A DNA stretch of 42,168 nucleotides. Source: Psammoneis japonica (Eukaryota). The stretch lies in the NCBI GenBank assembly GCA_008632985.1, contig QPGO01000138.1, positions 186,001 through 228,168 on the forward strand. Reading direction: 5' to 3'. The notes beneath the pieces are model-generated. The model was not told the origin of the DNA. It saw only the letters and a list, made by a program, of their open reading frames with translations, and made no database searches. This document shows, one piece after another, positions 1 to 42,168 of this stretch (positions are counted from its first letter, which is position 1; every line of letters starts with the position of its first letter). The translations under genes were made by a program, and so were the position numbers.

Positions 1-616
1 AATCGGCTGCAATGATTGCATCCACGAAGATCTCAAAAGTACCGGGATTAGCAGAGGCAACCTCCACCAACGTGTTTGTGGCAAAAAATGGCAGAAGAAC
101 ACGGTCAATGACATGCACGACTCCATTCACCGCTTCAACGTCTGGTTGCAAAACAGTCGCATCGTTTATCATCACATTGTCACCATCGTTTGTTGTGTCA
201 ACGGTATCCCCAAGGGCAGTCTCAATGGTTCCTTTATCTACTATATCGTCAGAGACAACGACTCGACGAACTACATGGTAGCGCAGGAGGGCGCGGAGGT
301 GCTCGACATAGTCTTCGTTGGAAAGCATATTGTTCAAGAGTTGTTTGTCAATGCCGTCAAAACTATTTGGTGCAAAGACTGTGAACTTTGGACAGGAAAA
401 CCTAAACCTGCAGTCGAGGTCGTCGTCAAACCCAGCTGTCTCGAGAGCATCAACGAGCGATGTAAGCCCATTCTCAACCGCAACATCCAGAATTGTGTCC
501 CCAAAGCCCCACCAATCCAATTCGCGAGACCAAAATTCCACTCCTTGGACAAAATTGTCAAAAGATAAGGTCGCTGCGGCAAACAGCAGTGATTTCTCCA
601 ACCTCATTGCCACCAT
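1..616 (-). CDS. Secreted fasciclin (FAS1) domain protein, 3' end runs off the window
   Basis: Manual translation (absent from the ORF track because no stop lies in the window): MVAMRLEKSLLFAAATL...FTVFAPN...LRALLRYHVV...INDATVLQPDVEAVNGVVHVIDRVLLP, which carries the FAS1 H1, YH and H2 motifs. Confidence 0.9.
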   Translation of the reverse strand, partial: MVAMRLEKSLLFAAATLSFDNFVQGVEFWSRELDWWGFGDTILDVAVENGLTSLVDALETAGFDDDLDCRFRFSCPKFTVFAPNSFDGIDKQLLNNMLSNEDYVEHLRALLRYHVVRRVVVSDDIVDKGTIETALGDTVDTTNDGDNVMINDATVLQPDVEAVNGVVHVIDRVLLPFFATNTLVEVASANPGTFEIFVDAIIAAD

Positions 617-1287
617 CGTCCACAGAGGACCGGCCTTTGAAAAAATGAGGCGCTGTCCCGGATGGATGACACATGATTGCGCGTTGTTCGCCGTGAAGTT
701 GAGTCGTGATGACAGTCCTGGTTCACATCTTGACATTGAGGGGTTTGACCGCCTCTTTTTCCCCGCCGCCTCCACATCAAAAATCAATATGCCAAATAAA
801 CAATCACGAAGCATCAAAATGAAATTCAAATTGAGCTATAATGGAAAAATCTATATCGAAATTAGTGTACTTACTTTCGGTTGAATTGCGATACTTCTCA
901 ACCTTCATACTTCACTACGAGCTTTTGAAACAGCAAAAATCTCGTGGGCGCACGGACGGACTGGGACGAGCTCAGATCTTCTTCGCTTGCTTGGCTTGGT
1001 TTTGCCAGTTTTGAGTCGCGGTGGCTGCAAAAGCTTCCAGAATCGCATTCCAAAACGCCACTTCTTACGTTCGCAAGACACGACAACAAGACAGGTGGTA
1101 AAGCAACACATAATGTTGAATTACGTGCACGATCGACGGGCAAGAAGAAGGACGTAAAGGATTTGTTCGCGCGTTGCGTTTTTTGCCCACGTAAAAGAGC
1201 GGTCAGAGCGCGTTGAACAAGGTGAAACTGGCGAACAAAAAAAAACTCGGACTATCTCCTGGTTCAAATTTTGACATTCCTGTAGAA

Positions 1288-3370
1288 ATGAATCAACTGG
1301 TTCAAGTTGGTGTTTTCTTCTTGACGTTTGTCGCTGCATTTGAGCCTGCTTCGAAACGAGCGAGAAGGAGAACAATCCTCAAGAAAAACATGCTTTGCGT
1401 TGGCAAGAACTGCCCGTTTGATACCTCCGGCCTCTCAAAGGATCTTGGCGACATTGGATTGATCGAGCTAGACTTGGGGAATGGGCATAAAAAGACATTC
1501 ATTCAAACTGGAACAACCAAGAAGCATTATTACCATGGCGAACACGGACGCGAAGCTATTAATCTTATGGTCCGACAAGCAAATGGAGCCGTTAATGGTG
1601 CTTCCGTCCTTGTTTTTGGTTCCATCACTGACGATGAAAAAATCTAAAAGATAGGTCCAGATGCGCATGGGAACTCGCAAATATTAGAAACTCGCTTGGA
1701 TGAGTATTTGGAGGAAGCAGATCCACTTCCACCTCCAGAAGAAGATGACAACGAAAACCAAAGGCGAAGGACAATTTCTACCAACACCACAACAGAACGG
1801 AAAATTTCGTCTGTTGTCGAGTCGCCATTTGGACTGGATGAGAATGGTCAAATTCGAAAGCTCGCTTTTGATGATAGCGGAAAGAATATTGACGTTATGG
1901 TTGTGTGGAGCAAAGAAGCAGAGTGCGCAAACTCGGGATTTGCTGAAAATTGCGTCTTGTCGGCTCAAACCAACACCAATATGCTCGGTTTGGTCACCTT
2001 AGCTATGGAAGAATCAAACACGGCGTTTGAATTATCCGGCATTCGAACAATCCTGCGTCTCGTTCATGCATACAGAGACGAAAATTACACAGAACCAACC
2101 ACTCCTAGAAATCAAGTCCGTCAGGCTATTGGCCATTTGTCTGGTACCTCAGATGGTTACTTGGACGATGTTCATGGCAACCGCGATGCATATGGAGCCG
2201 ATGCGGTGGTGCTTATTATCGCCGCTCGAAATGACGGCACCTGTGGGATTGGATATGTTGGACCGGATCCTGACGCCATGTTCTCTGTAACAAAAATGTC
2301 TTGCTCAACGGGACGATTTAGCTTTGCTCATGAGATTGCTCACGGAATAGGATGTTTACACGACGTTGGAGATATGGGTGACTGTGGAACCAGCGACTAC
2401 CGATACGGATGGCGCCACCCAGAGGCTGCATTCCGCACCATCCAATCGACCTATTGCGTGTCTGGGCAATGCGATGGAAACCTCGGTATTGGACCGTGCC
2501 CTCGTATCCAACGTTTTTCTACTCCCCTTCTAACCGTGAGTGTCTTCGACAACAGAGATTCTGTCATGTATATTACTGTGCTCTCAGGCTGTTTACTTTC
2601 CTTTTATATTGTCTGACTCGCTCCAGTACCAATTCAGTGAAACAAACAGTGCTGTTTTGGGTAGCGCCACTGCGGACAATGTGAGATATATCAATGAAGT
2701 AAGTGCGCAAATTGCTGGTTTTCGAGACGTTGTCGAATGCGTAGCAGACTTTCAATGCAATGACAGCGACCCATGCACCAGTGATAGTTGCGACATCTCT
2801 ACCGGAAAATGTAAACACGTCGACACTTGCCGCACTCCGACAGCCATGCCAGTAACTTCTTCACAGTCACTTCTACCAACCCCCTCTCCGACACACCCAT
2901 CCACTCCACCGCCCACCTTTGTGACGACGCCTCCAACATCTCCAGCTCCGACGGTCGCGCCAACCACTCCACCTTCCTTTCCACCAACCCAAGCTCCAAC
3001 TGTCTTACCCAGCACTTCACCTTCCTTTCCACCTACTCAAGCTCCGACACTCACACCCAGCACTTCACCTTCCTTGCCACCTACTCAAGCTCCGACACTC
3101 ACACCCAGCAATTTACCTTCCTTTTCGCCAAATCCAGCTCCAACGGTTGCACCCTCCGCTTCAATTTCCTTTCCACCATCGATGGACTCTTCGACCCCAC
3201 CGCCGACGTTGGTGACTCCGTTCCCAACAACGTCCCCTATGACCTCCATGCCGACAGCGGCGCCTGATGAAGAGGGACTTCTGTCTTCGTTTCCTTCTGC
3301 CTCCAGATACAGCCTGCTCCCTTTCCGTTTGCTTTTTATTTCATTTTCCTTCGTGATCTACCAAGTTTAA
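1288..3370 (+). CDS. Secreted/GPI-like reprolysin (M12B/Asp-N-like) zinc metallopeptidase; exons 1288-2535 and 2627-3370; in-frame TAA at 1645-1647
   Basis: Signal peptide MNQLVQVGVFFLTFVAAF; IDVMVVWS; zinc motif HEIAHGIGCLH; Cys repeat CNDSDPCTSDSC; PT/PS mucin stalk; hydrophobic C-terminus. GTGAGT...CTCCAG intron 2536-2626 keeps frame. The premature stop is either a pseudogenising allele or an error. Confidence 0.85.
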
Positions 3371-3549
3371 AGTCCAAGAAAATGATTTATAAATGTACAG
3401 TGATGGTTCACCTGGTAAGATAAACCTTATTCTCTGACCTTGTGGCATGATTTATTAACTTATCATTACAAGTGGAACTTACGCATTTGCCCCTCTCCAC
3501 TGTGGCTCCTCGTCTGACACAAGGCAGCTTTGTCGGGCTAATTATCTTT

Positions 3550-4276
3550 TCACTGCCAACGTAACCGAAGAGATCTGACTGGTTCTTCCACTTCGTCACC
3601 AGATTCCTCGTTTGAAGACTCAGTTTCAGTGTTTTTCTCTGAATCAGTGAAATTATTGTTTGCATTCCCGGTTAAAGCTTGACTATTCTGGCTTGGACCA
3701 TCGGCATCCACGTGCTGAACTCGGCTGCCAGGCTCTAGAACTGTATCCATCTCATTTGGGACCTACCCTGGCTTCGAGCTCCTGGATTTCCGCCCATGTC
3801 TTGCCAGGCGGATCAGGTGCACGTCTTTCAAGACTCGCTCCAACTGCCACAAAGACTTCTGAAGAAAACTTGGGCGAAATCTCGCTCAGGTCGTCCGCAT
3901 ACGTGGGAACAGAGGATGGCACAGACAATTCTGCCACAGAACTATCTCCACTAAGTTTCACGTGGCCCTTAGAACTGGTCTTTGAAGATGGTTGAGTCGT
4001 GGCACTATTTTCCACGGCATCGATCCTCGACCCACCCGTGGTGGCAGCTTCTCCACTCTCTGCGTCACGAATAACTTCACAATCTTGAGCGCGGGTCGTC
4101 ATGATCGACGTTACAGCATCGTTAAATGCCTCTGGAGATGGATTGATGCCCCCCTCTTTTTCTTTCGCTGCTGTGCTGTTCATAGTTTCCAATGTCCGAC
4201 TGGGAAAAGTGAGGACTGCGGATGAGGAACAAAAGAATCCGCGACTCGGCTTCGCCACTGGCTTCGCCGCTGCCAT
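3550..4276 (-). CDS. Hypothetical acidic low-complexity protein, possibly one frameshifted ORF (3752-4276 plus 3550-3750)
   Basis: Two adjacent ORFs of similar S/E/T-rich composition in different frames; no recognisable domain. Confidence 0.3.
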
Positions 4277-4584
4277 TGACTGCGAGTCGAGTGATTCAAG
4301 TGCGTAGTAGGAGAAATTACCACGACTAACGAGGGTTGAACGGCTAGTTAAAGGCCGTCCCAGGTATAGAGCTCAGTAGATTACTGTATCCCGAAGAAAA
4401 TCTTCGCTAAAACGCATCGACAAGGCTCATTATCCGCGATGTGCTAGTCATTTCCTATTTCACACATTCATAGGTGAATGATATAAAGATATGTTACCTT
4501 GTGTAAGATTCAGTCGCATTTCACTTGCAATACATCATAGCGTTAGCGACATCTTCAGTTAGTCGTGTTGCAAACCGAGCCCTT

Positions 4585-7500
4585 TTACATGCTACCAGCC
4601 ACACCAGCGCAATCCAGAAAAGCAAAGCTCCCACGAGGTTGGACTTCTTCGACGACAAAGGTCCAAATTTCAGGAGGGGCATCCATGGTCAAATAAACCA
4701 AAAGCTCAGAGTGTTTCTTGTTTCCGCGCAACGATGCTCCGTCTTCCTTGACTGGTCGACGCTCAAGGGTGAATCCTTTCCATTGATCCGATAAAGCGTT
4801 GTCCGGGCGTGGCAGAGGGATCTCCGCGAGGAATTCACCAGTTCCCATGTCCCAGGCATGCAGTACTCCACGCTTTGAGTGCAGCAGATACGTTACACCT
4901 TCAAAGTGATGAATGGATGAGACCTTATTTTGTTTGCCAAGCCCCTGGTGTATCAGTTTCATGTTAATGCTCTCAATACGAGAAAGAGAGGCATCGTCAG
5001 GATTAGGAACTCGATAAGAATGGATTGATCCATTGACACCAATGTACAAGCTGCCTTCTTTATCTTTGCCGTTCGGGATAAACGCCAAACCATTGACCTC
5101 AGCCGCAGAATGAGTAACAATCCAACTGCCTTGTTTTTCCAAAGCTTCCCCTTGAGCCCATGCAAATTCAAGTAGCTCGGTGTCTTCGGGGCCTCCGGAG
5201 AGGGCAAAGATCCGGTTGCCGACGGTCGTCAATCCACCTAGCTCGGTATTCTGAAGATGCACAAGATGAGAAGCCTCCCCTCCTTCTAATGGGTGTGCAA
5301 GAATCTCCGCTGTCGATGCTACCAGGAGTGAATTCCTATCGTAGTCCACGATGGCGTCATTGGGCTCGTACGTCAGGGTATTGATGCCAGTGATGGACTG
5401 TCGAAAGCAGCGTCCAGGATCCTCGTACATAGCCATGTCAGGGGCAAATAGTCTTCGAGGGTCAAAAGAAACCAATCGACGATCATTGTTCTCGTATTCG
5501 GATTCACCCAAAATATCGCTCGCCCCCAGAATATCGCAAAATACAATGAAGACACCGATACCAACACCTACAGCCAAAAGGGTCGGCCCAAAATGATCAA
5601 TGTATCCATAGCCCTTTCCGGAAGAAAGCAGTTTAATCCGCCGAAAGTAGACGAACGTGGCATACAGTACGAGGCATAAAGCGGAAAACGCTATCAATGC
5701 TGCAGTGTGTAAGTAGTGCCCATTTCCCATCATGATTGTAGAGACGGTGAGGAGCAGCAAGGCAGAACTTATCCATTGGATGAACGTTCGCTCGTTGGCA
5801 AAGAAAGACTTGGGCTCCGCTCGAACTGGTTTCTTCTCAGCAATATCAACTTTTCGTACATCCGCTGACCCAGAATCTGGCTTGAAAAATTTAGCGATTG
5901 GATTTCTTTTCCATCCACCAGAAGAACTACCTGATGTCTCATCACCACCGAACAAATGGTAACAATCGCATGGATCAAGTGCCCTAGTGTATTCTTGAGC
6001 ATCTCCGGACTGCTGGGCTAAGCCGAACATGGTAGAAAATGATGGATGGTTCGCCCAATACGGGAGTGTGGATACTCGATTGAAAGCAGCTGCACCCGTC
6101 AAGAACTTCGAGAATTTCGGTGCTTCCTCGATCACTCCTCCGGAGATAAGTGCTGCAAGGCCTTGTGGCATCGGATTGTCTCCAGATAGCTTAACTTCAA
6201 AGACATTGAAGGGCACCGTCACAGCCTTGGCTGTCTTCTTCGCTTCGTCATCCGAAAGACACCATGACTTGCCACCGATGTTAGATCGAGCAGTCTCGTC
6301 AACCAAGGTCACGTTGCGATCAAGTGTCAAGCGTAGATCTGGAATACGGTAGCGAGGCATTTTTAGTGAGCGACAATCTACCAAGACGATTCCTGACGAC
6401 CACAAACGAAGCGAATAGCAGCTTACCATTACTCTTCGCGGATTGGAAGGCGGCTCTCATGTAAACAGAGCGAACGCATGCGCGCAGGTTGTGCTTCACA
6501 ACAATTTTGTGCATTCGATACAAAAGATTCGCTGCTTTGGTAAGCTCATCTCCTGTCAAGGTAGGACTGGCCCGAAGGATCATGTCCTGTGCCTCTTTGG
6601 GGGACCAAGGAACTGGTTGAAGAAAAAGTCTCATATCTCTTTCCTGAACTGCAGCTCTTTCCTTGACGCTCTTGTTGGCAACCCACTTCTCGTGGTGAGT
6701 CTTCAGTTCAAGAAATATAACTTTCTCTCCTTTTGGCATCTTGTCTCCATACCATCTCGCTCGCAGAAGTTCGGCGCCTTCGATCCGCGCAAGTCGCTTC
6801 TTGTACATACTCATATCGGGGGCATCGAAGTACACGGATGTGATGGGCGTCACCATGGAAGCCCACAACTTGTCTCCCTCCGACTTTCTTGCAAGACGAT
6901 TCTTCTTTGGCGTCAGGGTGCCTTTCTTGCCATAAACCAAAAGCGGTGCCTCTCCGGTACAAGCAAGGAGGAGCTTGGTGAGCTGTTCTTCTTTGACCCA
7001 ATACTTGGTCGTCGATCTTGAAAAGGAACTTGGGGCTTTCCAGATGCCATCATTGTCACTCGCACCACTGTTATTAAGCTTATTCTCGGCGGAACGGATG
7101 GCAATGTAAATATCACTCGCCACAACCACCAACACAGAGTTGAGGTTGTTCTTCAAAGAAGACTCTACCAGCTTGGTACACTGAGTTCTGAGCTGCTCGT
7201 CTGCCTCTTGAGCTACAGCAAGCAAGGCCGATCGGTTCTTCGTCAAAAAGTTTTGGAGCTCAAGGCAACTCTCCACAAGATCGTCCATTTTTTGCGTCAA
7301 AGCATGAACCATCTTGTGGCCGTCTCTAAGTTTTGAGACTTGCTCAAGTGTAACTTCTGCGCTAGTTAGCAACGACTTTGCCGCAAACTCGAGTTCGTCC
7401 TGGTAGTAGTTCAAAACTCTCACCACACGGTTCATCTCCTGCTCAAAGACGGCATTGAAGGGTTGAGTATCTGGCATGCGACCTCCCTTGTCCGCGTAGG

Positions 7501-7645
7501 CATACTTCGAAATGCTGCTCTTCAGCATGTTGGAGTCAGCGTTTGCCTTTGCAAGGGCCGCGACGTCGATACCACTGCTGTAAGAACTGCCACTGTTGGC
7601 GACAGCATCGTTGTCATACAACGCGTAACCGCTTTTGGGGGCCAT
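4585..7645 (-). CDS. VTC4: Vacuolar transporter chaperone / polyphosphate polymerase (VTC4-like) with DUF202 TM helices and an extra C-terminal domain; exons 7645-6427 and 6338-4585
   Basis: VTC motifs RSTTKYWV, ITSVYFD, LLRARWYG, IFLELKTHHEKW, SVKER, RAAFQ, LRLTLD, FEVKL, KFSKFLTG; DUF202 motif EPKSFFANERTFIQW followed by three TM segments. GTAAGC...TTCCAG intron 6426-6339 joins SAKSN-D-LRLTLD. Confidence 0.9.
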
Positions 7646-8160
7646 GATGATGCGGCAAAGTCGCCTTGATGCTGCCACTTCTCCGACACGAGGAGGTGAG
7701 TCGAAGAAAAGTGAGCAAAAACAATAATGCCAACGTCCGAATTTCGTCGGCGGGCGGCTGTCGGAATGCGTCTGACGTGGCCTTGGAAACAGAAAAGGCC
7801 TATTATATTTAGTACTGAATATTAGTTGAGAGTAAGCAAATCGTGTAAAGATACCATCAGCTTCTGTACAACAAGAAGCCACGTCACCGTTACATCACGC
7901 TTGCATCACCAAGCAAATTTTGTTAATGGCCTCTGAAGAGCCTGGGACTGGAACAACGACTGAAACTTGATTTTACATCTTTTTGATAGTGAAATGATAA
8001 TATCGTTTTTGAATAAGTCCCACATGAGGTATCGTATACAACGTTGGAGATATCACAAATTCGTAAGACAAACTTTTTCGCCATTTTCAAAAATAAATAT
8101 CGATTTTTTAGGAGCTTCACTGCAGTCTCAGGTAATAATAAGAGAGGAATTTTCGTCTTC

Positions 8161-8225
8161 CGTTGGAGAGTTTCAGTGCGCGCAACGTCCGTTGGAGCGT
8201 TTCAGAGCGCAAATCGTCCGTTGAG
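8161..8225. repeat. 29-bp tandem repeat, about 2.2 copies
   Basis: cgttggagagtttcagtgcgcgcaacgtc / cgttggagcgtttcagagcgcaaatcgtc / cgttgag. Confidence 0.75.
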
Positions 8226-8409
8226 TTAACAGTCGGCAACAGTTGTGGCCTAAAAAAATCCGCGCAAACCAAACGCGGAGTAGGCAACGCGCGCACCGCG
8301 GTCTCGCGAATTCATGATCATCATGAGGTTTGCACTTTGGGCAACTCTCTGACAAAATTGCTGTTGTGCCAAAGATTGTTCGTACATTGTGCCACCCAGA
8401 AAAATGATT

Positions 8410-9850
8410 AAGCCGTCAATGTCCTTGGCCTGTTTCTTGTTGGCTTGTCTGTGGAGCAGTCATTTCATGAAGACAACCTGATCTGTCAAGTGTGACTGAC
8501 AATTCATCAAAAACAAAATGTGTGGCCAGCGGCAAAAGCAGCTCATCCTGTGCTGAAAATCCTCTCTTTCAAATGGCCGCTCTCTCCCATCTGTTTCGAC
8601 ACGAAAGCCGTGCTGTGTGGAGGCAGGCCACATCTCTTTGCATGTGACAGGATTGCCACACACACAAAATGTCCTTTTTTTGTTTCTGGCCTGTTCCAGC
8701 TCCAGGTGCTCCGCGCGGGTTCGATTCCCATCATTTGGCAATTTGTGCATTTGGCGCAATTGACTTTTTCCAAATCCGTTTTTTGCCAAATCGAAGGGCA
8801 AGTGTACACTTTGCATGCATTTTTGGGTGTGCACTCACCTTTCGATTTTCGAAACGATCAAAATTGAAGGAGTCAATTGCGCTAAACTTCGCAGAAAATC
8901 GGCCTCTCGCATGATGAAAAGCGGATCACCTGGAGCTGGAGCAGGCCTTCTCTGTCACATTTTCAAAGGCTGCAAGCGCAAAATTGAGTGGGACGGCATT
9001 GTGGCAAGAAGTGACAGAATTGCTGCACACACAAAATGTCCTTTTTTGTTTCTCAGCCACATTTTCGAAGGCTGCAAGCACAAAATTGGCTGAGTGGCGG
9101 TGACAGCCAAAGTCAGCTTGTGCGTGCCATGCCGCCCATGGCAAAAAGTGTGCTTTTCTCACTCATTTCACAACTGGCAAGAGGCAAAATTGCCAGCTTC
9201 AATTTTGTCATTGGAGCCTTGAACAGATTCCAAAACACTGAGCTGCAGCATGACTCTGCGCTGCTTGTCTTTGTCACCCACCATGCTTGGCAGCCCAGCT
9301 TGCAGCCAATGTTGTTGCTTTCACAGAAACTTTCCCCAGATGTGATTGTTGAGCCACACTCTGGCTGTGCTGGCAGAGGGGTGGATGGGAGGGAGTGCCG
9401 AATGCCCCCGCCAAATTTTTGGGTGTCGCCGCTTGCAGCAAGAGCCGCAGCGGCAGCAGTGCATTTCTTGTGCGGCAATCAATGCGGCACACACAGACAG
9501 CCACTGCAGTTGCACCCAAATTGGCATGGAGGGTGCTGACCTGGTGAAAAGCATCTAAAAACAGAGCTGGAGAGGGGCCAAGAAAAATGCACGCGATGCT
9601 CTGCTTTTGCTTTTTTGCAGCAGGCTTGCTGCCGGCTGAATTTTGTGCGAGCTTGGCTGGGAGAGAGAAGACGAGGTGCCTGCCATCACAACCTGGCTGT
9701 CCAAACTTGTGACTCTTCTGCTGCGACCTTCTTTCCATTCAAAGTCTCGTTGCAATTACGCAAGCAGCGCTCTCTGCAGGCCGACTGTGGCTGTTGTCAT
9801 GGCACAGTGCGCTTCTCCAACAACTGCGAAAACATGGCATGGGGCCCACA
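8410..9850. repeat. TpA-depleted repeat block 1
   Basis: Only a handful of TA by eye; contains the MITE family A copy and an internal direct repeat (about 8640-8990 vs 9010-9090). Confidence 0.85.
8688..8947. mobile_element. MITE family A, copy 1 (260 bp, about 24-bp TIR, 4-bp TSD TTCT)
   Basis: Left end GGCCTGTTCCAGCTCCAGGTGCTC, right end GATCACCTGGAGCTGGAGCAGGCC, flanked by ttct/ttct. An empty-site paralogue at about 9045-9070 has a single ttct. A second copy lies at 20622-20881. Confidence 0.9.
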
Positions 9851-10160
9851 ACGAGGAATCATATTATTATCCAGTGTTTAATAAAATTATTAGCCTAACT
9901 TGCCAACTCAACGGAAATCGCGGATGGTTCGGTGCGTTTTTTCCCGCCATTTTTTTTCCCGGGCCAGGGGCCGACAGTCCAAGGAAAGATCTAATCAGGA
10001 AATCACCTGTCCTGTATTCAACTATTTTAGTATCCATGTCGGCGGAATCCGACGTGTCAAGCAATCTGAAATCGAAATCAACCAGTCAACTTGCACTCCA
10101 TCGAGGTGAGAAGAGGCGGCGACGCGCTTGAGAACAGTTAGTCAACACGTTCCGCAGATC

Positions 10161-11049
10161 ATGGTAGACACAGCGGAACTTTCCGAAGACAGTGGCTACG
10201 AGATGGGTGAGCCTCAACTGAGTGAGTATGAGAAACAACGACTCGAACGGATTGCACGGAATAAAGAGTACTTGAAGAGCATCGGACTGGAACCAATCGC
10301 AACGCCAAAGCCGAAACCAAAAAAGAAAAAGCGTCCCACGATAGTCGACCTTACACCGAGTCGCAAATCGAAGCGGCTCCAAAAGGACAACGAGTCGCTT
10401 GTCAAGCTGTCATATGAAAATGACGATGATACCAAATGCGTCTCTCAAGACATTGGACATGATTTTGCAGAAGAACAAGAAGCGGAAAAGCCCAGGCAAT
10501 ACGAACATAGAAAAGCAGTATCTGTGAATCTCGAAGAGTGGCAGCTATCGAAGGAACAGAACGAATCTTTGAAGCAGAGCTTTCGTGAGAGTGTTGGCGA
10601 CCACTACTTGCTCAAGATGAAGGTGCGCTAAGTCTATTATTGTTTTTCAACTCTATTCATTTTCAGCTCACACTTCTCCCTTTTCAATACAGGAATTTCT
10701 CTTGAAGCACGACAACAAACGCGGAATCTCAAAAGAAAACGCAAGAAGAGTGATTAATACAATCAAGAAGTTGGCTCGTGGGGAAGGCATTCGATACGAG
10801 TCCAAACAGTACGGATGGCCAACCGGTTGCTACTTTCAGAAAGGCAACCCCATTACGCCGCTTTCAGATATTCCAGCGCTCATGGTTGAAGCCCAGGAGT
10901 GCGAAAATGAGTGGGGAAGAGACAGGGGCAATGGATGGTTGTTGAAGCATCCTTTGATGAAGCTCCTGTTGTTTCAGCAATTCGTGCTGACTTATCCGGA
11001 GTTTCTCAAGGCAGAGTGCCAGTTAAGCAAGGAAGAGCAGGAGTTGTAA
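10161..11049 (+). CDS. Hypothetical nuclear protein; exons 10161-10622 and 10693-11049
   Basis: LSEYEKQRLERIARNKEYLKSIGL helix (a motif type seen at the N-termini of WDR76/CDCA7-like proteins), Lys-rich NLS-like stretch, in-frame GT...ACAG intron. Start codon uncertain. Confidence 0.7.
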
Positions 11050-11471
11050 GAAAAATGAGTCTATGTGTTTTATTTGTTATTAGGGCGTTATCCTTTAACT
11101 GCTCGTCAATGATGTTTAAGATAGAAAGACCGGGAATAGGTCACCTCAGCCAAGTATGCAAGTTTTTGTTCAATGGGAGCTTTCATGAATCCTTTTCCAT
11201 GGGATCTCGGATGAAAACTTACAGAGGCTTCCTTCCTCTAGCTCTTTAGATCGCGTCTAGAACACTCTCTACAAGTGAAACTGGGGTTCCTCAGACACTA
11301 AGAAGCAATGCAGCAACCAATGCAAAAGTGCAAGGACTAAGTTTTCAGATGTTGACGATTGAAATCGTGGCCATTCGTCAGTCAACTCAAATCACGGGTG
11401 CTGAAAGGTAGAGAGCATTCGAAATGTCGAAAAGTGCCCGGCTCGTTTTGCTTGAGTTCATCTACTAGAAT

Positions 11472-12832
11472 TTAATCCACATCGTCGTAATCGGCGGCGG
11501 ATCCAACTTCATTTGAAGCAGACGGTGCTGGAAGCGCCAGAACTTTCTCTTGCCCCCCAAGACTGTTCGCAACCATGGCATCACTGCTTCCCTCTTTTGT
11601 ACCCTCTTCATCACGCCGAAGATACTGTACGCATTCATTGATTCGTTCCGACACATCTTCATGCTCCTCCACCATGTCGGCCCATTTCAAAATGACATAG
11701 ACACGCTGCAGTCTCAGTCTTTCTCGCGACTTCCGTCCCGTGGCGCACAAGAGCAAAATAGATTCGACAAGAAAGAGCCTTGTCAAATGGTCTGGCTCAC
11801 GCACCTTGTCGGGGCCCTCCAACCACAAATCGGGATCCAAACCACGCTTTTCATCCACATCAAGCTCTTCTGGTCCGGCGAGTGGGTACAAAATGTGCTT
11901 GACAATCTTTACTTCCTCAATGAGCCACCACGCCGAATCCGATTCCAAACAGCAATTCTTGACGACACCCGCAATACTCCGTCTTCGTAGTACATTTGTC
12001 GATCGTAACTGAGTCAAAATGGCTTGCAACACAGAAGACGACGACAATTTTCCCTTGTCCTGTTGATGAATTCGTAAAACAAATCGTCGACCAGCCTCCA
12101 ATTGAGTTGCATTCATAAGGACGGATGCAAAGTGTTGGTAAGGATCGTAATGACTGCTAGCGAGATCGAGCTCTGTTTTCAACTCCGATTCTGGAATTTC
12201 TTCTATATACTGATCCGATAAAAATCGTGACAAGAGTAGCTCCATGGTTGGTTTGGTGGGTAACGCCTTGTCGTTTCCCTGCGACGACGGCACAGCCTCG
12301 TCGGGGAGGGTACGCCCCGTCAATTCCACCGCACCACGTTCGGTCCTCGTCATGTTTACCAAGAGAGCCATGGCAAAATTGACTCGCTTTTTCCAATTCT
12401 CAAGCGTTTCACCTTCGTCGTCGTCGGGTCGTGACAGTGTGATTTCCACCATGCGTCCGGTTGCGCCGCTGCTGAGCAAGTCTTCCACACATTGGGCGGC
12501 ACTCGGACCGTGCGACGACAAGTGAACCAAGCATGTGAGAGAGTTGAGTCCTGCGGTATCAGGATGGGAGGATAATTTTGCTAGAGGAGCAACCACTCCG
12601 TGCTGTATCATTTTGGCCATGCCGTCACTGTGAAATGAATAAAATACACACGTTTGTGAGTTGCACTTTTAATGCACCAGCTGGGAAAATGTTCTTTGAG
12701 AAAACTCAGCACGTACATGTCCTTGACTGCCATGGCAGCTTCGGTCGCAGCTAACCGAAGATCCTCTCGATCCGATGTTAAGAACCCAATCAAATCGGTG
12801 TACACTGATGCTTCATCTTGACCGGCAGACAT
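11472..12832 (-). CDS. HGH1: HGH1 homolog (FAM203, DUF383/DUF384; eEF2 chaperone); exons 12832-12717 and 12627-11472
   Basis: Motifs LLVNMTR, HFASVLMNATQLEAGRRF, RRRSIAGVVKNCC, ILYPLAGPEE, REPD, LLLCAT..SRERLR...VYVIL. GTACGT...TCACAG intron 12716-12628 is in frame. Confidence 0.9.
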
Positions 12833-12859
12833 GGTGACTAATTGTTCATAAGGCTATCG

Positions 12860-14960
12860 AGGCGCAACGGCGGAAAAGTGAGACGCACCTCTTCTCGTCC
12901 CACTTTCCACTTTTTTTGAAAATCTGAGTGGCCTCCGTGCGTTGTTTTCCCCCGGCAGCCACGCGCGACAGCGCGCGGTGACGACTGAAGGCCATGGTGC
13001 CTGATGGTGCTCTCAAACTCGGTAAACCGTGCTGCTGCTTCTGTGCCAAGCTGTTGTCCGCGAAGCAGCGAGCGCTCTCCAATCTCTCAACACTTTTGAA
13101 GGAAGCTCTGCAGGGAGTGCATTGGCATGGTTTGCAAGAGTGGCAGTTGTCGATGAATCGAACTCTCAAAACATGATGTGGGGCGCTGGCTGGTGTGCAG
13201 GCAGGCGGAGGTGGTGCCCACAAGAGCGGAGAGAGTGCATGCAAAAATGTGTCTTGGGAGATTTTCATGTGGCAAAAATGAACATTTCAACAAGATCTGA
13301 GCTTCAAAATTTGGCAGCAAATCTCTGACAGCAATTCCCAGCTGATCATCATGCAGCCACAGACAAAGCCACACAAACACAACGTTCTCACAGTTGAGAC
13401 GGCTGTGGCAACAACATGATTGAAGCAACAAACGGCAAATTTTTTTCTTGGGTGTGGCAACACAAAACAAAAAAACAGAGGGGGGGGTGCACACTTGAGT
13501 GGGATCTTGCTCATGGCTGAAACACAGTTGCAAGTCAAGGCACAGCAGACAGATGGTCTTGACTCTCCATCTGCTTCACCCCCAAAGACCAAAGATTGTC
13601 TGAGAGACAGGCCTCTTGACAGGGGGCACGCAAGCTCAGAGGAGATGAGATGGCTGTGGCAACAAGATTGAAGCAACAAACAGCCATTTTTCCCCTGGGT
13701 GTCGGAACACAAAACAAAAGAACAGGGGGGGTGCACACTCAAATGGGGTTTTGCTCATGGCTGAAACACAGTTGCAAGTCAAGGCACAGCAGACAGATGG
13801 TCTTGACTCTGCCTCTGCCTCGCCCCCAAAGATTGTCTGAGAGACAGGCTTCTTGACAGGGGGTGCACAAGCTCAGAGGAGATGATGAGAGATCCCCCTC
13901 TGCATCTGCTTGGTCAGGTGACAAACACAAGTGACAAACAAGCCCCCCATTGCCAACCCTGACTCTCACAGCAGCTGCGCTCAAAGGAGCAATTTGTGGG
14001 GGGCTGGGAGAGATGGTGCATGCCTGGCTTTGTAACCTGCACTTGGAGAGCATCTCCAAGTCATGGGTGCAAGAACAGAGCTGATGGTGCATTTTAGAAC
14101 AACAAGTGTGCAGCGGTCACATGCTGGCTGCATGAGAAAGAATGTGCCTCAGCTCTGTCTTCTCAAACACATTGAGATGGATGGGCAACGAGAGCTCAAA
14201 ACCTTGAGAATTGAGTGCCAGGTGGGAAGAAAAATGTCAAGAGCTTGAGACAGAGCACAGGATTTAGCGCCTCTGGAGTGCCAAGGCAGGTGCAATTGCT
14301 CAGTTGACTGCTGTTCCAGACCAAAGGATGCCTGTTGCAAGAGCAGCAATGCAGCCAGCTCTTGACAGAGCCATCGTGTGAGATTGCCAGCTGCTTGGCA
14401 CTGACAGGCACATCAAAGTCAGCATCAAGAAGATCCCAGATGTCCAACAAGCGGATCATGGTCAGATTTATTTTGAGGGAGATGAGCCTGTCTGATGTCC
14501 ACAGCAACTGACACTCCCCAGTGTGGCTTTCCATTTAAAGCTCCAGCCTGCTCCACCGAAGTTGACCTGAGCATGATGTGCACCCATGTGGGTGGTTTCT
14601 GCAGTGCCCTTGGCACACACCACTTCTTGCACCACAAACTTGCCAGTGTGTGACTGATGGTCATTTTCTGGTTGTGGCTGCACTTGAGGTGATGGTTCAT
14701 GATGAATCACATGACCTCGCTGATGTTGAGAGGGCAGTGCCCATCTGTGTGTTCATTAAGAGATGCAGAAGCATGGCAATGGCCATCAAGATCACTGCTC
14801 AGAAGCTGCTAATTTGTGTGCTGGAAACACAATTGACGAACCCGTCAAAGAAGCACACGAACAAACGGAACATCTCACCTCTTGCCGATTCATTGCCGCG
14901 CCGAAAATTTTGACCTGCGAGAACAATTGTCACGTCTCAACCATGTGTCGGGACACGAGA
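12860..14960. repeat. TpA-depleted repeat block 2
   Basis: Fewer than about 10 TA in about 2.1 kb by eye; spurious Tyr-free ORFs on both strands. Confidence 0.85.
13401..13890. repeat. Tandem duplication, unit about 250 bp (13401-13651 and 13652-13890)
   Basis: Both units start ggctgtggcaacaa and share gctcatggctgaaacacagttgcaagtcaaggcacagcagacagatggtcttgactct and caagctcagaggagatga. Confidence 0.9.
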
Positions 14961-15111
14961 GTCCCAATTCAAATAGAGTCTTTTTAACAAGTGATAAAAA
15001 ATGATTGCTACTTTACTGCGGTTAATGCAAAGCAGAGTTGTGACGAGAAACGGAGACAACAGCCAACAAACAGAAAAGATGGTGCAAAACCAATTGTTGA
15101 GCTCAGACCGG

Positions 15112-18100
15112 TCAAGCGGTCATATGGACGTCGTTCGATCGTTTCATAGGGGTTAGACGAGATGCCAGTCCCATGCTTGCCTGTCGTTGAGGCCGACCAC
15201 TGGCATTTAATCGCTCCTCAGCTTCGATACTCTCCTCTCCTTTGATTTCAGTCGATAGCGTACCCGGCGCTTCCTTTTCTGGGTTAACCTCAGATTGGGG
15301 AGCTCTCTCATTTGCGCCATTGTTTTGAAATGGATATTCGATCTCTTCTTGGTTCTGCTTACGTCGCTTGCGGTAAAAGTACCAGCCAAACAAGGCAGCC
15401 AAGACAGCAACAACGCCCAAGACAACACCGATAATGATTCCAGTGTTGCTGCTGCTGTCATCAGCAGTGTCGATTGGTGCATTGGTGGGTGCAACATTCG
15501 GTGCATTGGTGGGTGATATTGGTTCTTCTTCTATTGTGCCACTTTCGACGACCACATCTGTCCCGACCTCAGATTCGGCATCAACTGATGCCTGCATCGC
15601 GGGAAAATCTAAAAGGCTTTCCCTTTGTTCAGCAATTACTTCAGCGGAATCTGGGGCAAGTCCCGAAAAGACCGCTCTTCCAGCAAAAGGCACAGTCACC
15701 ATATCTTGCAACTCACGGCGGTCGGCTTCCTCGGTAAGAAGTATAATGTGTGTCAAGTTGCTGAACTCTGTGACCAGTCTACTGAACAGATAATCCCCTA
15801 TGACCGCTGTCAGCGCCACCCTATTTAAATCTTCTGCTGAAATCGTCAGAGTAAAGTTCTCAAGAAGAACCGTGCTATTCACTCCGTCAACAGTCTCTTG
15901 AGTTACAAGTGGCGGAGATGGCTCCGAAGGAGACGTCAACAGTCCGCATCCAATCCTAGTTCCATCCTGGGCATGCACAACCACGGCACGCCCAACATTT
16001 TCCCCGTAAGAAGTACCTGCGTCAATTGGAAAGCTCGTGGTTGGATTGCCATCCGCAGTGCTACCGAAAGTGATGTTAGGAGGGATATTCCAAGGATCCG
16101 GAACCGCACCAGGACCGGTATCTGGCTCCCAGAAGTGGTCTAGCACCAGACTTTCCTCATCGCAAATAAAGCCTCTGTGGATACGAACATCACAATTGAT
16201 GCAGCTTGATTCGACGTCATTGAGATCCAGCATCAAGAGGAGGTCCTGTGAGAGGGTAATGAAGGTGTCGTCAAAGTTGTGATTTGTTGTAACCGTACCG
16301 CCCACATTCAGCGGGCCTGTGTAGCCAGGGAATCTTCCTACTTGAGCGACCAACGTATCCCCCGGTGTCACAATTGTGCATCCTTCGATTTCACGGTCGC
16401 CAATATCGGCGTCGAGAGACAAAAGGTTAGGGTCATCCGACAAGAAAGGAGCAAAATAGCCGTCGCGGTTCAATTCGGGTATAGCTGCAGGAGACAGTGA
16501 GTCCCAATTAGCACATACAGTGGCATCTTGTTCCTCCAGAGCAACGAGCCACGCGCTCGAGAGGTCATCCAGGCTAAACAGGTCATCTACATCCTCTTCG
16601 GAGCCGCCAAACAGTCGCACAATGTCTGACGTAAAGTTTCCGATGCCTCCCGCAGTGTTGATGGGAACAACCAGCTCGCATCCCATCGCACGCATGGCTT
16701 GAGCTGGGACCGCGTCGACCCAGCCACCAAAAGAAATTGAACCATCGCTGATGGGTACCCCAGCGGAAAGGATGGGTTCAGCGGGAGATCGTATGAGAGC
16801 ATCAAACCAGCGTGTCTCTCCAAGTTGTAAGAACCGTTGGGACTTCACATCCGAGAATCGAGCCTTGACTTCGCTTTCAATTTCTGGAGTCCCGGCAAAG
16901 TAACCAAAGCTCATGTCATCCCAAGAAACATCAAAAGACACATTATCACCATTCCTGTAATCAGTTATTGCTGTCTCCCAGACAGCAGCAGAGTTGCCTC
17001 GCACAACAGACGTAGCTATTAGAGTCGGAATTTTTCCGCCAACCACGTCAGTCAAGCGATTCTCAAAAGTTTCTAGAAACGCGGTAATATTGGCTACCCG
17101 AAATCATACAGTCGAGTGGAGGGTTAGACATGCGAGAGCGCCATTGCACGAAGAGGAAATGCCCGTCGACTTACAAGGTTGTCAGGATCGGTGCTGGCGA
17201 TTTCGGTGAAGTTAACGTCGTTCTGTACGAAGTCAAAGAAAACTTTGCTTTGAAAAAATGTCTGGCAGTTCATTCCATTTGAAGTTGATATGCCTTCAAA
17301 AGCTCTATAATCGAGTCCGCGAGTAGGTAGAGCACACTCATCCAAGAGTCGTTCCCAGTCATCCAGGTTGGTGGCACCATAGCCTGCATAGAAGCGCGCC
17401 TGCAAAGACTCTGGTTTGTGAGACAGATAATGCGTGAAGGTAAACCAACTAAGGTCGACCTATTACTACTTACCACAATATCCAGGAGAATCGAAATCCC
17501 CCGAAAGCTCAGAAGGCCCGGGCGCAGCACATTTAACGGTCCGGAAATTTGAAAGCTTGGAACGACATTCTCTCTAAGGTCATTGAAATGAAATTGAGGG
17601 TCTGGAGAATTTATCAGAAGCTGAAGGATTTCGTCATTGAGAAGTGTGGCAATGCTAAGAGAGACAGAGATCGCCCGATCGAAGACATTACTGGTCTCAC
17701 TGTCAAAAATTGCAACCAAATCTTCAATGGCTTGAGTTCGTTGATTCGGGATAATCAATCTTAGCGGGATTCCCGTTCTCACGGCTTCTTCCAGTATATC
17801 CCGAAGAACATTCCCGATAACCTCTTCGAGCGTGAATAGTGTGTCTGGAAGTCCTATGAAAGACTTGAGCATGAAAGCAAGACGAGCACGTCGTTCCTCC
17901 TCCGTGCACTCACGTGATCCGAATAATCTATTTGAGCAGGTTTCGACTCGAGGGTTAAGTGCCATGCTTTCGTACATCCATGAAGAAATAGTTCCGGAGG
18001 AAGCTCCAACAAGCCCTTCAATTGGTCCGAGTTCCTCAACAACTTGCGCTATAAATGCAAAGAGAAAGGAAACGACATGGCGAATAAAAATTGAGATAAG

Positions 18101-18458
18101 ATAGCTCTTCTATAGCTGGCCAAAATTAGTGTTTACGACGTAGTTTACTTACCTAGAGCTGTAAAGTGAGCCCAAACGCGAGGTCCATTTCCTTTTAAAC
18201 GGGAGAACGATGCAATTGAGAACACAAGGAAGCCAAAGTAACGCTCTGATGTAGCTTTCGTCAAGGCCACTCACCGCGAAGTCCTGCACAAACGGGCAGG
18301 GATGACGGCTGCAAGACCCTGGATTCCCGATCAAAATGGAAATCGCCACTATTTCTCAAATGGCTGCCTGATACATACCCTTGCACTGTGGTAGCCAATG
18401 AGATGATCAAGAAGCTCAATCCGGAACTGACGAGAACAAGGCGCGACAAGACCGGCAT
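15112..18458 (-). CDS. Type I membrane protein: signal peptide, patatin-like GxSxG domain, Cu/Zn-SOD-like domain, stalk, TM helix and cytoplasmic tail; exons 18458-18275, 18191-18153, 18048-17474, 17399-17175, about 17090/17061-15112
   Basis: Spliced N-terminus reads CAGLRGNGPRVWAHFTALAQVVEELGPIEGLVGASSGT; SOD-like segment IHRGFIC...DHFW...DPW...GRAVVVHAQDGTRIGCG; TM GIIIGVVLGVVAVLAALFGWYFY followed by RKRRK. The acceptor of intron 4 is unresolved because the canonical AG gives the wrong phase. Confidence 0.75.
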
Positions 18459-19207
18459 CGTCTTGGCTGATAATTTCCTTTTTTGAAGAACGTTTCTTGT
18501 TGTTCTCAAAGCCGCTTCAGGTGCACTAATTTTCTCGATACGGATGATCTCTGATTTGTGAATTGCAAAGAGAGCGTTTGCGATTGAGAGGAGCCCCAGA
18601 GCTTACTTATCTTCACTAAACCAATGTTTCACTACGCGCAACCTGCAACCCTGCTTCTCGAACGATTTCTGGGCTTCGGTCGTCGGTCGCGAGTCCCCAA
18701 AGCTCCCAAGTTTCCCGCGTTGTTAGTCGTGGGTTCGGTGCATGACGTCAGACAAATCGCAGCAGTCGTACGTACAGTCCGAAGTCATCAGTTCGCTTCC
18801 GTGAAAGAAGAGCAAAAACTGCATTAAAACTAACTCGCACTGCGAGGAGGCAACAGAGCTGTGCAACTTGAAGCCATTGTAATCTGCTCATGACCAACAA
18901 CTGCTCGAAGTGCCTTTGAATCAGTGCCTGGCACTGCCAACTGATCGGCCAAGGCAACGTGGGTCATGTGCGCCACGCTGACACCCATGCTCTCCAGTGC
19001 ATTCCAGAGGAAAAGCAAAGATTTCTGTTTTCCCACAGAGATGTGTGCTTGTGCTTCATCCAATTGCAAACACTTCCACTGAACAGTTGCACAGCAGACC
19101 ACAAGCAATCTGGGTCGACTGCTGCTGTCACTCACAGCTTTGGCATGGAGAGCATTTAAAATGTTGGAGCTCTTCGTTGTTGTCGTTGGAGTTGGAGTTT
19201 TTTGTTT

Positions 19208-19314
19208 TTCATTCTTCATTCTTTGTTCTTTGTTCTTTGTTCTTCGTTCTTCATTCTTCATTCTTCATCATTGTTGTTGTTGTTGCTGTCGTTGTTGTTG
19301 TTGTTGTTGTTGTT
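19208..19314. repeat. Heptamer array TT(CA/TG/CG)TTC followed by a (TCA/TTG)n trinucleotide tract
   Basis: Units ttcattc, ttcattc, tttgttc x3, ttcgttc, ttcattc x2, then tcatcattgttgttg. Confidence 0.9.
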
Positions 19315-20599
19315 GATGTGCTCCAGTTCCCAGGTGACGCACAAAACGACAATCAATTTTGAATGTAAATTGTGCGTCTTTAAGTGCGCAGAGCATTTTC
19401 ACATGAAACACTCAAGCGGATTGGCTTTTGCAGGCGTCCACAAGTGTGAACATTCAAATGGTTTTTTGTGGGGCATTCAAGTCCTCATGGGACATGTGTC
19501 ATCATCTCTCAACAACAAAAGAGTGAAATTGCAACAATTCAAAAACCACAAGCAACAAAGTGCTGAACCAAGACATTTTTTGCTGAGCCAGCATCCAAAG
19601 GGCAATTGATTTTTGCTGAACCAGTGCTGAATCAAAGCTCAATTTGTCCTGTCTCAATGAATGCAACATCACGCATGGCTGTCCTGTCCATCTCAGTGAA
19701 TGCAACGTCGCGCATGCAGCAAAGCTCCAAAGCCATCCCAGATTCTTTCTTTTTCATGGTGCACACGATGCTTCTTCTTTCCTGTGACCTTTTCCTTCGT
19801 AGCATGGAGTGCTCTTCAATGGTTGGGAATGACTTCATTGCCACCTTGTTTGTCATGTCTGGCGAGTTTTTGCCCGAGGCTCTCAATGTCCGAGTGAAAG
19901 GAAAAGCCAAAAGGCACAAGAAGAAAGGTGTGTTTACAATGTCGTCATCTGCTGTGTCATCTTGTGTCACATCATGTCATGTCGTGCCGCATCACATGGG
20001 GCCCCACTGTCACATTGTGCCACATCACATGACATGATGTCATGCGACATGACATGCTTGACATCACTTGGAGACAAGACATTGAAGATGAAGTCACTGG
20101 AACATCATTGTTTTCACACATGACGTCATCTTCACTGCGACATCATGTCACTTTTTGAGCAAAAAATGTCCCACTTTCCGAGTCAGCCGTGCTGAGCCGC
20201 TGAACCAATGGTTTGTTTTTTACATTGACTTCCTCAGTGGACTCAATGCTGATTGCACGTCAGTGGATTTACACTGCAATTTCTTTGCATGCAGAAAACC
20301 CACCAAGCAGCATCGTAGAAAGATGTGTTTGGGCAACATCCAAACAACGGCAATGTTTTCGCCGAAAATCATCCGTTGTGTCACGAATCTTTTAACACAA
20401 TGAAAAACACACTGTAGACAGCACAATGACAATGATGTTGCAACACTCACACAAGTTTTGTTGGTGTTGCAAAACATTTGCACTTGGACAAATCTGTGCT
20501 TTTGGTGGTGAAAGTTCGATCGCAAGTCAGGGGCCGCGCAAAAATCACGCAAATGTTGTTTTTGTGCACGATTTGGTTCGCGCGGGGCTGGAACACGTC
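19315..20599. mobile_element. MITE family B, copy 1, interrupted by an insertion of about 720 bp (about 19501-20222)
   Basis: Ends GATGTGCTCCAG and CTGGAACACGTC, flanked by tgtt/tgtt; segments 19315-19500 and 20223-20599 align to 24069-24634. Confidence 0.85.
19940..20150. repeat. Degenerate pentamer satellite (tgtca/catca/catga-like)
   Basis: tgtcatcttgtgtcacatcatgtcatgtcgtgccgcatcacat...cacatgacatgatgtcatgcgacatgacatg. Confidence 0.65.
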
Positions 20600-20621
20600 T
20601 GTTGTTGTTGTTGTTGTTGTT

Positions 20622-20881
20622 GTCCTGTTCCAGCTCCAGGTGCTCCGCGCGGGTTCGATTCCCATCATTTGGAAATTTGTGCATTCAGCGCAGTTGACTT
20701 TTTCCAAATCCGTTTTTTGCCAAATCGAAGGGTGAGTGTGCACTTTGCATGCATTTTCGGGTGCACACTCACCTTTCGATTTTCGAAATGATCAAAATTG
20801 AAGGAGTTGATTGCACTAAACTGCGCAGAAAATCGGCCTCTCGAGTGATGAAAAGCAGAGCACCTGGAGCTGGAACAGGCC
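20622..20881. mobile_element. MITE family A, copy 2 (260 bp), inserted in a (TTG)n tract
   Basis: Ends GTCCTGTTCCAGCTCCAGGTGCTC and GAGCACCTGGAGCTGGAACAGGCC; collinear with 8688-8947; flanked by tgtt/tgtt. Confidence 0.9.
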
Positions 20882-20894
20882 TGTTGTTGTTGTT

Positions 20895-20925
<31 letters not shown>

Positions 20926-21020
20926 TTGCTGTTGCTGTTGCTCTTGTTGTTCTTGCTGCTCTTGTTGTTGTTCTTGTTGTTGCTCTTGTTGTTGTTGCTG
21001 CTGTTGCTGTTGTTTTGTTG
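20882..21020. repeat. (TTG/CTG/TTC)n trinucleotide microsatellite
   Basis: tgttgttgt...gctgctgttg...ctcttgttgttcttgctgct; source of the spurious poly-Q, poly-L and poly-N ORFs. Confidence 0.95.
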
Positions 21021-22495
21021 CCAAATGTGTCTCGCCAGCACTTGCATGGCCACATGTCAGCCTCAAGTCACGCTGGCGGGGCAAGTGATCTTGCACACAG
21101 CTCACAAGATGTGCGTCAGGAGCTCAGTTGTTTTTCTGGCAAAGAACTTCTGTCAAGGAATTGGGGAATTGTGCGCGTTTCACAGTGCTCCCTTTTTTGC
21201 TGGCATTGCAAAGGTCAACTTCCATGAAGTGCAGCATCGAAGCAGAGAATCGTGTGACAACTTTGTGTGTTCACACTGAGCTCCCAGTTTTGGCAGTGAT
21301 CAGTGATGAAGGCACTGCTTGTTCCACTTTCTTCAAATGCTGGTTGACCTCAATCATCCGCTGTTTGAGACACACCCGCCAATCACAGCTGCTTTGATCA
21401 TGTCCAGTTGGCTGTGTCGTGGCTGAGAACTTCTCACCTGTGTCCTTTGGCACTGCAAAGTGCAGACTGTGCTGCTGCGGTGCACTTCATTTCCAGCCCG
21501 GTTTGCAGTGCATTTGTTTTTGGCAGATCTGGCCTTTGACTGCAGGCCACAGAGTCATGATCTGAAAGGCAGCACACACTTCTTGTGGTGAGCAACATGA
21601 AAGCATCTGTTGCTGGCATGTTGCAGGATGGGTTGAGCCAAGCTGCTTTGTCTGCAATGTCCTGGGCTGGAGAGTGTGTTTGGTTGAGAGTTTTTGTGTC
21701 CTTCTGAAGGATTGTGGTTTTTGGCAGCTCCAAGATCATTTTGTTTTAGAGCCAACCTCCTTTGTGGGAAATTTCCCACCAGCTGCCAGTCGTTGAGCCG
21801 CGCATGCCCAAAACAAGACTCCATGCTTGCCTCCCACAGCACCAACTCTTTCACATCAGTGAAAGAACTCACCAGCTTCAACTTTTGTCTCGAGACAAAG
21901 AGCCATGGCAAACATGAAGGCAGTGCCACAGACTCCAATCTTTTCTTCAGCAGGGGTGTGTGTGTGTGTTGGTGAACAAGTCTGTCAATGACCTTCTGCC
22001 ATTTGTGCTTCTCGAGACAAGGCTGGTCATGATGATGCTGAGGAGTGAAGTGGCACCCACAATCAAAGTGACATTCACAACTGCCTCTTGAGCAGCGTTG
22101 GCAGCAAAGGCATGCCTGGAGATGCCTTCCAGATGATGACAACATTGTCATCAATTGTCTTGGCTGCATTTGGTTGGAATGCCAACAATTGTTGTTGTGC
22201 AGGCGAGCAGCTCCGGGCATGTCCAAAATTCAAGCCATCGATCCCATCAACTCTGATCTTTTTCCATTGAAATAGCTCTCTGTACTAGCCATTGCGCATT
22301 ACATGTTTTACTGTATAAGAATCAAGCTTTGCAAAACACTAGTGCTCTACAATTTTTTCTTAATTTCTATCAAATAGGATTCATTCCTTACAAAGTCGGC
22401 CACCTACGCAGCTCCGCATGCCCCATGCTTACCTTGAAAGGAACAAACCCCAATACTTGATAATCGCTGGATTCGTTTCTTCGCCACCTCTTAAA

Positions 22496-23304
22496 CTAGG
22501 CCAATTGTTTCTTGGCCAAAAAGTCCGTATGTTCCTGGTAGGGTGACGCCGTGAGGGCGTTATCCGTCCAGAGCTCAGGACTCAAGTATCCGTACGTGTT
22601 ACGAAGGGCATAGAAAATGGCCTTGATGAAATTACCCATGGTACGCGTGTGACCACACGAACTCGAGTAACAATCCGTCACCCCCGCCATGTGCAAGAGC
22701 TTCTTTCCCGCCGGAGACGACACCAGTCCGGTACCACGGGGTGCCGGAATGAGACGAACACGGACCGAACCGCACTTGCCCGTCACCTTGCAGGGCACAG
22801 TATGGGGCAAACCGCCTTTCTTCCCCAGTATCCACGACGGACCGGAGCCACGTTGAGCTTGGCGGCCGTAATGGCACCACGAATCGCGGTAGCCACTTCG
22901 GACGAGCACTTGACTCCGAGACCAATGTGTCCGTCGGCATCGCCAATCGCCACAAAGGCCTTGAAACGGGTACGCTGACCGGCAGACGACTGTTTCTGGA
23001 CCGGCATGATCTTCATCACTTCATCTTGAAGCTTGTCCTTGAGAAAGAAATCGATAATTTCCGCCTCCTTGACGGGAAGCGAAAACAAAAAGATTTCCTC
23101 GATAGAACCAATCTTGCCCTCCTTGACGAGACGTCCGAGCTTGGTCACGGGGACCCACACGTTTTCGTCATCACGTCCTCCACGACGTCCACCGCGGCCG
23201 CGACCACCACGGCCTCGGCCGCCGCGGCCACCGCGGCCAAAGCCACCGCGGCGTTCGCCTCCGCCTTGAGGGGGTGGTTGTTGTTGTGGTTGTTCTTCTG
23301 ACAT
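22496..23304 (-). CDS. RPS2: 40S ribosomal protein S2 (uS5), with an apparent 1-nt deletion at about 22813; probable 5' UTR intron at about 23408-23332
   Basis: RGG-rich N-terminus, [35 protein letters not shown], then after the frameshift [27 protein letters not shown]. Confidence 0.97.
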
Positions 23305-23789
23305 ATCCTGTTTTGTTGTTGATAATGCAAACTAGAATAAAAGGAGTGTGTGTGTTAGAGCCGCCGGCAAACAAATTTCAGTCAATGCATCATGGTCGAT
23401 TACTCACTCTTGGGGCGAAGCAGATTATGAGCGACTCTCGGAGGCAGCAGCGTAGCTCGAAGTACTGTTTCTACGGGGAGTTTGAAAAAGTAAGTGGTAT
23501 GCGGTAGTCAGAGTCTGGCTGTGTGTCCGTCAACACAAAAGGGTACGTTCTTCCCACGACATTGTTGCCCAGCTTACAGCACTACCGGTACTGTAGGGGC
23601 CCTACAGTATGTAGAATTATGTAGAAAGTATACCACCGGAGACCTCAAACGTTCCCGGCGTACGTCCGTGACTGAAATTTCACCACGATGAAGCACGAGA
23701 GTCGAACAATTCGATTGGACTCAACCGGTCATTAAAAACGGCATGTTGTAACTTGACGGTTGTCCATGCCGTGTTTTTTTATTGTCATT

Positions 23790-25850
23790 ATGAAGAGGTT
23801 GACACATTGGTTTGTTCTCCTGGGGTGCTTTGGTTGCTGCACATGCCACAAACGGTTGCGGGCCTCGACTCGTGACTTGATTGCCGCGCGGTGCGGGTGA
23901 CATCTGAATGGTTGACAACGTTTCCGTGGCAAGTTCTTTCTGTGTTTTCTAATTTTGTGCTGTCTAGATGCTTGCTAAAGATGTTGTTTGTGTGTTTTGT
24001 CACAGCTTCACAGGTGGCTTGATCATCTCGTACAGTCGACTGTCGCTTCTGCAACATCGACAGCTTTTGACGTGTTCCAGTCCCAGGTGACACACAAAAC
24101 GACAATCAATTTTGAACACAATTTATGTGTCTCTGGTGTGTGGAGCATTTGAATGTAAAATGCTTGGGCAGATGGGCTTTTGCAGGTGTTTAGAGCATGT
24201 GCATGTAAATGGTTTTTTTGTTGGCACTCAACTCCTCATGGGGGATGTGTGTCACAAACTTCCTCTGCAGACTCAACACTGATTGCACGTCAGCACATTG
24301 GATGCAGATTTTTGGTTGCAGGTGGGGCACCTGCCAGAAGGTCTTGCAGAAAAATTGTTTGGTTCGACAATCAAATGACGGCAACAATTTTGCCGAAAAC
24401 CATCCATCATGTTGCAACGGACGATTCATTTGTCACAATGTTAAAAACATGGATGGCACAAAAACAATGACATTGCAACACTGACACAAGTCTTGTCAGT
24501 GTTGCAAAACATTTGATTTTGGACAAATCTGTGCTTTTGGTGGTGAAATTTTGTTTGCAAGCAAGAGACCGCGCAAAAATCGCGCAAAGATCATTTTTGC
24601 ACACGATTTGGGTCAAGTGTGGCTGGAGCACGTCTTTTTCATGGCATTTGCACCACAAAAGCACATTTGTTTGGGAGCCTTGTGCTTCACCCCGCTCCAC
24701 ATCCTTTGGTGTGACTGTTGTTGATGTTGAGATGGACTTGTGACACGTTTGACATCCTTCTTGGGTCTTGGTCAGCGCATGACAACGGCGTGTCATTTTT
24801 GTGGCGTCGCAATTTCTGAAAAGTGTGTGCCGTGGAAACAAATCAATGTGATGGAGCACCGAGGCTGCTCACAACATTGGGATTTGTCAGACAGTCTTGT
24901 TGCTGTCCACAGAAGATGTTCCAGTGAGTGTGATGTGATTGATTGGCTTTCAGACTCGTTTTGACAAAATTCTCATTCCCTCACGAGCCTTTTTTTGTGA
25001 GTTGCAGGTTCATCTGTGCAGGTGTCTGGTCATTTTTGACCCTTTCCTCTCATTCTTCAACTGTGTTGTCTTCACAATCTAAGACATGATGCAGTCCATG
25101 TTATTTTTGGAGATCTTGGTGGTGCAACCACGTTTCTGGGCTTTGCACTTGGCAAAATGAAGAGGTGGAGGACAGCCAAGCCGGGCACCTTGCCTCCTCT
25201 TGGTTGCACAGATCCCACAAACCGCTGCCTTTGCTGGGTTCCATAAAATTTGGTGGAGTCACTCAGAACTGCCTCTGGGAGCTTGTGTGGTGAGTGTGCA
25301 GTGATGTGTGCCCTCATTGGTTCATTGTTGTGTGCTTTGTTCCACTCACATTTGCACCTTCTTGCGCTTTTGTCAGTTTGCCAGCGTGGACAATCTGTGA
25401 CCGCAAGAGCCACATGACATGTGTTCTTTGACAACATTTGTTCATTTGGGGAATCAGATCCTGGAGTTTTCATTGTCCAGTTGCAGACAGATGTGGAAGA
25501 TTGACTTTGCTGCAGCAGTCGAACGTGCAATTGTGCATCTCAACGGCAGAGTCAGCAGCGAGTGTGCACATTGTCCCATGAGCACTAAAGCAGCAGACAA
25601 CATGTTTAGATCTAGATGGCTCAATGGCTGTTATTGTTTGTTAGTCTACCAGTGTTTGTTAGAGTTGCGACTGTGTTGGAGCAACATCATGGTCACACCA
25701 GGTGTTCACACTCAATGCGGCGGCAGCACGGTGCACAGTGCGGTGCCGCGTACATTACATCATGCGCATGCGCGGAGCCCTCACTTCTTTCTTCTTTTGC
25801 GCGGTAGATAGCCAGCTCATTTTTTGTGTTGCCCTCGATCAAAAGATCAG
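23790..25850. repeat. TpA-depleted repeat block 4 (less complete depletion)
   Basis: TA is rare from about 24000 to 25600; contains MITE family B copy 2. Confidence 0.75.
24069..24634. mobile_element. MITE family B, copy 2 (566 bp, TIR GACGTGTTCCAG / CTGGAGCACGTC, TSD TTTT)
   Basis: Inverted termini, tttt on both flanks, collinear with the two halves of 19315-20599. Confidence 0.85.
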
Positions 25851-26090
25851 AGCACTATTGAGAAGCAAAGAATCATCGTTCGTCGAGTCTCATAATGGCG
25901 AATGAAGAACAACAAGCCACAAATCATCAAAGGAGGGAAAATTTGAACTTTTTTTGGTGCTTGCGCAGGCGCTTTGGGGGGTTCGCATTTTTTGTGCGGT
26001 GTTCAAGTGTGTCATGTCGTTATTTATTTACAAAGTGCTGAATGACAATATGGAGAGTCGCAACAATTATTGTGAAATGGAAAATGGCAG

Positions 26091-28688
26091 TCACCACGGT
26101 TTGTGGTGTTTCTTTACAGGTCCCTTCTTTGGTGGATGTGCATGTTTCTTCTGATTTCCTGAACCGTTGTGTTTTTTCCAATGAGGATGATTGCGATTTT
26201 GAGCCGGCTTTTTCGGAGCCTTTTGATTTTTCCCACGATGTTTATTATGTTTTGCATGCCATGGTCGCCAGTTTGGGTTGATCATGCTTGTGGGTGAACG
26301 GGTCTTTTTTTTGACTTGGGTTGGTGCTCTTGTTGTTGTTGTTGTTGTTGGCGTTGGGGTTTTCCGCTTGTTGGGTTTTGGTGTAGGACGATATTTGGCA
26401 TGCCATGGGCGCCAGTTTGGGTTGATCCTCGTTGTTGGACGGGTCGTCGCTTTTGGTGGTGGTGGAGCACTTGTTGGCTTGGGGCTCAATGGAGTGGTAG
26501 TCGGGGGTGGTGTGGGAAACCTTGTTGGAGGCCTTGTTGCAAGTACCGGGGTACGCGTTGGCTTGGGGCTTGGCGGAACGGTTGGAGGCGGAGTAGGGCC
26601 CTTTGTAGGCTTCTTTGTTTTTGGCACCCTACTAGCTGTGGGCTTGGGGCTCGGCGGCATTGTGGGTGGCAAAGTGGGACTCAGTGTCGGCGCCAAAGTA
26701 GTGGGCTTGAGGCTTGGTGGCAAAGTCGGGGGCAATGTGAGAGCAAGAGTTGGTTTCAGTGTAGTTGGATCGAGGCTTGGTAGAGGCGTTGGTGTCGGAG
26801 TGGGACGAGTTGTGGGAGCTGGTGTTGGTGCTTCCGTGTTCACACAGGCGTTGAAATATGAACATTGACCAGTGAAAGAGTTGCACGTATCCACTGTACA
26901 TGGGTCATTGTCGTTACAATCGGAATCCTTTTCGCACTCAACGGCTGTTCTAAAGCTCGCGACTTGTGCTCTCACATCATTGATGTGACGGGCACAATCG
27001 CTGTACTCGTCACCCAATGGTGCAGAGTTTACTCCATCATACTTGATCTGAGGAGACATCACGCGAAACCACGAAGCGGTGAGTCTACCAACAGCGGTAT
27101 TACCTTGACGTTCGACTGGCGCACTCTTACCGCTTTTAGTGGAGTTGAGAACCTCTGGGCTCTCGGACAATAACCTCCTTTGTTGTTGTCACATTGGCCA
27201 GAAACACAATTATAAGCCATTATGGTACGGAACCGGGCTTGAGGATCTCTCCACCCAAAGTTGTACACATCCTTGTCCACGCAGTTTCCTTTCTCCCCTC
27301 GATCGTGGTCGCAACCTAACCAACCAAAGAGCACAATGGGGCGACTTGGCGTTAGTTGCAAAACGGTTGTTGAAGACTCGCGTTCACACAAGGACAGGCT
27401 CACCCATGTTGTGTCCTAAGCACGTCGAAGTACAGCAAAAAAGAGACGAGAAGCCAGTCAGTTGCACACAACATGACTTCATTGATGTCAGCGACAATTA
27501 CGGAAGAACGCAAGAACAGCGAATGATGACTTGCCAATCTCGTGCCCAAAGGTGAACATCCCGCTAGTGGCACACCACCACATCGTGACAGAAAACATAA
27601 ATTCATCTATTGGTCCAAGCCAACCAAGTCCACAGATCCCATCATTGTCACCCGCCACAATCAGAGCAACAAGATCGGCTCCGTACTCATCGCGTTTTTC
27701 ATGAACGTCATCCATTTTCCCGTCGCCGCTGAAGGTGATATCGTTAAGGATATCATACGAACTGCTGGATTCATCGTAGGTCTCGTCTCTGTAGGCATGA
27801 ACAAGGCGGAGTTGTGTATGAATTCCACTTTCGGTGTATGCAACGTTGGTCTCTTCGATCGCTAGATCTATCAGCCCCATCATTCCTTCGGTTGTAGCTT
27901 GGTTGATTTGACAGTTCACTGGCTTGAATACTCGTGCACACTCTGTATGATTTGAGGAGTGGAGAAAAAGATTGGGATGGGTTAAAAGCAATATTCTCTA
28001 GTCAAAGGCATTCGCAATCAAGTTCCAACCAAATGTTGCACCTACCTGCCTCTCTTGTCCACACAACCATTACGTCAATAGTATCGCCATTATCACTAAC
28101 AAGCTTTCGTCGAATGCCATTCTCGTCGAAATCAAATCTTGGCTTTGACCTTACCACCTTGGAGAGTTTTCGCTTCACACTTTTGAGCTTTCTATTAGGA
28201 GCCATGCCATTCTTGGGAGGAACGAGAGGATCGGGTTCAGGTGGGACATCAGCCCATGGAGTTACAGTCAGTCGAGTGATTGCAAATTCGTCCGGTCCAA
28301 ATCGGTAAACATTGTTTTCGTCCGACATGGAACCAAAGTACAACGTAGTGTTTGGGCCAGGGCCACGTGTCTCCAGCTCTCGAGTGACCATGTCCATCGA
28401 TGCTAGCCCAGATTCCCCATGAAACTTCCCTCTTCGACGTCGTCCAGTTTGCTTGAATGTTCTAGTAATTCCTTCTCCAAGCTCAATTTCGATATCTTCA
28501 ATGTCCATCAGGTCCCCTTCACGCAAGTCTGATATATCGAATTGGCAATAGTTACTGCCCGGGCAGCCTTGAATCTTTTTTAGTCTCTTCTTGATGCCTC
28601 GTGTTTTCCAGCTTCCCAAGTTTGCGACCTTTGCGGAAGCGATAGTAGCCAGAATCATCATAAAGGCAATTTGTAGATCAATTCTCAT
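26091..28688 (-). CDS. Second secreted reprolysin/M12B-type zinc metallopeptidase; exons 28688-28046, 27942-27535, 27415-27404, 27315-27131, 27047-26091
   Basis: Signal peptide, IDVMVVWTREAEC, spliced zinc motif HEIGHNMGCDH, CNDNDPCTVDTC repeat, PT stalk and K/H-rich tail. Clear paralogue of 1288-3370, sharing the intron after RFSTPL. Confidence 0.88.
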
Positions 28689-28899
28689 TGGTACAATTTC
28701 TGCAGTAAGGGGGATTATTTGATATCTTTGTCCATTGCGTTGAAATTTGTGGCGGGCGCGAGAAGATGTTTGGACAATCGATGATGCGAATGCGGATTTG
28801 CTCTGTCGTGGCGGCAAAAAATGAGCATCAAAAAATTCAAAACAAGAATTGACAAAAGACTCAGTAGGACATTCCGTAGATTTCTACGCAATAATTGTA

Positions 28900-31800
28900 C
28901 ACAGTTTGAGTCGTGGCCAGTTTGGCAGCAAAAAAAGCTCGAGCGTCTGAATGCAGGCGCAACAGCTGTTGGATCTTCTTTTGTGCCGCATCACCGGGTT
29001 ACAGTGTGCGCAGTGTCATTGCTGACCCATGCTGGTTGCACATTTTGGGCTCTCATCTGATTGTGTTAAAGCACTCCCAGTCTCGCTCAACGGCCGCACA
29101 GCCTCCCCCCAGTTGCTGCCCTGAGCTCTGATCTGTCACGCCAGTGCTGCCGTGTTGGCGACAGCAGCACCACAGGCTCTCACCCACCAAGGCAAGTGCT
29201 CAGGATGCACACACATGCACAAAAGGAAATTGTTTTTCTTTGCTTTTCATCTGCATCATCATGTGTCAAGAAGACAGAGCTGCGCTTGTTGGCGTTTCTC
29301 GGCGTGCAAAAATGTTCTGTGCCCCAAGCCGAAGGCCCGAGACAGCCCAGCCATCCCCTTGCTCTCCCCATGCATTTTCAACAACTGGCATTGATGACAA
29401 GGAAAATGAATGCTTGTCAGATCCAGAACAAGTTGGAAATGCAGGTGGAAGTGGCTGGGTGATGTCATTTTCTGTCAGTGCTCTTGATGCCCGGACAACG
29501 CTCGCACACAAAGTCTCAAGCACACCGCTGACTCTTCTCAAGACCAGCCAGCAACAATGTCTCCAGCCACATCTTTTCTTCTCAGCACTCTTTGGCACCT
29601 GGTGCTGTTGTTGTCAGACTCATCTTGGGCACACAGGAGGAGGCATGGTGAAGACCAGAGTGGCCAGATCTCCACCAGGAGCTTCTTCTCACTCTTTGGC
29701 ACCCAGCGCTGTTGTCACCAGACACATCTTGGGTGGACAATGAGTGCCCTGTCAGGTTGTTGAGGCTCTCCTTTTGCTGCTCATCTCCACCCTGTGCACA
29801 CGGTGCCAGTTTCAGAGACCAGCTCTTCTTTGGGTGGCGGCTCTTTTCAGCTCTTTTGTGCTCCTCTTGTGCCTTGAGCTGGCTGACCAGCTGACTTCCA
29901 TCATTGGTGCAGCCCCAAGAAGGCACTCTGTGTTGCTTTGCAGCATCATGCAAAGTCAGTGTCAGCATGAGCTTTGCAGCACTTTTTGTTGTGCATTTTT
30001 TGTCAATCACAGCATCAAAAACAATTTTTTGGCACCACAAAGTCAACTTGTTGACTGCCTTGACAGCTGCACAAAAGCAATCATTGTTGCCCTGGCATCA
30101 CACACCTCAACAATGATGGCTCACACACTTGCATGGCTGCTTCATCTGCAGACCTGCAGGTGGCACCCTCAACACATTGTCCTGCCTTGCAAGTGACAAG
30201 TGTGACACCAGGGCAGAAGCTTGTGTTCGTTGAACTTGCCTGGACATCATGGCTTGTGCTCCTTGCACTTGCAGCTGGTGCACAACTTGTGCACATGTCG
30301 ATGCACCATGTTGCATGCCATGGCTCCAAATTTTGGGAGATGAGGAGGATGTGCACATGTCCACAATGCTGCAAAAAGCATGACTGCAGATGGGCTCAAG
30401 AAAAGCAGATGACATGGCTGAGTTCTGTGGTGGTCGCAATGCACAAAAGTGAGTGTTTCAAACAAAGATGCATGTGATTGTTGACGAAGCTGGTGTCAGA
30501 CATTGTGCAGCAGCACCATGCTCAACATGATGCAGGTGCAAGCACTCGCATCTCTGTCTGGAAGGAGACAGCACACAGCACAAACACACATGCTTTGAGC
30601 AGTGCAAATGAGTGGTCACCAAGCAGTCAAGTCAAACCCAGACAAACCAGCACATGGAAGCCAGCTTTTAAATCCAACAGGCAAGTGTTGGGCTGGCTTT
30701 GTCAAGAGTGGTGGGAGAGCCCTGGGTGTGTGGCCAGGGTTGTTGTTTTTTCTGCTGCAAATTGTGCTTTTTCCACATTGCAAAGAACAGCATGTTTTGA
30801 CAAGCATGTCAAGTCTGGCAGTCAGACATGCTGTCGTCCATGTGTCACATTGCAGTCCCAGAAATTGACTTGTGCAAATGTGCTGTGACCTTGACAAAAA
30901 ATCCAACATGTGCACGTCATGTCACCTTCTGTCATGTCAGTTGATTTCCACTTCTCTGGTGTGCCTGACCTTCACCCAGGGGAGGGACATTTCTCATGGT
31001 GTCTCAAGGTTCTTGACAGCTCTTTGTTTGTGCAGGAGTGACTGGAGTTTGCTGGGTGCAATTGGGTGCTGCATGTCTTTTGAACAAAAGCAGCAGAGAA
31101 GCAGCCAGTCAAAATGCCCAAAACAACACCTCATTTCACAATGAGCAAAAAAAAAGGACAAAGCAGCAGAAGAATCTGGTTGGCTCATTTTTGCACAAAC
31201 TCAACATCAACAGCTCTTCCAGCAGGATGTGGCTGGTTGCAGCAGCAGCCTGCTTTGAACCTGCATGTGGGGCCAATTTCGTGTCGCGCACCTCAACTTT
31301 GCAGGCCACACATGACAGCATTGTCATTTGTTTTTTCTGTGCACAGCTGCACACTCAAAAGTTGCAGCCACACTGAGAACAATGCAACATGTGCATGATG
31401 CAATGAAAAAAAAGACCTTGTGCACTGCAATGGAAAAAGGTCACAAAAGAAAAAGTGGAGTTTTGCTGCAGAGAAAAAGTTGTTCAGTGCAGCCGAGTCT
31501 TTTTCAGTGAGCAAAGTGCGCAAATGAGAAATTGTGTTGCAGTTGAGTCACATCCAAACAAACACAATCATGTGGAAGCCAGCAGGGAAACCCACCAGGT
31601 GTCAGGCTGTTTTTGATGAGAACAGTGAGAACCTTGGCGCGGGTGCGTGTGGCCGCGGATTTTTCTTGGTCAACACAGTCAAGTCTTTTTCAGTGACTTC
31701 AAACACTTGCAGAGTTACTTTGGCCTGCCACAGTCCTGGAGTTGCATTGCTGCAAGCTTTGGCCAGCTTGTCTTTTTTGAGAGAAAGAAAGAGGCTCTTT

Positions 31801-32150
31801 TCATGACCATGTGCAAAAAGAGCAAGCCAGCACCAGAGGGGCAGTCGTCCTTCTTCTTCTTGCTTGGCTGAACTTTCGGAATCTCCCAATGAACTTTCTG
31901 GCAGTCATTTCACCTGGCTTTTTCGTGGATTGTTGCATGTGCCATTTCTGTTTCTGAATGGGTCTGAGAGGGAAAACATGTTCAGAGGTGACTGCGCAAT
32001 CATCCATGAGAGCAGTGATGCGAGGTCGTCTCGAGGAAACAACAAACCGCGAATCATCCTCGCGCATCTGTCCGTTTGGTCGCTCTCCCCACGAATTTTT
32101 TTGGAATTTTGTCGAAAACCGCGGCCGCATTGAAGTGTGACGCAGACCTT
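28900..32150. repeat. TpA-depleted block 5
   Basis: Between about 29070 and 32150 I find only two TA (about 30669 and 31716); TA returns abruptly at about 32154 (ccgtatcgaatagacgtaga). Confidence 0.9.
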
Positions 32151-32299
32151 CCGTATCGAATAGACGTAGATTTCTACAGGGAATTGAGTTTTCAAAAAAT
32201 CGGCACTTCTGATGCGATAACGGTATTTTGCTGATTGCCCTCGACGGTTTATGTTGCTGTTATTCATTGTTGTTTTTCTTGTCACGACCTTTATACACC

Positions 32300-34797
32300 A
32301 TGTCTGAACCCAATAAGGCGCAAGAGATTAACCTGTTATTGTCAGAACAGAATGTGAATATGTGGAAACTCCGAGAAATGGCCTTGACCGAGGGAGGTCT
32401 CATGAATGGTATGTTGTGTTTCGTTGTTTTGAAGTTTTTCTGTGCACCCGCGTGCACGAACCATCTCTCATCCGCTGTCGTTGCTTTGCGTAGATACCAT
32501 TCGAAAAAGGGCTTGGCCCAAGCTTGTGGGGCTGCATAGTGAAGAAACAGCATCGGATCATCCTCAACAGTCCTTATACGACGAACTCTACACGTTGCAA
32601 GCGGAACGCAAATCGCTTCCCGAAATTATCGATGATTCTACTTCCTTGACACCCACCAATTTACAAGAATTCAATCAAGCCAGCAAGGGGAAAGACAAAA
32701 AGCTTGAATCACTGTAAGTTTCAGAGGGCGGAAGTATGCTTCTGTTGTTGTTCATGTGTTGTTTTATTCAACTTCCCCCCCTCTCTTTTCCTTAGCAAAT
32801 CCCAATCGCAACAACAACGAAACAATGCTGTTGTAGAAAGTTTGGATGCCGATCAGATTCAACGCGACGTGGCCCGCTGTACGTGGCACCTCTTGACGGG
32901 CTCGCAACGGTCCCGCCGGTTGCAAATGAAAAACAAGTCCAAAAAGCGAATTGCTTCTCTTCTTTTGAAAAAACAGAGGCGATTGGCCGACTTGATAAAT
33001 TTGACCTTGGTGCGGAGCTACATGCACCACGCGTCGTCCGAGGAACGATTGCATTATTATCAAGGATATCATGATGTCGCGTGCATTTTCTTATCGGCCT
33101 TGGGTGGCGGTGGGAGTGGACCACTACTAGCACAAGAAGAAAAGACAAAAACACCCATGGATACCAAGGCCCAAGCCATGGGATTGGATTTGCCGTCGCG
33201 TGTCTTGCTGCAAATCTCGGAAAACCATTTACGAGATGTCATGCGCAGCAGCTTTATGCAACTCCAAGCAGCGCTCCGGCTTGTCTTGTTTCCACTGATT
33301 GGCGTGTTTGATGCCCAGGTGCACTCGTTTCTGTGGGATTGTGAGATGGAGCCCTACTTTGCCTTGAGTTGGGTCATCACGTGGTAACTTTCGCCTGCAA
33401 GTGCATTTCTGTCTCTTGTGGGGGGTCAAAGTCTAACTATTTTTTGCATCAATGATTCATAGGTTCAGTCACGACGTCCGGGACACGACGCTCGTCAAGC
33501 GCTTGTTTGATGTCTTTGTGGCGAGTCATCCACTTTTTCCCATCTACATGAGTGTCGCCATGGTGACGCATCCAACCAATCGAGCAGATGTGTTGCGTGC
33601 AGATTGGGGAGACTTTTCGGCTGTTCACCAGACGCTGGTGGGACTGCCGAAAAACTCGTGCTCCGTGGGATGGAAGTACAGTGTGGGGGATGGGTACATT
33701 TCGGGCGATGAAGAAGAGGATGATACAACGACGCGGAGTACGGATAACATGGAGGTATTGTCGGAGGAAATGGGACGAGACGATGGTGGCGGCAGTCAGA
33801 GCATGATATCTTCCGACTTGATGCATGTTGGGGCCAATACACGAGTTCCGTTTCAAGAGATTATTGACTTGGCCATTACATATATGTGAGTTTGAATCGC
33901 ATCGTTGATTTTAAGTCGTTGTTTGTTTCCATGTATCTCATTTGTTGTTTTGTTTCTCTATTTCTGCTAGGCGCCGAATCCCTCCATGCAATCTCTTGCG
34001 ACTAGCGCAACGCTACCACACTCAAGACGATTCTTTGTTGTCCAACACGTCGTCCATTGCGCTCTTGCAGCCTCCACCGAGTTGGGCCCTGGCCTTGGTG
34101 GCACCGTCGGATTGGATCTTGAAGCAACGGGCACGAGAAAGCCACGGCATGTCGGCCACGAGCCGCAAGGACCGAAAAAAGCGACCGTCGCAACAAGAAT
34201 CCAACGTCAAAGTGTTGCTACAGAGGAAAGTGACGTTGATGTGTATTTGCAGGAACACAAGAATTCCATTGCCGTGATTGCGGCCGGTTTGGACCCGGAG
34301 ACGAAAAGGAGAGGCGATGGAAGCGCCAAAAGAAGCTCTTGGTACGAGTAAGCGTCGCGGTTGTCGTGGTTGCAATTGCGTACGGCGTGGCGATGCAATA
34401 CCGTCCTGCACTGGAAGCCGCTTCCCCGCAGCAAGAACGACCAAAGAGACAAGAACAAACGAAAATCAAAGAGCCAACAAAAATCAAAGAGCGAACGTTG
34501 GTAAAGAACGCAACGAAACCCGCCAGCAAGAGAGCACCTGAAAAGTTGACACGACCCGCCGCCCAACCCATGACACAACCCAGACGTCCTATTGAAGTTG
34601 CGGTCCGTCCAGTGGTTGAGAAGAGTCGTCCACAGCAACATGTCGTGGAGAAAAAAGACGGAGCTAGGTCGAAAGCTCGTGAGATTCTATTGGAAGTCGT
34701 TCTTCGATTCGGAAGCGCCGTTCTCAAATTCTCCCGCGCCTTCTTTTGGGACGTGTCGCCCTTTGGATTGTATCAAAAGTATCAACAGCAGCATTAA
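32300..34797 (+). CDS. TBC1D20: TBC1D20/Gyp8-like Rab GTPase-activating protein with a C-terminal TM segment; exons 32300-32408, 32494-32713, 32796-33383, 33463-33885, 33971-34797 (last exon has apparent frameshifts)
   Basis: LREMALTEGGLMNDTIRKRAWPKL, QIQRDVARC, LHYYQGYHDVA, YFALSWVITWFSHD, RLFDVFVASHPLFPIY; canonical GT-AG introns. Confidence 0.88.
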
Positions 34798-35021
34798 TGC
34801 ACAAGCGATAGTATAAATATACAGAGTTTGGGGAAACGTGCTTCTATCAGTTACTACTTCTATTCAAACCGCCGAGCGCTCTCAGTAACCGACGGAAAAG
34901 CAAATCTCGCAGAATCTCGAAACGGCATTCTTGGCGGACGCGCAACCTTGACTCGTGTCGTCCCATCCGTCTTGTCGTTCCTTCCACCTTCTATTCGTTC
35001 GCTTGCTGTAGTTCGTTGCTG

Positions 35022-35388
35022 CTACGAAAGAGCACTCCGCTCGTGAGTCCCGTCACATCGGATTCCACGTCGGCAAGACGAGCACGTTCCTGGTGCTGAC
35101 TCGTCTGAACGGCCACATAGTCCACCTCGATGCCCTCCGTCGTGTTCATGAACCCATTCATCTCGGATAAGAGTTGCTTGGTGGTACTCTTGACGTCTCG
35201 AGAATACCCTCGAGACGGGCGGCGGCCTCACGAGCACTCTCCATGCGATCCTTGCGCACTTGGCGTTTGACTTGATGATTCTCCGATTCCTGGATACCAT
35301 CATTGGTATTGTTGTTGCCCGCCGACTCGTCAAAGTCAGGGTCGTTATCGCCTGGAGCGGGGGCGTTCATGTTGTCAAAGTTGTCCAT
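35022..35388 (-). CDS. Small hypothetical protein (MDNFDNMNAPAPG...), 3' end uncertain
   Basis: ATG in a good context followed by an acidic/Asn-rich then charged helical ORF; no domain recognised. Confidence 0.3.
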
Positions 35389-35770
35389 GGTGGATATCGT
35401 TGTCGCGGAAAGAAAATGTGTGTTCTTGTCATTTTTTGAATCGAGCTCTGTGCGTAGAAAATGCGTAGAAACATACCAAGAAACGGATTGATGAGTCGAA
35501 TGATTCGTACGTTCTGCGGCGGGAAATTTTGGCGCGCGCGAACTCACGCGATAAAGACCTAGATTCAAAGTTTTTTTTGAATAAGGAAATTTATCCAAAT
35601 TTATCAAAGGCATAGTTTTGAATACAAAAATTAATCCTATTCGCACCACATCACCCCATCCCGCGATCCCGCGACCACAAAGCCACGACGATGGCGGCAA
35701 TCGTCGATCGTTTTGTTGTTTTAGGTTTTAGGGATTTCACTATCGGTAGTACTAAAAGTTAACTAACTAG

Positions 35771-36876
35771 CTAGTCGAGATTCACCATCTTGGCACCAAG
35801 CATGTGAGTTTTAATCTGTGTCGCAAATCTGCTGTTCGCGTATACAAAGGTCTCACAATGCTTCACTAACTGGAGAGTCGCTAGAATGACGACAACCTCG
35901 AATTTCGGGTCGTCCGAGGGGATATGTCCTTCATAGCCACCCTCGATCCCTCTGTACCGCGGGCGATCCAAAAACATCCAATTGTACTGAGGAAATTCCG
36001 TTGTTGCTTCTCGATTGCATTCTGGTCGTCCGTGAGAAGAAAAATGTTTTCCGTCAGGTTCGTTCCAGCTCCTTCGACATACTCTTGGATACTATGATAG
36101 GTGCGTTGCTTTCCCTTTCCCTTTTCCAGTGCAACATCTGTCCGACGGACATGCATGACGGTACAAGGTGTAGTAAGCTTGGTCGAGGACGACATTTGGT
36201 ACACTTCTCGTCTCAACCAAGTTTGACCACGAGTGGCGTATTGATAAGCCCAACGGCCGTTGTGTGTATTCACAGAGAAGCTCCCTTTCGGTGTCAGATC
36301 CTCAGTCTTGTCTGGATTCGCTTGGCAGGATGTGACATTCAGAAAGTAACACGACATGTCTTTTCGTGGACATACAGGCTTGCTTGCATCCTTTTTGGCG
36401 GCATAGTGCCATCGTCCGTAGTTTGGATGGACGGCAATCGGTTGGTTATTTTCATAAGCATATAGGAGGCCTTTATCGACCATGTTGAAGGTTGCACCCC
36501 ATCCATTGGATGCCATTTTTACTGTTCTCGCATTGGAACAGTTGCTTTTGTATTGAACTTCGTACAGATGACGAAAGAAGTCAGCCTTTCTCTTGTCCTC
36601 AATGGGTGAGAAGCAATAGCCAGTCTCATTCTCGTGCGAGACTTCGTAGTCTGGGTGATGAGTCCACCATGAATCCATGTTGGTATCCCAGTCTGCACAA
36701 ATTCTTTCGTCTAATCTTACTGGTTCCATTTTGTTGGATTCATCTTTTTTTGGCTGGTTTGTTTGTTGAGACGGTTCATCCAAGGATGCATAGTGAACAA
36801 AGTTTAGGTGAATCACACCGAGGACGACGAACACAGGGATCCATACTTGAACAATCCGAAGCTTCAATGCGGTCAT
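35771..36876 (-). CDS. Type II membrane glycosyltransferase, alpha-1,6-fucosyltransferase/GT23-like; apparent frameshift at about 36000
   Basis: N-terminal TM; GWGATF; MHVRRTD (fucosyltransferase motif I); NIFLLTDDQNAI (motif II); reading continues in another frame as FLDRPRYRG...SDDPKFEVVVIL...VKHCETFVYANSRFA. Confidence 0.8.
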
Positions 36877-37132
36877 GATTTGTTGCTATTGCTGTATCGA
36901 AGTGCAGAAGCAAGCGCAACCAAAAGCAGAATACGGTTAGAAATCACGAACCCTGATTTCTCGCGAAGAGTGACTTTTCGATCGCTTTCATTACCACAAA
37001 ATTTACCTTGTTGAATGTTTTCTTCACGCAAAAGGGAACGGTACGGTAAGTCGCAGTCGATTGAAGAATCGTATCAGTTTGTGAGCAATGGAGATGCCTG
37101 TTGGCGCGGTGGCTGATTGCTGATTGTGAGGC

Positions 37133-38700
37133 GGGATTCGGATTCGCATTTTTTTTATTTTCACTCCCGAGTTTCGAGGTCGCGGATTTTCGTGGGACTC
37201 AAGGCTGGCTCATGCGTGACTCAGGGCCCATTTAATTCCCCGACTCCTCACTCATTGCAGGATGGAACCATGCGCAGAAAACACAGCCATGACTCCAGCA
37301 GTTAGGGTGTGACTACTCGTCACACGGGCAGTCGAGGTGAAAGTTGATGATGGCGGCAAGGCAATCGAATGAAAGAACAAAACTCAGGGTTGCTCTTTGG
37401 CGGGTCCGAATTGGGCTGCAGCACAGCCAAAGTGCGCTGTGTCAATTCGACAGACAGCCACATTTCTTTCAATGAAAGACAGAGTTCCAGAAATTTACAG
37501 AAGGCATTGAACATTCTTCCTCTGCAAAAGCAAAGCCTGCAAATTTCCCTTTGTGCCAAGCTTGGACACCACAGCCATCACAAGCAGAGTGTCTCAGGTC
37601 CACGAAAGAACCCACACCACGGAAAGCACGACACATGCCGCCCACTTGTGTTGTGCTTCAGCACCCACATCATCTTTGCCATTGTCTGTCACTCCACCCC
37701 ATTCATAGAACAGATTGCTGGTCAGGCTCTCCTTGAATGCTGCTCCCTGAAATCTCGTTCAAATGCACTGGTGTGGACGACATTTGGTGTGCCGTCTTGA
37801 GTTGCTGCCTGAGTTCATTGCTCACTGCAACTGATGCTTGCACATTCATGATGCAAAGAAGCTGGTTGCTCATCATTTGACTTCTGATGTGACTGGAAAC
37901 TCTTGATGATCTTGGTGCTCCCAGCTGTGCGTGCTGTTGGCTGCAACAGTCGTTTCTCTTGGGATTCGGACTCGCATTTTGATTTGTCACTCCCGAGTGT
38001 CGAGGTCGCGGATTTTTTCGTGGGACTCAACGCTGGTTCATGTGTGTGCAGGATGGAACCATGTGCAGAAAATGTTGGCAAAAGCCACTGATGAGTCTCA
38101 CCACATGGGCATTCGAGGTGAAAGTCGACGATGGCGGCAAGGTGACGAACGAAAGAACAAAACTCAGGGTCTTTAGCCAATCAGAAGTGGACCGTGGTCC
38201 AGAGTGCATTGTGTTGACATTCAACAGACGATCGTGGTTTTTTCAATGAAAGACAGAGGCCCAGAAATTGACAAAAAGCATTGAACATTCTTTCTCTACG
38301 AACAAAAAGCCTGCTGATTTCCTTCAATGCCAAGCTTGGACAAACCAAAAGCACCTCGGATCCGATGATGGAATCTGCATCCCGGAAACCGCCACGCATG
38401 CCCTCCCCTAGAGTGTTTGCACTTCAGCACCCATGTCATCTTTGCCCTCATCCGTCGCTCCATCCCGTTTGCGGAGTTGATTGCTGGACAACTCTCCCAA
38501 CCAGCTGCATCCAACAGCAGTTTCTTTTCAATGCACGTGCACTCTAGATGGCTGAAATCACACTCAAATGCTCCAGCTGGCAGACATGGCATCGAACGCA
38601 TCATCTGAGAGCCAGGACACACCGTCTCGAGTTGCTGCCTGAATGCATTGCACACCACAACTGCCGCTGGCATCTCATGAAGCAAAGAAGCTGGTTGCTC
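37133..38700. repeat. Diverged tandem duplication, period about 828 bp (37133-37871 and 37961-38700)
   Basis: Shared anchors gggattcgga..cgcatttt, cactcccgagt.tcgaggtcgcggatttt, gcaggatggaaccatg, gaaagaacaaaactcagggt, gccaagcttgga, gcaaagaagctggttgctc. Confidence 0.9.
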
Positions 38701-39120
38701 TCAATTGACTTCCCTTGTCTGTGGCTGACCGCAAGAAAGACTTGATGTTTTTTCGTACACTTCCATCCCCTTGTAGAACCAATCCGGTTCTTGCAGTTGA
38801 TCTCCCTCAGCACAGAGCTTCACAATGCCTGCTCTGAATTCAGGGGGATTGCGAAGAGCCGGAGCCGATCCGTTGGATGCAAAGAAATCCAGTTCCAACA
38901 CTGTCTTGCCCTTGCTCACTTTTTCTTCTTGAGTGATCCTTAAAATCTCCTTCATGATTGGGACAAAGTTCGCAGTGACAAATGAAAAGATCATGCGCTG
39001 CGTGCCCGTGGTTGCTTTCTTGAATGTTCTGTTGGCTGGATCACAAATCGTTTTGTGTGCTTTCCAATCAGCTGCCTGCGCAAGAGCGAATGCAACCACA
39101 CCACGTGAGACCATCATGCT
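38570..39120 (-). pseudogene. Decayed MYND zinc-finger protein gene
   Basis: MMVSRGVVAFALAQAADWKAHKTIC matches the MYND C-terminal Q..DWK.HK..C pattern with upstream Cys ligands lost; it is followed by a plausible globular region (VLELDFF...APALRNPPEF...EPDWFYKG) and then frameshifts. Confidence 0.65.
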
Positions 39121-42100
39121 TGCCTCACAATCGATCTAAATGGAGTTTCAACAAACCTGGCAGTCTCTGGAACAGTGGAATGCTGCTTTGCATCGGCTGT
39201 TCCAAAACCGATTGCAACAATCACATCGCACATTGAACATGACAGAGAAGGAAATGTTGAGTGGATTGACCAAACACTGTGATGACACATCAACAGCATT
39301 GACAAAAATGGTGCTTGCCCGCATGTTGTCATGCCCATTTACTCAGATTTGCTGCAACAACAACAAGATTTTGCAATTGCCTGTGAGTTGGCCATGGTGG
39401 CCATGATGGCCTGAATGTTGTGGAGATGGATCATGACATGATTGTCCCAGCTTCCCTTGTGCCCATCTTTCCCCAATGATCTCCAACAAAATGTCACCCA
39501 CATGATGAGCACCTCACTTGAATTTCTTCTGCATTGATGATGTGCATTTCATGAGTTGATCCATCATTGCAAGGTGGCCCACAAGCACTTTTGAGTGAGG
39601 GCCCAGTTGTGCAATGCATCTGCCAAAATGGCCAGTCTGCAAATGACAAGGTCAAGCTAAAGTTGTTGACAATGCTTGGCACTGCTTTGGTCATCTCTGG
39701 ACATGGCAAACCAGTCCTTGGCAGAGCACAGGCTAAAAACTTGGCTGACACAGAGAGCAAGTTGCTCTTCAAAACAAGGTCAACAATGACAAATTGCACC
39801 ATGCTCAGAACTGGAGTTTCTCTGGCATCTCTTGATCATGTTTTGCTCACACCCTTGTTTTGACCCAGCATTTGGTTTTAACCAAGAGTGACAAATTTAT
39901 GTGGCAATGGCTCGTCAATTGACCCAGCTGTTTTGGACCCACTTGGCAACACACATCTTTGGCGGCATTCATGGCAACATTGCTCAACAGCCAATGCACC
40001 TTGACTGGAGACTCTCAGTGATCTTGATGCTCCTGACCACCTGTGTTTGACTGCAACAGTTTTTTCTGAGATCTGTCATTGTCCTTGTCCAGCGGAGTCA
40101 AATCAATGGATGGCATGCCAGCCAGAACAAATGCACTTGCTCCCACTTCCATCATGATGTCCACCTGTCATCCACCTGGAAGCCATGCTCTAAAGCAACT
40201 TTTCTCCATGACACAGTGTTCTTGATGGTTGTGAAATTGTGAGACTGTGCTGGGAATTTGTCAATGGCATGATGTTTTTGTTGAAACCTTGATGCTCAAG
40301 CTGAAAATGAAACTGTTGTTCAGATTTTGCTGGGACAAAAAACACAAAAAAATTCACACAGTGCACAAGAGCAGCAAAAGTCAGTCATGATGCATTTGAG
40401 GAGCAGCCACAAATCTGATTTGTTCTTCTGAGTCATGCTGTGTGGCCGGCAGTGGCTTTGCCAAATCTCATTCTGATCAAAGCTCTGCTGCATCTGTCGC
40501 TTTTTAAATTTGCTTGTTCATTCATTTGTTTGTCAAACAAATGACACAAACACCCCAGAGACATTTCTTGAGCTCGCCAAAGGAGAGAAAACAAAATGTT
40601 GTGCGCTGGTTGCCATTTTTGCCTCATTCACCCATGTGTCTGACAAGAGACATGAAGCCCTCTGCTCAACAAGGGCAGTCATCAATGAGAAAGCAGTTCA
40701 AGATGACAAGCAGCACACACTTGCTGGCTCTTTTCTTTTTTGTTTGTGGCGATTTTGTGGTGGATCAGCAAATGACAATGAACGTGGCAAGATGGAAGAT
40801 GCAGAAAACATTCTCTCTGATGCCAGTTGTGCTTGAGCACACCAGACCATTTTCTGGTGAGAAGAGACTGTTCATTTGCACACAAGAAACCAAGGGCAAA
40901 AATTGGCTTGATCAGGAACACAACTTCAATGAAAACAACAATTTTTGAAATCACTCATTTGCAAATTTTCATGACATTCAGGTGTCCACAATGCTTCCTC
41001 CTCCACAGCACCAAAAAGAATCAAACACAAAAACATTGAAACCCAAGAGACATTGAGGCAGTGGTGCAATGGACCAGGTGAGCAACTGTGCAGAATGTCT
41101 GAGACCACAAAACTTGCACAAAGTTGGCAGCTGACACCTCATTGTCCAGCACTCATTGAAAAGCAAGCTCAATGCATGAAATGGCTGGCAATGATCAGAT
41201 TTCATTGATGTCTCCTCTTTCTCTTCAACCCTTTTTTTGTCAATCTTCCAAGTCCTGCAAAAAGCTGAAGAAAACAGTTTTCAAAATGGCTCTGAGCCTC
41301 AGTGGCAGGTGCTTGCCGTGTTCTCATGCAGCCAAGCAATCACAAATTAATGGATGCTCCAAGCACCATTGCAGTCAGGCTGAAATTCTTTCAACTGCAT
41401 TTTAATTTGTTGACTCAGCAACATCCACTGACCCCCGACCCCCAACTCAGATTTGTGTTCATTCTCAACAATGTCTCTCCTTGTCAAAGTTGTCAAGTCC
41501 TGTTTCCAGTTTCCACGTGTGCAAGTTCTGTGGTCTGTGGCAAGGGACAAACAAAGCTGGCATTTCCCAGTTCCCCAACAAAGCTCAAGCTGTGCATTTG
41601 ATGATGTCCCCATCTGTTGCAAACAATGACCTGTCATGTGTGCACTTCTGACCCATGAGATTTGCACCCAATTGCAGTGTTGTTGCATGGTGTGTGTTTG
41701 CATTCTGACTCATGATGACAGCTTTCTGCTCCATGGAGAAAAATGTCACCAGCTCACATGGCAGTCCTTTGTCTGCAATGAGACTTTGTCATGACCTGAG
41801 TGCCAGTGGGTCAGGTGATGTTGTTGGGGGCAAGAGTTCAGGCAACTTGTGGCTGAATGCAGCAAAATGGCCTGCCCACTCTTCTTGGCATTGGGGGGGG
41901 GCATTCTCAGTTTTTTTTTTGTTGGAGTTGAAACTGCACAACATGATGATGCTGAGAAGCTTGCATGTGCACCTGACAGAAAAACACACTGTGTGCCAAA
42001 AATGAAACTCTCTAAGTTGTCCATTGATGGCATCTCCATTGTGTGTGTGCTGACAAATGACTGTGCTGGGTGGGGCGACCAAGTCACAGCGGCTGCAACC

Positions 42101-42168
42101 ACTCACCCTTGTCCCATTTTGAAAATGCAATTGCTGACCATGCATTTCTGTCATCTCTTTGATGTCGT

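Follow-up and report, generated by a model that had tools for sequence, protein, structure and literature searches.

TA-poor non-genic blocks in a diatom genome that look mutated from TpA to TpG and CpA, a signature previously reported from Bigelowiella natans

RIP, as known from fungi, is a C-to-T process that mostly converts CpA into TpA and enriches TpA. In animals, APOBEC acts on DNA and gives C-to-T or G-to-A changes, and ADAR acts on double-stranded RNA with a preference for a 5' U. Mettrop et al. (bioRxiv, 10.64898/2026.01.13.699255) reported a TpA-to-TpG/CpA hypermutation of integrated viral DNA in the chlorarachniophyte Bigelowiella natans (Rhizaria), the signature of which was measured directly in mutation-accumulation lines. 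In two viral inserts, 230 of 231 de novo mutations were A>G or T>C, and all GC-biased mutations fell on TpA according to the text of the preprint. The changes occurred in place, in integrated DNA; only particular inserts were affected, and these in some lines only. The B. natans genome of about 95 Mb contains 124 clusters that are poor in TpA and rich in CpA+TpG. The authors favour adenine deamination and put forward an ADAT2-like candidate. CpG methylation of LTR elements is known from diatoms (PMC2806351).

The DNA considered here, referred to as the window, is a stretch of 42,168 bp whose gene homologies indicate a raphid pennate diatom (Stramenopila), so that the fungal framing of a first-pass annotation of the same DNA (RIP, a sexual cycle, CTAAC branch points) had to be abandoned. 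The statement in that annotation that no system of this kind had been described is superseded by the B. natans preprint, which reports the same signature. We suggest that silent, non-genic diatom DNA has probably been mutated in place from TA to TG or CA by a process of the same kind as that of B. natans.

Extent, composition and surroundings of the blocks

Six TA-poor non-genic blocks make up 16,762 of the 42,168 bp of the window. Their limits, set from TA gaps, lie close to those first proposed for them.

8410-9756, no strand: TA-erased block 1, with TA gaps and sharp edges; carries one copy of a 272-bp MITE-like element
12856-14973, no strand: TA-erased block 2, with TA gaps and sharp edges; internal tandem duplication of about 250 bp
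18881-22272, no strand: TA-erased block 3; part of a high-copy repeat, MITE-like copy 2 and (TTG)n microsatellites
23790-25585, no strand: TA-erased block 4; copy of the high-copy repeat of block 3
28899-32153, no strand: TA-erased block 5; 3 TA in 3255 bp
37315-42168, no strand: TA-erased block 6; begins within a tandem duplication and continues past the window end, where its limit is open

Over these 16,762 bp, only 59 TA are present (observed/expected ratio, o/e, 0.05), along with 380 CG (o/e 0.40), while TG (o/e 1.72) and CA (o/e 1.81) are abundant. Outside the blocks, TA is ordinary, as had been noted for genes and introns: o/e is 0.50 in the long ORFs (19,901 bp; CG 0.98) and 0.61 in the non-ORF rest (5,505 bp of introns, UTRs and short spacers; CG 1.08). 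With slightly wider first limits the blocks held 76 TA, against a mean of 1162 (sd 24, minimum 1086) in 1000 mononucleotide shuffles. The longest TA-free gap spans 1602 bp (29067-30669), and a single gap of this length has a chance of about 3e-25 if TA is as frequent as outside the blocks; a further gap of 1010 bp lies in block 2 (13023-14033), and block 4 is the least TA-depleted of the six. Each edge is confined to one 100-bp bin; at 22272, TA rises from 0 to 11 per 100 bp. A raised GpC and a loss of CpG went unmentioned in the first-pass annotation. The CpG loss varies along the blocks, with o/e between 0.04 and 0.9 in 500-bp stretches; TA stays near zero all along, even where CpG o/e reaches 0.8-0.9 and directly inside the block edges.

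The reading frames of the blocks are distorted as first described. In 134 stop-to-stop ORFs of at least 70 amino acids, Tyr accounts for 0.1%, Cys for 6.4%, His for 5.2%, Gln for 6.0%, Trp for 2.1% and Met for 2.5% of the residues, and the stop trinucleotides of the blocks, counted on both strands, are 855 TGA, 68 TAA and 41 TAG. These long, Tyr-free and TGA-ended pseudo-ORFs would arise because TAA and TAG stops and Tyr codons are destroyed. Among the 134 ORFs, no credible match to a TE or viral protein domain, no reverse transcriptase and no relatives were found.

Repeats are present in at least four of the blocks. Block 2 contains a tandem duplication (13392-13648 and 13643-13885, 86% identical), and a duplication of about 830 bp (37133-37884 and 37961-38712) lies at the start of block 6. 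Dispersed repeats are the following:

8677-8948, + strand: MITE-like element, copy 1, with terminal inverted repeats; in block 1
20611-20882, + strand: MITE-like element, copy 2, 91% identical to copy 1; in block 3
19313-20603, + strand: high-copy non-coding repeat segment in block 3, 73-75% identical to 24067-24638
24067-24638, + strand: high-copy non-coding repeat segment in block 4, matching 19313-20603

ORFs over the homologous DNA of the two high-copy segments run in different frames and encode unrelated proteins. The summed contig depth of run X1 reaches 1491-15699 over 19168-21168 in block 3, against about 60 in genic bins. The restriction to repeats that had been proposed is not supported by block 5: a single X1 contig of 6137 nt covers 28053-34189, no pile-up of further contigs was found at a likeness of at least 80%, and block and flanking genic bins have equal depth (60-79 over the block). 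For parts of blocks 3 and 6, likewise, extra contigs at a likeness of at least 80% were not found.

This distribution bears on the possibility that decay of TpA to TpG or CpA is untargeted and the default outside transcription units, with TA preserved in genes, introns and promoters by transcription-coupled repair, by open chromatin or by selection. The blocks would then reflect a mutational landscape and not a defence directed at repeats or foreign DNA. All six intervals between gene islands, i.e., every long spacer in the window, are affected; the block edges adjoin gene units, genic TA is low already, and both the DNA without extra contigs and the lack of TE or viral domains fit such a general decay. 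It is at odds with the 5.5 kb of gene-adjoining non-ORF DNA that retains its TA and CpG, with edges that are sharp within 100 bp instead of graded, with the repeats in at least four blocks, and with the B. natans process, which is confined to particular inserts in some lines as described in the preprint. We regard untargeted decay as possible, though on balance unlikely.

Polarity of the change

Other copies of the repeat shared by blocks 3 and 4 provide a direction. The best-supported 40 of 1070 differences between the window and run contigs at least 80% like it include 23 variants listed at 23707-25130; 11 of these make TA from a TG or CA of the window, and the reverse occurs in none. In X1, the TA form accounts for more than half of the depth in seven of these 11 and for a minority in four. 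Both TA and CG also occur in the loose-end consensus sequences built from further copies. The evidence of polarity, here and in the paralogues below, is indirect.

Eight paralogue pairs within the window differ by 243 transitions and 121 transversions. CA/TG double differences number 44, against 9.2 expected under CpG decay alone (an expectation derived from 34 shared CpG and 50 half-decayed sites), and the remaining classes of adjacent double transitions number 0-10 each. The young pair of MITE-like elements has 12 shared CpG, four CG/TG or CG/CA sites, one TA/TG site, one shared TA and four CA/TG swaps, of which 0.17 would be expected.

The footprint was simulated by turning 87% of TA and 60% of CG into TG/CA in the non-block DNA of the window. 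The result correlates with the trinucleotide shifts of the blocks at r 0.93 (0.84 without trinucleotides containing TA or CG), whereas simulation of CG decay alone gives r 0.34 (0.66 without them), in keeping with the earlier argument that neither RIP nor deamination of 5-methylcytosine removes TA. Separate fits range from r 0.53 to 0.88 per block and from -0.29 to 0.33 in genic control segments; block 1 gives r 0.89 with all trinucleotides and 0.53 without those containing TA or CG. The most enriched trinucleotide is GCA/TGC (x1.93) and GpC is raised (o/e 1.28), both being by-products that conversion of GTA/TAC predicts.

Since other repeat copies, paralogue swaps, trinucleotide footprint and strand balance (see below) agree, the loss of TA looks mutational, context-specific and limited to delimited non-genic domains. 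Blocks 1, 2, 5 and 6 have few or no other copies, and it is therefore the compositional footprint alone that argues for a mutational origin there. These four blocks, which offer no direct ancestral state, together with the ORF searches that returned no relatives, leave some room for the view that the blocks never were TA-rich, being either foreign or specialised TA-free DNA or subject to selection against TA (e.g., TA-specific integration or cleavage). We consider this very improbable: copies of the block 3/4 repeat elsewhere carry TA where the window has TG or CA, the excess of swaps and the GCA/TGC and GpC by-products speak against it, blocks and genes match in G+C content (0.48 in the blocks), and such a signature was absent from every 500-bp window of 80 metagenomic control loci.

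A sequencing or assembly artefact, in which a modified TpA base in heterochromatin is systematically miscalled, is hardly credible. A Logan contig of run X1, 6137 nt long, agrees with block 5 and its flanking DNA in all but 19 letters; as a check against miscalled bases this is not fully independent, since the runs possibly derive from the sample that was assembled, and their library type is not on record. A miscall would not yield fixed, copy-specific TG or CA states in paralogues, leaves the co-located CpG decay unexplained, and does not account for residual TAs that obey a clean context model.

Strand symmetry, sequence context and candidate chemistry

TG and CA counts are balanced and interspersed in all six blocks (runs test, z -1.7 to +1.05); therefore, both DNA strands are hit, as the first-pass annotation had inferred. 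The TA surviving in ten NTAN classes is fitted by a model in which the strands are hit independently (goodness of fit, p 0.75). The dose depends on the base after A (T 2.9, C 1.6, G 1.0, A 0.33), and this context model, whose denominators are genic DNA standing in for ancestral sequence, is better than a flat rate (p 8e-15); a second estimate gives the same order.

Editing at the level of RNA, i.e., A-to-I editing of retroelement transcripts at UA by an ADAR- or ADAT-like enzyme followed by reverse transcription and insertion of the mutated copy, would agree with the preference of ADAR-type editing for U before the edited A (see the discussion in 10.64898/2026.01.13.699255). Editing of the sense strand should, however, leave TG without CA, while the two are balanced and randomly interleaved in every block. 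In addition, a MITE-like DNA element and DNA without other copies are affected, the CA/TG swaps between element copies are those expected of independent decay after insertion, the block ORFs yielded no reverse transcriptase, and the B. natans changes arise in integrated DNA, as reported in the preprint. We thus hold this route to be extremely unlikely.

At the level of sequence, the footprint, its polarity, strand symmetry and context dependence, and the sharp edges are demonstrated. Under the explanation that we prefer, mutation in place, the blocks would consist of pennate diatom spacer DNA, transposon relics included, in which A-to-G changes on either strand convert a TA step to TG or CA. 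Conversion would proceed site by site, about equally on both strands and up to sharp domain edges, with a preference for a pyrimidine after A (TAT > TAC > TAG > TAA) and at a rate per site much faster than that of methyl-CpG decay. The CpG decay suggests that the blocks are cytosine-methylated; a methylated or heterochromatic state is inferred for them, and the process may represent a defence.

As to the chemistry, an ADAT2/TadA-like adenine deaminase acting on DNA is our leading guess, a tentative one that we rate somewhat below even chances, because the natural tRNA site of these enzymes, U33-A34, is a TA step. No candidate enzyme was found in the window, in agreement with the first-pass annotation. 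Alternatively, the T of the TpA might be mutated instead of the A: a modified thymine (5-hydroxymethyluracil or a base-J-like derivative made by a JBP/TET-type dioxygenase) that pairs with G would give T-to-C changes. TpA is palindromic and the footprint fully strand-symmetric, so that A>G and T>C are indistinguishable from sequence, and the context order is equally readable as that of the base before T (A > G > C > T). Furthermore, 5-hydroxymethyluracil in dinoflagellates and base J in the telomere repeats of kinetoplastids are placed at the T of TpA. We know of no near-complete T-to-C conversion by modified thymines, and the one study that measured the process directly argues for deamination of adenine, naming the ADAT2-like candidate in the text of the preprint. 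We judge a modified thymine to be unlikely.

Comparison with known systems

Like APOBEC and ADAR editing in animals, the process would be a context-specific transition hypermutation of selfish DNA, and the UA context of ADAR matches; the changes in the window are, however, not the C-to-T or G-to-A changes of APOBEC. ADAR editing coupled to retrotransposition is strand-biased, whereas the window is strand-symmetric, and its MITE-like element and low-copy DNA appear to have been changed in place. With RIP the window shares non-genic or repeat blocks, an extreme dinucleotide distortion, ruined frames and sharp edges, and RIP is interpreted as a genome defence, as is proposed here. The direction is opposite, since the window loses TpA and gains CpA/TpG, and it belongs to a diatom and includes, in block 5, DNA that gave no sign of further copies. 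The likeness to methyl-CpG decay lies in the reduced CpG of the blocks, in CG/TG and CG/CA polymorphism between copies and in the products TG and CA. Such decay cannot remove TA, accounts for only nine of the 44 CA/TG swaps, and differs from the TA loss, which has run to completion at places where CpG still stands at about 0.8-0.9.

The closest counterpart is the B. natans process, as far as it is described in the preprint of Mettrop et al. (10.64898/2026.01.13.699255). Both have TpA as the dinucleotide target and TG and CA as products, a low Rho TpA with a high Rho CpA+TpG in clustered 1-kb windows, and affected sequences that are mostly unannotatable. With the B. natans thresholds, 15 of 42 1-kb windows pass and form three clusters of at least three windows; the density is thus three clusters in 42 kb against 124 in about 95 Mb. 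The degree differs as well (TA o/e 0.05 against a Rho of 0.45 in the B. natans NCLDV insert), as do the targets: viral inserts there; non-coding spacers, a MITE and a non-coding repeat without viral genes here, including DNA for which no other copies were found. CpG decay accompanies the TA loss in the window, and no mention of it was found in the available text of the preprint. De novo events were measured in B. natans, whereas the window is read, from its letters, as a long-term footprint. We consider it likely that this footprint stems from the same kind of process in another lineage, where it would be denser and nearly complete. TA-specific hypermutation has so far been reported only in one unrelated alga, and the diatom would add a second lineage.

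TA-erased blocks between diatom genes

Six non-genic stretches of the Psammoneis japonica window are almost devoid of the dinucleotide TA. Together they comprise 16,762 bp, equivalent to 40% of the window, and hold just 59 TA, which corresponds to an observed/expected ratio (o/e) of 0.05; the TA o/e is 0.50 within the long ORFs of the remaining window (19,901 bp), and 0.61 in the non-block DNA beyond these ORFs (5,505 bp of introns, UTRs and short spacers). TG (o/e 1.72) and CA (o/e 1.81) are abundant in the blocks, with values of about 1.1-1.2 in the rest of the window. The six TA-poor, TG/CA-rich blocks claimed by the first-pass annotation are thus borne out by a 500-bp scan, by the list of TA-free gaps (the longest of which measures 1602 bp) and by dinucleotide tables. 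A chance origin of the TA loss is excluded: across 1000 mononucleotide shuffles, TA counts averaged 1162 and never fell below 1086, while 76 were observed within the slightly wider boundaries initially used.

TA-erased blocks, as delimited by the 500-bp scan, the TA-free gap list and the dinucleotide tables, and the repeats that they contain
Block 1: 8410-9756, TA-erased
Block 2: 12856-14973, TA-erased
Block 3: 18881-22272, TA-erased
Block 4: 23790-25585, TA-erased
Block 5: 28899-32153, TA-erased
Block 6: 37315-42168, TA-erased, continuing past the window end
MITE-like element: 8677-8948 (block 1) and 20611-20882 (block 3), 272 bp, CpG-rich, with terminal inverted repeats about 21 bp long, 91% identity between the copies
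Non-coding repeat common to blocks 3 and 4: 19313-20603 and 24067-24638, 73-75% identity

Two further properties of the blocks do not appear in the first-pass annotation. CpG is depleted (o/e 0.40 vs 0.98-1.08 outside) in a patchy manner, with values between 0.04 and 0.9 per 500 bp of block DNA, and GpC is elevated (o/e 1.28). At the block edges, the change in TA is completed within one 100-bp bin, for instance from 0 to 11 TA per 100 bp across position 22272, and from 0 to 7 across position 32153. The first 100 bp outside several of the edges are unusually rich in TA (11 in 22273-22372, seven in 25586-25685 and seven in 32154-32253); hence, the blocks adjoin AT-rich gene ends or promoters without a transition zone.

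The 134 stop-to-stop ORFs of at least 70 amino acids found in the blocks contain 0.1% Tyr, 6.4% Cys, 5.2% His and 6.0% Gln, and stop trinucleotides on both strands of the blocks amount to 855 TGA, 68 TAA and 41 TAG, in agreement with the Tyr-poor, Cys/His/Gln-rich and TGA-ended ORFs noted previously. None of the 134 ORFs carries a credible Pfam domain, the best hits being low-complexity matches under the cut-offs; the 11 longest ORFs likewise lack a credible Pfam match, no reverse transcriptase was found by Pfam among the block ORFs, and a protein database search with one ORF of block 4 gave zero matches. Furthermore, in the stretches where blocks 3 and 4 are homologous, the ORFs occupy different frames and their proteins are unrelated. 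The blocks are non-coding, and their ORFs are therefore a by-product of the loss of TAA and TAG stops. Scans of the window for Rfam families (gathering thresholds) and tRNA genes found nothing. TA-erased DNA can be expected to yield long, TGA-ended false ORFs without Tyr, and the erasure conceals transposons from homology searches and biases both repeat annotation and gene prediction.

The VTC4-like ORF at 6320-7882 (minus strand) has 49 relatives, the best of them in raphid pennate diatoms (Amphora coffeaeformis with 78% identity, an unnamed protein with 71% and Nitzschia with 65-66%), and further ones in Seminavis, Cylindrotheca and Attheya. In the Atlas cluster nearest to the HGH1-like ORF, Bacillariophyta is the commonest taxon, which by itself is no more than a hint, and PDB matches of the uS5 fragment were uninformative as to taxon. 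A fungal framing of the window, as implied by the earlier proposal of a reversed form of RIP, is not warranted, since the VTC4-like ORF places the window in a pennate diatom, and not in a fungus, an amoebozoan or Bigelowiella.

Several other features of the genic DNA deserve mention. Two paralogous genes at 1696-3370 (plus strand) and 26091-28817 (minus strand), 24 kb apart and in opposite orientation, encode secreted-looking proteins with reprolysin-like metalloprotease domains and Dicty_CTDC Cys-rich repeats, and share a 50-nt inverted match (1872-1921 and 28046-28095); a 48-nt coding tandem repeat is present at 2933-3177. For the open frame of 647 amino acids at 15112-17055 (minus strand), which lies in a gene island with normal TA, no Pfam domain was detected, and a search of 5.8 billion proteins, confined to a range of lengths, yielded no relatives. 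In the uS5/RPS2 region at 22308-23693, contigs from public sequencing runs diverge from the window by about 0.7-1.3% (10 letters in a 1388-nt contig of run X1 and 12 in an 891-nt contig of run X2), and the depth is halved at several positions around 18590-18615, which points to either a different strain or a heterozygous diploid.

TA as the probable ancestral state

Four independent lines of evidence, all of them indirect, point to a conversion of ancestral TA to TG or CA in the blocks. Among the best-supported 40 of 1070 variants between the window and other copies, 23 fall in 23707-25130, and in 11 of these the other copies have TA where the window has TG or CA; the reverse was found in none of the 23. 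By X1 depth, the TA form is in the majority in seven of the 11 variants and in the minority in four, while the rest of the 23 consist of eight CpG-related changes (in both directions) and four of other kinds. The loose-end consensus sequences of the other repeat copies have an ordinary density of both TA and CG.

Eight aligned pairs of paralogous stretches within the window differ by 243 transitions vs 121 transversions, and 44 sites have CA in one copy and TG in the other. Such swaps arise from the independent decay of a palindromic dinucleotide in two copies. CpG decay alone would be expected to produce 9.2 of them (34 CpG are present in both copies and 50 in only one), and for the young pair of MITE-like elements, four swaps were observed vs 0.17 expected (12 shared CpG and four half-decayed sites); the remaining classes of adjacent double transitions have between zero and 10 members each. 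The excess over the CpG expectation therefore requires a second palindromic source, for which TA is the sole possibility.

The trinucleotide footprint of the blocks can be reproduced from the genic DNA of the window. When 87% of TA and 60% of CG were turned into TG or CA in silico, the simulated shifts correlated with those of the blocks with an r of 0.93, and still with an r of 0.84 when trinucleotides containing TA or CG were left out; a simulation of CpG decay only gave r values of 0.34 and 0.66, respectively. Fits of the combined model range from 0.53 to 0.88 for the individual blocks, and from -0.29 to 0.33 for six genic segments. The most strongly enriched trinucleotide, GCA/TGC (1.93-fold), is the product of GTA/TAC conversion, and this explains the raised GpC. 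The gain in TG and CA equals 7.5% of the block dinucleotides, most of which is accounted for by the missing TA (3.1%) and the missing CG (3.4%).

The other copies, the swaps and the trinucleotide footprint thus uphold the previous proposal that TpA was changed into TpG or CpA. If the blocks owed their make-up to an intrinsic composition or to selection, neither the TA-bearing copies nor the CA/TG swaps nor the by-product pattern would be accounted for, and we consider such an origin hardly credible. Much the same applies to the idea that the missing TA reflects a basecalling artefact: block 5 is reproduced in a 6137-nt contig of the public runs, which are possibly the source of the assembly itself, and the choice between TG and CA is copy-specific, so that an artefact of this type appears highly improbable.

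Strand, sequence context and pace of the erasure

Each of the six blocks contains TG and CA in balanced numbers (TG/CA counts of 143/131, 217/227, 345/339, 228/173, 358/382 and 542/526 for blocks 1-6), and the two succeed each other in random order (runs-test z from -1.7 to +1.05 across the six blocks). None of the six shows clusters of changes coordinated by strand, a pattern that a processive deaminase acting on single strands would be expected to leave. This balance and random order argue for a DNA-level process that affects either strand independently at each site, and disfavor both long strand-coordinated tracts and a route through edited sense transcripts that are then retrotransposed. 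RNA editing by ADAR- or ADAT-type enzymes coupled to retrotransposition should leave A-to-G changes solely on the transcribed strand of reverse-transcribed copies; the observed strand symmetry, the affected MITE-like element and low-copy DNA, and the absence of a reverse transcriptase among the Pfam matches all speak against this route, to which we assign a very low probability. We regard it as probable that the blocks instead represent silent domains in which TpA was hypermutated in place, at the DNA level, to TpG or CpA, a process of the same kind as that in the chlorarachniophyte Bigelowiella natans.

The 59 surviving TA are distributed non-randomly with respect to sequence context. The contexts ATAT and ATAC/GTAT, which occur 62 and 126 times, respectively, in the rest of the window, contain no survivor, while 17 survivors are found in CTAA/TTAG and 13 in TTAA. 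All ten symmetric contexts are well described (goodness of fit p 0.75) by a model in which each strand is hit independently, at a rate set by the base following the A, and this model improves on a flat rate (p 8e-15); the cumulative doses are 2.9 for T, 1.6 for C, 1.0 for G and 0.33 for A, values that are approximate as their denominators were taken from genic DNA, and the earlier block boundaries gave the same order. This rule (TAT > TAC > TAG > TAA, each strand independent) provides a fingerprint for comparison with the de novo mutations of B. natans and with candidate deaminases.

As to the chemistry, adenine deamination by an ADAT2/TadA-like enzyme acting on DNA is our leading guess, although one held tentatively. 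The natural site of such enzymes, U33-A34, is itself a TA step, and a bias toward pyrimidines in the position following the A agrees with the TadA/ADAT2 family without being diagnostic of it. The change might also start from the thymine, e.g., through a modified T that mispairs with G, since TpA is palindromic and adenine-side and thymine-side mechanisms are therefore indistinguishable by sequence. The first-pass annotation saw no responsible enzyme in the window, and the ORFs of the window show no deaminase domain.

The erasure of TA runs ahead of the decay of CpG. TA is gone where the CpG o/e is still 0.8-0.9 (e.g., at 20501-21000 and 8501-9000), and also in the first 100-200 bp inside the block edges, where CpG is still dense. 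Our reading of the counts for the pair of MITE-like elements is that roughly three in four inferred TA sites per copy have been converted, vs about one tenth of the CpG sites. Hence, TA erasure is a separate process that is, per site, much faster than methyl-CpG decay.

Copy number and relation to known systems

Copy number was judged from contigs of the public runs with at least 80% likeness to the window; these runs all stem from a single sample with no recorded library type, and are possibly those from which the assembly was made. Contigs pile up over 19168-21168 and 23170-25837, where up to 11 of them cover a single site and the summed depth reaches 650-15,700, in part owing to a (TTG)n tract. 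Microsatellites of the (TTG)n/(CAA)n type, which inflate the repeat depth of the bins containing them, are present at 19251-19345 and 20864-21030 in block 3 and at 26289-26386 in the ORF at 26091-27170. Block 5 and the gene regions on both of its sides are found on one contig of 6137 nt (28053-34189) with 19 differing letters; the depth over block 5 (about 60-79) equals that of the genic bins, and no extra contigs are present there. The covered part of block 6 and the stretch 21169-22272 of block 3 show the same single-copy-like behavior. As regards expression, blocks 3, 5 and 6 are not covered by contigs of runs X2 and X3, which speaks neither for nor against it.

Tandem duplications exist inside blocks 2 and 6. 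The heads of the 830-bp tandem units of block 6 (37133-37225 and 37961-38046, about 90 nt) are near-identical and have kept every CpG; they could be a conserved functional piece, e.g., a promoter or a small RNA. Beyond the heads, the units are only about 68% identical and differ by many CA/TG swaps; at 37706 vs 38470, a TA faces a CG, the sole, and unexplained, double difference of this type in the eight paralogue pairs. A stretch of the MITE-like element appears to resemble the conserved T-arm/B-box motif of tRNA genes, and neither ARAGORN nor Rfam detected a tRNA gene or an Rfam family in this element.

The restriction of the erasure to repeats, as originally envisioned, is not established: the MITE-like element and the high-copy repeat lie in blocks 1, 3 and 4, whereas block 5 is a single contig at genic depth. 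Either the process also reaches low-copy DNA, or older copies are now too divergent to pass the 80% threshold. With respect to foreign DNA as a possible target, the MITE-like element, the high-copy repeat and the tandem duplications stand against 134 ORFs without a credible Pfam domain and a block 5 without extra contigs. The process may instead have no such target and befall all DNA that lies outside protected transcription units, an alternative that seems to us rather unlikely.

Two known mutational processes bear comparison. Methyl-CpG decay, with its loss of CpG and gain of TpG and CpA, is evident from 50 CG/TG or CG/CA sites between paralogues; it is a second, separate process in the blocks and does not account for the loss of TA. 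The CpG methylation reported for diatom LTR elements (PMC2806351) fits this decay. Fungal RIP is a C-to-T process, mainly of CpA to TpA, that raises TpA and lowers CpA and TpG, whereas the blocks show the opposite (TpA at 0.05, CpA and TpG at 1.7-1.8); moreover, RIP acts only on duplicated sequence in fungi with RID/DIM-2, whereas the present footprint is that of a diatom and includes block 5 without extra copies.

A metagenome scan with a single VTC protein found no loci, and one with a 14-sequence alignment yielded 80 loci around VTC homologues. None of the 80, which are mostly short, gene-only or distant and thus serve as a control for the metric without informing on other diatoms, contains a 500-bp window with a TA o/e below 0.15 and TG/CA above 1.5. 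The full-text literature searched, including papers on diatom transposable elements, contained no report of TpA erasure in diatoms, and its only description of TpA hypermutation was the preprint on B. natans by Mettrop et al. (bioRxiv 10.64898/2026.01.13.699255).

The statement that no system of this kind had been described is therefore outdated, and the authors of this preprint measured directly what the first-pass annotation had proposed as its core, the change of TpA to TpG or CpA. In 15 mutation-accumulation lines, 231 of 302 nuclear single-nucleotide mutations fell in two integrated viral regions; 230 of these 231 were A>G or T>C, with all GC-biased ones on TpA according to the text, and the mutation rate in the viral regions was about 1000-fold above background in some of the lines only. 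The B. natans genome contains 124 clusters of TpA-poor, CpA- and TpG-rich 1-kb windows, and an ADAT2-like adenine deaminase was proposed (bioRxiv 10.64898/2026.01.13.699255).

For some diatoms, transformation is feasible and maps of the methylome and of chromatin exist, which would bring both the enzyme and the targeting signal within experimental reach. It is possible, rather than probable, that diatoms and chlorarachniophytes share a dedicated DNA-level TpA editor, perhaps old and widespread in SAR and most likely an adenine deaminase at silent chromatin, that marks silent domains regardless of copy number, outpaces methyl-CpG decay, prefers TAY and rewrites much of the non-genic genome. If true, this would place a second major system of mutational genome defence alongside fungal RIP, one whose chemistry runs the opposite way.

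The sole prior case is one rhizarian alga, presented in a 2026 preprint that identifies no enzyme. When the preprint's thresholds are applied to the P. japonica window, 15 of its 42 1-kb windows pass, including three runs of three (19001-22000, 29001-32000 and 39001-42000). Both products reported for B. natans, TpG and CpA from A>G and T>C at TpA, are matched here as judged from sequence comparison. The cluster density is far higher (three in 42 kb, as compared with 124 in about 95 Mb), and the TA depletion is much deeper, with an o/e of 0.05 vs a Rho of 0.45 in the B. natans NCLDV region. A near-complete footprint spanning two fifths of a window dense in genes would demonstrate that the process extends beyond one species and beyond viral inserts, and that it can shape most of the spacer DNA in an ecologically dominant group of algae. 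We class the footprint in P. japonica as TpA hypermutation in a second major lineage, in a far more advanced state than in B. natans.

What the first reader, a model, noticed from the sequence alone, without database searches (positions are those of the whole stretch)
8688..20881. Two MITE-A copies differ mainly at TA/TG/CA/CG dinucleotides
Seen (copy 1 vs copy 2): catt-TG-gcg / catt-CA-gcg; ggg-CA-ag / ggg-TG-ag; agtg-TA-cact / agtg-TG-cact; ggtg-TG-cactc / ggtg-CA-cactc; agt-CA-att / agt-TG-att; aaa-CG-atc / aaa-TG-atc; ttg-CG-cta / ttg-CA-cta. Reciprocal TG/CA pairs require a palindromic ancestor (TA or CG) mutated independently on opposite strands after insertion. Many CpGs are intact in both copies (ccgcgcgggttcga, tcgattttcg), which favours TA as the ancestor.
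Basis: partly seen in the sequence, partly recalled or inferred. Interest (0 to 1): 0.8.

Follow-up and report, generated by a model that had tools for sequence, protein, structure and literature searches.

The report
TA-erasing mutation recorded by transposon pair
Two copies of a small hairpin transposon in a diatom-like genome differ mostly where a TA step has been rewritten to TG or CA, a rare targeted mutation pattern so far described in print for only one other alga.

Summary
The two 260-nt MITE-A copies (8688-8947, 20622-20881) differ at 21 columns. 14 of the 16 transitions lie in pyrimidine-purine (YR) steps, including four TG/CA doublet swaps; 0 of 200,000 random placements gave four.

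- CpG decay at the rate seen at the 16 visible CpG sites predicts 0.17 swaps, not 4.
- The element is a hairpin, and the partner arms still read TA at two of the swap sites and never CG.
- In 958 contigs of the same family, TA exceeds CG at three of four swap sites, while true CpG sites stay 63-100% CG.
- Both copies sit in tracts where TA is almost gone (68 seen, 1117 expected) and CG is partly gone (358 of 934). TG and CA are in matching excess, and the copies hold the only TAs for 1.1-1.3 kb around them.

"Independently, after insertion" is not shown. Copy 1 carries the family's commonest state at all four sites.

This is the TpA-to-TpG/CpA hypermutation signature reported for Bigelowiella natans (2026 preprint), here with slower CpG decay. 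The scan has already noted it many times on other pieces of this genome. The enzyme is unknown.

The parts
8688..8947 (+). MITE-A copy 1. It is a 260-nt fold-back element with 22-nt terminal inverted repeats at 8688-8709 and 8926-8947. It has 2 TA (17.1 expected) and 15 CG (15.3 expected).
   Evidence: It folds as a full-length hairpin: -66.4 kcal/mol, z = -8.1, and 0 of 200 shuffles fold as well. The family's depth rises at 8688 and falls after 8947, with loose ends at 8687/8688 and 8947.
20622..20881 (+). MITE-A copy 2, 260 nt, inserted in a (TTG)n run. It has 1 TA (17.4 expected) and 13 CG (15.0 expected).
8684..8687 (.). Target-site duplication TTCT of copy 1; the second copy is at 8948-8951. 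Copy 2 has TGTT at 20618-20621 and 20882-20885.
   Evidence: The paralogous empty site at 9011-9096 holds a single TTCT.
8752..8753 (.). Swap site 1: TG in copy 1, CA in copy 2 (20686-7). Its hairpin partner at 8883-4 and 20817-8 reads TA in both copies.
   Evidence: In the family TA minus CG is +0.11.
8799..8800 (.). Swap site 2: CA in copy 1, TG in copy 2 (20733-4). No TA or CG state was detected here.
   Evidence: In the family CA is about 86% and TG about 12%; TA minus CG is -0.02.
8805..8806 (.). Residual TA in copy 1 (palindrome GTGTACAC), TG in copy 2. It is the hairpin partner of swap site 3.
   Evidence: In the family C is 44% at the first letter and G 49% at the second; TA minus CG is +0.07.
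8830..8831 (.). Swap site 3: TG in copy 1, CA in copy 2 (20764-5).
   Evidence: In the family TA is at least 28% and CA at most 13%.
8874..8875 (.). Swap site 4: CA in copy 1, TG in copy 2 (20808-9).
   Evidence: In the family C>T is 28% and no A>G row is listed, so TA is about 24%.
8883..8884 (.). TA kept in both copies (also at 20817-8). In the family C is 50% at the first letter and G 15% at the second.
8410..9555 (.). TA-poor tract around copy 1, with 2 TA against 72 expected. Both TAs lie inside the MITE. CG o/e is 0.51.
18881..22272 (.). TA-poor tract around copy 2, with 12 TA against 238 expected and CG o/e 0.47. Between 20416 and 21746 the only TA is the MITE's.
9011..9096 (+). Paralogous empty site. 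It is a tandem duplicate of the DNA flanking copy 1 and lacks the element. It differs from the filled site by one CA/TG swap and two CG/CA changes, among others.
29068..32153 (.). Example of a fully erased tract: 2 TA against 198 expected, and 56 CG against 187 expected. Other tracts are at 13024-14900, 24050-25900 and 37133-42168.

Best explanation
MITE-A is an abundant 260-nt fold-back DNA transposon with 22-nt inverted ends and a 4-bp target duplication. Both window copies sit in non-genic tracts that are subject to two mutation processes, and both processes end in TG/CA.

1. A fast one rewrites TpA to TpG or CpA. This is an A:T-to-G:C transition on either strand.
2. A slower one is CpG decay to TpG or CpA, most simply by deamination of methylated cytosine.

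The four TG/CA swaps between the copies mark sites that were TA, either in the founding element or as an intermediate. Those sites were resolved to opposite outcomes in the two lineages.

Shown here:
- the swaps themselves;
- the restriction of transitions to YR steps;
- TA rather than CG as the palindromic state at these sites;
- the near-complete loss of TA around both copies;
- faster loss of TA than of CG within the same element.

Inferred, not shown:
- that a targeted enzyme activity causes it, such as an adenine deaminase acting at TpA as proposed for Bigelowiella natans, or a thymine-modifying enzyme;
- that it serves to disable mobile or silent DNA;
- that the changes happened after these two insertions.
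For: Count model
- The pair shows 12 CG/CG and 4 CG/(TG or CA) sites. This gives a per-copy CpG loss of 0.14 and predicts 0.17 TG/CA sites.
- P(at least 4) = 2.8e-5.
- The TA classes (1 TA/TA, 1 TA/TG, 4 swaps) fit a per-copy loss of about 0.84.
- Log-likelihood is -4.78 with all four swaps from TA and -8.19 with all four from CG.

Hairpin arms
- Aligned as four versions, swap site 1 reads TG, CA, TA, TA.
- Swap site 3 with its partner reads TA, TG, CA, TG.
- The other two sites read only TG or CA. CG appears at none of these four sites.

Family data (run X1, 958 contigs laid)
- 33 of the 40 listed variant rows are transitions inside YR steps. The other 7 are all transversions.
- TA minus CG can be read from the marginal letter shares. 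At the four swap sites it is +0.11, -0.02, +0.28 and +0.24.
- At four other sites it is +0.07, +0.35, +0.41 and +0.16.
- At sites that are CG in copy 1, CG stays at 63-100%.

Surrounding tracts
- The tracts cover 16,388 of 42,168 bases.
- TA is 68 against 1117 expected; CG is 358 against 934.
- TG is 1834 against 1072; CA is 1776 against 972.
- Total YR steps are 4036 against 4095 expected. So the losses are in-place conversions, not removals.
- The MITE copies hold the only TAs in 8410-9555 and in 20416-21746.

Other repeat pairs
- Five other non-genic repeat pairs in the window show the same classes.
- Pooled with the MITE pair: 34 TG/CA, 14 TA/(TG or CA), 1 TA/TA, 36 CG/CG and 47 CG/(TG or CA).

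Published match
Against: - No haplotypes of other copies could be read; only marginal letter shares were available. So TA and CG frequencies are bounded, not measured. At 8799-800 neither is detected.
- Outcomes are lopsided at each site: TG to CA is at least 9:1 at 8752-3, CA to TG about 7:1 at 8799-800, and CA to TG over 17:1 at 8874-5. Free, strand-symmetric decay of TA in each copy would give about 1:1. So much of the pattern may be inherited subfamily structure.
- Copy 1 carries the commonest state at all four swap sites.
- The direction TA to TG/CA is not polarised by an outgroup in this window. It rests on the tract composition.
- None of the 128 open frames in the tracts reaches a Pfam cut-off. 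So here the tracts cannot be shown to be transposon-derived, and the tyrosine-codon test could not be run.
- Run X1 may be the data the window was assembled from, so it is not independent of the window.
- The likelihood ratio from the pair alone is modest, about 30.
Confidence: 0.75

Rival explanations
1. CpG decay only. The swap sites were methylated CpGs that decayed in both copies, to TG in one and CA in the other. The intact CpGs would be a protected or unmethylated subset.
For: CpG decay does occur. There are 4 CG/(TG or CA) differences, plus CA at 8910-1 derived from a family-majority CG. Tract CG is 358 against 934 expected. TA and CG depletion go together across the 84 windows of 500 bp (Spearman 0.72). 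Diatoms methylate transposons (PMC9998398, abstract and passages).
Against: - A uniform rate predicts 0.17 swaps where 4 are seen.
- CG is not in excess over TA at any swap site in the family; at three of four TA exceeds CG.
- The hairpin partner arms read TA, never CG.
- Neighbouring CpGs a few bases away stay 63-100% CG.
Confidence: 0.06
2. Flip-flop in one lineage. The family's commonest states (TG, CA, TG, CA, as in copy 1) are the founding states. Copy 2's lineage went TG to TA to CA, or CA to TA to TG. TA would then be a short-lived intermediate, not the ancestor.
For: Copy 1 has the commonest state at all four sites, and copy 2's states are minor. At 8799-800, 8818-9 and 8836-7 the family shows CA with 8-12% TG and no detectable TA or CG. 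At 8836-7 the two changes have the same depth and the same 30 contigs, so they are linked.
Against: - It needs frequent C-to-T or G-to-A changes at CA/TG. No transition outside YR steps reaches the listing threshold (0 of 33 listed transitions).
- TA shares of 24-41% at several sites are high for a short-lived intermediate.
- Net flow in the tracts is away from TA.
Confidence: 0.15
3. Hairpin-driven change. The swaps are compensatory changes that keep the fold-back stem paired, or they result from inversion of the stem-loop.
For: The element is a strong hairpin. In copy 2 the inner stem sites match perfectly, TG..TG opposite CA..CA.
Against: - Pairing is not consistently kept. Copy 2 is perfectly paired at two site pairs and mismatched at two. 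Copy 1 is perfect at one, wobble at two and doubly mismatched at one (read).
- Inverting copy 1's stem-loop predicts states that do not match copy 2 at any of the four partner pairs.
- The loop is identical in the two copies and is not reverse-complemented.
Confidence: 0.02
4. Chance or ordinary neutral divergence between two old copies.
For: None beyond the fact that TG and CA are common dinucleotides.
Against: 0 of 200,000 random placements gave four doublets. 14 of 16 transitions lie in YR steps (P = 5e-4).
Confidence: 0.01

Closest known systems
TpA-restricted hypermutation of integrated giant-virus and virophage DNA in Bigelowiella natans (Mettrop et al., bioRxiv 10.64898/2026.01.13.699255; abstract, Results and Discussion read)
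   Same: - TpA goes to TpG or CpA on either strand.
- The effect is regional.
- The long-term footprint is low TpA with high CpA+TpG in runs of 1-kb windows.
- Single-copy DNA can be hit.
- Transposon-type sequences are among the depleted ones.
   Different: - There it was seen as new mutations in mutation-accumulation lines, 230 of 231 at TpA, with no CpG effect reported. Here it is only a footprint.
- Erasure here is far deeper: TA o/e 0.06 in tracts, against 0.45 for their viral region.
- CpG is co-depleted here.
- The target here is a MITE and non-coding intergenic DNA.
- The host looks like a diatom, not a chlorarachniophyte.
Repeat-induced point mutation (RIP) of Neurospora and other ascomycetes (recalled; also as summarised in the preprint's Discussion and in PMC9998398 passages)
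   Same: Dinucleotide-specific transition hypermutation that ruins repeated or mobile DNA and leaves a regional compositional footprint.
   Different: - The direction is opposite. RIP turns CpA/TpG into TpA and enriches TA; here TA is erased.
- Dependence on duplication is not shown here. The low-copy flanks of copy 1 are TA-free too.
CpG decay of methylated repeats, as in vertebrate Alu elements (recalled)
   Same: Copies of one element show TG in one and CA in another at a formerly palindromic step. CpG decay is present here as a second, slower process.
   Different: At the four swap sites the palindromic state is TA, not CG. Most CpGs of the element are intact.

Membership tests
TpA-to-TpG/CpA hypermutation (B. 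natans type) | Runs of at least three 1-kb windows with TpA o/e at most 0.43 and CpA+TpG o/e at least 1.52 (the preprint's cluster criterion) | tested here: met
   Windows 19001-22000 have TA o/e 0.06, 0.08, 0.02 and TG+CA o/e 1.74, 1.79, 1.81. Windows 29001-32000 and 39001-42000 also meet the criterion.
TpA-to-TpG/CpA hypermutation (B. natans type) | Changes are A:T-to-G:C transitions confined to TpA | tested here: inconclusive
   The pair shows 1 TA/TG difference and 4 TG/CA swaps whose palindromic state is TA. The direction is not polarised by an outgroup. CpG transitions also occur.
TpA-to-TpG/CpA hypermutation (B. natans type) | New mutations arise at a rate about 1000 times the genome background | not testable with these tools
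   This needs mutation-accumulation or pedigree sequencing.
TpA-to-TpG/CpA hypermutation (B. natans type) | Targets are foreign or mobile DNA | tested here: inconclusive
   The MITE is mobile DNA, with TIRs, a TSD and an empty site. The surrounding tracts give 0 of 128 frames above a Pfam cut-off. The flanks of copy 1 are low-copy.
CpG decay by cytosine methylation | CG paired with TG or CA between copies, and CpG deficit with TG/CA excess | tested here: met
   4 such differences in the pair. Family CpG sites carry 5-26% TG or CA. Tract CG is 358 against 934 expected.
CpG decay by cytosine methylation | The DNA is actually methylated at CpG | not testable with these tools
   This needs a methylome. 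Transposon methylation in diatoms comes from the literature only.
RIP (fungal) | CpA/TpG converted to TpA, so TA is enriched in the mutated repeats | tested here: not met
   TA o/e is 0.06 and TG/CA o/e is 1.7-1.8 in the tracts. This is the opposite direction.
MITE (non-autonomous DNA transposon) | Terminal inverted repeats | tested here: met
   The 22-nt ends have 0-2 mismatches.
MITE (non-autonomous DNA transposon) | Target-site duplication and an empty site | tested here: met
   TTCT/TTCT and TGTT/TGTT. The paralogous empty site has one TTCT. Copy 2's TSD lies in a TTG run and is weak evidence on its own.
MITE (non-autonomous DNA transposon) | Small, non-coding, many copies | tested here: met
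   260 nt. 958 contigs of run X1 were laid on it, and summed word depth inside is roughly 150-1000 times that of the flanks. The tool warns that depth is not a copy number. The superfamily was not determined.

The most novel reading that the evidence does not exclude
One system, not two, rewrites both palindromic pyrimidine-purine steps (TpA and CpG) to TpG/CpA in silenced DNA. An example would be a dual adenine/cytosine DNA deaminase of the ADAT2 type. The preprint cites such dual activity for the amphioxus enzyme. This would explain why TA and CG loss share the same tract borders and why the total number of YR steps is conserved.
Probability: 0.12. Interest if true: 0.85.

Novelty: new member of a known kind. 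Interest (0 to 1): 0.6.

Why it matters
A TpA-specific, A:T-to-G:C mutator aimed at silent or mobile DNA runs against the usual G:C-to-A:T bias. It is the mirror image of fungal RIP. In print it rests on one 2026 preprint about one chlorarachniophyte.

Finding its footprint in a diatom-like genome, far deeper and alongside CpG decay, suggests the process is widespread among marine algae.

This MITE pair adds three things:
- a within-element comparison of rates: TA lost at about 70-90% of candidate sites, against CG at about 6-24%;
- evidence that low-copy flanking DNA is hit too;
- a very abundant, short, hairpin-shaped reporter family that could be used to measure the process and to find its enzyme.

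I found no paper describing this in diatoms.

Tried and rejected
- Whole genome: none is held for this window, so copies could not be collected from the assembly.
- Metagenome scans with two conserved MITE words. One search gave 0 matches. One search gave 1 match (L001), which the alignment shows is a chance 23-mer in an unrelated GC-rich contig.
- Earlier-findings look-up by sequence: no look-alike stretch.
- Runs X2 and X3: nothing was laid. The tool says this is no proof of absence.
- A profile of the two copies and a degenerate TIR pattern found no further copy in the window.
- Pfam scan of 128 open frames of at least 70 codons in the tracts: none reached a curated cut-off. So codon-level polarisation (Tyr to Cys/His) could not be done here.
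- ARAGORN: no tRNA, despite a B-box-like GGTTCGATTCC in the element.
- Stem-loop inversion and compensatory pairing were considered and rejected on the four-arm alignment.
- Flank-context preference was looked at by eye as the cause of the lopsided TG:CA ratios. It was inconsistent: the palindromic GTGTACAC site is symmetric in the left arm and lopsided in the right.
- Organism: only a lead. The best Atlas cluster for the HGH1-like protein is commonest in Bacillariophyta.
Full report
**What is there**

The repeat finder and a pairwise alignment show two gap-free copies of one element, about 92% identical. Exact ends are 8688-8947 and 20622-20881, 260 nt each.
- The ends are 22-nt terminal inverted repeats with 0-2 mismatches.
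- The target duplications are 4 bp: TTCT/TTCT for copy 1 and TGTT/TGTT for copy 2. Copy 2 lies in a TTG run, so its duplication is weak evidence on its own.
- The DNA flanking copy 1 is tandemly duplicated. The second unit (9011-9096) is an empty site with a single TTCT, which confirms the insertion and its borders.
- The element matches its own reverse complement (E = 4e-27). It folds as one long hairpin: -66.4 kcal/mol, z = -8.1, and 0 of 200 shuffles fold as well.
- ARAGORN finds no tRNA in the window.
- In the one run that holds the window (X1, Logan contigs, possibly the assembly's own data), 958 contigs were laid on the element. Summed word depth is 19,000-67,000 inside against 64-124 in the flanks. 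So the family has probably hundreds of copies; the tool warns that depth is not a copy number.

**The observation**

The copies differ at 21 columns: 16 transitions and 5 transversions.

Aligned pyrimidine-purine (YR) steps fall into these classes:

| Class | Count |
|---|---|
| CG/CG | 12 |
| CG/TG | 2 |
| CG/CA | 2 |
| TG/CA | 4 |
| TA/TG | 1 |
| TA/TA | 1 |

- 14 of the 16 transitions lie in YR-step positions, which make up 116 of 260 positions (P = 5e-4).
- Random placement of the same numbers of changes gave four TG/CA doublets in 0 of 200,000 trials.

**TA or CG?**

Four lines of evidence point to TA.

1. *Counts.* If the swaps came from CpG, the 12 intact and 4 half-decayed CpG sites give a per-copy loss of 0.14. 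That predicts 0.17 swap sites, and P(at least 4) = 2.8e-5. The TA classes (1, 1, 4) fit a per-copy loss of about 0.84. Log-likelihood is -4.78 for all four from TA against -8.19 for all four from CG.

2. *Hairpin arms.* The element is a hairpin, so each copy supplies two versions of each arm. In the four-arm alignment:
   - swap site 8752-3 reads TG, CA, TA, TA;
   - site 8805-6 with its partner 8830-1 reads TA, TG, CA, TG;
   - the other two sites read only TG or CA;
   - CG appears at none of them.

3. *The family.* Haplotypes are not given, but TA minus CG equals the share of A at the second letter minus the share of C at the first.
   - At the four swap sites it is +0.11, -0.02, +0.28 and about +0.24.
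   - It is +0.07 at 8805-6, +0.35 at 8883-4, +0.41 at 8812-3 and +0.16 at 8761-2.
   - Sites that are CG in copy 1 stay 63-100% CG, with 5-26% TG or CA.
   - So there are two distinct classes of site, and the swaps belong to the TA class.
   - 33 of the 40 listed variant rows are transitions inside YR steps. The other 7 are all transversions. The tool did not show 10 further rows.

4. *The surroundings.* See the next section.

**The surroundings**

A 1-kb profile of the window is bimodal.
- Genic blocks have TA o/e of 0.4-0.65 and CG o/e of 0.7-1.3, about 1.0 on average.
- Six non-genic tracts total 16,388 of 42,168 bases.

Dinucleotide counts in the six tracts:

| Step | Observed | Expected | o/e |
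|---|---|---|---|
| TA | 68 | 1117 | 0.06 |
| CG | 358 | 934 | 0.38 |
| TG | 1834 | 1072 | 1.71 |
| CA | 1776 | 972 | 1.83 |
| All YR steps | 4036 | 4095 | 0.986 |

- The TA and CG deficits are balanced by the TG/CA surplus, as in-place transitions would give.
- TA and CG depletion coincide. 27 of the 30 windows of 500 bp with TA o/e below 0.2 also have CG o/e below 0.7, against 2 of the 50 with TA o/e of at least 0.35 (Spearman 0.72).
- Both MITE copies lie inside such tracts and hold the only TAs in them. These are 8805 and 8883 in 8410-9555, and 20817 in 20416-21746.
- The copies are still CpG-rich (15 and 13 CG against 15 expected) but nearly TA-free (2 and 1 against 17 expected).
- Taking the 7-10 candidate TA sites and 17 CpG sites read off, by hand: copy 1 has lost about 5 of 7 TA but 1-2 of 17 CG, and copy 2 about 6 of 7 TA and 3-4 of 17 CG.
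- So TA goes several times faster than CG in the same DNA. The elements are younger than the erasure of their surroundings, or less exposed to it.
- The immediate flanks of copy 1 have low word depth (64-124) yet are TA-free. The process is therefore regional and not confined to multi-copy DNA.
- Five other non-genic repeat pairs in the window show the same classes. Pooled with the MITE pair: 34 TG/CA, 14 TA/(TG or CA), 1 TA/TA, 36 CG/CG, 47 CG/(TG or CA), 1 CG/TA.
- By the same hand formula (n1 squared over 8 n0), CpG decay explains about 11 of the 32 swaps in the four pairs that have intact CpGs.

**What is not shown**

- Copy 1 carries the family's commonest state at all four swap sites.
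- Copy 2's states are minority states: at most 8%, about 12%, at most 13%, and under about 4% because no row is listed.
- The TG:CA ratios at each site are lopsided, where free symmetric decay would give about 1:1.
- So part of the pattern is probably inherited from source copies that were already mutated, or one lineage passed through TA. 'Independently, after insertion' remains open.
- The direction TA to TG/CA rests on tract composition, not on an outgroup.
- None of the 128 open frames in the tracts reaches a Pfam cut-off. The tracts cannot be called transposon relics here, and codon tests were not possible.
- No other copies could be fetched: no genome is held, and the two metagenome scans found nothing usable.

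**Mechanism**

The best-supported reading has two processes.
- The fast one is a TpA-directed A:T-to-G:C mutator acting on either strand of silent, non-genic DNA.
- The slow one is ordinary decay of methylated CpG.

The chemistry is inferred, not shown.
- Adenine deamination at TpA is what the B. natans authors propose.
- Thymine modification at TpA gives the same outcome, because TA is palindromic. Sequence alone cannot tell the two apart.
- Hairpin compensation and stem-loop inversion were tested on the four arms and do not fit.

**Comparison with what is known**

- The preprint on Bigelowiella natans reports new mutations that are almost all A>G or T>C at TpA, in two integrated viral regions. 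It also reports genome-wide clusters of windows that are low in TpA and high in CpA+TpG (abstract, Results and Discussion read).
- This window meets their cluster criterion.
- It differs in four ways: erasure is much deeper, CpG is co-depleted, the target is a MITE and non-coding DNA, and the host is different. The best Atlas cluster for the HGH1-like protein is commonest in diatoms, which is only a lead.
- Fungal RIP runs the opposite way, so that membership feature is not met.
- Diatoms methylate transposons (PMC9998398, abstract and passages), which makes the CpG part ordinary.
- Four literature searches found no description of this in diatoms.

**Earlier notes of this scan**

Many notes on other pieces of the same genome describe the same TA, and partly CG, erasure. 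They gave me the preprint as a lead. Everything claimed above was tested on this window.

**Verdict**

The timing claim is open.
- This is a new member of a recently described kind of hypermutation.
- On its own it is a small but clean piece of evidence.

Noticed in passing
window 8644-8687 and 9011-9053; 8955-8991 and 9057-9096: The DNA flanking copy 1 is tandemly duplicated, and the second unit lacks the MITE (an empty site). The two units differ by another CA/TG swap and two CG/CA changes, so even this short low-copy duplicate shows the YR-step pattern.
   Followed up: partly
window 19313-19499 / 24067-24250 and 20228-20603 / 24258-24638: A diverged segmental duplication (about 74% identity) inside the TA-free tracts. 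It carries 6 and 12 CA/TG swaps. Its first part starts with a word resembling the MITE-A end, so it may be another MITE family.
   Followed up: partly
window 20882-21020, 19272-19320, 26322-26350: Long TTG/CTG microsatellites inside TA-free tracts; copy 2 is inserted in one. Whether they derive from TTA-type repeats through the same mutation is unknown.
   Followed up: no
window tracts 13024-14900, 29068-32153, 37133-42168: With TAA and TAG gone, only TGA stops remain. The tracts therefore carry many long open frames on both strands (128 of at least 70 codons), and none has a Pfam match above cut-off. Gene finders could miscall these frames.
   Followed up: yes
window 8718-8728: A tRNA B-box-like word, GGTTCGATTCC, lies inside the MITE next to its left end. 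ARAGORN calls no tRNA.
   Followed up: partly
window 4585-7882 (-), 11472-12620 (-), 1696-3370 (+), 32704-33387 (+): The neighbouring genes look ordinary. A VTC-domain protein is split over two open frames. There is an HGH1-like protein (DUF383/DUF384), a reprolysin-like metalloprotease with Dicty_CTDC repeats, and a TBC/RabGAP fragment. Genic TA o/e is about 0.5 and CG o/e about 1.0.
   Followed up: partly
window 8410-9555: The tract holding copy 1 lies between two long open frames that read away from each other: the VTC frame ending at 7882 on the minus strand and a frame starting near 9643 on the plus strand. TA erasure here may therefore cover a shared upstream region rather than an obvious repeat island.
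   Followed up: no

Follow-up and report, generated by a model that had tools for sequence, protein, structure and literature searches.

Introduction

The familiar case of genome defence by targeted hypermutation is fungal RIP, which in Neurospora and other ascomycetes converts CpA to TpA, needs duplicated DNA and a RID-type cytosine methyltransferase, acts before meiosis, and leaves the DNA AT-rich and TpA-rich. Adenine-directed change is familiar from RNA; ADAR acts on double-stranded RNA and ADAT on tRNA, with A-to-G conversion that favours a 5′ U/T.

The only published parallel that we found for hypermutation that erases TpA is a 2026 preprint on Bigelowiella natans (Mettrop et al., bioRxiv 10.64898/2026.01.13.699255), which also draws the comparison with RIP. 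There, mutation-accumulation lines gave 231 changes in two integrated viral regions, of which 230 were A:T to G:C, every one at TpA. The larger hypermutable region is single copy and transcriptionally silent, and hypermutability ran about 21 kb past the annotated virus (integrated giant-virus/virophage DNA). For diatoms, a literature search with most subscription journals outside its reach returned no paper on TpA-erasing mutation. In Phaeodactylum tricornutum, PMC9998398 reports DNMT5 CG methylation on transposons that also carry H3K27me3 and H3K9me2/3, with genes spared.

Here we describe a ~3.2-kb non-coding spacer, the focal block, between two divergent genes (reprolysin-like and TBC1D20-like) in a diatom-like genome; the window is the whole stretch of 42,168 nucleotides that was analysed. 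The locus shares with B. natans a change that would strike TpA alone to give TpG/CpA on either strand, delimited regions, a single-copy target, and a long-term signature of low TpA with high CpA+TpG. The mutations were observed in B. natans, whereas here their direction is read from composition; the host is diatom-like rather than a chlorarachniophyte, and the target carries no recognisable viral or transposon hallmark. Loss is saturated, with about 2% of TpA left against a reported Rho of 0.45 in the NCLDV region of B. natans, and the borders lie within about 150-450 bp of gene starts. The accessible text of the preprint is silent on CpG, borders, flanks and trinucleotide context.

The likeness to RIP lies in a transition hypermutation specific to one dinucleotide, which would disable repeated or non-genic DNA where it stands and extend some way into the flanks. 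The chemistry and outcome are opposite, and RIP itself was rejected: TpA is nearly absent, G+C is unchanged at 0.47-0.49, and the focal block is single copy. Decay of the 5-methylcytosine (5mC) type resembles what is seen in the CpG-poor cores (CpG o/e 0.17-0.20, gain of TG/CA, genes near 1), but it accounts for the CpG part alone and cannot remove TpA, and here it extends less far than TpA loss and tapers off more gradually. With ADAR/ADAT the locus has in common a T/U before the changed A, together with a 3′-neighbour bias such as an enzyme reading a single strand should show; those are RNA enzymes, however, and here chromosomal single-copy DNA appears changed in place. RNA A-to-I editing fixed by retrotransposition was likewise rejected, there being no reverse transcriptase or other domain and no LTR, and the single-copy spacer being altered in place to 146 bp from a start codon.

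Results

A single-copy spacer nearly free of TpA

The focal block and its immediate neighbours comprise the following features.

26091..28688, minus strand: reprolysin-like metalloprotease gene (Pfam; putative gene model)
28899..32153, no strand: TA-poor domain, the focal block, with 4 TA in 3255 bp (two-state HMM on TA, and TA positions)
28899..29338, no strand: left margin, TA-poor (2 TA); CpG drops gradually, 18 CpG (o/e 0.57); CA+TG 21.4 per 100 bp
29339..31994, no strand: CpG-poor core (HMM on CpG), 27 CpG vs 156 expected (o/e 0.17), 2 TA, 625 CA+TG
29665..29666, no strand: one YpR step at which both adjacent letters differ, CA in the window but TG in a same-sample read contig
30669..30670, no strand: surviving TA in TTAA context, the most resistant class (sequence and survival model)
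31638..31657, no strand: isolated cluster of 5 CpG within the CpG-poor part (CpG positions)
31716..31717, no strand: surviving TA in TTAC/GTAA context (sequence)
31995..32153, no strand: strict right margin of 159 bp, 17 CpG (o/e 1.55), 0 TA, CA+TG 13.2 per 100 bp, not raised
32154..32175, no strand: right border, 4 TA in 22 bp straight after 438 TA-free bases (TA positions)
32300..32408, plus strand: first exon of the TBC1D20-like gene, putative limits (ATG 32300, GT donor 32409; sequence reading)
32650..33387, plus strand: largest exon of the TBC1D20-like gene (Pfam RabGAP-TBC E 1.6e-5, 25.1 bits vs cut-off 25.2; PDB TBC1D20 4hl4/4hlq E 8e-10)

A preliminary description had pointed to a near-absence of TA between 29070 and 32150, and these 3081 bp indeed hold 2 TA (30669, 31716), against 107 predicted from the TA density of the window's non-block DNA and 198 from base composition (Poisson P about 1.6e-43). 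TA occurs at 29000, 29067, 30669, 31716 and 32154 and nowhere in between, leaving TA-free gaps of 1602, 1047 and 438 bp. The domain borders lie beside an AT-rich strip. The left border is 211 bp from the first Met codon of the reprolysin-like gene (28686-28688), and the first TA past the block (32154) is 146 bp upstream of the ATG at 32300, close to the 150 bp given earlier.

A 6137-nt read contig covers 28053-34189 at depth 60, equal to that of the flanking genes, and the focal block is therefore single copy. Self-BLAST of the window returned no partner for it, and neither LTR, TIR nor tandem array was found within it. Among 128 ORFs of at least 70 aa in the TA-poor blocks, none reached the Pfam cut-off and only sub-threshold chance matches appeared, in DNA that may be too decayed for recognition. 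The read contig, which comes from a run of the same sample and is not independent of the assembly, matches the focal block bar 4 letters in 3255 bp; it differs at 15 letters in 32154-34189, and read contigs can switch haplotype. One of three runs of the one sample (X2) has GT..AG joints and transcript-like behaviour, is not recorded as RNA, and gives no cover over 28356-32227; no weight was given to it.

A metagenome scan for an orthologous promoter with the largest TBC exon yielded 56 loci, the best (L001) at 47% protein identity, and none allowed the margin to be aligned. Two of the loci, L051 and L046, have only short motifs in common with the window. L051 was considered as a second example and rejected; its TA-free stretch (5699-6528) is a plain simple-sequence repeat and no replicate of the phenomenon.

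Six TA-poor segments in the window

In addition to the focal block, the HMM, with author-chosen parameters, delimits five TA-poor segments with step-like edges, giving six segments and 11 block edges in this one window.

8410..9861, no strand: block 1, without a CpG-poor core (49 CpG, 4 TA)
12856..14973, no strand: block 2; CpG-poor core 13228-14836
18881..22272, no strand: block 3; CpG-poor only from 20843
24207..25585, no strand: block 4; left part is a high-copy repeat (read depth 5500-7700 vs about 60 elsewhere)
37315..42167, no strand: block 5, continuing past the window end; CpG-poor only from 39228

TpA o/e is 0.03-0.07 in blocks vs 0.52 outside, and o/e of CA and of TG is 1.6-1.9 vs 1.13-1.19, while the four YpR steps summed stay constant (23.8, 24.5 and 24.5 per 100 bp). 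Cores have a CpG o/e of 0.20 against 1.00 outside, with genes spared and TG/CA gained, and G+C is 0.47-0.49 in blocks vs 0.48 outside. We simulated both losses by imposing TA-to-TG/CA change (95-97%) and CG-to-TG/CA change (40% or 82%) on the window's own non-block DNA. For TA-only zones and cores alike, the simulated CA o/e, TG o/e and G+C match those observed; the simulated GpC o/e is 1.03, a mismatch to the 1.27-1.31 found in blocks.

TpA falls as a step and CpG as a gradient

The TA-poor and CpG-poor states overlap over 10,014 bp, with 6,435 bp TA-poor only and 362 bp CpG-poor only. All five CpG-poor segments are nested in TA-poor segments to within 132 bp (HMM), and TA-free DNA reaches past the CpG-poor core at 8 of the 11 edges; at the other 3, the TA and CpG borders lie within about 130 bp of each other. 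Averaged over the edges, TpA o/e runs 0.52, 0.64 outside and 0.00, 0.08, 0.04 inside. Because TA positions defined the edges, the bins that adjoin an edge are circular; the 100-200 bp bins alone escape this, with 0.52 outside vs 0.08 inside. CpG o/e instead declines over several hundred bases (1.15, 0.77 outside; 0.83, 0.60, 0.33 ... 0.22 inside), and mean CA+TG, 14.7 outside, is 19.1 over the 100 bp just within the edge and about 22 deeper. The sharp TA boundary that had been proposed holds as a step across the 11 edges, set against a gradient for CpG. The accompanying claim that TA loss is wider than CpG decay and independent of it stands in its first part (6,435 bp TA-poor only, 8 of 11 edges); "independent" overstates the case, since the two losses are restricted to one and the same set of domains.

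At the focal block, the CpG-poor core that had been described is borne out by the 27 CpG vs 156 expected in 29339-31994. The right margin, placed earlier at 31630-32150 and thus ~520 bp long, does combine 24 CpG (o/e 0.76) with 1 TA, but the CpGs are uneven, with a cluster at 31638-31656, three scattered, and a dense 17 in 31995-32153, so that the strictly CpG-rich part shrinks to those 159 bp. Of the two similar margins named elsewhere, that at 12860-13100 was recovered (21 CpG, o/e 1.09, 1 TA); that at 37080-37220 is weak, with 1 TA in 141 bp vs about 5 expected, and falls outside the TA-poor segment that starts at 37315. CpG-keeping margins are not specific to promoters, because edge E4, with 12 CpG in its first 200 bp, is a 3′ flank. 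The spread of TA loss into promoter DNA that had been proposed is conjectural. The left margin of the focal block (28899-29338) is clearly mutated, since its CA+TG is raised, whereas the strict right margin may be either mutated but unmethylated or natively TA-poor, because its CA+TG is not. The first 200 bp of edge E3 likewise carry 29 CA+TG per 200 bp, the outside level, with no excess.

Probable direction of change and sequence context

Differences between repeat copies agree with a probable change from TpA to TpG/CpA. Six repeat pairs in the window yield 94 adjacent double mismatches, of which 33 are CA vs TG, against 4 for the mirror control AC vs GT; an ancestral CpG can also yield such doubles, and an estimated 9 or so of the 33 would have this origin, judging from 45 single CpG differences. 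Other genomic copies of block 4 retain TA where the window has TG/CA, for example at 25091-2, 25177 and 25567.

For the 52 surviving TAs, uniform survival is rejected (chi2 82.5, P 5e-14), and a model in which each strand is struck separately fits (chi2 1.66 on 6 df), with survival of A in T-A-N at 0.72 for N=A, 0.34 for G, 0.19 for C and 0.05 for T. Applied to the TGN products, these rates also give a better fit (chi2 from 106 to 61). Strand-wise tracts were not detected by a runs test on TG/CA order, z being -1.74 to +1.05 in blocks and no stronger than in controls (-0.32 to -2.78).

Discussion

Two probable superimposed mutation processes

The data are probably best explained by a hypermutator that turns TpA into TpG/CpA and saturates a sharply bounded silent domain, with a slower CpG decay superimposed. 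As to chemistry, we infer that the first process would convert TpA to TpG or CpA (A:T to G:C), most likely by deamination of an adenine that follows T, on either DNA strand; it would favour a pyrimidine 3′ of the A and have run to saturation throughout the step-bordered domain. The second would convert CpG to TpG/CpA more slowly, probably through deamination of 5-methylcytosine, as expected for methylated silent diatom DNA, and would act most strongly in the interior and more weakly toward the borders and in some gene-side zones. In margins that lack TA and keep CpG, the first process would be complete and the second barely begun, the DNA being either little methylated or younger. With its rate ratio set to the 1.62 of the cores, a single-clock model would leave 109.6 TA in the TA-only zones, against 28 seen (P 1.5e-20); this rejection depends on the cores' ratio, in that core TAs may be a floor of resistant contexts and a ratio of at least 30 escapes the test.

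The TA-only zones admit other readings, of which two are possible though rather doubtful. The border strips (31995-32153, 12856-about 12985, 14837-14973) might be unmutated, native CpG-dense and TA-poor DNA such as promoter or boundary elements, lying where the mutated domain ends or marking its end. Their CA+TG (13.2, 16.9 and 15.3 vs about 14.5 per 100 bp outside) and their CpG density, at 10-13 per 100 bp roughly double that of genes, agree with this, as do CpG-dense, TA-free stretches of about 200 bp in coding DNA of the window (23103-23304, 34014-34219). However, TA gaps of at least 150 bp number only 6 of 900 in non-block DNA, and the probability of at least 159 TA-free bases after a random position there is 0.0076; three such strips at 11 edges are therefore unlikely, unless their placement is functional. 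Averaged CA+TG is, moreover, already up in the first 100 bp inside (19.1 vs 14.7), and 5.3 kb of larger TA-only zones, with CA+TG of 19.7-21.6 per 100 bp, would be left uncovered. Gene position might also be irrelevant, with the TA-only zones being younger insertions that were quickly hypermutated and have yet to lose CpG, and the cores being older; we give this no greater credence than native strips. Recognisable repeats with 68-91% identity do lie in the TA-only zones of blocks 1, 3 and 5, and the left part of block 4 is also repeat-bearing, at its read depth of 5500-7700, and was called CpG-poor by the CpG model at a CpG o/e of 0.49-0.67, while the focal core lacks a partner in the window. 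Yet block 2 has a 90.5% identical tandem duplicate inside its CpG-poor core, the focal margins are free of repeats and single copy, and averaged CpG drops smoothly away from the border, which suggests a positional effect.

It is improbable that one deaminase acts on both adenine and cytosine in DNA, very efficiently at TpA and weakly at CpG, with the CpG gradient reflecting dose. Both losses are confined to the same domains, a rate ratio of at least 30 would be compatible with the single-clock test, and ADAT2-type enzymes are reported to deaminate A and C in DNA, as cited in the preprint (10.64898/2026.01.13.699255). The same source, however, gives 230 A:T-to-G:C changes vs 1 other in the hypermutable regions of B. 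natans; the strips at E3, E4 and E10, with CpG at or above gene level, hold 1 TA vs about 23 expected; and methylated silent diatom DNA is expected to lose CpG anyway. Dispensing with a mutator altogether is very unlikely to be correct, whether by selection against TA (a TA-cutting nuclease or a TA-targeting transposase), by GC-biased gene conversion, or by an artefact of sequencing or assembly where a base is modified. Genes are themselves somewhat low in TA (o/e 0.52), but the focal DNA is non-coding, single copy and without domain or repeat structure, and repeat copies differ as CA vs TG at the same step. Biased conversion sits poorly with equal G+C in and out of blocks (0.47-0.49 vs 0.48), and an artefact with the same-sample read contig that reproduces the block, 4 letters off in 3255 bp, although its chemistry is unrecorded and it is not independent of the assembly.

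Implications

More specifically and more tentatively, chromatin domains may steer a DNA mutator that rewrites TpA wherever this diatom's DNA is silent. Such an activity would act on single strands, prefer a pyrimidine 3′ of the A, and need neither repeats nor cytosine methylation; its step borders would fall at an AT-rich strip by each gene, past the CpG-losing zone by about the length of a nucleosome (137-159 bp at two edges). Its context rule, TAT > TAC > TAG > TAA, can be tested against any candidate deaminase. The step-like borders predict the end of a guiding chromatin mark, and the TA-free, CpG-rich strips predict DNA that is mutated but unmethylated.

Should the pattern prove genome-wide, it would go beyond the B. 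natans preprint in showing saturation on single-copy spacer DNA up to gene borders in a diatom-like genome, a reach that differs from that of CpG decay, and a measurable 3′-neighbour preference. In practical terms, composition-based gene and repeat finders would misread about 40% of the window. If the chromatin-guided proposal is true, the map of TA-free and CpG-bearing DNA would preserve, as a heritable fossil record, the respective limits of heterochromatin and of DNA methylation.

TA-poor segments and their genomic context

A two-state HMM on TA called six TA-poor segments in the window, which cover 16,449 of its 42,168 bp. They are listed here with the two predicted genes that flank the focal block.

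TA-poor segments and starts of the flanking genes
8410-9861: TA-poor segment (block 1)
12856-14973: TA-poor segment (block 2)
18881-22272: TA-poor segment
24207-25585: TA-poor segment (block 4)
28899-32153: TA-poor segment (focal block)
37315-42167: TA-poor segment
28686-28688, minus strand: first Met codon of a reprolysin-like gene (predicted gene model), 211 bp from the focal block border
32300, plus strand: ATG of a TBC1D20-like gene (predicted gene model)

The DNA between the segments carries ordinary genes (CpG o/e near 1, TpA o/e near 0.5), including fasciclin, two reprolysin-like genes, VTC, an HGH1 homologue whose nearest Atlas cluster is chiefly Bacillariophyta, ribosomal protein uS5, and the TBC1D20-like gene. 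In a Pfam search of the blocks themselves, none of the 128 ORFs of at least 70 aa taken from all of them reached the cut-off. The two reprolysin-like metalloprotease genes, 1648-3370 (+) and 26091-28688 (-), lie in opposite orientation ~23 kb apart, carry Dictyostelium-type Cys-rich repeats, and are joined by a weak DNA match (1855-1921 with 28046-28109). Contigs of sequencing run X2 (listed 'DNA?') at 27077-27139, 35803-35885, and 33382-33462 skip GT..AG intervals or bridge a gap, and this run therefore behaves like transcript data; its joints support introns in the reprolysin-like, TBC1D20-like, and a neighbouring gene.

The focal block sits between the predicted reprolysin-like (-) and TBC1D20-like (+) genes, which are divergently oriented. 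Its TAs fall at 29000, 29067, 30669, and 31716, with none in between, and the first TA past the block, at 32154, is 146 bp upstream of ATG 32300. Within 29070-32150 (3081 bp), two TAs occur where the non-block TA density of the window predicts ~107 (Poisson P ~1.6e-43), and the interior (29339-31994) holds 27 CpG versus 156 predicted from base composition. The preliminary description had reported the two TAs at about 30669 and 31716, a CpG-poor interior, and the distance to the ATG; its coordinates and counts were correct, and the TA-poor observation is confirmed. The largest exon of the gene opened by this ATG matches the solved TBC1D20 chains 4hl4 and 4hlq (E 8e-10), and its Pfam RabGAP-TBC score of 25.1 bits is right at the threshold (25.2). 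A metagenome scan for this gene found no close orthologue; a TA-free stretch (L051:5699-6528) on a contig from a seawater metagenome, which also encodes a distant TBC relative, was rejected as a second example because it consists of simple-sequence repeats.

Nothing in the focal block reveals where it came from: a search for LTRs, TIRs, and tandem arrays found none, and self-BLAST of the window gave it no partner. A 6137-nt read contig from a same-sample run covers 28053-34189 at depth 60, equal to that of the flanking genes. Given this depth and the lack of a self-BLAST partner, the block is single-copy DNA today. The left part of block 4 (24000-25000) has a read depth of 5500-7700 versus ~60 in neighbouring genes, and is therefore part of a repeat family with about a hundred members. 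The CpG-poor core of block 2 contains a ~250 bp tandem duplication (13392-13885, 90.5% identity). Between read contig and window, 4 letters differ in the 3255-bp focal block, 15 in 32154-34189, and 0 in 28053-28898; these uneven counts may reflect a haplotype switch within the contig, not a true difference in diversity.

Probable conversion of TpA to TpG and CpA

CA and TG are enriched in the blocks (o/e 1.6–1.9, versus 1.13–1.19 outside), while the four pyrimidine–purine steps summed hold steady at 23.8–24.5 per 100 bp despite this rise. A simulation imposing TA-to-TG/CA and CG-to-TG/CA changes on the window's own non-block DNA matches cores (CpG-poor segments) and TA-only zones (TA-poor without a CpG-poor call) alike in CA, in TG, and in G+C. 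GpC o/e is 1.27–1.31 in all six blocks, against 1.00 outside and just 1.03 in the simulation, and the words GCGC, CGGC, and CAGC occur in blocks at 1.7–2.7 times the level obtained when only TA and CG are converted; the simple two-process model leaves these excesses unexplained.

Among 94 adjacent double mismatches in six repeat pairs of the window, 33 oppose CA to TG, compared to 4 for the mirror control AC versus GT. Such a mismatch is the signature expected if a single ancestral step changed in different ways in the two copies; an ancestral CpG could also yield it, and by our arithmetic accounts for an estimated ~9 of the 33. Other genomic copies of block 4 retain TA at TG/CA sites of the window (e.g. 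TATA versus TGCA at 25090-25093). At 29665-6 in the focal block, the read contig has TG and the window CA.

The TAs that survive are not a random sample. With both neighbours known, 52 lie in blocks and 901 outside; TTAA (13 versus 43) and CTAA (14 versus 82) persist in blocks, whereas ATAT (0 versus 61) and ATAC (0 versus 125) are absent, and uniform survival is rejected (chi2 82.5, P 5e-14). A model that treats hits on the A of either strand as separate events accounts for all ten context classes (chi2 1.66, 6 df); in it, the A of T-A-N survives at 0.72 when N is A, 0.34 when N is G, 0.19 when N is C, and 0.05 when N is T. Putting these rates into the simulation improved the fit to TGN products (chi2 106 to 61). 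The two surviving TAs of the focal block are both in resistant contexts. This pattern points to an enzyme reading one strand at a time.

Borders of TpA and CpG depletion

The preliminary description had suggested profiling both dinucleotides across block edges, and all 11 edges inside the window were aligned.

Edge profile, 11 edges
TpA o/e outside, toward the edge: 0.46, 0.48, 0.51, 0.52, 0.64
TpA o/e inside, away from the edge: 0.00, 0.08, 0.04, 0.05, 0.07
CpG o/e outside, toward the edge: 1.14, 1.07, 1.08, 1.15, 0.77
CpG o/e inside, away from the edge: 0.83, 0.60, 0.33, 0.46, 0.49, 0.34, 0.30, 0.22
CA+TG per 100 bp: 14.7 outside (farthest bin), 19.1 in the first 100 bp inside, ~22 deeper

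Bins touching the edge are circular because edges were placed at TA positions, but those 100–200 bp off are free of this, and they show TpA loss as a step completed within 200 bp and CpG loss as a gradient. The 100 bp just outside the edges form an AT-rich strip with 61 TA in 1100 bp (11 by construction) and 36 CpG, versus 36 TA and 78 CpG in the next bins out, possibly a sign that promoter or terminator DNA free of nucleosomes lies at the border.

CpG-poor HMM segments are nested within TA-poor ones (10,014 bp both, 6,435 bp TA-poor only, 362 bp CpG-poor only). TA-free DNA outreaches the CpG-poor core at 8 of the 11 edges, by 137 to 1962 bp, and in block 1 throughout the block. At the other three, the CpG-poor call overshoots the TA border by 106–132 bp into AT-rich DNA (G+C 0.32–0.42) whose composition predicts just 3.0–5.8 CpG. 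A one-clock model that holds the two rates at their ratio in the cores (1.62) leads to an expected 109.6 TA in TA-only zones versus 28 seen (P 1.5e-20), a test that is weaker if the TAs left in the cores are a minimum set by resistant sites. The proposal that TA loss is independent of CpG loss and wider thus stands for width at 8 of 11 edges, although both share their domains.

The margins of the focal block differ. The left (28899-29338) has 2 TA, and 18 CpG (o/e 0.57) decreasing inward; with CA+TG at 21.4 per 100 bp, it is clearly mutated, yet CpG is kept. The right (31630-32150), described earlier as CpG-rich, is mixed and comprises a 5-CpG cluster at 31638-31656, three scattered CpG, and 17 in 31995-32153; only this last 159-bp strip (CpG o/e 1.55, zero TA) fits the description. 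In non-block DNA, a random position precedes at least 159 TA-free bases with P = 0.0076, making a chance origin of the strip unlikely. CA+TG in the strip is not raised (13.2 per 100 bp); like the strips at the left and right edges of block 2, it may be DNA that is natively TA-poor and CpG-dense and lies at the border. Of two further margins proposed as similar, 12860-13100 bears this out (21 CpG, 1 TA), and 37080-37220 is weak, with 1 TA versus ~5 expected and a position outside the TA-poor segment. The strip at the right edge of block 2 lies in a 3′ flank, with a stop codon 139 bp away; CpG-rich, TA-free strips are therefore not promoter-specific. Overall, the earlier inference is partly supported: TA loss outreaches CpG loss at most edges, and it may have spread into former promoter DNA.

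Interpretation and relation to known systems

The best reading, which we hold to be fairly probable, has a single silent domain subject to two processes: a TpA mutator that runs to saturation and a slower, nested CpG decay. The former would convert TpA to TpG/CpA up to step-like borders near genes; the latter, probably 5mC-driven, would proceed inside the TpA-mutated domain. RIP requires duplicated DNA and shares no more than the logic of this process; both its chemistry and its product run opposite to the TpA loss here, and the focal block displays neither RIP-type chemistry and product nor duplicated DNA.

Our literature search returned one relevant work on TpA-erasing mutation, the preprint of Mettrop et al. 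(bioRxiv 10.64898/2026.01.13.699255). It describes mutation-accumulation lines of Bigelowiella natans in which two integrated viral regions gained 231 mutations, 230 of them A:T to G:C and all of these at TpA. The larger of the two regions is silent and present in one copy, the hypermutable stretch runs ~21 kb past the annotated virus, and an ADAT-like adenine deaminase is proposed. The text makes no mention of diatoms, CpG, borders, or flanks, and has no neighbour-context analysis of surviving TAs. In Phaeodactylum tricornutum, a further study describes DNMT5-dependent CG methylation on transposons bearing H3K27me3 and H3K9me2/3, with genes spared (PMC9998398), so silent DNA of diatoms is expected to lose CpG. 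Three results are new here: the contrast between a TpA step and a CpG gradient at the edges, the finding that a saturated block is single copy, and the 3′-neighbour rule.
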